This document shows, one piece after another, positions 1 to 26,239 of a stretch of DNA of 26,239 bases (its first letter is position 1; each line of letters opens with the position of its first letter). Source of the DNA: a virus; IMG/VR virus record IMGVR_UViG_3300032030_000014, positions 131,919-158,157 of that record; one strand, given 5' to 3'. The notes below the pieces were generated by a model. That model did not search any database. It saw nothing but the letters and a program-made list of their open reading frames with translations, and was not told the DNA's origin. Both the position numbers and the translations under genes were made by a program.

Positions 1-3000
1 TCATTGCATCTATCAACTATAAATATGCATCAATAAGAGCCATAATTTCATCATATTGTCTAATCCACTCTTCGGTTAGTGCCTAAGCCATAGTTAAAGT
101 TTCTTCTGATGCAGGAATAACTTCTTCAATCATCGTTTTAGCAAGAGCGTCATTCTATTTTGTTAAATCATCAAGCTATTGCTCTAACTCTCCCGCACCA
201 ACCTTAGCTTCTTCAGTAGCTTCCTAACGCATACTATTTAACCAGTCAATAGTTTCACCGGTCTCATGCATAAGAGTATCAGTTTCATTTTTAAAATCTT
301 CACCAGCATCTAAAACATCCTAAAAACTGGTGCCCCATGCTTCAGTATGATCTGTAACAGCAGTCTAATCTAACCAATATAATGCCCTATAATAACTTTC
401 ATAATCTTCTTGAATTAAAGCATTGTATTTATTATTAATATCTTCACGAAGTTTATTATAAGTTTCTTCATCGGCAATACGACCTTCGGCCCAAGCCATA
501 TCAAGATCTTTTAAAGCAGCATTACGCTCTTGTGTTAATTGAATAATCTTTTGAGTATAATCATTCGCTTGTCCAAGAACTAAGTTATATAAATCATTAT
601 TTTTCTTAGCTAAATCATCTTCAGCCGCATCAACCTATTCGCCATCTGCGGTATAAACATAGCCATAGTTGCCTTCGTTATCTCTTTGAAGACGAACTGT
701 AGACTTGGCGTTGCGTGCATCTTCAAGAGCTATTTCTGCTAAAAGAACTTCATAACGAGCTTTTGCAATATCCAATTCACTCTTACTAAGTTTATTTTTC
801 TATTGCAAACCTTCAATTTCAGCAGAAAAATTCTTTATTCTTAATTTAGCTGCATCATTATTTGTTTTATCTAAATCTTCAGCTAATTTTTTAATTAAAA
901 CATTAGTTTCATAAATCTAATTTGTTTTAGTCAAATATTCATCATCAAGGGCGTGCTGACGCTCTAAGGCATTATTAACCTAATCAAAACTGCCCCAGGC
1001 ACCAGATAAACGACGTTCTGAGTCTTGATAAATCTGGTTAATTCTATTTTCATAAATAGAATTAATAACCTCAAGATAAGCTTCAAAGTCAGCTTGCATT
1101 TCAGATTCAGCTTCAAGGAGAGCTTCTTTAGCAGGATAAAGAACAGCATTCTTCCATTCTTCTAATGCTGCCTCAGAAATACCATCAGCTAACAATTCCT
1201 AAAGAGTAGCCTCTGCATCAGCAACTTGACGGCGATACATTTCTGTCTATGCTTTAGATACTTCATATCCATTACGAGACATTTGTAATTGAGCATCAAG
1301 AATTTTACCAATAGCTTCATAGTCTGTCTATCTACCCAAGAGAGAAAGAACATTAGTTAGATGTTGGACGGTATTAAGCTAATGATCCATTTCATTAGTA
1401 ATGCGAGACATTTCATCCTTAACTTTACTAAGAACATTTTTATAATATTCTCGCATTTCCTCATTGATTTCCAACAAAGCATCTACACAACCATAAAGAC
1501 CATCTTGAGCATCTTTAATGGTCTAAACATAATCCTCTTGACTAATTTGTCCAGAAGAATAGAGAGATTGTGCTTCTTGATATGCGGAAGCCCAAGTACT
1601 GCCTTGATTGATAACTTCTGCTTTTGTATTTGTAACTCGTTTATCGAACCAAGAACGCATTACTTCTGGGACTTTATAGATATTATCTCCAAGGACTTTA
1701 ATAGCATATTCAATACGCTTTAAAGAGCGTTCACTAATTTCAACTTTAAGGTCTACTTTATATCTAAAATGCTCATAAACCTTAGCTTGTTGTTCATAAA
1801 GATTATCTAATAATTTATCAGATTGTTCTGTAAAAGTATTAATAGATTCATCATATTGATTTAATAGTTTTTGCATATACTCTTTAATGGCGGAAAGTCG
1901 ATCCCAATAAGCCGGATTGTTCTACTGTTCAATTGCGGTCATATTATTCCAAGTCTCAACATTTTTGTTCCACCAAGATTCTATTGCTTCTTCAATTTCA
2001 TCTCTATTAGCAATCTAGCCAAATTCATCTAACATTAAATCAAAATCAATACCAAGAACATCTTTTAATCCTTTCCAATCTTCTGTCTTACGACTTTCAT
2101 TACCATTTTCATCTTTTATTTTATACTAAATAGCTCCAACAACAGACGAAACAATTTTATTAAAATCTTTCTAAAGATTTCCGCCAGCCTTACCGGATGC
2201 GATAATCGCACCAAGATTTCCTCCACTTTGAAGAACCTTAGACAAATTATTCCAATCATCACCCGCAACAGCTTTTAAATAACGCTCATAAACTTGTTGC
2301 ATTTGTTTAAGCTTTGTGATTTCTTGCTCTAATAGAGCAATTTTATTTTTACCCCAAGCTCTATCTCGTGCCTTGCCAAGACGTTCATACTACTAAGAAA
2401 GACCTTCTAAAGTCTTATTTAATTCATCATAGCGATGTTCTTCGTCTTCTATAAGTTCTGCTTGACCAGTGGCCTCTTTTTCTGAGCCACCGCCTTTTTC
2501 ACCATCTTTTATTCCTGTTGTAGTAGGACCATAACTTGGCTGAATAAAATTAATTCCATTATCTTCATTTACTAAAGGAGAAAAAGCATCTGTAATAATT
2601 TCTGTCGAAGAAGTGTTACTATAATTTCCGGTTCCGGTATCTGTATATGAAGATATTTCATTAGTTTGCCCTTTATTACCACCTTTTTTAATTGGAGGTT
2701 TATTTTCTGTGACAATTTTAGTAGTTGCAGAACCAGATCCTTTAGTTCCCTTTATTGTATAAGTAGGAACATAACCAGTAACTTCAGCAGTATCTCCAGG
2801 GTAAGTAGTAGTAAATTTTTTATATAGAGGTTGATTTCTCTTCTATAAATTTCCAGCTGTGTCATAAAATTCAATTTCTTTAGAACCAGCATAAACCATC
2901 TACTCTTCTGTTATAGTAGTAGGTACGGTCATAGTTTGAGGATTATAACTTGTCTCAATATCTGCAGCAACATTAAGACCAGCCAATGTTGATTCAATCT

Positions 3001-6000
3001 ATTCTTTAGTCATTTTTCCTTTACTAATTAGATCATTAAAAGCATTAACTAAAGAAGTCTAATCCAATCCACCTGTTTCTAAATTTTCTGCAAGAGCAAT
3101 TTTTAATGCATTCCACTACTCTTCAAAACCAGACATATCTTCTCCGGCTTTTTCTAAATTAGTCTTAATATCTATAATTAACTAATCAGTAGCGACTTCT
3201 CTAAGCTTTAATATTGCTTCAACATTACCATCTAAAGCCTAAGTTAAATAAGCCGAATAAGTAGCATCTGTTAATAGACTCTAAGCAAATTCATCTGTTA
3301 AAACAGATATATCCATATTTAAAATATCGGCTAAATCTGTCTTAAGAGCATCCATAGTATTAGACCATTCAATACTATTTTTATCTGCTGAGCTTAAACT
3401 CTTTTTATAAGTTTCTAAGTTTTTATTAAGACTTAATAAACCTCTATCAAGTCTTTGATTTGCTATTGCTGCAGTTAAAGCAGATTTTTCCAATTGCTTT
3501 TCGCTAAAACCTGCTTCTTTCATTGCTTCTGACAAATTATTTTTTAATCTTTTAGCATAAGCCTCAGTTTCTTTTGCATCAAAGCCATGCTTTTCTGCCA
3601 ATTCAGCAACTGCAATAGAATATTTTAACGTCTCTTGTGCTGCAGCTGCAAGTTCTTTATTATTAGTGGTTAAAGCATGCTAATAAGCTTCTAAATCATC
3701 TGTACAAGACTCATATTTACTTGCCAAATCTTGTAAAGCTGCATTTTCCGCGAGAGTTTGAGCTTCTGTATCTATTCCAATTTCATTAAAACGCTATTTT
3801 ACATATTCAAGCTATTCTAATGAATCGGTTGCTGTCGCATAAGCAATGGCGTTAGCCTACATTGTTTCATAATCATTAACAACATGAGCTTCTTCACCTT
3901 CACCAATAATAGACTATCCAGATGAAATAAGACCTAAAGACCTTGCTCCTGCTGTTCCAGCTTCATTAATTTCTTGATTAGCGAATAAACCGATATAATT
4001 CTATAAATTTTTTTCAAAACCGACAGTAGATTCTTTAAATAATGCATCTTTAAATCCTTGTACATTTCCAACTAATTTATAAGTTCCATCTTCCATAATT
4101 TGGAAATAAGATTTAGCATGTTCTGAAAGTCCCTCAAGATTCTCAACAACATCACCAAATTTCAAAGATCCAAAAGCTTTATTTAAATTTTTAATATTTT
4201 CTTGAAGTGAAGAAATATCTTTTATCTAACTGCGATATATATCACCCAAAGAAATCTAATCTTTGATATATTGTTCAATACTATTAGCATCAATATTTGT
4301 ACCATTAAGATAATTATATAAATCCGCAAAAATCTATGCATCTTGTCCTGTTAAAGACATATTTTTAAAATCTTTAACATTTATTTTTGATAATTGTCCA
4401 GATAATAAATTAGTTAAAAGATCTTTATTTCCAGAAGAAAACTAAGAAGTCTTTTCAGCAATACTATTTAAAACATTGTTATATGTTTTAGGTAATTCAT
4501 TTTCTACTATAGATCGAGCTCTATTAGTAGCAACACTTTGTAAAACGCTATCTACAGATTTTTCAACATCTTTTCCTTGAATAGTATCATAATATTTAAA
4601 ATTACCATTTTGAATACCTTTAAAGGTTCCTGAAATTCCATTTAAATCAAAATATTCCTATAAAATTTTTTCTTTGTTTTCTGAATTAATTGTACTACTA
4701 ATTTCTGCATATCTTTTATCTATTTCATCCGCAGTCTATTCAGATAATATTTTACTTATAAAATTAGTAAAATCAGATAATCCTTTTTTTTCTGCCTCTT
4801 CCTAAAAGTCAGTATCATATAATAAACTGTTTGCTAAAATCTCAGAAGTATCACTAAAAGAAGAATTAAATTGTTTTGTATTATTAGCAGATTCTTTAAG
4901 ACTATCTTTAAAATCATGAAGCTCTGATAATGGTAAAATATTTTTAAATTCTTCTGCAAATCTATCCCAAGACATATTTGCATAATACTCAGCATTATCA
5001 AAAGCGGCATTTATATATTTTTCGTTATTTGTATTTGAAAACTTATCTTTAAGCTTATTATCATTTACCAGATTTTGCTAAGCAGAAAGTTTCATATTGC
5101 CATATAATGATATTGACTATAAACGATTAGCAGTTTTCTAAGCTTCCTTCTATATTTCTGCTAAATTTGTAATAATACGAACTCCATTGACATATTCGAA
5201 TTGCATTTTATTAACTAAATTTGGATATTTCTAAACAATGTCAATAGTAGCCTATTTTACTTCTGCTAAAGCATCATTCCATTCTTTTGTTCCTTTAACA
5301 CAATTATTTAATGTTTCAATAACTGAATCATAAGAATCTATAGTTGATTTTAATGATTCAGCATTTTGCTAAGCTTCATCAAAAGCATCTGATAAATCTT
5401 TTGCTGTTTTTTGAAATTTTTTCAGCTATCCTTCAGGAGATTTTTCTTTGATACCTTCAAAAACTTTAATAAGAACTGCTGCTACAGCAACAACAGCCCC
5501 TATAATTAAAGATATTTGCCAAAAAGCTAATTGAATTTTTGCTCCAGAAGCAGCAAGAGCAAGATTTGCTGTTGTCTATATTTTAGTCATATTTGTTATT
5601 AATGGCAAAATTGTTCCAACAGACATCATTAACTAAAGAGCTTTTTCTCCATTGGTTAAATCATCATTATTAAGAATATTACCTAAATTTTTTAAAGTAT
5701 TTATGGCTGAAGCAACACTCATTATTGTACTAGATAATGTTGACATAACTGAGCCAAAATCAAAAGAATATTGACCTAATGCTTTTAATTTTTCTCCAGT
5801 CTACTATGCACTATTACCTAGCTACGTTGTTTTATCTGAAGCATCTTGAGCTGCCTAAGCTGATCTTTGACAAGAGTCGGTAAACTATCCCGCTGCATTA
5901 CTTGCTTCTGCCGCACTCTATCCACTTTTCTAATAAGCAGCGGCCAATTTACCTTCCATATCTTCCAACTAAATCTAAAGATCTACCGGTAAAGCTTGTT

Positions 6001-8266
6001 TTAATTCAGAACTAAGCTATTTAATTCTATCAATGATATTCTAAAAAGCTTCTGGGCCATCTAAAGTGTTAATAGAAGAACCTAAATCACGAAAAGCCTA
6101 ATCTAAATTACCTATTAAATCCTCATTTTTGCTATCTAAGAGAGTTCCTTTTAAACTCTCTAAAGCAGGCATTTCAGTTGCTCCTATTTGTTTTAAATTA
6201 TTATATAACTCCTAACTTTCTTTGCTTGATAAATCTAAATTCTAAGGAATTTTTTTTGTAATAGATTCAAAAACAGCTGTTGCAGAAGAAGCAGCAGCCA
6301 TAGAGGTTGTCATTTTCTTTATTTCATTCTAATATTGCTGAATGTCTTCTGCTGAATAAGATTTATTTTTAGCGGCAGCTGCTCTACGAGCCTACTCACT
6401 TTGCTATTTTCCCAACTCGTTTGTCTGACGTTCTAATTCATCAGCTGTTTTTCCAGCAGTAATAGCTTCTTCACCCATCTATCTGTTCATATCTAATAGA
6501 AGCTATGCCTATTTCTATTCTTCCTCTGTCATATATTTAGCATTATCCAATAGTATTCCTTGCAAATTGGCTTGCTGCTTATAAGCTTCAGTCATAGCAC
6601 CACCCTAAGCAGTTCCCTATAATTCAGGAGAATTGGTCATTGCAAACAATTCTTTATTAGCCTATGCTCGTAAAGATTCTGCAGACTTCTATCCTTTTGG
6701 AGTCATCATAGCAATGCTTGAAACCATATTATTTATAGAAGTCTAAATCTATGCACTGAAAACAGAGGTTAAAACACTACCAAGAGTAAGTAATACTCCT
6801 TTTAATCCACCTATATTATCAATAAATTTATCCAAAAACGACAGAGTTTTTTCTAACCAATTTAATAATTTAATAAAAACCTTATCATCTAATAAATCTT
6901 GATAAATCGCCTAAGATGCAGCACGTACTCTTTTTCTTGCTGCTTCCCAACTTTCAGCATAAATATCTGCCTATTCTTGAAGAGTACCTTCAGAATTTGC
7001 TGCCAAATCCTAATTAGCAAGAATTTTATCATAATTATTCATAATTGCCATAAACTGAGCATACTGTCTAGTTCCGGCAACTGTTTCAGCTAAGGCAACC
7101 TTTTGAGCTTCTCCGATACTACTCCACTTTTCACTAAGTTCATCAAGAATAGTATCCATATCTTTTAAATCGCCATTGGCTTTAAGAATATTAACTCCAA
7201 CGGTATTAATAGCTTCTGAATATTTATTTAATGTAACTCCATCTTCAAGAGTTTCTCCAAGTTGAAGACCCTAAAAACGAGCAAACATCGTTTTAAAAGC
7301 AGTACCAACTACATCTGCACTTTGACGAGTTTCAGCAACAACAGTAGCTAATGCCGCAGTTGCTTTCTCATAACTTAAACCAACTGTATCTGCTACAGAA
7401 GCAAATTTCTATAAACCTTGAGCAATTTCATCAGAGCTTGATGCAGTTGCCGCACCTAATTTAGTAATAACATCTGCATAATACTCTAATGATTTAGAAC
7501 CATCATCAAAGTTATTCCAAATAGCAGTCATCTGACTTGAAACTTCTTCTGCACTCTAACGAGATACATTAGCTAATTTAATAGTTACATCTGTTCTCTC
7601 TTTTACAGCTTGATCATTTAAACCTTGCTGATAATAGATTAATGCGGCGTCGGTATATGCAGTTGTTGAAGTACTTAAAGCTTTAGCTGCACGATTTGCC
7701 TCATCCGCAAATTTAGCCATCTAATCAATAGATTGACCAGTGACAATTCTAATGTTATTTAAACTTTCATTTAAATCCTAAGCATAACCATAAGCACCTT
7801 GAAGAGCTCCCATAAATCCATGCAAAACACTAGAAGAAATTTGCCATCTTGCAGTATTCTTTAAAGTGGTAGCAAAATTGCTCAATAAAGCATTAGATCT
7901 TCTTAATGGAACTTCTGCCTACATAATAGACGAAGCTAATTTAGAAAATGCCTAAGAGCCTTCTGGACCTAAAGAAGATAAGGCAGCTCTATAATCACTT
8001 AACTTTAAACCACTTTTCTACAGCCCTTCATTAAATTTTGTTAAATCTAATTTACCTGTAGAAGAAGTAGCAGATTCCAACTAAACTTTTAACTATGCAG
8101 CCATCTATGTAGCTTTTTGAATTTCAGAAGATAATCCTAAAGAACTATCTTTTCTTTGAGCTGACATCATTAAATTGTCCAACTACTTCTATAAAGCCTA
8201 TAATTCTATCTTAGCTTTACTTGTATCAGCTGTCATAGCTAAATTAACATTTAATTGTTTAGCCAT
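1..8266 (-). CDS. Tail tape measure protein, 5' complete with the 3' end beyond the window start (more than 2,750 codons). It contains many in-frame TAG codons read as sense.
   Basis: The ATG at 8266-8264 follows an AAAGGAG site (rc of 8271-8284). The standard-code ORF fragments 980..1195, 1523..1876 and 3281..3601 and the start codon all share one minus frame (top coordinate = 1 mod 3). Hand translation of 8266-8078, 1876-1500 and 1195-600 shows only TAG interruptions. Five 60-nt stretches I sampled (2401, 4201, 5101, 6001, 7201) contain no in-frame TAA or TGA. The N-terminus translates as MAKQLNVNLAMTADTSKAKIEL*AL*K*LDNLMMSAQRKDSS, which is coiled-coil with TAG at Gln-like positions. Its length and its position after a chaperone gene fit a tape measure protein. 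Confidence 0.75.
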
Positions 8267-8300
8267 TTATTATACTACTCCTTTCTCTCCGAAATTAAGT

Positions 8301-8339
8301 AAAAAAATAAGGGGTAGGAAATAATCTATTTCCTACCCC
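8301..8339 (-). terminator. Rho-independent terminator between the chaperone gene and the tape measure start.
   Basis: Perfect 12-bp stem GGGGTAGGAAAT (8311-8322), 5-nt loop, ATTTCCTACCCC (8328-8339). An A-run at 8301-8308 gives a U-tract on the minus-strand transcript. Confidence 0.7.
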
Positions 8340-8378
8340 GATTACTCCTATATATTCTTACAGAAGTAATATTATAAA

Positions 8379-8903
8379 TTAACCTAATTTGGTTAGAACA
8401 TCTTTTAGTAATGTAAGCGAATTAGGATCAGCAATATTTTGCTTTAATTTTTCAGCATCTAATTCTAAATTACTATAATCAGTATTCATGGCATCAAGAA
8501 TACCATAAATACTATTACGATATTCATAAATATGTTCTGCGGTCTTACTCAACCACATTACAATACTTTTATATTCTCTTTGAGGCATTACCGTAAACAA
8601 ATCATCAAAAAATCCACTTCCCGCAAGTAAATCATACATTTTTGCTGGATCTTCTTTTTGTTTATCAGTAAAGTTAATATTTGTATATCTATAAGCAACC
8701 TCTAAATCCATAAACATAGACATTTTTGCTTCATTAATAAAATTATTTTCATCTTGACAATTATTTAATACAGATGTAATTAAATCCATTTTCTCCTGGA
8801 TTGGTAGATACTACTTAACTTCTACAATCTATCCATTCCAATCAAAAGAAGCGATATCTGTATTTTTGGTTAAACCAAGTTTTGTAAAGGCTATTTTTGC
8901 CAT
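8379..8903 (-). CDS. Tail assembly chaperone-like protein (174 aa, 2 in-frame TAG).
   Basis: ATG at 8903 with an AAAGGAG site 9 nt upstream. It is in the same frame as standard-code ORF 8379..8789 and ends at TAA 8379-8381. It is a small acidic protein directly upstream of the tape measure gene, which is the canonical chaperone position. No GT-type frameshift extension is evident. Confidence 0.5.
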
Positions 8904-8963
8904 ATAAAACATCTCCTTTTTCTCTTTATACTAAATATAATATAACAAAATTTTTGACGAAAG

Positions 8964-10076
8964 TCAAATACTCTAAACTTTAGAAGCCGTAATAGAAACT
9001 TCGCCTAAAAGATTATCTGCTCTAGAAGCAGATTCTAATGCTTCTAAAATAATACTAGCAGTATCTTTAACAAAAATTGCATCTGAAGATGGATCGTTAT
9101 AAATTAAGTATTTAACAGGTAAAACTAACCCATTTTGATCTAATAATCCAGAACCTCTTAATTCATATATAAAACGCAAATGACTAAAATGTGTTCTTGT
9201 CTATTCAGCATAACCATGATTGTTATATAATATAGTATTCATACCTCTAAAAAACATACTTGCCTACTATTTATGTCCCATCTAAACTTCACTAAGAGCA
9301 CCAGTAACCGCCTTATATAAATTTGTATGTCCTAAATGTAAACCAAGAGCGGATAATTCTTTCTTTGAATCTTCGCTCCAAGCTTTAGAATTATAGTTCT
9401 TCGCTGAAAAAGTAGCATCTTTCATTAAAACTAGTAATCTTTCTACAGAAAAAGGCAATTCTTTGGTATAATTTAAAGTAATAGCTTTACCGCTAATATC
9501 AATTTTACCAGTGGCATTCCCTATCTATGTTGCTGCTTTTTTATGCTCAATATCTGCTAATTTTTTAATTAATTCTTCTGCAGCTTCATCTGCTAAATTA
9601 GATAAATTCATATTTTTATATGCCTAAGTAGCTCGAGTTCCAGAGCTCTAACCTCCAACTAAAAAAGATTCCATACTAATTGAAGTGTTTCCTCCAAGAA
9701 ATTCTCCTGCAGCTAATATAGCTGCCAAGTCTTCTTCAAAAATACTGTCCGCTTCTTTAACTCTTGCTACGCGTTTACCTCTAGCATCTGCTCGATGAAA
9801 AAGTGTACTCGGCTAAAACCCTTTTCCATGATACTAAGACTGAAATTGATAAGCTGTCTAAATCAATTCATAAAATTCAGATTCCATACTATCACCAATA
9901 ATACTATCTGATACTTTATTAAAATCTTTTGCTGCTATTTTTAAAGCCATTAGAATAGACTATAACTCTAAAGCCTCTCTTTTTGCTGTATTACGTTTCA
10001 TTTTTGCAATCATTGCATTATGTACATTTTTTAAAATCACAGAAAAATCTTCTGAATCACTATATAATGCAGCCAT
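8964..10076 (-). CDS. Hypothetical tail-module protein (370 aa, 12 in-frame TAG).
   Basis: ATG at 10076 with an AAAGGAG site. Hand translation runs continuously to TGA at 8964-8966 and includes standard-code ORF 8973..9179. All interruptions are TAG. Confidence 0.6.
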
Positions 10077-10100
10077 AAATTCAATCTCCTTTACCACAAA

Positions 10101-10147
10101 AATAAAAAAAATGGGAGAAGACTTGCGTCTCCTCCCATTAATTTTTT
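10101..10147 (-). terminator. Rho-independent terminator after the major tail protein gene, apparently bidirectional.
   Basis: Stem ATGGGAGAAGAC (10111-10122) / GTCTCCTCCCAT (10127-10138) with one mismatch and loop TTGC. It is flanked by an A-run (10101-10110) and a T-run (10142-10147). Confidence 0.65.
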
Positions 10148-10148
10148 A

Positions 10149-11246
10149 TCAATAATTCTCTTCAAGGAATGGTCTCTGGTTAGTATTGTATGCTGTTTGA
10201 GTATCAGCACTAAATACTGTTTCGGTATCAGGATTGACACCATTGTGATGTGTGCCAAGACGTTCAAAATCAGCAGCTGTTTCACCAAGCTCAAGAACCT
10301 GAATAGCAGCATAAACCTTCTTGGTCTTATCCCAACGAGTATAATCTGGGAAAGCATCCATTGTGAATGTAAAGGTAGAAGGATCGCCAGAAGATGCCAT
10401 TGTGAAGGTAAAGTTAGACTATACCTTGCAGTTAGGAATTACAAACTCAGCAGGCATATCTACACCATTTGTATCACGGAAGAGAGTAGAAGCTTCAAGA
10501 TAGAAGTTACCACCGAACTTATCAGGAGTAATGTTTACCTGGAATGCACCAGAAGTATATTCTACATAGTAGTCAACAAGAACTACACAGCCATTGGTGA
10601 ATTCACTTAAATCATTAATACGACGAGAATCATCAGAATGACCTTCATCAGTACCATATACTCTTACCTTCCAAACTTCTGCATTATTAGATCCAGTACC
10701 TGCAGCAATCTCAGTGGCAATTTCTGAAGCGATATAAGGCTCAGATTTAACTTCGCCATGATCATCAAGAACCATAATATAAATATAATCTTCTTTAGGA
10801 TTAAGCTATACAGGATCTCCGTTGTTTATTGGAGTAGAAACTGTTTTTACATATGGCTTCTTAGAAAGAGTAACTTCTACAAAAGGAGCATTGCTATTAG
10901 AATTATCAACACGAACTTTATCAGTCTGTTCAGTTGTATGCATAATAACTGGCTTATCCTTTGCATCAACAAGACCAGCACCAGTTAGAATTGAAAAACC
11001 AGCAGGAGAGATAAGAGCATCTTCCATTGTGAAGGTTACTGTACGCTCGCCTTCCCAAGCTACGAGACGGGCATTGCCACGACCGCCCTGTGCATAAACA
11101 GTTGTAGCTGCTCCTTCCATGCTGGAGGTTTTAAGACTATCAAAATAAAGAACTGGCTCGTTCTTATAGAATACCTTATTACCAATCTTCTGAGCAGCCT
11201 TTGCCTTAAGAACTACATCGCAAATCTCACGAACACCAAATTTCAT
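10149..11246 (-). CDS. Major tail (tube) protein, putative (366 aa, only 2 in-frame TAG, at 10806 and 10419).
   Basis: ATG at 11246 with an AAGGAGG site. The standard-code fragments 10806..11246, 10419..10775 and 10149..10400 are all in one frame. TGA stop at 10149-10151 is followed by a terminator. Position in the tail module, GC-richer codon usage and low TAG density suggest a highly expressed tube protein. Confidence 0.5.
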
Positions 11247-11266
11247 GGTAATTTTTCCTCCTTAAT

Positions 11267-11998
11267 TTAATGAATATTTTTCATCCAATTGTCTGGCTGT
11301 TTATCTGGTTTCCCACCAGCCAAACGAGAACGAATGTCAAGATCCCAATTTGTATAAAGCATATATCTTTCTACTAAATCAAAAAGCTAATACATAGTTA
11401 AGTTTTTACAATCTTCTAAAGACATTGAATTAAGTCCAACTGTTAAAACAGATATATACTATGCAAAAATACTTCCTTTTCCATCGCCTTTCTATGCGGC
11501 TACACGCTTGCGCGCACGCATAAGTTTTTCGGCAATTTCCTTTGCTTTTTGATTTTGAGGATTAAATGACTATGCTTCCATAGGACCAGTATTAATGCAA
11601 AAAATCTAATTTATTATTTTTTGAAACGCATCAAAATTGCTTTCATCAATTATAATACTTTCATTATCTTTTCTTAATAGAATACTTCTTGGAGTTAAAG
11701 TCATAGAATATTTTGGAAAAATTAATGGGAATAATTGCTTAACAGCTTCTTTTTTATCCGCAGTTTCTTTTTCTTGCATTATCGTCATAAATATCTAAAA
11801 ATTGTTTGTATCTGTTAAAAGAGTTTCGCCCTAAGCTATCATACTTTTATTCACACAGAGTGTTTGTACTCCAGTAAAAAAGTCTATATCGCCAATAAGA
11901 GCAATTTCACAAATTTTTGGCTAATGTATAACTAACTAACATTCTGGAATTGGAATATCAGTACCGCACATTAAAGCCAAAGTTATATCATAAGCCAT
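11267..11998 (-). CDS. Hypothetical head-tail joining or tail protein (243 aa, about 10 in-frame TAG).
   Basis: The ATG overlaps the upstream TAA as TAATG at 11998. Hand translation runs through standard-code ORF 11606..11788 to TAA at 11267-11269. Confidence 0.55.
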
Positions 11999-12588
11999 TA
12001 TTTATTATACATATTATCCCAATTAGAATCAATATCTGCTTGCTCTCCTGGCTTAGCTGCAAACTTAGAATCTTCTCCTTCATACCCATGAATTGTTTGA
12101 TACATTAAAGTAAGACCAGCAAATTCATCAGATAATACAATCTAATTTGCACCAAGAAAATCAATCTTGCCAATACCAGTAAGTCTTTTATTGTTTAACA
12201 TACTATCAATTTCAGCAGCGATTTTATATGGACGCAATTGCATATCTTTTAAATTCCACTAATCAAAATGACAAACAATATCAAATGAAATAATATTATC
12301 TCTAAACTCTGGATTTGTCATATTAGGAGTAAAATTATCAAAACTTATGATAACATAACAAAATTCAGGTTTATCTACTTTTAATTTAGGAACAATTTTA
12401 ATTTGTTTCCCAAACATATCTAAAGCTTTATCTTGTGGAACATTAGGCTAATCTAATGCATTTGGAACATCATAGTATAAAAGTTTTTTCAACCTATCAT
12501 TACTTAAAAACTTATCTACTAAAAGCCCCATATCTTTTTCCACCGCTAAAAAGCTTGACTCAGGAAAAGAATAATTTATAATTTTCAT
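11998..12588 (-). CDS. Hypothetical head-tail joining or tail protein (196 aa, 3 in-frame TAG).
   Basis: ATG at 12588 preceded by AAAAAGGAG. Hand translated to TAA at 11998-12000. Confidence 0.55.
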
Positions 12589-12605
12589 AGCAAAACTCCT
12601 TTTTC

Positions 12606-13682
12606 TCAAAACAGAGACTCAACAACAATTGTTTTCTTCAATGTTCCATATTCAATATCAAACTAACCACTATAGTTAGACTCCCATTGAAGTTTTATAG
12701 TTCTATCATCAACAATCTCATATTTAATAGGATATTTAGAATCAATAGACCAATTTGCTACTGTAAGTCCAGTATATTTATATTCATAAATACCTTTAGG
12801 CTTAATAAATGTTTCGCCTTCAATCAAATGTTCAATACGATTTGTATTTGGATTTTCTTCTTTCACAATTAACCCTCCAGCAACACCATTTTCAATATCA
12901 TCTTCAAATTCATTAGAATAATATTCAACAGCATTAATCTAAAGGATTCCAGGAGTAGAAATCCAGTCAATTGCTTCAACTCTCCAACAAATCTTTTTAT
13001 CATCTTCGCCTAAATAAAATTTAGAATATCTATTAAAATAATCTAAATTATATCTATTTGCTGGTAATAAAATATTTAAAGAAAAGTTTGGTCTATCAAC
13101 ACTAATTCCTGCTTTTTGAATAAAATTAATTTTTGTTTCAACAGGTCCACGAACTGCGGCATAAGTAAAATGCTCATTTCCTTCTTCGTCTTGATATTTA
13201 ATGGTGTATCTACACCGTCTTATTTCCCCGCGAAAATAAGCTAATTCTGTTTTATCTTGAAGATATATTAACCAATGACTATTGGTATTTACCCATTCAA
13301 ATACATCACCTGGCTAATATCCATGTTCATAACCAATTGAAATAATTTTATCATCATAATCCTGCTTTACTTTATCAGGATTGATTAAAGCACGTACAGG
13401 AGGCTATTCACGAAGCTATTCCGTAACTTCTTCTTCAAGCGGAAAAAACTTCTTAACGAAAGCTCCTTGATAAGAATAAAGTACGGCTTTATCTAGGCTC
13501 CGACGCTTATCTCGGATCATACGCTCTTGTTGCGTGCGGCCACCCATCTAAAAGAGATGTTTGGCTAAAACAGAAACTCCTTGAATGGAACTTTCTTGAT
13601 ACTGAGGAGAAGATAAATGACCCAATCTACCGCCGAGATTTCTTAATCCTGTGGTATACATTGTTCTTTCATCAGGTCTCAT
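12606..13682 (-). CDS. Hypothetical structural protein (358 aa, about 8 in-frame TAG).
   Basis: The ATG overlaps the upstream TGA (ATGA at 13682-13679). Hand translation contains standard-code ORF 12663..12866 and ends at TGA 12606-12608. Confidence 0.55.
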
Positions 13683-13990
13683 TTCATCAACCCCCGCAAT
13701 AATCCAATGGCTTCAAAGACTGTTTTTCGATACAAGGGAAAGTCAGTAACAGCAGCCATTGCTTTAATTCCTTCTAGTTTGGCTAATAACTATAAAAATT
13801 GCGGGTTCTCAATAAAAATCTCATTAAGTCCCGCAATTTCTAAAATTACTGTATCAAGTTGTTTCTACCAATCTTCATTATTTTCACGCATCGGAATTAA
13901 TTTCCACATCTAATTAGTTAATCTAATAATATTTTTTTCAAAAACTTCTGCGGAAATTTCAAAATCATATTTAGTTAGAGTATCTATCAT
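13679..13990 (-). CDS. Small hypothetical protein (about 103 aa, 3 in-frame TAG). The start is uncertain and could instead be the ATG at 13909.
   Basis: An in-frame ATG at 13990 follows a GGGGGG site 6 nt upstream and overlaps the end of the upstream gene by about 20 nt. Stop is TGA at 13679-13681. Confidence 0.4.
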
Positions 13991-14606
13991 AATAAACCCC
14001 CCAACCAAATACATCCCAATTAGAGCGATACATTCCATCATAAGAAGTTCCTGTATCTCTAATCATTCTTCTGCGTTTATATAATCTTTGCATGTGGATA
14101 GATTGAGTTTTACACTCGTTCAATAACCCCATCAATTTTTGTAAATGATTTGCTTGAGAAGTCATTTTAAAATCGCTACCAGAATATTTCATTCTAGTAT
14201 TTTCAATAGATGTAACCTGTCTTTGAACCCAGGCTTGCATCATAAGAATAGCAATAATATTAATTTCTTCAGATGTTAATTCAAAATTAAATACTGAATT
14301 TTCAACTAATACCATTTCTTCTTGATCATTCGCAAGCATATTATCTAAATCAAAATTATCTCCCTCTAATTCATGCCAAACAATACCCAGAACAAAATCT
14401 CCATCTGTAACTTCACTACGAGGTTTTACAACTGTATTTATCGTATAATCAGATAAATTACATCTTGGAAATTCAAAACCAGGCAAAGCGTCAAGAAGTA
14501 AGGTCTGTAAATCCCTTAACGTATCTTCTGGAGTTAATTCCACATACATATCATCGGTAATTTTTCCGAGAAAGCGGTCGTAAATAGTGCTAAAAGATGT
14601 ATTCAC
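13971..14606 (-). CDS. Hypothetical head-completion or connector protein (211 aa, no TAG).
   Basis: Intact standard-code ORF with a GTG start at 14606 after an AAGGGGG site and a TAA stop at 13971. Confidence 0.5.
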   Translation of the reverse strand: MNTSFSTIYDRFLGKITDDMYVELTPEDTLRDLQTLLLDALPGFEFPRCNLSDYTINTVVKPRSEVTDGDFVLGIVWHELEGDNFDLDNMLANDQEEMVLVENSVFNFELTSEEINIIAILMMQAWVQRQVTSIENTRMKYSGSDFKMTSQANHLQKLMGLLNECKTQSIHMQRLYKRRRMIRDTGTSYDGMYRSNWDVFGWGVYYDRYSN

Positions 14607-14627
14607 TACTCACGCCCCCTTAAAATA

Positions 14628-15209
14628 TTATCCTTCGTCGGCTTTCTTACTAATTACTTTATAATTGGTAGTAGTACGACGTCCTGCCGCAGCTGTTGTC
14701 TAAGGCTTTACTCTACGCTCTGGCTGAGCTGGTTCAATAAAGTCGCCTTCTTCTGCTTTTTCTTCTTCAATATGAACAAGAGCCTTATCAACATCAAAGC
14801 CAGTCTTTTCCTTCAAAGCCTTTCTCTTATTCAAATCAGTCAAAGGAAGTTGAACGGCAAGTGTCTTAATAAGATCAATTACTCCCAATGGAGCAAAATC
14901 AAGGGCATCAAGAAAAGCATCTAAAGAACCACGTAAAAGCAAATCTCTAACCTGAACCTCAGACATATCATACTCTACTTCACGATGAACATTCAAATCT
15001 GAAGTAACAACTTCATCACCAATTTGTAGAAATTGTTCAAGCATTTCACGTCCACCTGGTTGATAAGTTAGTTTTTCTAACTCACCAAAGGGAATTTTCT
15101 TTGTCTCACCGGGAGCAAATTCACGACGAAGATTGCTCTCTGGAATTCTATACACTACTGAACTTGCACTTCTATTTTTTACTAAATACATTGTATCTTG
15201 CTTAATCAT
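14628..15209 (-). CDS. Hypothetical head-completion or connector protein (193 aa, 1 in-frame TAG near the C-terminus).
   Basis: ATG at 15209 with an AAAGGAG site. Standard-code ORF 14700..15209 continues through TAG 14700-14702 to TAA at 14628-14630. Confidence 0.55.
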
Positions 15210-15232
15210 AATTATTCTCCTTTTTCTCTTAG

Positions 15233-15275
15233 TAAAAAAAGGGGAGAGGGGAACTTCCCCGTCTCCCCTTTTACT
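15233..15275 (-). terminator. Rho-independent terminator after the capsid gene.
   Basis: Stem GGGGAGAGGGG (15241-15251) / CCCCGTCTCCCC (15257-15268) with loop AACTT. An A-run at 15233-15240 gives a U-tract on the minus-strand transcript. Confidence 0.65.
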
Positions 15276-15301
15276 CTTTTATTATTTAATTATTTATAAA
15301 A

Positions 15302-16453
15302 TCAAGGATTTTGACCAGAAATAGGCTGATCGTCACTTACGCCACCATCAAGATAGCCACTCTTGCGGCCATCATAAGTTGCGATATTGCCATCAACGCC
15401 ATTGAGATTCCAATTAATCATCTGGCCAAGGAGTGATGTATCAACATAGCAGCAAATGTTGTTGGCAAGGATAGCAGTTACGCCAACCTTCTTGTAAACC
15501 TGGACTTCACGAGAACGGTCATAGTTATTGAATTCATCAACAATTGTGCCACCCTCGAAAGCGATTTTTACAGGCTTGCCATCAACGCCAGTAGGAATTA
15601 CCCAGCAATAACCTGGATCAATTACCTTACGAGTATTAGTTTCATCCTCAAAGCCTTGCTCAAGAATGATAACTTTTGTGCCCTTATAGTTTGCAAGACG
15701 ACCAGTATTCCAAAGCTCGGTCTTCATAGCTTCAGTATAACGCCAAGCTTCGTTAGGAATCATCTTTACAGCAAATTCATAAGTACAATAAATAGTAGGA
15801 GTACCGTATGCGGAAGCAATCTGGATAAGACGATCCATTGCACCCTCATCGAAACCAACAGCAGCAACACGGTTTGCTGGAGGAAGCTGATTGATAGAAG
15901 CCTTAAGGGCTGCAGCTACCTCTTTATAAATAAGTTCGTCCATACCTTCCATAATGATACGAGTTACTTCTGCGAAGTCAACACGACCATCAAGGAACTC
16001 TTCGAAGCCGATCTGAGCGGCTCCGCCGATGGCACTGGTACGTACTTCGAAGGCTTCCTTCTCGGCAGGACCGAGCTTGAAGACTTCGTAGATACCAGCA
16101 AGTCCAACACGTGTTACGAACTGCTTTGCACGGGCACGTGTATTAAGTGGACGACGGAATACAGGCTTATCACCCTGAGCAAACTGCTTAACTTCAGCGA
16201 ACTGATTGTAAGATTGCTCAACTTTCTTTGGAAGGACTTCATCAAGAGTCTCTTCAATCATAGAGAAAATAAGGTTCTTATTTTCACGATACTGTGCGTA
16301 AGTGCCAGCCAGCTCATTAAGCTCATTACGGAGAGTTTCATTAAGAGCAGCATAAGAAAGCTGCTGATCACCGTAAGAATAAGCTACAGGAGCAGAAGGG
16401 TCGGCCTTAGCAACTTGCTTCATTAAAGCAACTAAATTAGCTCTATCTAACAT
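15302..16453 (-). CDS. Major capsid protein, putative (383 aa, no TAG, GC-richer).
   Basis: Intact ORF with a GGAGAG site and a TGA stop followed directly by a terminator. It sits downstream of the portal/scaffold block. The sequence has a capsid-like feel, reminiscent of gpE-type or HK97-fold coats. This rests on my reading of the protein, not on a database search. Confidence 0.5.
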   Translation of the reverse strand: MLDRANLVALMKQVAKADPSAPVAYSYGDQQLSYAALNETLRNELNELAGTYAQYRENKNLIFSMIEETLDEVLPKKVEQSYNQFAEVKQFAQGDKPVFRRPLNTRARAKQFVTRVGLAGIYEVFKLGPAEKEAFEVRTSAIGGAAQIGFEEFLDGRVDFAEVTRIIMEGMDELIYKEVAAALKASINQLPPANRVAAVGFDEGAMDRLIQIASAYGTPTIYCTYEFAVKMIPNEAWRYTEAMKTELWNTGRLANYKGTKVIILEQGFEDETNTRKVIDPGYCWVIPTGVDGKPVKIAFEGGTIVDEFNNYDRSREVQVYKKVGVTAILANNICCYVDTSLLGQMINWNLNGVDGNIATYDGRKSGYLDGGVSDDQPISGQNP

Positions 16454-16471
16454 TACTCTTCTCTCCTTTCA

Positions 16472-17536
16472 TTAAGCGATACGCATAATCTTTACGCCAC
16501 GCTGATTATCAGGCATGGTGTAAATCTTAACAACCTGCCATACCATGTCGCCAGAAGCGGCACCATTTGTATCGGCAGAAGCCTTTTTTGTCTTGCAAAG
16601 AATACCCTTATCTCCAACATAGAGAGGATCTCCAACAGAAAGGGTCTCGGTAAATTCACCAGTAGAAGAATTTACTGCAAGATTAATTGTATTAGTGGTG
16701 AAAATATCACCAACGTTAGTCTTGAATACACGAGGAACCATCTGAGTGCCGGTGGGCATTCTCTTCTCGCGGTAAAGACCAAGGCGTCTCCAAGGATCAT
16801 TAGTGAAGCCCCACTCGTAGTAATCTTCCTTATCCTTGGTTACATCTTCCATCATATACTCAACAGGAACCTGAGTCTTAGAAGTACCATTTTCATCAAG
16901 CTCATACTGTTTGCCATTGTAAGTAAATACTTTTGCTTCATGGGTCTTAGCTGGGACATAACCATCTTCGCCCTCGGTGCCAGAGGCAGGAGTATCAGTA
17001 ATTGTGGTTGTGCTTACAGCATAACGCTTATCACCAATAGTAACTGTCTGTCCTTCAATATCAAGAGTGACATACTGGTTGAGAGTCATTGGCTTTTCTC
17101 TTACAGGATTACCATTATCATCAACAAGATTGAGTCTATGCCAATCCTTATATTCAATCTCAGCATTCTCATAATCATATGGACTATAAATACGAGCCTG
17201 ATAATCATCCTTTAACATTGCAAATTCGCAATCCCACTGCTTACTTCCATCTGGAAGGTTACGATAAAGCTTGATTTCGTTGTAAACGAGCATCCATTCA
17301 CCTGCGCCAGTGAAATCTACGAGACCAATGCCATTACCATTAGCAGCGTAATCATATTTTACGAACTGACCCTGCTCGAGAATTTCAATACTTGGATCAG
17401 CGGGTAACTGGGCATAAATTTGAGCTGTTCTCTGAGCAGAAAGATGATTTGGTTCAACTTGACCGTAGCCGAATTCAACATAACTAGCTTGAGACTGAAT
17501 AGGCATACGAGTCTTTAAAAAATCTTTAAACATCAT
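16472..17536 (-). CDS. Abundant head protein of unknown type, possibly a decoration or second capsid protein (354 aa, no TAG, GC-richer).
   Basis: Intact ORF starting ATGATG after an AAGGAGG site, ending at TAA 16472. It lies between the scaffold and capsid genes. Confidence 0.45.
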   Translation of the reverse strand: MMFKDFLKTRMPIQSQASYVEFGYGQVEPNHLSAQRTAQIYAQLPADPSIEILEQGQFVKYDYAANGNGIGLVDFTGAGEWMLVYNEIKLYRNLPDGSKQWDCEFAMLKDDYQARIYSPYDYENAEIEYKDWHRLNLVDDNGNPVREKPMTLNQYVTLDIEGQTVTIGDKRYAVSTTTITDTPASGTEGEDGYVPAKTHEAKVFTYNGKQYELDENGTSKTQVPVEYMMEDVTKDKEDYYEWGFTNDPWRRLGLYREKRMPTGTQMVPRVFKTNVGDIFTTNTINLAVNSSTGEFTETLSVGDPLYVGDKGILCKTKKASADTNGAASGDMVWQVVKIYTMPDNQRGVKIMRIA

Positions 17537-17557
17537 CGTTCAGTTTTCCTCCTTTTA

Positions 17558-19123
17558 TTAGTTTAATGTTTTTGCGGTATTTATGGCAGCTCTTACCCAA
17601 GCTGGAGTAGAGCTGTCATCTCCTTCGTCTCCATTGAGGTTATAAGTAGTTGGACCTTCGGGGGTATTGCCTTCCTCGGTCTTGAAACTAACCTTATTGC
17701 GGAAACAAATGACTGAAAGCTTTGCCTCAATATCATCAAGAGAATATTTATCAATGTTGTCAATAACATCTTTCTTATCCTCATCTGATAACATATAAAA
17801 TTCAGCAATCTTAGCTTCTTTTTCTACGCGTTCTGCCTTAGACTTAAATTTGCGTAAAGAAGTAAGTTCACTATTAAGACCCTCAATTGTTGTATTAAGG
17901 GTGGCAACCTGGGCTTCAAGATTAGAATAATTAGTCTGAAGTTCAACATATTCAGGAATTTCATCTAATGTATCATAAGAATATTTCTTATTCTTCTTCT
18001 TTTCTTCCTCATCATCATCATCAGACTTTTTATCTTCTTCTGAATCATCTTCAGATTTCTTTTCTTCTTCTTCACCAGATTTGCCCTTTTCTTCCTCTTC
18101 TTCATCCTTTTTCTTGGCATATTCAGCATTATATGCTGCAACAGCCTCGGCAGAAAATTGTGGTTCTGCGGCAGGAACATAAGTCTTTGTTACTTCAACA
18201 AGATTTTCATCTGCCTTGAAACCTTCTGCTTCTGAAATGGAGAAGTTTAAACGATAGTATTTTGCTTCTGCACGATCATACAGAATAACAAACTTTTGCC
18301 CGCCATTCTCTTCGAAAATACCATCAATAGAATACTTGGAGCACCAGCTATCATTCTCGTCTGGATATTTATCAACTATATACTAATGAATAGCAGACCA
18401 AAGTTCGTCGCCAATTTCAACTGCATAAGTATTAAACACTTTCGTTCCTCCTTCTGTAATTAATTCTTTTACTTCATTTATCATTGCAAACATTTTCTTT
18501 TTAAAAGAATCATCAATGACAAGTGAAAAAGATGTAATTTGTGAACCTTCAAAGCAAGGTTCAAATTTTTCTCCTAAAATGCAAAGTTTTTCAACAAATG
18601 CTTCATTAATAATGAAAAATTCAAGGTCGCTATTCTTATCTTTTGTCCAATCAGCTTTTAAAGTTTCTTCATCAAGTTCCATAGACTAATTATTGCCATT
18701 TGTCTTAATTCTTTTTGCTTCTGGATAAACATGATCCCAAACATAACCTTCAGTACATAAATACTCATGTTCAGACTATGCATCATCTATATAAGTAGCA
18801 AACCAAATCTTTGCATCTGTAGAAACAAAACCATAAGGTGTGGTTGTATCTGTGATTTTCCATTCACCACCAGAAATATCTATCTGACGATTGTGTTCTT
18901 CAAAATCTTCATCTTTATCATTGAAAAAACCAACAATTGGACATCCTCTTAAACTGGGTGCCATTTCTCTCGCAACATCCTTAGTAATAATACTACCATT
19001 GCGATTTGGTTCATCACCAACATAACACACCTTAATCAATACCTTTGAAATAAAAGGACTGATTTTTGTACTCTCAATAAATTCAATAGGAGAATTTAAT
19101 TTTAATACACTTGAATGTTTCAT
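17558..19123 (-). CDS. Head-maturation/scaffold fusion protein (522 aa). The N-terminal globular domain may be a prohead protease and carries 3 TAG. The C-terminal acidic coiled-coil scaffold domain carries none.
   Basis: ATG at 19123 with a GGAGGG site. Standard-code fragments 18776..19123, 18383..18682 and 17558..17794 are in one frame. Hand translation from 18776 to 17794 is continuous with no TAA or TGA. The central stretch reads DEEEEEKGKSGEEEEKKSEDDSEEDKKSDDDDEEEKKK, followed by coiled coil. Stop is TAA at 17558. Confidence 0.55.
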
Positions 19124-19134
19124 TTCAACCCTCC

Positions 19135-20817
19135 TTAGCTCATAGATTCTTTGTTCTAAATTGTTTTTTCACTTTTCTAATCATCTGCTTTCTCTGGACG
19201 CCCTGCTTTTTTCTCTTCAGTGCCAGCCGCAGATTTCTTATTAGAACCAGAATTATTCTGTTCTCCTGTCTTACTTTGATTATTTGTATTACCATTTTGT
19301 CCTGTTTTGCCCATTAAATCTGCCAAGTTCATTGTAGAACTTAAAAGATTTGGTAACATCAATTCAGCAAGATGAAGAACTTCATTCTCAAAGTGAGCAG
19401 TATTCAAAATAAAACTCTGTGAATGTCCAAGAGCAATCTGAGGTAGAATCTTGGAATGACCCATCTGGGACTATTCCTTATAAAGTTTAGACATATTCTA
19501 ATAATTATATTGTGTTGTTTCCAACATATAAAATCTAAACGCATACTTCTTTTTATTCGTATTCTTATCCTATACTATTCTATCAAATAAAATCACGAAT
19601 TGCAATAGTAAATTCCGCACAGTGGACTCATCTTCTAAAATTGACTTCTCTAATGCTAAATTACCTTCAGTATTAAAGACATTTTTAGAAACACCTGCGG
19701 CATTATAAACAGTTCGTTCTACTTTTGCTAAATCATCTCTTGTTGTTGTAGTATTTTTATCAGACATATCAATACTTTCAACATCGGCAAAAGTAGTTAA
19801 AACATCAACGCCAATAGCTCGCTGTAGCATCGCCACGGCATTGTTATGAATATCCTAAGCTTCATCAACATCAAAAATTAAATCGCCATTCTTATCCAAT
19901 GGCAACTTTTGAATAATAATTTTTAATAACTGTTGCATTTGCTTACGTCTGTCTAAGTCCTAAGCCTCATCCAAATCCAGCAAATAAGGAATAACATTTA
20001 TAAATGCAGGAATATCACTGCCATTTATATTGAACTTAAAAGCCAATCCAGGAGTAAGCAAATACCATCCTCCTGGCAAACCTTTATAATCGGGCTACAA
20101 CTTTCCTTGTTTAAATAACATATATCCTTTTTTAAATTCATCAGGAAATAAATTTAAAATTCTCATACGATAATTTACATCACCAAAGGTATCAAAAAAA
20201 GCCATATTAAATTCAATAGCAGGCATACCTTTTACAGAATATCGAGTGCGGCAATACTCAATTGGAAGTTCTTGAATAACTACTGAATCATCTGATGGAA
20301 CTAAATATCCATAATAACATCCATCAATTAAAACTTTCAAAGCCATTTCTCCGCAAACTTTCTTTATATAACTATTATCTAAAAAATTTAATAATTTAGA
20401 AAAATCTTTTAAAACTTTCTCTTCTTTTACTGTATCATCTAAAATCTCTGGCACAATATACCAATCATAGCGATACATAAAAGCAACATACTAACATAAT
20501 TTCTAATAAATACCACTTGTCTTATAAAAGAAACGAGAAAAGGCACGAAGTGTATTATAATCATTCTCTAAAAGGGCTTGATATAAACGACGCTTATCCG
20601 CAAATGGGGCTCTTGGCGCAACTGATTTTAAAGCACCAAGTTCTAATACTGCATCATCAAGTTGTTTTACTCCAACTTTAATTTTCTTAAATTCATTATC
20701 AGCAGTACGATATTCCACAATGCGGCCATTGCTTATCATATCAAAACCCTTAGAATAAATGGTCTCTTTGCGGCTTGGCGCAACTAAGCCATCTTTGGCA
20801 AGTTTATCAAAATCCAA
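19135..20817 (-). CDS. Portal protein, putative (560 aa, at least 8 in-frame TAG).
   Basis: TTG start at 20817, 7 nt after a GGAGG site, and the only start codon after the upstream in-frame TAA. Standard-code fragments 20503..20817, 20095..20478, 19570..19836 and 19177..19464 share one frame. I scanned the gaps and found only TAG. The C-terminal tail is Gln/Asn/Lys-rich and disordered. Stop is TAA at 19135-19137. Size and position after the large terminase fit a portal. Confidence 0.55.
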
Positions 20818-20838
20818 ATGATTTACCTCCTCTCTAAA

Positions 20839-21195
20839 TTAATAGCCAGCCTTATGCATTATATAATCATAAGAAATCAAATTCTCTTCTGTATAGGGAA
20901 TTTCAATTAGTTTAAAATCATGTAAAGCACAAAATCTTCGCTTTCGGTTATCATTGTATTGCTACTAATAAAGACCACGTTTTCCACCAAATTTGGAACT
21001 GGCCTCGTAATGCTATTTACCCTAATATTCTATAATAAAGTCAATATTTCCATCATCATCAAATACAACAAAATCAAAACGAAGAGGTCTGCCGCTGGCC
21101 GCAACTAAATCAGGAAAACTATATTCCTCTTTAAAATTAAATCCTGCATCTATCAAAATTTCTTCTATTCTAATTTCTCCTCTTGACGCACGCAT
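20839..21195 (-). CDS. Vsr/DUF559-like endonuclease-fold protein (PD-(D/E)xK superfamily), about 118 aa with 4 in-frame TAG. Possibly a free-standing homing endonuclease.
   Basis: ATG at 21195 directly after the terminase TAA, with an AGGAGAGG site. Translation reads MRASRGEIRIEEILIDAGFNFKEEYSFPDLVAASGRPLRFDFVVFDDDGNIDFIIEYQGKQHY. The FDFVV...IEYQGKQHY stretch resembles the Vsr/DUF559 core. Stop is TAA at 20839-20841. Confidence 0.45.
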
Positions 21196-21208
21196 AACAA
21201 CCTCTCCT

Positions 21209-22963
21209 TTAATTAAGAAACATCCATTCTTTAGCATTAAATTTCTTTTTCTTCTTTTTATTATCTTCTTCAACTTTTATGTAATATAATCCATATGAGA
21301 ATGCTGAAAATTTATCCTTTTTAATACCTTTATTAGCCTGTTTTAGAATAATATTAGTACCTTCATTTTCTTCACGGAGATTCATCATCTCTTCTTTTAA
21401 TATGGAAGTTAGGGTAAATGGTTTTAAATAAATTGACCTTTCTTCTGGTTTCATATTCTAACCAACTTTAGTGCCTAATAATTTTATCTTAGCGTCTCTT
21501 TCATCAATTAGCATTTTTACTTTTCCAGAAGATAGATTAACCTATGTATTTGCATAGACCTCTGTGTTGATTGGGGCATTCGCCTTGAGAATATAAATTG
21601 CATTCTCTTCACAATCAGCAGTTCTATACTTTTTATAAGTTTCTACCGCATCATCCTGGGTGCCGCCATATACGCCGAAATCTGGCAAAGTATCTCCAGT
21701 CTCTGGATCAATAGATGGCTTTACCATATAGTCAAGTAAACCAATACCAAGACCATTACCATCAATTACGATGCGGCGAGCTTTATATTTATAATATAAT
21801 TTCTTTAATTCAAGAGCCTAATCACCAAAATGTTCATCGGTGATGGTGTAAATATTTACCAAAGATTTTAACGAAGGACCTTGCGGCTGCGGCGTTACCT
21901 TGAAAACGCAAACCACTGTATCGCAGCCCTTACGACCAACATCAACAGAAAGAATATAATAAGCATTTTTACCAATGCGTCCAGATGCTTCATATTCTGG
22001 CTATTTCAAAATTCTGCCGCGATTAAACATTTCAGAATTGAAATAAGCATCTTCAACGTCACCAGTCCAACGTGATTCATATTCACGTTCAAAAGATGCC
22101 TCATTGAAAGTTCCTTCATCTTTCTGGTCTTGAATAAATGTTTTACTTTGTAGTCCTACTTCAACAGGAAGTCGCCAAGTTCCTCCAATTACCATACATC
22201 GTTCAGGCTGCATAACCATACGAACCAAGAAACCAATCAGTCTTGTATAAGGTAATGTGCCTTTATAACCGGCAGTAGTAACGAAAACTTGGCTTTTATT
22301 TAGTGTTTCTTCTGGATGTTGCTGACCGTCCATTGCACGTCTTGAAATAGCCATAATAGGGATAATGACTTCACGCAAGATTTGGTCATCAACACCGACG
22401 CATTCTTCTACAAGTCCACCATGACGACGCTTACCACGAGAACTTTCTCTCGCCGCAATGTTATCAATAGTTGAACTATTTTTAAAAACGTATTTACAAT
22501 AATCTTTTCCTTCAAGAGTTTTACCTCTACGTCTATCAATCTCTCTGTCAAAAGATGGTATCAAAGTGCAAATTTCATTTACTTTATCTTTTAGAATACC
22601 GGCAGCCTGTTCTTTACCACCAGAAGTTACAAACAGATTGGCTCTTGGATAAAGTACGCATCTTACCATCAATGCCATAACAGATAGGAAGGATTTAGAA
22701 TAAGCACGAGGGAACACCGCATACACATATTGATGACGCATAACTGAACGCAAGAAAACTCTTTGATAAAAATAAAATTTAAATTCTCCTTCTTTTTGTT
22801 CTGTCCGCGTCCCTCGGACCATAAAATCAACAAATAAATCCGGATACTCTCTCCAAAACGCAATATAATCTCTTAAAAAAGGTTTAATTGCTTCAACACG
22901 TTCTTCAGAAAGTCCGATTTTTTGTCGTTTAGTATTTAAATTTAATAAGTCTTGAAGAGCCAT
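21209..22963 (-). CDS. terL: Terminase large subunit (584 aa, about 5 in-frame TAG).
   Basis: The ATG overlaps the upstream TAA as TAATG at 22963, with GGAGG upstream. Standard-code fragments 22001..22963, 21542..21727 and 21209..21454 share one frame. Hand translation between them is continuous. Stop is TAA at 21209-21211. Size, the N-terminal ATPase-like region and the C-terminal acidic nuclease-like region, and coupling to a small upstream gene all fit a large terminase. Confidence 0.7.
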
Positions 22964-24204
22964 TATGTATTACCTCCTCGTTCATTTTCTTTAGCAAGAA
23001 AATCCAGGAGGTCCGCATCGCTGGCTTCCTCATTATCTAAGAATTCACTATAATCTTCAAAATCCTAATCGTGAAGCTATCCTTCTAATGCTTCAATATC
23101 GTCCTCAAGGAGGCCGGTATCAACTTCACCATCATCAGCTGCGGCCGCAGCCTCATCTTCTTTTTGGTTAGCTTTAATTGCTTCTTCAATAAGATTTCCA
23201 AGATTTGTTTCTTCTGTAATAAGTGTTTTAGTATAACGTTTCATATCCAAGATAGTCTAATCAACTTTATCATTTGGTTCATCAACATAATATCTTGGAA
23301 TAAATCCATCTTTTTCACACATCATTACAAGTTCACCAACAGAATCAACATATTCACCATTTTCAGCTTTATTCTAAGCCGCAGTAAATTTACCAGACTT
23401 CATTAACTAATCATAAACTCTTGACATCTTTTGGAAACCCTCAACATCACCAATATCAATGAGTTGATTTGCCTTTAAAGACGTTTTACACAACAATTTC
23501 AAGTTATCTTCATGTCCGGCACCTTGTATATCATATGAATTCATCATATCATTATATAACTATTCAAGACGAACCCATTCTTCTGGCTTATATGTTTTAC
23601 CCCATTTTAACCGTAGATAAATTCTATCTTCATCGGTTAAATCAATTTCATCATCTTCAGATGCACCAGATTGTTCAGCAAAATAATCTTCATCACCGGA
23701 TGCCAGAAAAGGATTTTTTGGTTCTGGTTCAGTAAATACCGGTGGTGGTGCATTCTCCGGAACAGTAAAAGCCGCACGCTCATTTGCCAAAGCAATTTGT
23801 TGAGCATCATACCCCTACTGTTTCATAGTTTGTTCTCTTTTTGATTTTTCTAACTCTTGTAAAAATTCACTATCTTTCCAACGATAATCTCTATGTTGCT
23901 TTAAACGCATTTTGGAAAGGTATCTACCAACAATAGTTAAACCCGTTACTTTACTTTTATCTTTTGCGTATGTCGCCATCAACTTATTCCACTCTTCTGG
24001 GATATAAGGCACATCGGCTTCCTGTAAAATCCAGAGATAGGTATCAGGATTCCAGTTATCAACGTGCATTGTCATACACTTTTTACAAATCGGGAATTTG
24101 CCGTCATTAGGATATTTTTCTAAATTATTTGAAGAATAAAACTAATCAGCAGCCATTGTTCGATTACATTTTTCACAATAGTATTGTTTACTTCCATCAG
24201 GCAT
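22963..24204 (-). CDS. Zn-ribbon protein, candidate terminase small subunit (413 aa, 7 in-frame TAG, very acidic C-terminus).
   Basis: ATG at 24204 with a perfect GGAGGA site. Hand translation runs continuously through fragments 23815..24075 and 23560..23790 to the TAA that overlaps the terminase ATG. The N-terminus reads CEKC-x25-CKKC. The plus-strand ORFs 23164..23406 and 23469..23735 are antisense artefacts. Confidence 0.4.
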
Positions 24205-24244
24205 AAAAATTCCTCCTTCTACTAAGAATAAATTTTACGCTGAC

Positions 24245-25309
24245 TTAAGTTATAGACTTTTGCCCAGATTTAGCATTTCTACAAGATTTGCATATACTGT
24301 AAAAGCCATCTTTACTGGTTTTGTTTTTACTGAAATATTTATTATGAGCTAATTTAATTTGCCCACAACGACTACATCTTTTATACCGACCTTTTTGAAT
24401 ATTTAAATAATACCAAGATAAATATTCATCCTCAGCCGCAGATGCGATTAATTTAGGTATTTTATTTCTCCATAAACTTGAAATATATTCTACACTATGT
24501 TTTATACCAAATTCCTACTATAATATTTCTTGTATATCTATATTTTGCAATCCATCTATTTTACATTCTAATAATCGCATATATAAGGGATAAGGTTCTA
24601 AGGCTTTATCGCAAATTGTTTCAAAATCATAAAGCATATACCAAGTATCACCTTCAAATTTATCCCAAGTGTCTTGTTTTAAACGAGAATAATTACAAAG
24701 AATTGCTTCGCAAACTTTAGGGTCCATTAATGAGAGTCCTTCTGGAATTGGATAACCTTCATCATCAAAATCTTTTGTTTTATCAATTAATTCTATAAAA
24801 TGTGTTGAACGAGTAATTTTATTAAATATAATAGGACATCTATAACCATTTTTTATAACATATTGGTCTTTACGCATTTCAATTAAGGCTTTTTTCATTA
24901 CAAACTTGTCTTTTCCTTCAACAGTCTTTAACTTTGCTTCCCAAATATCAATGGTTTCTTTTAACTATTTAAGTAATGGTATTTCTTCTAAATCTTTTTC
25001 GGTTATCTTTACTTTTGGCTAAAAAATTGTCTATTTGTTTTCTGTAATTAAATTATAAATTCCATCTTCGCCATTTTCAAGTTGAGCAACAAGACCTTCA
25101 AAGGAAGTCTCTCGTTTATTTACTGTAGTCATTCGATTTTCAGTAAGAATTTTTTTCTCCTTTTTCTCTTGCTTCTCCATAGCAAAAATAAGATAGTCTG
25201 CTAAAATCTCTAAATATTTTTCATTAGGATTAGGATTTTCTTCTAAAATTTTCTAAACTAACTCATTTCTTTCTTCTGGAGAAGTTAAAGTGTAATCAAG
25301 TTTAATCAT
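24245..25309 (-). CDS. Hypothetical protein with a C-terminal C4 Zn ribbon (354 aa, 6 in-frame TAG). First gene downstream of the leftward promoter, so it could be a regulator or DNA-binding protein.
   Basis: ATG at 25309 with a GGAGG site. The frame runs continuously through standard-code ORF 24518..24898 and the TAG pair at 24518 and 24515 to TAA at 24245-24247. The C-terminus reads RCSRCGQIKLAHNKYFSKNKTSKDGFYSICKSCRN. Confidence 0.5.
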
Positions 25310-25338
25310 TTATTTCTTACCTCCAGTCTTCTAATTGA

Positions 25339-25367
25339 ATTATACTAAAAATTTTTTCTTTTGTCAA
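25339..25367 (-). promoter_or_regulatory. Consensus sigma70/sigmaA promoter for the leftward (structural-module) transcript.
   Basis: The minus strand reads TTGACA (rc of 25362-25367), a 17-nt spacer, then TATAAT (rc of 25339-25344). The predicted TSS is about 23 nt upstream of the ATG at 25309 and includes the GGAGG site. Confidence 0.6.
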
Positions 25368-25373
25368 GGACAA
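25361..25373. promoter_or_regulatory. Palindromic candidate operator TTGTC-AAG-GACAA between the divergent promoters, overlapping the leftward -35.
   Basis: Perfect 5-bp inverted repeat with a 3-bp spacer. It overlaps the -35 of the leftward promoter and lies 13 bp upstream of the rightward -35. Confidence 0.35.
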
Positions 25374-25385
25374 ATCCTATTAAAA

Positions 25386-25414
25386 TTGACTTTTTATAAA
25401 AATTTTTTTATAAT
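25386..25414 (+). promoter_or_regulatory. Consensus sigma70/sigmaA promoter for the rightward operon.
   Basis: TTGACT (25386-25391), a 17-nt spacer, then TATAAT (25409-25414). An AAAGGTGGGGG site follows at 25431-25441, with the ATG at 25447. Confidence 0.6.
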
Positions 25415-25446
25415 TATTATAGAAATAATAAAAGGTGGGGGATTTT

Positions 25447-25986
25447 ATGGTTATCACTATTATATCACTTGGTATCATATTATTTATATCTATAGTATTT
25501 AATATATTCATTTTAAAACTTCTTAATAGAAGTTTAGATACAATTATAACTTTAAACAATAATTTTGAAGAACTGGAATTTATGGAAGGAATTGCGGATA
25601 TTCCAGAAGAGAAGGTATTACAAAAATTTGAAGATGCAACTTTATTTTGTAATACTGTGCCTATAAAAACTGACGAGGTGCTTCAAATTTACGACACCTC
25701 TCTATATTTGAAAAATAAAGTAATTGGATTAACGTATTTTGTCCCAGAACAGGATTTAACCGACATCAAAAACGATTTACAATTAAAACGCAAAGACATA
25801 GAAAAACACATACGACAAAAATTAGCAGAGCAGCAAATAGAAGTAACAGCACAGGAATTTGAAGAAATTATGATGAACGCAATGGAGCAAGCCCAAGCCG
25901 CAATAGTTCCACTCTTGCCGCATTGTACGGTTTATCAATTGACGGATGGAAGATGGCTTTGGCGCAAGGAGGAAAGTGATGGCTAA
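25447..25986 (+). CDS. Small membrane-anchored protein with an N-terminal TM helix and a soluble coiled-coil-like domain (179 aa, no TAG).
   Basis: ATG at 25447 after a strong ribosome-binding site. The hydrophobic stretch VITIISLGIILFISIVFNIFILKLL is followed by charged residues. Stop is TAA at 25984-25986. The ORF track's GTG start at 25435 is less likely than this ATG. Confidence 0.55.
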   Translation: MVITIISLGIILFISIVFNIFILKLLNRSLDTIITLNNNFEELEFMEGIADIPEEKVLQKFEDATLFCNTVPIKTDEVLQIYDTSLYLKNKVIGLTYFVPEQDLTDIKNDLQLKRKDIEKHIRQKLAEQQIEVTAQEFEEIMMNAMEQAQAAIVPLLPHCTVYQLTDGRWLWRKEESDG

Positions 25987-26239
25987 AGACTACTTTGATT
26001 TGTATTGTGATACCTTCGGTATCACTGACCCATTCCAAGAGTCGCAGGAAAGATTTAATAGGAAAACCACAAAACATTTTACTCCTTCTGGGGGAGAATA
26101 TTGGGAAGTAGATATTACAAAGACGGCAGAAGATTTGGCTTGGGAGAAAGAATGGGAAAAGAGAAGAGATGAATACTTGCGGCTGGAGCATGTTTTCCGC
26201 CTTTGGGAATTTCACGACAGATTGAGTTGGGATGATTTT
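25979..26239 (+). CDS. Hypothetical protein, N-terminal 87 codons, continuing past the window end.
   Basis: The ATG at 25979 overlaps the upstream stop (ATGGCTAA) and follows a GGAGGAAAG site, so it is translationally coupled. The frame is open to 26239. Confidence 0.5.
   Translation, partial: MAKDYFDLYCDTFGITDPFQESQERFNRKTTKHFTPSGGEYWEVDITKTAEDLAWEKEWEKRRDEYLRLEHVFRLWEFHDRLSWDDF

Follow-up and report, generated by a model that had tools for sequence, protein, structure and literature searches.

TAG is a sense codon in the late operon carried by the 26,239-nucleotide stretch of viral DNA that was analysed here as a whole (the window), and its meaning is well supported as glutamine (genetic code 15), as read from DNA comparison. 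The explanation we favour, to which we assign a probability of roughly nine in ten, is that the window holds the late operon, with the genes for packaging, head and tail, of a large SPbeta/YonB-like siphovirus, in which UAG would be decoded as glutamine, with termination by UAA and UGA alone; the likeliest decoder would be a phage-encoded tRNA with the anticodon CUA. The genome of this phage is probably ~190-200 kb in size and its host probably belongs to the Bacillota.

TAG as a sense codon

Eighteen contiguous minus-strand genes run from position 25309 down to position 1 (Table 1) and contain 170 in-frame TAGs with no in-frame TAA or TGA, which bears out an earlier note on this DNA that had described every interruption as TAG with the frame kept across each. 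The 17 complete genes all stop at TAA (12) or TGA (5), again as the note had it; the capsid gene ends at TGA (15302) and is followed by a weak terminator, and the 354-residue head protein of g7 ends at TAA (16472), followed by a Shine-Dalgarno motif, both endings having been described correctly. The share of the window covered by stop-to-stop frames on the minus strand that reach 100 amino acids or more rises from 43.3% under code 11 to 98.5% with TAG as sense, in line with the expectation that coding density would exceed 90% only in this way. Readings with TGA (code 4) or TAA as sense were rejected since the frames stay closed, with 44% and 54% coverage respectively by the same measure.

The tape measure fragments had been said to share one frame, and the gene is indeed open in a single frame of 2,755 codons, including 97 TAGs, which starts with the ATG at 8266 and extends as far as the edge of the window; the chance of an open frame of this size, derived from the TAA and TGA frequency of the other two frames, is e^-115 to e^-389. 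Public gene calls on an identical ENA contig of 163,725 nt are already full-length, reading through TAG, and there the tape measure product has 3,152 amino acids and a match to PF10145 (PhageMin_Tail). Two motifs had been cited in favour of glutamine: IEL*AL*K*LDNL is present in the tape measure N-terminus as claimed, and EDW*K*L is also present but in the true form EDW*KQL, in which only the first glutamine is a TAG.

Table 1. Genes and other features of the window, listed from the first gene of the late operon onwards.
Feature	Position	Strand	Description	Length (aa)	TAGs	Stop	Family match or remark
g1	24245..25309	-	sigma-factor-like	354	6	TAA	PHROG 5767 'sigma factor', E 9e-55; C-terminal zinc-ribbon/HNH-like tail; SD motif upstream; opens recoded block
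g2	22963..24204	-	YonG_N family	413	8	TAA	PHROG 3314; PF27269 (public call)
g3	21209..22963	-	large terminase (YonF-like)	584	4	TAA
g4	20839..21195	-	HNH homing endonuclease	118	4	TAA	PHROGs 9084, 559; start position as in public gene call
g5	19135..20739	-	portal protein	534	10	TAA	PHROG 2739 'portal', E 1e-69
g6	17558..19123	-	YonD_N-family head protein	521	3	TAA	PHROG 3313; PF27290
g7	16472..17536	-	head-module protein	354	0	TAA
g8	15302..16453	-	major capsid protein (YonB)	383	0	TGA	PF27364; PHROG 4088
g9	14628..15209	-		193	1	TAA
g10	13971..14549	-		192	0	TAA
g11	13679..13990	-		103	3	TGA	holds EDW*KQL motif
g12	12606..13682	-		358	6	TGA
g13	11998..12588	-	YomW-family virion protein	196	3	TAA	PHROG 6123; PF27256
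g14	11267..11998	-	YomV family	243	9	TAA	PHROG 4051; PF27211
g15	10149..11246	-	tail tube protein (YomU_Tube)	365	2	TGA	PHROG 2729; PF27173
Hairpin	10139-10110		strong, terminator-like				downstream of g15
g16	8964..10076	-		370	12	TGA
g17	8379..8903	-		174	2	TAA	faint YomO match
Hairpin	8339-8311		terminator-like				downstream of g17
g18	1..8266	-	tape measure protein	first 2,755 of 3,152 codons	97		continues past left edge
Promoter-like site	25339..25367	-	12/12 sigma-70 consensus (TTGACA-17-TATAAT)				upstream of g1; consensus match only
Divergent promoter-like site	25386-25414		11/12 sigma-70 consensus				for plus-strand genes; consensus match only
First early gene	25447..25986	+	TAG-free	179	0		marks edge of recoded module

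Families were assigned from PHROGs and from precomputed Pfam matches on the public gene calls; a Pfam search of six core window proteins gave no matches, and g16 is without a family match in the PHROG and public-call Pfam comparison. Pfam matches on the identical gene calls, together with terminase matches, show an SPbeta-type structural module to be present, the tblastn matches of the large terminase being annotated terminases of Bacillus, Lactococcus and SPbeta-type phages. This terminase matches PHROGs 15503 and 24618 separately, as N-terminal and C-terminal halves, and these two PHROGs probably represent the halves of a terminase, built from TAG-split ORFs. By their sequences, g2 possibly encodes the small terminase or else a partner in packaging, g6, with an acidic coiled coil at its C-terminus, possibly a scaffold or protease, and g17 a possible tail chaperone.

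The late genes use TAG and the early genes are essentially without it: 170 of the 8,261 late codons are TAG, compared with a single one of the 4,405 early codons (p = 1.6e-30). The earlier note had correctly ended the recoded block at 25309: positions 25310-25446 form a region of divergent promoters, and no TAG occurs in the plus-strand genes on its far side.

That the standard code breaks nearly every gene is also what would be seen in pseudogenes undergoing decay or in the remnant of a defective phage, with the TAGs as real premature stops. However, a single one of the three stop codons interrupts these genes, 170 times and with no frameshifts. Further, when codons that differ by one base between strains are compared, the synonymous fraction is 0.834 upstream of the first TAG and 0.829 downstream of it (0.841 for TAG-free genes and 0.128 for a shifted frame, as controls), indicating that translation continues past TAG and that purifying selection is as strong after the TAGs as before. 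The pattern recurs between independent assemblies of many samples and also in at least 52 related contigs, and between strains the TAGs exchange with glutamine codons. The earlier note had already dismissed decay, and the frames, the exchanges with glutamine codons and the selection past TAG refute it, leaving this reading with a negligible probability.

As one C/T change separates TAG from CAG, and CAG is depleted in late genes relative to early genes, we also considered an artefact of sequencing or assembly, such as a modified cytosine called as T, by which CAG would appear as TAG. Against this, the TAGs recur in independent assemblies of different studies, fixed or polymorphic site by site; they occur in late genes only and on a single strand, CAGs are retained in the genes for capsid and tube, and relatives encode the matching tRNA(CUA). 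An artefact therefore seems every bit as improbable as decay.

Glutamine as the residue at TAG

Tabulation of the homologue residues opposite TAG, the check that the earlier note had proposed, gave glutamine the best likelihood in every comparison. It ranked first against each of MT836163, Enterococcus phage EF5 and the recoded phAss-1 alone by at least 9.9 log-likelihood units, led by 56 units when four standard-code phages were pooled, and by 81 units against 22 close standard-code family members. Of 113 TAG sites compared with these 22 relatives, 44 have glutamine as the majority residue, with glutamate next (15), and the codon most often found opposite TAG is CAA (596 cells), followed by CAG (248 cells). 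Strain differences touching TAG point to the same residue: among 31 distinct cases there are 21 TAG↔CAG and five two-step TAG↔CAA changes, and none to or from TGG. Counting TAG raises the glutamine share of codons from 3.0% to 5.0%. Glutamine conservation is somewhat lower at TAG sites (17-42%) than at CAA/CAG sites (25-57%).

There is a small chance that TAG is sense but specifies another residue (glutamate or lysine; or serine, leucine or tyrosine via a class-II-like suppressor), or that its meaning is ambiguous. Glutamate and lysine are the next commonest residues opposite TAG, although they are also the usual substitutes for genuine glutamine, and the lead of glutamine over all others is 56 to 81 log-likelihood units. 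With 26 of the 31 strain changes at TAG involving glutamine codons, exchanges with AAA, TAT and TCG are rare and none with GAG or GAA was seen. Some relatives have CUA tRNAs with a long variable arm; these tRNAs, of 89-95 nt in some family members and in phAss-1, are nearest to tRNA-Ser, tRNA-Leu and tRNA-Tyr, whereas those of the closest relatives (L363 and L393, below) measure 75-76 nt, lack the long arm and have G73. In a nearest-neighbour test one of the two L363 copies groups with tRNA-Gln(CUG), and the other copy and many relatives' copies are ambiguous. Crude similarity of this kind (pairwise identity or nearest neighbour) is only suggestive and cannot fix the isotype of a tRNA, and was left out of the evidence for glutamine.

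The proposed decoding tRNA and order of expression

The window contains no tRNA by ARAGORN and Rfam, and no protein similar to a release factor among its proteins, in agreement with what had been noted from the sequence; nor was a tRNA(CUA) found in 46 kb of the phage's genome, comprising the window and 20 kb upstream. The closest relative in IMG/VR, L363, which is recoded and has a major capsid protein (MCP) 95% identical to that of the window, carries a pair of tRNA(CUA) genes next to tRNA-Gln(UUG) and tRNA-Gln(CUG), and L393, a recoded 192-kb relative from ENA, carries one in the same layout. The Rfam tRNA model supports the relatives' CUA tRNAs at 38 to 58 bits, and an Rfam scan for ribozymes beside these genes returned tRNAs only. 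Across the family the presence of tRNA(CUA) goes with recoding: limiting the comparison to contigs of known code status with at least five array tRNAs captured, carriers account for 10 of 11 recoded members and one of six standard-code members (Fisher p = 0.005). By analogy with these relatives, it is plausible, as one of the two options in the earlier note had it, that the suppressor tRNA is located elsewhere in the phage's genome. The DUF2828 protein that flanks the array has thousands of homologues in public data, and a homologue search and two cluster listings revealed no member on the contigs of 163,725 and 142,498 nt or on that of 188,616 nt, an ENA contig 99% identical to the window; the 163-kb contig may itself end short of the tRNA array.

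Given these observations we infer a tRNA(CUA) in the phage's own genome, its charging with glutamine and a role in timing or gating late expression. The tRNA would lie in a tRNA array ~55-65 kb away, in the early/middle region, be charged with glutamine by host enzymes and compete with the release factor 1 of the host. The early genes would share the promoter region of the late genes and be transcribed divergently; being essentially without TAG, they would be translatable by unmodified standard-code host machinery. Full-length late proteins, from the sigma-like g1 on, would be possible only after the suppressor tRNA had accumulated, so that late synthesis would be tied to an earlier phage function.

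Readthrough could instead occur with no phage tRNA, by way of a host suppressor, a weak or absent release factor 1, or a host that itself uses code 15. The 46 kb lacking a tRNA(CUA) would fit with this, as would five of 15 recoded contigs that have none in the stretch captured, and recoded phages with no detectable suppressor have been reported (Borges et al., bioRxiv 10.1101/2021.08.26.457843). However, tRNA(CUA) genes are present in the closest relatives and go together with recoding; moreover, the avoidance of TAG in early genes is expected if the cell starts out with the standard code and has no explanation in a host for which TAG means glutamine from the outset. No code-15 bacterium is known, which also speaks against such a host. 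We regard decoding with no phage tRNA as unlikely, if marginally less so than a different residue at TAG, and retain decoding by a phage-encoded tRNA(CUA).

TAG use also differs between genes. The high-copy virion proteins, that is the capsid, the g7 protein and the tube, exclude TAG across 52 recoded relatives (0.08 TAGs per 100 codons for the capsid and 0.11 for g7, in which glutamine codons are mostly CAG), whereas low-copy proteins such as the tape measure and g14 have ~3% TAG. Standard-code and code-15 members of the family are mixed at capsid identities of 75-87% to the window's. One tentative interpretation, which we consider less probable than not, is that TAG serves as a 'costly' glutamine codon tuned gene by gene, with g1 dependent on the suppressor and with repeated switching between codes 11 and 15. 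The first recoded gene, g1, encodes a sigma-like factor and lies behind a perfect match to a host-type promoter. Under such tuning, as g1 is itself recoded, the phage would need the suppressor tRNA even to make its late transcription factor.

Relation to other phages and extent of the family

Reassignment of TAG to glutamine (code 15) in gut bacteriophages was reportedly described by Ivanova in 2014. The earlier note had named this reassignment as known for gut phages, and it is established there, also in the wider group to which the window phage belongs: code 15 occurs in crAss-like, Lak and Firmicutes-infecting gut phage clades (bioRxiv 10.1101/2021.08.26.457843; PMC9523058), and TAG is read as glutamine in phAss-1, which has three tRNA-Sup-CTA genes (PMC10607447). 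In crAss-like phages the code was confirmed by metaproteomics (PMC9523058). The features shared with code-15 gut phages are in-frame TAGs confined to late/structural genes, glutamine opposite TAG, TAA and TGA as stops, early genes compatible with the standard code, close relatives with different codes, and a phage suppressor tRNA(CUA), seen here in relatives of the window phage. Unlike them, the lineage here is an SPbeta/YonB-type siphovirus of ~190-200 kb, and the parts read here hold no release factor 2 (RF2) or 'code-change module'; RF2, of which there is none among the window's proteins, is an optional feature of some code-15 clades and does not define the class.

The late genes are homologous to those of phAss-1, of the proposed genus 'Phassvirus', with 42% (TerL), 50% (MCP) and 40% (portal) identity. 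Both phages have a giant tape measure protein, read TAG as glutamine in the genes for terminase, portal and tape measure, have tRNA(CUA) genes within or close to an extensive tRNA array (in the window phage's case, those of its relatives), and have standard-code relatives such as Enterococcus phage EF1/EF5. They differ in gene order, with phAss-1 having its tape measure gene upstream of TerL, in genome size (~136 kb in phAss-1 versus ~190-200 kb here) and in the sequences of their tRNA(CUA). Members of Phassvirus have 80-86% nucleotide identity and conserved synteny (PMC10607447), whereas blastn of the window against phAss-1 gave one match only, of ~380 bases at 67% identity; by sequence the window phage is far too divergent for this proposed genus and falls outside it. 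With SPbeta-like, Lactococcus 949-type and Bacillus Tsamsa-type siphoviruses it shares YonG, the YonF terminase, YonD, YonB, YomW, YomV and YomU in the same order, but those phages use the standard code and the window has 170 in-frame TAGs.

At least 150 IMG/VR contigs encode a relative of the sigma-like g1. The tape measure tail and two early genes (the distal one of 126 aa and the one of 179 aa) yielded nothing usable as IMG/VR anchors, as these regions are too variable and back-translated glutamine cannot match TAG. The standard code splits the genes of this abundant phage family into fragments, and annotation pipelines must use code 15. With close relatives that differ in their code and a tRNA(CUA) that follows the switch, the family offers a test bed for genetic code change; it leaves the knowledge of phage recoding itself unchanged, being a further case of known code 15 use. 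In GTDB its contigs are binned as phage-sized contigs in Bacillota, Clostridia, Lachnospiraceae and 'Mollicutes' MAGs, such binning being no proof of host. The window phage comes from gut or rumen metagenomes, and NCBI lists a 'Caudoviricetes code 15 clade'.

Reading frames and coding constraint across TAG

Under the standard code (code 11) the window contains 22 minus-strand open frames of at least 100 aa, covering 43% of its length. Stop-to-stop frames were recomputed with each of the three stop codons in turn counted as sense; minus-strand coverage was 98.5% for TAG (longest frame 2,755 codons) compared with 44% for TGA and 54% for TAA, and TAG is the sole stop codon whose reading as sense opens the frames. 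The earlier note had described genes shattered by TAG under the standard code and predicted high coding density only when TAG is sense, and both points are borne out. Read through TAG, the window forms 18 contiguous minus-strand genes (g1–g18, 25309 to 1), in which TAG occurs in frame 170 times and TAA and TGA never do; a mixture of stop types was what the note had held would count against its claim. The 17 complete genes terminate, as it had proposed, only at TAA (12) or TGA (5), and most gene starts have a Shine-Dalgarno motif. The tape measure (g18) fragments do share one frame: it is open for 8,266 nt with 97 TAGs, the probability of which is at most e^-115 as expected from the TAA plus TGA frequency of the other two frames. 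One motif quoted as EDW*K*L is EDW*KQL in the actual sequence; the other details were correct.

Pseudogenes or premature termination at TAG were considered using seven near-identical strain contigs (mostly 96–99% identical) that overlap these genes, with single-base codon differences classified. The synonymous fraction was 0.834 upstream and 0.829 downstream of each gene's first TAG; it was 0.841 in TAG-free genes versus 0.128 when the frame was moved by one base. Sequence beyond TAG is therefore under equal coding constraint in an unchanged frame, which rules out both alternatives to translation through TAG.

PHROGs matches include the sigma-like factor (g1), portal, HNH endonuclease and virion proteins, and tblastn identified g3 as a YonF-type large terminase (TerL). 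An ENA metagenome contig of 163,725 nt contains the window at 100% identity; its public gene calls read through TAG, with a terminase of 584 aa and a tape measure of 3,152 aa among the products, and carry the Pfam families YonG_N, YonD_N, YonB (capsid), YomW, YomV and YomU_Tube. As judged from sequence, these gene families and public calls identify the window as the late operon of a large siphovirus of SPbeta type. The N-terminal half of g3 matches only PHROG 15503 and the C-terminal half only PHROG 24618; both are labelled 'unknown function' and appear to derive from terminases cut by TAG under the standard code. An HNH homing endonuclease gene (g4) separates terminase and portal, a gap in which one strain carries an additional GIY-YIG endonuclease gene; in Enterococcus phage EF5 an HNH gene lies at a break within the terminase gene itself.

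Features of the window and of related loci
Feature	Locus and position	Strand	Remark
TerL (g3)	window 21209-22963	minus	
HNH endonuclease (g4)	window 20839-21195	minus	
Capsid (g8) and g7	window 15302-17536	minus	TAG-poor, high-copy; family loci L018-L097
Tail tube (g15)	window 10149-11246	minus	TAG-poor, high-copy; family loci L018-L097
Divergent promoter region	window 25310-25446		137 nt, upstream of g1
Promoter-like site, g1	window 25367-25339	minus	12/12 sigma-70, consensus match only
Promoter-like site, early genes	window 25386-25414	plus	11/12 sigma-70, consensus match only
Early gene with TAG	L391 7095-7286		
Early intergenic repeats	L014 ~11370-19000		outside window
GIY-YIG endonuclease	L009 4554-5264		
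Thg1-like gene	L393 5284-6114		
tRNA(CUA)	L393 6461-6535		
Long-arm tRNA(CUA), phAss-1	L016 17577-17667		
Membrane protein, 349 aa	L300 11911-12960		

The amino acid inserted at TAG

TAG was translated as X, the proteins were aligned by tblastn to reference phages, and residues opposite X were scored against empirical substitution profiles derived for all 20 amino acids from those alignments. Gln ranked first in all tests, by at least 9.9 log units for MT836163, EF5 and recoded phAss-1 singly and by 56 for a standard-code pool of four (MT836163, Enterococcus EF5, Bacillus vB_BcoS-136 and Lactococcus PMBT69). A large family of relatives is present in IMG/VR, where 52 of 80 capsid-anchored loci are apparently recoded and about 25 have unbroken genes when read with code 11. 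Against 22 standard-code relatives, with capsid proteins 75–87% identical to the window's, the Gln margin was 81; of the 113 covered TAG sites, 44 had Gln as the majority residue, 15 Glu and 10 Lys, and the commonest codons opposite TAG were CAA (596 cells) followed by CAG (248 cells).

Comparison of strains gave 31 distinct codon differences at TAG. Exchanges with Gln codons make up 26 of them (21 with CAG; five, two-step, with CAA), and the remainder involve AAA (2), TAT, TCG and TAA; none involves TGG, even though it is a transition neighbour of TAG. TAG accounts for 170 of the 415 Gln codons of the late genes, and counting it raises the Gln share of residues from 3.0% to 5.0%. Three lines of evidence, all drawn from comparative analysis, agree on Gln as the probable residue, and the earlier assignment was correct in both observation and interpretation.

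The note's description of this reassignment as known in gut phages also holds. TAG-to-Gln recoding in late genes of gut phages with standard-code hosts is established, as are their suppressor tRNAs and code differences among close relatives (bioRxiv 10.1101/2021.08.26.457843); code 15 was confirmed in crAss-like phages through metaproteomics (PMC9523058), and phAss-1 shows TAG-to-Gln behaviour and has three tRNA-Sup-CTA genes (PMC10607447). The window is a case of this known phenomenon in a very abundant lineage. phAss-1, placed by NCBI in the 'Caudoviricetes code 15 clade', is a distant relative (TerL 42% identical); negligible nucleotide similarity and a different gene order put the window's phage outside its proposed genus.

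Suppressor tRNA genes

ARAGORN and Rfam find no tRNA at all in the window, in agreement with the claim that it lacks a tRNA(CUA) gene, and none was found in the 20 kb upstream. A generic CUA-anticodon pattern scan of IMG/VR combined with a sigma-anchored family scan gave, among the matches listed, at least one recoded family contig with tRNA(CUA), and a family-specific pattern located the gene on five contigs classed as recoded. A DUF2828 protein encoded beside the tRNA array then served as anchor and retrieved 80 array loci. Among them, the window's closest IMG/VR relative (recoded; capsid 95% identical) encodes tRNA-Gln(UUG), tRNA-Gln(CUG) and two tRNA(CUA), and a recoded 192-kb ENA relative has a matching layout with one tRNA(CUA); the Rfam tRNA model confirmed the tRNA(CUA) genes of both. 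For contigs of known coding status with at least five array tRNAs captured, tRNA(CUA) was present in 10 of 11 recoded versus one of six standard-code members (Fisher p=0.005). Synteny places the array about 55–65 kb upstream of g1, farther than the 163-kb contig reaches on that side. The window's own genome plausibly has a tRNA(CUA) gene.

A G73 discriminator is shared by the tRNA(CUA) genes of L363 and L393, the two closest relatives, and by those of the first sublineage found, mostly with a non-Watson-Crick 1:72 pair; one L363 copy has A1-U72, as in the neighbouring tRNA-Gln(CUG). A nearest-neighbour comparison of isotypes was only suggestive and so was kept outside the case for Gln. Long-arm tRNA(CUA) genes of 89–95 nt occur in L316, L322, L326, L337, L350, L353, L385 and phAss-1, with class II tRNAs (Ser, Leu, Tyr) as nearest neighbours. 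The L393 tRNA(CUA) has a U1·U72 mismatch, and a Thg1-like gene lies about 350 nt upstream; members of this tRNA-His guanylyltransferase family repair the 5' ends of tRNAs. Within the array of one sublineage is a membrane protein gene (L300), by eye a possible dicarboxylate/amino-acid:cation symporter.

TAG in early genes, virion genes and standard-code relatives

The divergent early block, read over 20 kb of the source contig, comprises 46 small genes with one TAG in 4,405 codons versus 170 in 8,261 late codons (p=1.6e-30). This sole in-frame TAG is 3 nt ahead of the next gene's ATG, so it probably still functions as a stop; if true, one codon would have two meanings within one genome. Gln is written 85 times CAG and 35 times CAA in early genes versus 71 and 174 in late genes, and the late CAG depletion fits an origin of TAG mainly from CAG. 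Repeated intergenic elements of about 50–100 nt, 75–90% identical, recur in gaps between small early genes (L014) and may be early promoters or regulatory sites.

Given the host-type consensus site before g1, host RNA polymerase could transcribe this TAG-containing sigma-like gene from the onset of infection. A sigma-like factor as the first recoded gene behind a host-type promoter may go beyond the literature consulted, as may family-wide avoidance of TAG by high-copy virion proteins, whose genes are nearly free of TAG in this phage too. In the 52 recoded relatives TAG per 100 codons was 0.08 for capsid, 0.11 for g7 (a head-module protein) and 0.09 for tube, compared with about 3 for the tape measure and g14 (YomV family). 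The g7–g8 stretch is richer in G+C (0.42 versus about 0.32) and uses CAG for Gln. A putative role for TAG as a costly, regulatory Gln codon is compatible with the TAG-poor virion genes and sigma-like g1.

The genetic code has switched within this phage family. IMG 3300045988 contains standard-code and TAG-recoded members together, with capsid proteins 85–87% identical to the window's (L027-L032, L035, L038, L040-L042, L047 and L049 against L023, L026, L033 and others). Family contigs of phage size, the longest 175 kb (L399-L408), also occur in GTDB MAGs that carry the labels Bacillota, Clostridia, Lachnospiraceae and 'Mollicutes', probably through composition-based binning rather than integration.

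Follow-up and report, generated by a model that had tools for sequence, protein, structure and literature searches.

Does the very long minus-strand frame at the start of the window (the whole stretch of 26,239 nt of viral DNA analyzed here, IMGVR_UViG_3300032030_000014:131919-158157) encode one protein or several, and what is the segment rich in glycine, serine, and threonine that lies within it? The initial annotation had described an exceptionally long tape measure gene with a non-coiled-coil insert, which might be an adhesion domain or a linker, and had considered two fused or adjacent genes as an alternative. The frame runs from the ATG at nt 8266 to nt 2, comprising 2,755 codons and 1 leftover base. 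Translated with table 15 over the whole span, it contains 97 in-frame TAG triplets and neither TAA nor TGA, as had been claimed from sampled regions. Because TAA and TGA together occur 113 and 363 times over the same span in the two remaining minus-strand frames, the openness of this frame is far beyond chance. The single-frame reading stands only when TAG is translated, as had been assumed; under table 11 the span splits into fragments.

The proposal that this is a tape measure gene was borne out by both profile matches and synteny, and the predicted product is a tail tape measure protein (TMP) of the TP901 family. The protein matches PF10145 (97.7 bits, cutoff 33.2, E 1e-27, aa 192-398) and TIGR01760, tape_meas_TP901 (111 bits, cutoff 28.8, aa 153-490). 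Within aa 10-630 it is also hit by eight PHROG families annotated as "tail length tape measure," and a homologue is named "TP901 family phage tail tape measure protein" by one database source. Helix formers dominate about 80 of 90 sliding windows along the TMP, where helicity was judged from composition only. The gene stands at the end of the order terminase, portal, MCP-like, tail-tube-like, phrog_30570, TMP (Table 1), and no sheath-like gene was seen in the window's module. The cultured Enterococcus phage VRE9_4 shows this PHROG order as well, with phrog_30570 again before the TMP gene. A G/GT chaperone pair produced by a -1 frameshift is present in many siphoviruses but is not universal, nor is it obligatory for TMP membership; after the phrog_30570 gene of the window, no -1 frameshift extension in an overlapping frame and no G/GT-type pair were found. 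A terminator-like hairpin with a putative function sits between this gene and the TMP start. On the other side of the TMP gene, which falls outside the window, L036 and L001 carry a tail-type open reading frame (ORF) of 2,889 aa or 2,176 aa.

Table 1. Features of the tape measure gene and its upstream neighbors in the window
Feature	Position (nt)	Strand	Basis or remark
Tail tape measure protein gene, 5' part	2..8266	-	Frame, stops, start, PF10145, PHROG TMP families, TIGR01760
Shine-Dalgarno AAGGAG	8278..8283	-	11 nt upstream of ATG 8266; upstream sequence read directly
TP901-type tape measure core, aa 153-490	6797..7810	-	TIGR01760 and PF10145
Hydrophobic region, aa 833-936	5459..5770	-	Kyte-Doolittle 19-residue mean up to 2.7
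Central divergent cassette, aa ~898-1909	2540..5575	-	Protein and DNA identity profiles against P0121/L036
Conserved pre-hinge helix, aa 1739-1771, LVNAFNDLISKGKMTKEQIESTLAGLNVAADIE	2954..3052	-	Alignments with relatives and database fragments
Nonhelical hinge, aa 1772-1931 (160 aa)	2474..2953	-	Composition
Post-hinge module, aa 1944-2755	2..2437	-	Identity profile, invariant columns
Terminator-like hairpin, 13-bp stem, 3-nt loop, then T-run	8301..8339	-	Consensus match only
Small gene upstream of TMP, 174 aa, phrog_30570	8379..8903	-	Tail assembly chaperone position
Probable major tail (tube) protein, phrog_2729 "virion structural protein"	10149..11246	-	E 2e-55; same position in VRE9_4

The gene is open at the window edge, as had been noted: its product in the window ends before the C-terminal module GGYTGxW...LHxKExVLN...FPNA...ASQYA, with which all complete relatives end. 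In alignments, the final residue in the window corresponds to residue 2763 of 3144 of P0121, the TMP of the closest relative, and to residue 2505 of 2764 of L003. This implies that the 3' end would lie about 260 to 380 codons beyond the window (~381 residues by P0121). P0121 is 3,144 aa long and 93 to 100% identical in the flanks, and therefore the full-length TMP of this phage would have about 3,100 aa, of which the window holds the first ~88% in a single gene. At ~1.5 Å per residue, such a protein would give a tail of about 450 to 470 nm, with an error of tens of nanometers as ~160 nonhelical residues and the hydrophobic region may contribute more or less than 1.5 Å each. The several hundred nanometers put forward earlier are a consequence of this usual length scaling, which, with 1.5 Å for each residue, yields 295 and 323 nm for the TMPs of phiCbK and Colossus (1,964 and 2,155 aa), values that agree well with the measured ones (PMC3556154). 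To call the gene exceptionally long was an overstatement, as about 2.7 to 3.9 thousand residues are usual in the clade (range, 2,678 to >3,860 aa) and TMPs of 3,149 to 3,209 aa have already been published for phAss-1 (3,149 aa) and its relatives (PMC10607447). The length of the window TMP is normal for its lineage.

Sequence comparison divides the TMP into an N-terminal core, a central spacer, a hinge, and a C-terminal module, and the same four-part architecture is present in relatives and in 21 database fragments. The first module (aa 1 to ~940) consists of the conserved TP901-type core and hydrophobic helices. Its hydrophobic region closes with a helix of strongly transmembrane-like character (FWQISLIIGAVVAVAAVLIKVF, aa 915-936), and an equivalent hydrophobic peak occurs in every relative. 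The second module (aa ~900 to 1770) is a fast-diverging spacer in front of the hinge. Identity to the nearest relative is only 20 to 50% in the central cassette but 93 to 100% in the two flanks; compared with L036, the divergent block stops at nt ~2540 (aa ~1909), which is at the hinge. Length variation in the clade is confined to the central part, which measures 781 to >2,200 aa among relatives, and does not affect the flanking modules. The clade motif [IV]NAAGMTAEQA..Y..SMG[VY]DAE takes the form LVNAFNDLISKGKMTKEQIESTLAGLNVAADIE in the window, where it makes up the conserved pre-hinge helix. The post-hinge module starts with the conserved helix HRYDEL...KARDRAWGKNK, in which RY...DR..G is invariant. 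It is 93 to 100% identical to that of P0121, measures about 940 to 1,250 aa in complete relatives, and has no Pfam annotation.

The non-coiled-coil segment rich in Gly, Ser, and Thr was correctly recognized. The peptide quoted in the initial annotation is an exact match at aa 1835-1887 (nt 2606-2764), inside the hinge, and aa ~1772-1931 is the only long stretch in which G, P, S, T, N, and Y clearly exceed helix formers. The hinge consists of 17% T, 12% G, 9% K, and 7% each of S, N, and E, and it includes the Gly tract GEKGGGSEKE (nt 2474-2503). Tracts of poly-G/S/T have been reported in 95.5% of TMPs (PMC13585406). The word "insert" is not appropriate, as the element is located at the same position in ~20 relatives and in the 21 database fragments, and by sequence comparison it is typical of the whole phage lineage. 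Its sequence and its length (about 90 to 160 aa) are poorly conserved, even in comparison with a relative that is 97 to 100% identical in its flanks. We favor the interpretation that the hinge is a disordered linker between modules, conserved in position and variable in sequence, which may be flexible in the virion.

We consider it unlikely that the hinge is instead a processing site, at which a precursor of ~3,100 residues is cut into an N-terminal ruler and membrane part and a C-terminal tip-proximal part. In favor of such a site, three relatives (L010, L021, and P0069) have a PT-HINT domain (PF07591, 77 bits, cutoff 27.7) exactly within the poly-Gly tract of the hinge, and L021 has two tandem copies. 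According to intein and BIL-domain chemistry, canonical splicing needs Cys, Ser, or Thr after the terminal His-Asn. In all three relatives the residue at this position is Lys, and therefore cleavage is favored over ligation, even if splicing is not strictly excluded by noncanonical +1 residues. The cut would be autocatalytic in the Hint-bearing members and would be made by a phage or host protease in the members that lack Hint, including the one in the window. The hinge is a module boundary in both sequence divergence and length variation, and proteolytic maturation of the tape measure is known in other phages, such as the conversion of gpH to H* in lambda. However, the window's own hinge showed neither a match to Hint-fold profiles nor a recognizable protease site, and the domain is missing in most relatives. 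The insertions may be selfish elements that are tolerated in a disordered linker, and TMP inteins in actinobacteriophages are catalogued as ordinary invaders (bioRxiv 10.1101/2025.01.02.630785).

It had also been suggested that the segment could be an Ig-like or FN3-like adhesion domain. That the hinge is a small folded beta domain of one of these or another type, with a binding role and perhaps able to bind the cell envelope after TMP ejection, is in our opinion very improbable. Thr, Tyr, Val, and Ile are abundant in the hinge and alternate in patterns typical of beta strands, and a beta-hairpin-like motif, VPTYTIKGTKGSGSATTKIV (aa 1833-1852, nt 2711-2770), recurs in relatives as xLKVxSAxKSSGGxxK, which hints at some local structure. 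AlphaFold2 drew five short strands when given the single sequence (pLDDT 41), but with an alignment of 22 sequences (pLDDT 47) residues 1 to 120 became coil and confidence rose only in the following helix; such low values are no proof of disorder, as a fold adopted only in an oligomer or in the tube would be missed. No Pfam family, Ig, FN3, and Big included, matched the hinge at E<=1. Ig and FN3 domains are ubiquitous, yet an exhaustive phmmer search against 1.84 billion representative proteins returned a single homologue of the hinge, which is the same position of the TMP P0121. The poor conservation of sequence and length also speaks against a folded binding domain, as does the location of a TMP inside the tube lumen, where it is not displayed. 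Of the functions first offered, the linker is the one that the evidence favors, given the lack of a detectable fold, the coil predicted by AlphaFold2, and the fixed position in relatives.

The reading as one gene depends on the genetic code. Several results indicate that TAG encodes glutamine in this phage, so that table 15 was the right choice. Of 18 TAG-involving substitutions relative to L036 in the shared flanks (~93% identical), 13 are exchanges between TAG and CAA or CAG. Glutamine is the commonest residue at the window's TAG columns in standard-code relatives (27%, against a background of 7%). TAG is present in 14 of the 17 genes called outside the TMP gene, and every other gene in the window (18 genes called) stops at TAA or TGA. 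Within the TMP gene the TAG codons are evenly distributed, at 5 to 18 per 250 codons. A suppressor tRNA with the anticodon CUA was found neither in the window nor in the +/-10 kb structural-module loci of relatives; by analogy with phAss-1, we assume that one is encoded elsewhere in the genome. Three tRNA-Sup-CTA genes of the Gln type were reported for phAss-1, and some recoded phages have no suppressor tRNAs (PMC10607447). NCBI files phAss-1 under the "Caudoviricetes code 15 clade."

Relatives in which the problem of TAG does not arise have one gene here. In L005, L009, and L010, the TMP is encoded by a single ORF (2,785, 2,960, and 3,260 aa) that contains no TAG in frame, and the TMP of VRE9_4 is one annotated CDS of 8,022 nt (2,673 aa, standard code, uninterrupted). 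In the window, no Shine-Dalgarno sequence with a start codon was found near the hinge, and self-BLAST detected no internal duplication in the TMP. Table 11 breaks the span into many small ORFs, and in GenBank the homologous region of phAss-1 is annotated as 17 hypothetical proteins, but it is hardly credible that the span consists of two or more adjacent or fused genes joined by artificial read-through of TAGs that are in part real stops, given 97 evenly placed TAGs that behave as Gln codons, 2,755 codons free of TAA and TGA, the use of TAA or TGA by the other genes, the single ORF of standard-code relatives, the absence of start signals by the hinge, and the reannotation of the phAss-1 fragments by their own authors as one 3,149-aa TMP (PMC10607447). 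The sequence evidence thus points to a single gene of more than 2,750 codons, as first annotated, and not to two fused or adjacent ones.

The phage is of a gut type. Among the members of its lineage are phAss-1, from the human gut, and many uncultured genomes of IMG/VR; cultured Enterococcus phages of the EF1/VRE9 type, which use the standard code, are more distant members. It is probably a large phage with a noncontractile tail and a genome of 120 to 200 kb. Its closest relatives are uncultured (Logan SRR11487846_2081, which is P0121/L036, and IMG/VR 3300037453_001206 and 3300032007_000018). With phAss-1 (OQ749652; proposed genus Phassvirus; PMC10607447) it shares the reassignment of TAG to Gln, with 110 in-frame TAGs in the TMP gene of phAss-1 versus 97 here, a TMP of ~3,150 aa with a TP901-type N-terminal core, a large siphovirus-type genome, and a detectable hinge profile and conserved C-terminal module. 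The two TMPs are, however, only 23 to 32% identical in aligned blocks, and the phages are not of the same genus. We rejected a placement in Phassvirus, whose members are reported to have ~80 to 86% nucleotide identity to each other or to phAss-1 (PMC10607447), as 25 kb of the window found no megablast match among 50,697 phage records and no nucleotide similarity to phAss-1, making the window only a distant relative.

TMPs of the TP901-1 family (TIGR01760/PF10145; for example, lactococcal TP901-1 and Tuc2009) are similar in the core, which is matched above curated cutoffs, in the N-terminal helical region and the hydrophobic helices, in the position of the gene after the tail tube and chaperone genes, and in their presumed function as a ruler. 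Typical members have ~900 to 1,000 aa. The window TMP is ~3 times longer and in addition has a variable cassette of ~1,000 aa, the hinge, and a C-terminal module of ~1,000 to 1,250 aa. The cultured Enterococcus EF1/EF5/H1/VRE9 group (for example, PP680570, TMP of 2,673 aa) shares the PHROG order across the whole head-tail module and the single giant TMP ORF. At about aa 1,650 its TMP has a charged linker followed by a related helix, RY...D..YG, and its C-terminal motif, GGYTG...LHEKE...FPNA, is related as well. In contrast to the window, this group uses the standard code, its TMP is 24 to 31% identical in blocks only, and its linker is rich in Lys, Asp, and Glu rather than in Thr, Gly, and Ser with a poly-Gly tract. 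Thermus phage P74-26 likewise has a very long noncontractile tail that is set by a very long TMP, but its lineage, host, and sequence are unrelated and it is not recoded. Its tail is the longest known, at nearly 1 µm (PMC10034513), about twice the length predicted here.

Taken together, the results are very probably best explained by a single recoded TMP gene of ~3,100 residues that encodes a modular ruler with the hinge as a linker. The protein most likely acts as a conventional molecular ruler. Several copies in an extended and mostly alpha-helical form would fill the lumen of the tail tube while it grows, and their own length would stop tube polymerization at ~450 to 470 nm. At infection the TMP would be expelled ahead of the DNA, and the hydrophobic helices may help to form a passage through the host membrane. 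A more speculative and rather improbable idea is that the hinge is a functional break point, at which the giant TMP separates after assembly or during ejection into a ruler and membrane half and a tip-proximal half, and that some lineages have recruited a cleaving, nonsplicing PT-HINT (Lys at +1, in one or two copies) for autocatalytic separation. If true, Hint autoproteolysis would have a new role in the maturation of virions, and the building of very long tails from two ruler modules would be a new principle.

Here we confirmed that one reading frame runs on the minus strand from the ATG at 8266 to the edge of the window, as the initial annotation had described. Translation of this span with table 11 gives 2,755 codons with 97 interrupting stops, all of them TAG; TAA and TGA are both absent. 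The remaining two frames of the same strand contain 113 and 363 TAA plus TGA codons, so that their absence from this frame is not a matter of chance. An AAGGAG motif is present at 8278-8283, upstream of the ATG. The call of the product as a tail tape measure protein (TMP) was also borne out. With TAG translated as Gln, residues 192-398 match PF10145 (PhageMin_Tail; 97.7 bits, cutoff 33.2), residues 153-490 match TIGR01760 (tape_meas_TP901; 111 bits, cutoff 28.8), the first ~630 residues match eight PHROG families named 'tail length tape measure protein', and the gene lies in a late module. No match was obtained when the sequence of the entire product was searched against the PDB, or when 25 kb of the window was compared by megablast with 50,697 phage records.

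Relatives of the N-terminal 525 residues are encoded by 31 IMG/VR loci. Reading with only TAA and TGA as stops, we found that the complete TMP open reading frames (ORFs) of the close relatives (L001-L029 of our related loci) encode 2,678 to 3,404 aa, and that those of L006 and L021 exceed 3,855 aa and are both still open. It had been suggested that the window span could hide two fused or adjacent genes. We reject this, because the TMP ORFs of L005 (2,785 aa), L009 (2,960 aa), and L010 (3,260 aa) contain no in-frame TAG, which makes the whole span one ORF without assuming any recoding. In the window gene, a Shine-Dalgarno-like motif precedes only two internal in-frame starts (aa 573 and aa 699), none near the Gly/Ser/Thr-rich segment at aa 1772-1931 (here called the hinge), and self-BLAST showed no internal duplication or protein repeats. 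In L015, L023, L026, and L027, N-terminal homology is good and a TAA or TGA cuts the TMP frame after only 98-330 codons; another code, insertion of an intron or homing element, or an assembly error are possible causes.

TAG is a glutamine codon in this phage, and table 15, as initially proposed, is the right code. TAG accounts for 97 of the 188 Gln-type codons of the TMP gene and is present in 14 of the 17 other called genes in the window, and all called genes terminate with TAA or TGA. Three lines of evidence point to Gln. At the columns where the window has TAG, Gln is the commonest residue in the standard-code relatives (27% versus a 7% background), followed by Glu and Lys (11% each). Between the window and its nearest relative, L036 (Logan SRR11487846_2081; flanks ~93% identical at the DNA level), 18 substitutions involve TAG, and 13 of these exchange it with CAG or CAA. 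Finally, NCBI places phAss-1 (L001) under the 'Caudoviricetes code 15 clade', and three Gln-type tRNA-Sup-CTA genes have been reported for it (PMC10607447). We found no suppressor tRNA in the window, which has no tRNA at all, or in 21 related structural-module loci. Their absence from structural loci would fit tRNA genes located elsewhere in the genome, which we assume for the window phage. The TMP ORFs of recoded relatives (L001, L003, L004, L013, and L016-L025) contain 57-110 in-frame TAGs, against zero in L005, L009, and L010, indicating gain or loss of recoding between fairly close members of one giant-TMP clade. The TMP ORFs of L002, L007, L008, L011, and L012 have 1-6 TAGs.

The same-strand neighbors of the TMP gene form a standard late module (see the table). 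The PHROG families and their order match those of Enterococcus phage VRE9_4, a cultured phage with the standard code, whose module ends in a single annotated TMP coding sequence of 8,022 nt (2,673 aa). No sheath-like gene was seen among the window genes, which fits a non-contractile tail, also the conclusion of the phAss-1 authors. No -1 frameshift chaperone extension was found upstream of the TMP gene. A strong predicted hairpin, which on the coding strand separates the upstream small gene from the start of the TMP gene, could attenuate transcription into the latter, a low-copy gene. Within the window, the TAG share peaks in the 370-aa gene (12 TAG versus 3 CAA/CAG), which has no PHROG or NCBIfam match, and four of the five Gln codons of the endonuclease gene are TAG. 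The phrog_35301 and phrog_4088 genes, with 17 Gln codons apiece, do not use TAG at all (P about 1e-4 for either gene at the window-wide TAG share of 0.41), and their GC content is higher, 0.41-0.44 versus about 0.32; in the gene at 13971-14606 (-), none of nine Gln codons is TAG. Either the highest-expressed head genes shun the suppressed codon or these capsid genes are recent imports. The last kilobase (~25400-26239) contains the one plus-strand ORF of appreciable size (25435-25986) and a shift in GC skew from about -0.2 to 0; the late transcription unit probably has its boundary here.

Features of the window, of the four-part hinge arrangement, and of Hint domains in relatives (L010 and L021, related loci; P0069, a database protein)
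Feature	Location	Strand	Description
Late module order, first part			sigma-like factor; terminase large subunit-like; small homing endonuclease; portal
Late module order, second part			MCP-like (phrog_4088); several virion proteins; tube-like (phrog_2729); two small genes; TMP
Small homing/HNH-type endonuclease gene	20839-21195	-	phrog_9084, E 2e-28; between terminase-like and portal genes
phrog_35301 gene and MCP-like phrog_4088 gene	15302-17536	-	adjacent; capsid region
370-aa gene	8964-10076	-	between tube-like gene and chaperone-position gene
Terminator-like hairpin	8301-8339	-	13-bp stem GGGGTAGGAAATA/TATTTCCTACCCC, then T-run
Hinge part 1			conserved helix, [IV]NAAGMTAEQA..Y..SMG[VY]DAE; window version LVNAFNDLISKGKMTKEQIESTLAGLNVAADIE
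Hinge part 2			90-160 non-helical residues, Thr/Pro/Val/Tyr/Gly-rich; little sequence conservation
Hinge part 2, end			usually a hairpin-like motif, e.g., AFSLKVTSAHKSSGGNFKF; window version VPTYTIKGTKGSGSATTKIV
Hinge part 3			poly-Gly/Ser/Lys tract
Hinge part 4			conserved helix with invariant RY...DR..G
PT-HINT, L010	aa 2052-2188		inside poly-Gly hinge
PT-HINT, L021	aa 2619-2755		second copy right after, in tandem
PT-HINT, P0069	aa 1671-1807		inside poly-Gly hinge

The gene is indeed open at the window edge: the TMP of every complete relative ends with a conserved C-terminal module (GGYTGxW...LHxKExVLN...FPNA...ASQYA) that is absent from the window product. An exhaustive HMMER search of 1.84 billion representative proteins with a TAG-free hinge fragment gave a single match, P0121 (3,144 aa), the protein of the nearest relative, at the same position as the window hinge. 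Over its aa 1-900 and 1900-2755, the window product shares 93-100% identity with P0121, and its last residue corresponds to P0121 residue 2763, leaving about 381 residues missing, or about 260 judged by L003. Based on these alignments, the complete TMP would have about 3,000-3,140 aa. An exact 40-mer from the window edge, used for the missing 3' end, had no match in IMG/VR and JGI metagenome contigs. At 1.5 Å per residue, a scaling reported to agree with measurement for phiCbK and Colossus (TMPs of 1,964 and 2,155 aa; PMC3556154), the part seen corresponds to 413 nm and the estimated complete TMP to 450-470 nm, in line with the several hundred nanometers first expected. This is long, because siphovirus tails are mostly 50-200 nm (PMC10034513). 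The description as exceptionally long thus stands against usual siphovirus tails and falls within the clade, where such lengths are ordinary: TMPs of 3,149, 3,150, and 3,209 aa have been published for phAss-1 and two relatives (PMC10607447), and our relatives range from 2,678 to >3,855 aa. Nor is it a record, as the tail of Thermus phage P74-26 is nearly 1 µm (PMC10034513) and the L006 and L021 TMPs are larger. We found no electron microscopy tail measurements for the cultured relatives (Perkons, PMBT10, VRE9, EF1/EF5/H1) in the searchable literature, and none for any close relative; EF1 and EF5 are tabulated as 'Myoviridae' in one paper, in a table without data.

The odd segment is real. The peptide quoted initially is found exactly at aa 1835-1887 (nt 2606-2764), within the sole long stretch (aa 1772-1931) in which helix-forming residues are outnumbered by G/P/S/T/N/Y. 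It is not an insert specific to this phage: relatives and 21 database fragments are organized in the same four parts at the corresponding site. Queried on its own, the hinge region gave no match in a word-indexed protein search, and searching succeeded only with a profile built from eight relatives. The hinge profile picks out about 20 of the complete relatives, phAss-1 and VRE9_4 among them. The Ig-like or FN3-like adhesion domain once considered receives no support from Pfam (no family in the hinge at E<=1), from the PDB search, or from AlphaFold2. For the TAG-free fragment aa 1809-1957, mean pLDDT was 41 from the single sequence and 47 with a 22-sequence alignment that included 21 homologues; in the latter model fragment residues 1-120 were coil, and confidence rose only in the following conserved helix. 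Poly-G/S/T tracts have been reported in 95.5% of TMPs (PMC13585406). The best reading is that the hinge is a flexible, probably disordered inter-module linker, the other option raised initially, and our verdict is that the odd segment of this very long table-15 gene acts as a linker.

In L010, L021, and P0069, the poly-Gly tract of the hinge contains a PT-HINT domain (PF07591, 77 bits versus 27.7) with the junctions ...RGS/CF.AGT...HN/KG.... Canonical splicing uses Cys, Ser, or Thr at +1. Lys follows the terminal His-Asn in all three, a junction suggestive of cleavage and not of canonical splicing. The Hint domains could be selfish insertions that a disordered linker tolerates, and inteins have been catalogued in actinobacteriophage TMPs (bioRxiv 10.1101/2025.01.02.630785). 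That the hinge is instead a processing site is unlikely: the Lys at +1 in all three Hint-bearing relatives would favor it, but no Hint domain is present in the window's own hinge.

Standard-code gene calling fragments recoded TMP genes. As a result, the ~3,150-aa TMP at 5261-14713 of the public phAss-1 record (OQ749652.1) is annotated as 17 short hypothetical proteins, and dozens of unnamed pieces of such TMPs, 100-435 aa long (e.g., P0122-P0142), are found in protein databases. Recognizing code 15 restores one structural protein of ~3,100 residues and gives a predicted tail of about 0.45 µm for an uncultured phage. The window phage is a new uncultured representative of a group described in 2023 (PMC10607447), the large amber-recoded siphoviruses that have ~3,000-residue TMPs. 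Long recoded TMPs of this lineage were published before, and current understanding is not overturned. The biological value is modest; the most useful results are a corrected annotation, the tail-length prediction, and a modular map of the TMP.

This map follows from comparison with relatives. Against L036 DNA, nt 5572-8688 are 94% identical and nt 1-2539 are 92% identical, versus at most about 74%, in patches, in between, where protein identity to the nearest relative is 20-50%. The divergent block begins just before a transmembrane-like helix (aa 915-936) and stops in the hinge near aa 1909, and its length is kept to within eight residues of that in L036. Across the clade, the part before this helix has about 880-1,090 aa and the part after the hinge about 940-1,250 aa, and the central part varies from about 780 to >2,200 aa. 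The hinge thus separates the variable spacer from a C-terminal module that is constant. This shows that the plan of these giant rulers consists of two fairly constant end modules, a flexible hinge, and a fast-diverging central cassette that carries the length differences. Engineering or comparison of tail length thereby has a definite target.

Follow-up and report, generated by a model that had tools for sequence, protein, structure and literature searches.

The window analysed here, namely the whole stretch of 26,239 nucleotides at positions 131,919 to 158,157 of IMG/VR virus record IMGVR_UViG_3300032030_000014, covers the head-tail module of a large uncultured phage that reads TAG as Gln and whose genome is probably about 190 kb in size. 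The minus strand is the coding strand for all genes in the window (Table 1). If TAG is taken as a sense codon, the stop-to-stop span of open reading frames, counting those of at least 100 codons in all six frames together, grows from 15.6 kb to 35.3 kb, and reading through TAG gives intact portal, large terminase and tape measure genes. The 17 complete genes stop with TAA (12) or TGA (5), and none of them with TAG. What is more, in standard-code relatives Q accounts for 53% of the residues opposite 61 TAG sites of the window, against a background of 4.1%; it is the majority residue at 32 of these 61 columns, with E coming second. These observations point to genetic code 15, in which TAG stands for Gln. 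A search for tRNA genes found none in the window and none in 22 related loci of the structural module; phAss-1, a distant relative, carries three tRNA(CUA) genes.

Table 1. Features of the head-tail module discussed in the text, with positions counted within the window
Feature	Positions	Strand	Remarks
g06, head-assembly protein (phrog_3313), 521 aa	17558..19123	-	C-terminus acidic, coiled-coil-like
Putative nested scaffold ORF, 293 aa	17558..18439	-	in-frame GTG 18439-18437; RBS AAGGAGG 18453-18447
g07, uncharacterised head-module protein, 354 aa	16472..17536	-	0 TAG, 14 CAG, 3 CAA
g08, major capsid protein, 383 aa	15302..16453	-	0 TAG, 13 CAG, 4 CAA; GC 0.44
Terminator-like hairpin with seven-U run	15234..15268	-	begins 34 nt 3' of capsid stop; dG -27.4 kcal/mol, z = -3.2
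g09, 193 aa	14628..15209	-	1 TAG
g10, 211 aa (phrog_3853)	13971..14606	-	0 TAG, ordinary codon bias
TAG-poor run	13913..18382	-	flanking in-frame TAGs 18385-18383 (g06 codon 247) and 13912-13910 (g11 codon 27)
g15, presumed major tail (tube) protein, 365 aa	10149..11246	-	phrog_2729, virion structural protein; 2 TAG
Strong terminator-like hairpin	10139-10110	-	after g15

The product of g08 shows 25% identity to annotated capsid proteins of Bacillus phages and a weak match to an HK97-fold capsid model. For g07, no Pfam, PDB or fold match was obtained, and a fold search with g15, whose presumed role as the tail tube is based on gene order, gave no significant match. Terminator-like hairpins lie 9-34 nt 3' of the stop codons of the capsid and tail-tube genes.

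The TAG-poor run comprises 1,415 in-frame codons with a single TAG (14702-14700), where 24.8 would be expected from the density of 17.5 per 1,000 codons seen in ordinary genes without the tape measure (Poisson P = 4.5e-10). In terms of Gln codons, TAG makes up 0 of 34 in g07 and g08 together and 167 of 364 elsewhere (Fisher p = 3.6e-9). The partial tape measure gene, for comparison, has 97 TAGs in 2,755 codons, the portal gene 10, g16 (370 aa) 12, g14 (243 aa) 9 and g06 three, the final one at 18385. Most of the original prediction, which had been made by reading the letters, agrees with these counts: a stretch of roughly 1,400 nearly TAG-free codons, a lone TAG near the C-terminus of the 193-aa gene (codon 170 of g09), about 12 TAGs in the 370-aa gene, at least eight in the portal, two in the major tail protein and Gln still encoded by CAA and CAG in g07 and g08. 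The 243-aa gene is indeed TAG-rich, with a count slightly off the ten or so that had been given, and the six TAGs claimed for the first 55 codons of the tape measure turned out to be four.

That the head genes are GC-richer, as had also been claimed, holds as well: GC is 0.41 in g07, 0.44 in g08, 0.39 in g15 and 0.38 in g09 versus 0.28-0.36 in other genes, while GC3 is 0.34-0.35 in g07 and g08 (0.335 in g07) versus 0.16-0.26 in all others. Tallying TAG gene by gene, as had been proposed as a check, gives no ordinary TAG density in g07 or g08. The further claim of more GCC, CTG and GGC codons fits only in part, in that GGC is enriched, GCC slightly so (0.16 versus 0.11), and CTG stands at 0.02 in both sets. 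Namely, the codons enriched in the high-bias genes are CAG (0.77 versus 0.10 in the rest), AAG (0.77 versus 0.23), CGT (0.76 versus 0.33), CTT (0.68 versus 0.25), TTC (0.63 versus 0.12), ATC, TGC and GGC, whereas ATA falls from 0.20 to 0.02, and NCG codons (GCG, ACG, CCG), GTG, GGG, AGG, CGA and CGG are missing altogether. In other words, the shift is a codon-specific signature of translational selection and not a plain rise in G/C-ending codons. In standard-code relatives the codon bias of the same genes runs in the same direction: they are GC-richer and CAG-rich there as well, and CAG accounts for 0.51-0.75 of Gln codons in g07, g08, g09 and g15 versus 0.18-0.38 elsewhere.

Codon bias, which within the window is most pronounced in g08, also predicts TAG avoidance, which is graded. 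With a bias score that excludes Gln codons and is weighted by the capsid genes of standard-code relatives, a negative correlation is obtained between bias and the proportion of TAG among Gln codons, both in the window (rho = -0.76, p = 4e-4) and across the family (rho = -0.84, p = 2.5e-5). In ordinary genes, TAG exceeds CAG by 2.8-4.6 to 1, TTG exceeds CTG by 6-7 to 1 and CAA exceeds CAG by 2.8-4.4 to 1. The TAG:CAG ratio is thus no higher than that of comparable AT-favoured synonyms, and the enrichment of TAG elsewhere needs no adaptive explanation.

The same depletion recurs among relatives. In 52 recoded relatives, TAG occurs at 0.73 per 1,000 codons in g07, 0.73 in g08 and 0.58 in g15, and at 6-36 per 1,000 in other genes, with g09 being intermediate (1.9 per 1,000, CAG share 0.34). 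Depletion is seen in 22 of 22 recoded lineages (Wilcoxon p = 4.8e-7), defined as clusters at 10% amino-acid distance, which are related and partly recombinant (between-gene distance-matrix correlations of 0.25-0.48) and hence not fully independent samples. The distant relative phAss-1 shows this pattern likewise, with TAG in its large terminase and tape measure and none in its capsid gene or g15 homolog. The gene g10, for its part, lies outside the conserved TAG-poor set, since its TAG density in relatives is 16.9 per 1,000 codons; its lack of TAG within the window alone has p = 0.004. The original picture of one contiguous TAG-free block is therefore right about the low count in the window and wrong about the inclusion of g10, and the conserved set instead consists of the C-terminal part of g06, g07, g08, partly g09, and g15. 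Zero TAG without codon bias, as in g10, is not accounted for by expression-linked avoidance.

Could these genes simply be GC-richer or slow-evolving, such that TAG has not arisen in them by chance? TAG depletion is in part compositional, because g07 and g08 also have about 3-fold less off-frame TAG. In addition, protein conservation is highest for the capsid protein (82%), and fast evolution has been suggested, in a preprint, as a predictor of TAG appearance. Nevertheless, in-frame depletion pooled over the relatives is about 20-fold or more (0.7 versus roughly 17 per 1,000 codons). Slow protein evolution is also not the cause, given that g07 and g15, with a mean protein conservation of only 53-58%, are TAG-free, whereas g04 (82% conserved) and the large terminase (74%) carry 14-20 TAG per 1,000 codons. 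Finally, synonymous sites are saturated, and CAA and CAG vary at 22 of 23 conserved-Gln columns of the high-bias genes, meaning that there was time enough for TAG to appear; it fills 5 of 420 cells there as compared with 427 of 1,290 in the other genes. We therefore regard a neutral origin of the pattern as very improbable.

Where the depletion begins is also informative. In g06, TAG is in use over the N-terminal 228 codons and avoided beyond, its share of Gln codons in the 22 recoded lineages dropping at codon 220 from 0.31 to 0.068 (Fisher p = 1.4e-9), and a trend in TAG use from 5' to 3' is seen in no gene other than g06. The upstream boundary of the TAG-poor block matches the position of a conserved internal start that lies in frame within g06, upstream of the capsid gene, with the layout AAGGAGG-N7-GTG (18453-18437). 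At the nucleotide level, 23 of the 24 lineage representatives retain the GGA GGA of this site, and among the 24 the start codon is GTG in 21, ATG in two and GTA in one, although GTG makes up just 5-9% of Val codons elsewhere. In phage lambda, the C/Nu3 pair is arranged in this manner: the 3' part of a head-assembly gene, directly upstream of the capsid gene, contains an in-frame internal start with its own ribosome binding site. The 3' portion of g06 appears to be a nested scaffold gene of the same type, which would yield an abundant C-terminal scaffold beside a rarer full-length protein. Unlike in lambda, the basis for this reading is synonymous-site conservation and a switch in codon usage. 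The N-terminal 228 residues had no match in Pfam, NCBIfam or PDB, and no protease family could be assigned to them.

The position of this edge bears on a second explanation put forward at the outset, that of a head block lately acquired from a standard-code phage, in which TAG has not yet accumulated. The block is indeed TAG-free and GC-richer, the same family does include standard-code relatives with 86% capsid protein identity, and the family's gene trees agree only moderately. What is more, g10 combines the absence of TAG with ordinary bias and a CAA:CAG ratio of 7:2, like ordinary genes of standard-code relatives. That said, the boundary falls inside g06 at an internal start codon and not at a module junction, and a search for a closer standard-code donor of g10 found none. 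Compared with the nearest standard-code relative, g07 has a third-position identity of 0.532 and g08 one of 0.536, within the range of 0.50-0.585 covered by all genes, so recent import from any sampled standard-code relative is ruled out, and the divergence of the block is in step with that of the rest of the genome. The suggestion that the capsid and 354-aa proteins might have standard-code phages as their nearest relatives was not upheld either. Namely, of the 16 genes compared, 12, among them g07 and g08, have the recoded lineage L001 as their nearest relative, and the remaining four are closest to recoded L003 or L004, nearest-relative identity being 72-87% at the nucleotide level. A transfer also fits poorly with depletion in all 22 recoded lineages and in g15 outside the block, with its extension to phAss-1 beyond any narrow clade, and with the CAG- and GC-richness of the same genes in standard-code relatives. 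Altogether, we consider mosaic acquisition of the head module extremely unlikely.

We also considered a division of the genome into blocks with different codes, standard for early and recoded for late genes, and rejected it: the TAG-poor genes lie inside the late head-tail module, are non-contiguous and avoid TAG to graded degrees.

In light of the above, we think it quite likely that the pattern reflects expression-linked avoidance of the reassigned TAG in the most heavily translated ORFs. This is the one preferred of the two explanations originally offered, namely that selection acts against the recoded codon in virion proteins of the highest copy number, and it is favored by the recurrence across lineages, by the scaling of depletion with a Gln-free measure of codon bias, by its onset in g06 at a conserved internal start and by the presence of the same bias in standard-code relatives. 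As for the unit of avoidance, highly translated ORFs (the nested scaffold, g07, g08, g15 and, partly, g09) stand, and a contiguous block does not. Protein copy numbers are here those suggested by function (capsid, scaffold, tube) or gene order; for g07, a high copy number is predicted circularly, from its own codon bias.

Mechanistically, TAG behaves in most late genes as an ordinary AT-favoured synonym for Gln, while in the most heavily translated ORFs, namely those of the scaffold with its internal start, of g07, of the capsid and tail-tube proteins and, less strongly, of g09, purifying selection would purge it together with other poor codons such as ATA, TTA, AGG, CGA and NCG. A suppressor tRNA(CUA) presumably competes with host release factor 1 at every TAG, so that each TAG would cost some premature termination and slower decoding, and this cost would grow with the number of times an ORF is translated.

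Expression timing and abundance are confounded in sequence data. One could argue that the bulk virion proteins are TAG-free so that their translation can precede the suppressor tRNA or do without it, with TAG locking the other late genes until the code switch. A published model does hold that recoded stops delay late and lysis genes, the host code suffices to translate TAG-free ORFs, and the terminator-flanked capsid and tube genes could sit on separate transcripts. However, procapsid assembly needs at its start both the portal, with its ten TAGs, and the full-length g06 product, with TAG in its N-terminal part, and early capsid protein alone would therefore be of little use. In addition, avoidance is graded with codon bias and not all-or-none, and the same bias is present in standard-code relatives, which lack a code switch. 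Temporal control of this kind strikes us as rather improbable. A further possibility, which goes beyond avoidance as such and which we put forward only tentatively as an unlikely one, is that TAG density may be used, or may at least operate, as an inherent control over the stoichiometry of the virion in this family. Some loss to release factor 1 at each TAG would then translationally down-tune the low-copy portal, terminase, tape measure and connectors in proportion to their TAG load, with the bulk scaffold, g07, capsid and tube being kept TAG-free.

That highly expressed genes avoid reassigned stop codons is known from ciliates. In Blastocrithidia (PMC12153298), in-frame reassigned stops are likewise distributed non-randomly and depleted in the most highly expressed genes, and the depletion tracks codon-adaptation measures and was read as avoiding a translational burden. 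The phage case is a new example of this known principle, with several differences. Namely, translation here takes place on the ribosome of a standard-code host with a functional release factor 1, the contrast is found within one late operon-like module and even within one gene, and the depleted set is suggested by virion stoichiometry and not by measured expression.

Studies of recoded phages that treat recoding as a lock on late genes and lysis (Borges et al., preprint 10.1101/2021.08.26.457843; Peters et al., PMC9523058; Yutin et al., PMC7886860) place the emphasis on enrichment among genes for structure and lysis. The present family resembles these phages in reassigning TAG to Gln, in the abundance of TAG in the tape measure, portal and terminase, and in the occurrence of standard-code and recoded lineages at short evolutionary distances; it differs in the avoidance of TAG by its genes for major capsid, scaffold and tube. 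One tail-tube family of crAss-like phages has been reported in the same studies to prefer TAG, and the avoidance rule is thus not universal. Phage phAss-1 of the Phassvirus group (PMC10607447; 136 kb, 44.5% GC, TAG read as Gln) belongs to the same broad lineage as the window, with a capsid protein identity of 50%, whereas the window has a GC content of about 34% and is part of a larger genome. The phAss-1 report lists its TAG-bearing ORFs without noting or interpreting the absence of TAG from the capsid and tube genes.

In the bulk virion proteins of this phage family, TAG is avoided and not enriched, and its level in the remaining late genes does not exceed what AT mutation pressure would give by itself. 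This would imply that amber suppression on a standard-code host is still measurably costly, and the series of genes with graded TAG load offers natural material for measuring that cost. In practical terms, tools that assign genetic codes block by block could mislabel TAG-free stretches as standard-code, while the combined pattern of TAG and codon bias can expose hidden translation units, such as the putative nested scaffold start at 18439, and flag proteins like that of g07 as probably abundant. Finally, if the stoichiometry reading were true, recoding would set the relative yields of proteins within one late transcript, and not only the timing of late genes.

The window carries a phage head-tail module. 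All of the 18 genes that we called from ribosome-binding sites and start codons lie on the minus strand, in keeping with a negative GC skew throughout. Once TAG is read as sense, the six-frame sum of stop-to-stop ORFs with 100 or more codons grows from 15.6 kb to 35.3 kb and fragments fuse into a single tape measure ORF, and TAG terminates none of the genes. What is more, at 61 TAG sites in g01 to g17, 53% of the residues in standard-code relatives are Q, as compared with a background of 4.1%, with E coming next. A suppressor tRNA was found neither in the window, where there is no tRNA of any kind, nor in the related loci. The first gene product matches the phage 'sigma factor' PHROG (E = 8e-55), and its Cys-rich C-terminal segment bears a likeness to HNH or endonuclease VII zinc fingers. 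Taken with the tube gene, a tape measure of this size implies that the tail is very long. In NCBI and ENA, 8 contigs, the longest of 188,616 bp, encode a protein, P0121, that matches g15 at 100% identity and whose protein family has a precomputed Pfam assignment, PF27173. As for g15 being a tail tube, Foldseek gave no significant match and the AlphaFold2 model has a pLDDT of 61. No usable clue to the function of g07 (model pLDDT 50) came from sequence and profile searches of PHROGs, Pfam, NCBIfam and the PDB, or from Foldseek on the PDB.

Genes and sequence features of the window, in order along the minus strand
Feature	Position	Strand	Description
g01	24245-25309	minus	sigma-factor-like protein, 354 aa; 6 TAGs; heads the structural module
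g02		minus	between g01 and large terminase
g03		minus	large terminase
g04	20839-21195	minus	HNH or homing-endonuclease-like, 118 aa; between large terminase and portal; 4 TAGs
g05		minus	portal
g06		minus	head-assembly protein, 521 aa; phrog_3313
Ribosome-binding site AAGGAGG	18453-18447	minus	5' of internal GTG in g06
Internal start GTG	18439-18437	minus	g06 codon 229, in-frame
g07		minus	354 aa
g08		minus	capsid protein, 383 aa
Terminator-like hairpin and U-run	15234-15268	minus	34 nt 3' of capsid stop; z = -3.2
g09		minus	193 aa
g10	13971-14606	minus	211 aa
g11 to g14		minus	between g10 and g15
g15		minus	virion structural protein, presumed tail tube, 365 aa
Terminator-like hairpin and U-run	10102-10139	minus	9 nt 3' of g15 stop; z = -4.8
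g16 and g17		minus	between g15 and tape measure
Terminator-like hairpin and U-run	8304-8339	minus	3' of g17, just before tape measure gene; z = -5.7
g18	1-8266	minus	tape measure, > 2,755 codons, extends past window end; 97 TAGs = 52% of Gln codons

Per-gene in-frame counts agree with the TAG-poor block of the original prediction, which comprised the C-terminal half of the scaffold (g06) and g07 to g10. Namely, TAG is absent from g07, g08 and g10 and from g06 past codon 247 (18385), and g09 has a single one, at 14702. Over this run of 1,415 codons, 1 TAG is observed versus 24.8 expected from the density of ordinary genes, tape measure left out (P = 4.5e-10). When Gln codons are compared by Fisher test, p is 3.6e-9 for g07 and g08 together and 7.7e-12 for g07 to g10. 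The gene that had been called the major tail protein, g15, is likewise TAG-poor, with two TAGs. The TAG-rich genes are the portal gene (10), g14 (9), g16 (12) and the tape measure gene, whose first 55 codons hold four TAGs and not six, as had been stated.

Scanning IMG/VR with the capsid protein yielded 80 syntenic loci, which are 70-95% identical and lie on contigs no longer than ~200 kb. TAG is recoded in 52 of them; another 23 follow the standard code, with TAG in no gene, and a few have very little TAG. Pooled over the recoded loci, there are 0.73 TAG per 1,000 codons in g07, 0.73 in g08, 0.58 in g15 and 1.9 in g09, as against 6-36 in all other genes. Clustering by large terminase and portal at 10% amino-acid distance gives 22 recoded lineages, window included, and in 22 of 22 the TAG density of these four genes is below that of the others (Wilcoxon p = 4.8e-7). 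The relatives thus confirm the depletion of g07, g08 and g15 but not that of g10, where they carry 16.9 TAG per 1,000 codons. In other words, the zero in g10 of the window (0 TAG among 9 Gln codons, p ~0.004) is no family trait; its codon bias is ordinary, even its closest relative shares just 72% identity, and a separate search for a standard-code donor found none. In the low-TAG lineages (members L063, L064 and L073-L076), TAG is confined to the low-bias genes g03, g05, g06 and g11-g14, rarely g01 and g02, and is densest in g11 and g14. Standard-code, TAG-recoded and low-TAG members are interleaved in the large terminase and portal clustering (L010-L015, L046, L068, L078-L080 and others versus L001-L009), a pattern suggesting that recoding was gained or lost repeatedly. 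A scan of genome contigs placed relatives in metagenome bins alone, the labels being Bacillota, Clostridia, Lachnospiraceae or 'Mollicutes', which is a hint at the host and no evidence of integration; the strong AGGAGG ribosome-binding sites of the window fit the Bacillota or Clostridia bins.

One could argue, as the original prediction did in its alternative, that the TAG-poor block was taken from a standard-code phage, in which case its genes should stand closest to such phages. We compared each gene with the 23 standard-code relatives at the nucleotide level and at third codon positions. Third-position identity to the nearest of them is flat, at 0.50-0.585 for every gene (g07 0.532, g08 0.536), and for 12 out of 16 compared genes, g07 and g08 (the 354-aa and capsid proteins) among them, the nearest relative is the recoded locus L001; nearest-relative nucleotide identity is 72-87% across the window genes. 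In the standard-code relatives, g07, g08, g09 and g15 are likewise GC-richer, with a CAG share of 0.51-0.75 versus 0.18-0.38 elsewhere, so the compositional peculiarity is a family trait, independent of the genetic code. We reject a recent import from any of the standard-code relatives sampled.

Slow evolution and lack of time are rejected as well. If slow evolution were the cause, the depleted genes should be the conserved ones; however, mean conservation is only 53-58% in g07 and g15, which are TAG-free or TAG-poor, whereas g04 (82% across the phage family) and the large terminase (74%) carry 14-20 TAG per 1,000 codons. Neither was time lacking, since 22 of 23 conserved Gln columns in g07, g08 and g15 switch between CAA and CAG among recoded lineages. 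TAG occupies 5 of 420 cells in such columns, as compared with 427 of 1,290 cells, and 63 of 67 columns, in other genes. Pure composition, judged by off-frame versus in-frame TAG, accounts for only ~3-fold of the depletion. Finally, if nonsense errors were costlier late in a gene, TAG should generally become rarer from 5' to 3'; outside g06 there is no such trend.

The depleted genes share a strong codon bias. A comparison of g07, g08 and g15 with the remaining window genes is tabulated below; in addition, GCG, GTG, ACG, CCG, TCG, GGG, AGG, CGA and CGG do not occur in these three at all. Of the codons originally thought to be enriched, GCC barely is and CTG is not. Judged by codon usage, the bias is a putative signature of codon-specific translational selection and no general shift to G/C-ending codons, and it has the same direction in the standard-code relatives.

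Codon usage in the high-bias genes (g07, g08, g15) and in the remaining window genes
Codon	High-bias genes	Other genes
TTC	0.63	0.12
ATC	0.25	0.07
TGC	0.78	0.29
AAG	0.77	0.23
CAG	0.77	0.10
CGT	0.76	0.33
CTT	0.68	0.25
TTA	0.11	0.53
ATA	0.02	0.20

A bias score that omits Gln codons and takes its weights solely from capsid genes of standard-code relatives falls as the TAG share of Gln codons rises, both in the window without g08 (Spearman rho = -0.76, p = 4e-4) and among lineage representatives (rho = -0.84, p = 2.5e-5). The genes form a gradient: g08 > g15 ≈ g07 > g09 > g06 > rest. In ordinary genes CAA:CAG:TAG is 0.44:0.10:0.46, and TAG exceeds CAG 2.8-4.6 to 1, no more than in the AT-favoured pairs TTG:CTG (6-7 to 1) and CAA:CAG (2.8-4.4 to 1); TAG there looks like a near-neutral synonym under AT mutation pressure. 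The strong terminator-like hairpins 3' of the capsid gene and g15 sit where terminators are usual after the late genes with the most abundant expression; counting the one at g17, the three hairpins lie 9-40 nt 3' of the stop codons. The number of sites in a promoter scan was not above shuffled expectation.

The upstream edge of the block falls within g06. Across lineages, TAG density drops from ~10 to ~2 per 1,000 codons near codon 220-260, exactly where an internal GTG sits at codon 229, and TAG makes up a fraction of 0.31 of the Gln codons before this start and 0.068 after it (Fisher p = 1.4e-9). The Gly-Gly pair preceding it is encoded GGA GGA in 23 of 24 lineage representatives of either code, and the start codon itself is GTG in 21, ATG in 2 and GTA in 1; in ordinary genes, GGA makes up about one third of Gly codons and GTG 5-9% of Val codons. 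From this we infer a separately initiated nested scaffold ORF of 293 aa, of the same type as lambda C/Nu3, which would explain why the C-terminal half of the scaffold belongs to the TAG-free block, as had been predicted.

Annotated distant relatives of the capsid protein are those of phAss-1 (50%), the Enterococcus phages EF1 and VRE9 (43%) and SPbeta-like or Bacillus phages (~25%), the last annotated as major capsid protein. In phAss-1, which is TAG-recoded, neither the capsid gene nor the homolog of g15 has any TAG, and both use CAG almost exclusively, while the tape measure gene has 110 TAGs. Its tRNAs include three tRNA(CUA), tRNA-Gln(CUG), tRNA-Lys(CUU) and tRNA-Glu(CUC); they cover CAG, AAG and GAG, which are codons preferred in high-bias genes. 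The TAG-rich genes of phAss-1 (L081-L083, OQ749652) have an unusually low GC3, ~0.2 versus ~0.5 genome-wide, and appear as fragments in GenBank, where the annotation uses the standard code. In the paper on phAss-1, the large terminase and tape measure are listed as carrying TAG, without comment on the capsid gene (PMC10607447). The open-access literature describes an enrichment of recoded phage stops in structural and lysis genes and reads it as a lock on late genes, and according to one analysis a crAss-like tail-tube family prefers TAG and integrases avoid it. We found no explicit report of TAG avoidance in phage capsid, scaffold or tube genes in open-access text. In Blastocrithidia, reassigned stop codons are avoided in highly expressed genes (PMC12153298).

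Why, then, is TAG kept out of these genes? One possibility is timing, the bulk proteins being made ahead of the code switch. This fits less well, because the portal and the full-length g06 product contain TAG, because avoidance is graded and not all-or-none, and because standard-code relatives share the codon bias. On the reading with the best support, a suppressor tRNA(CUA) decodes TAG and would compete with host release factor 1. Premature termination or slow decoding would then cost more as translation volume rises, on the expression levels presumed here, so that purifying selection would exclude TAG from the bulk virion ORFs and tolerate it elsewhere.
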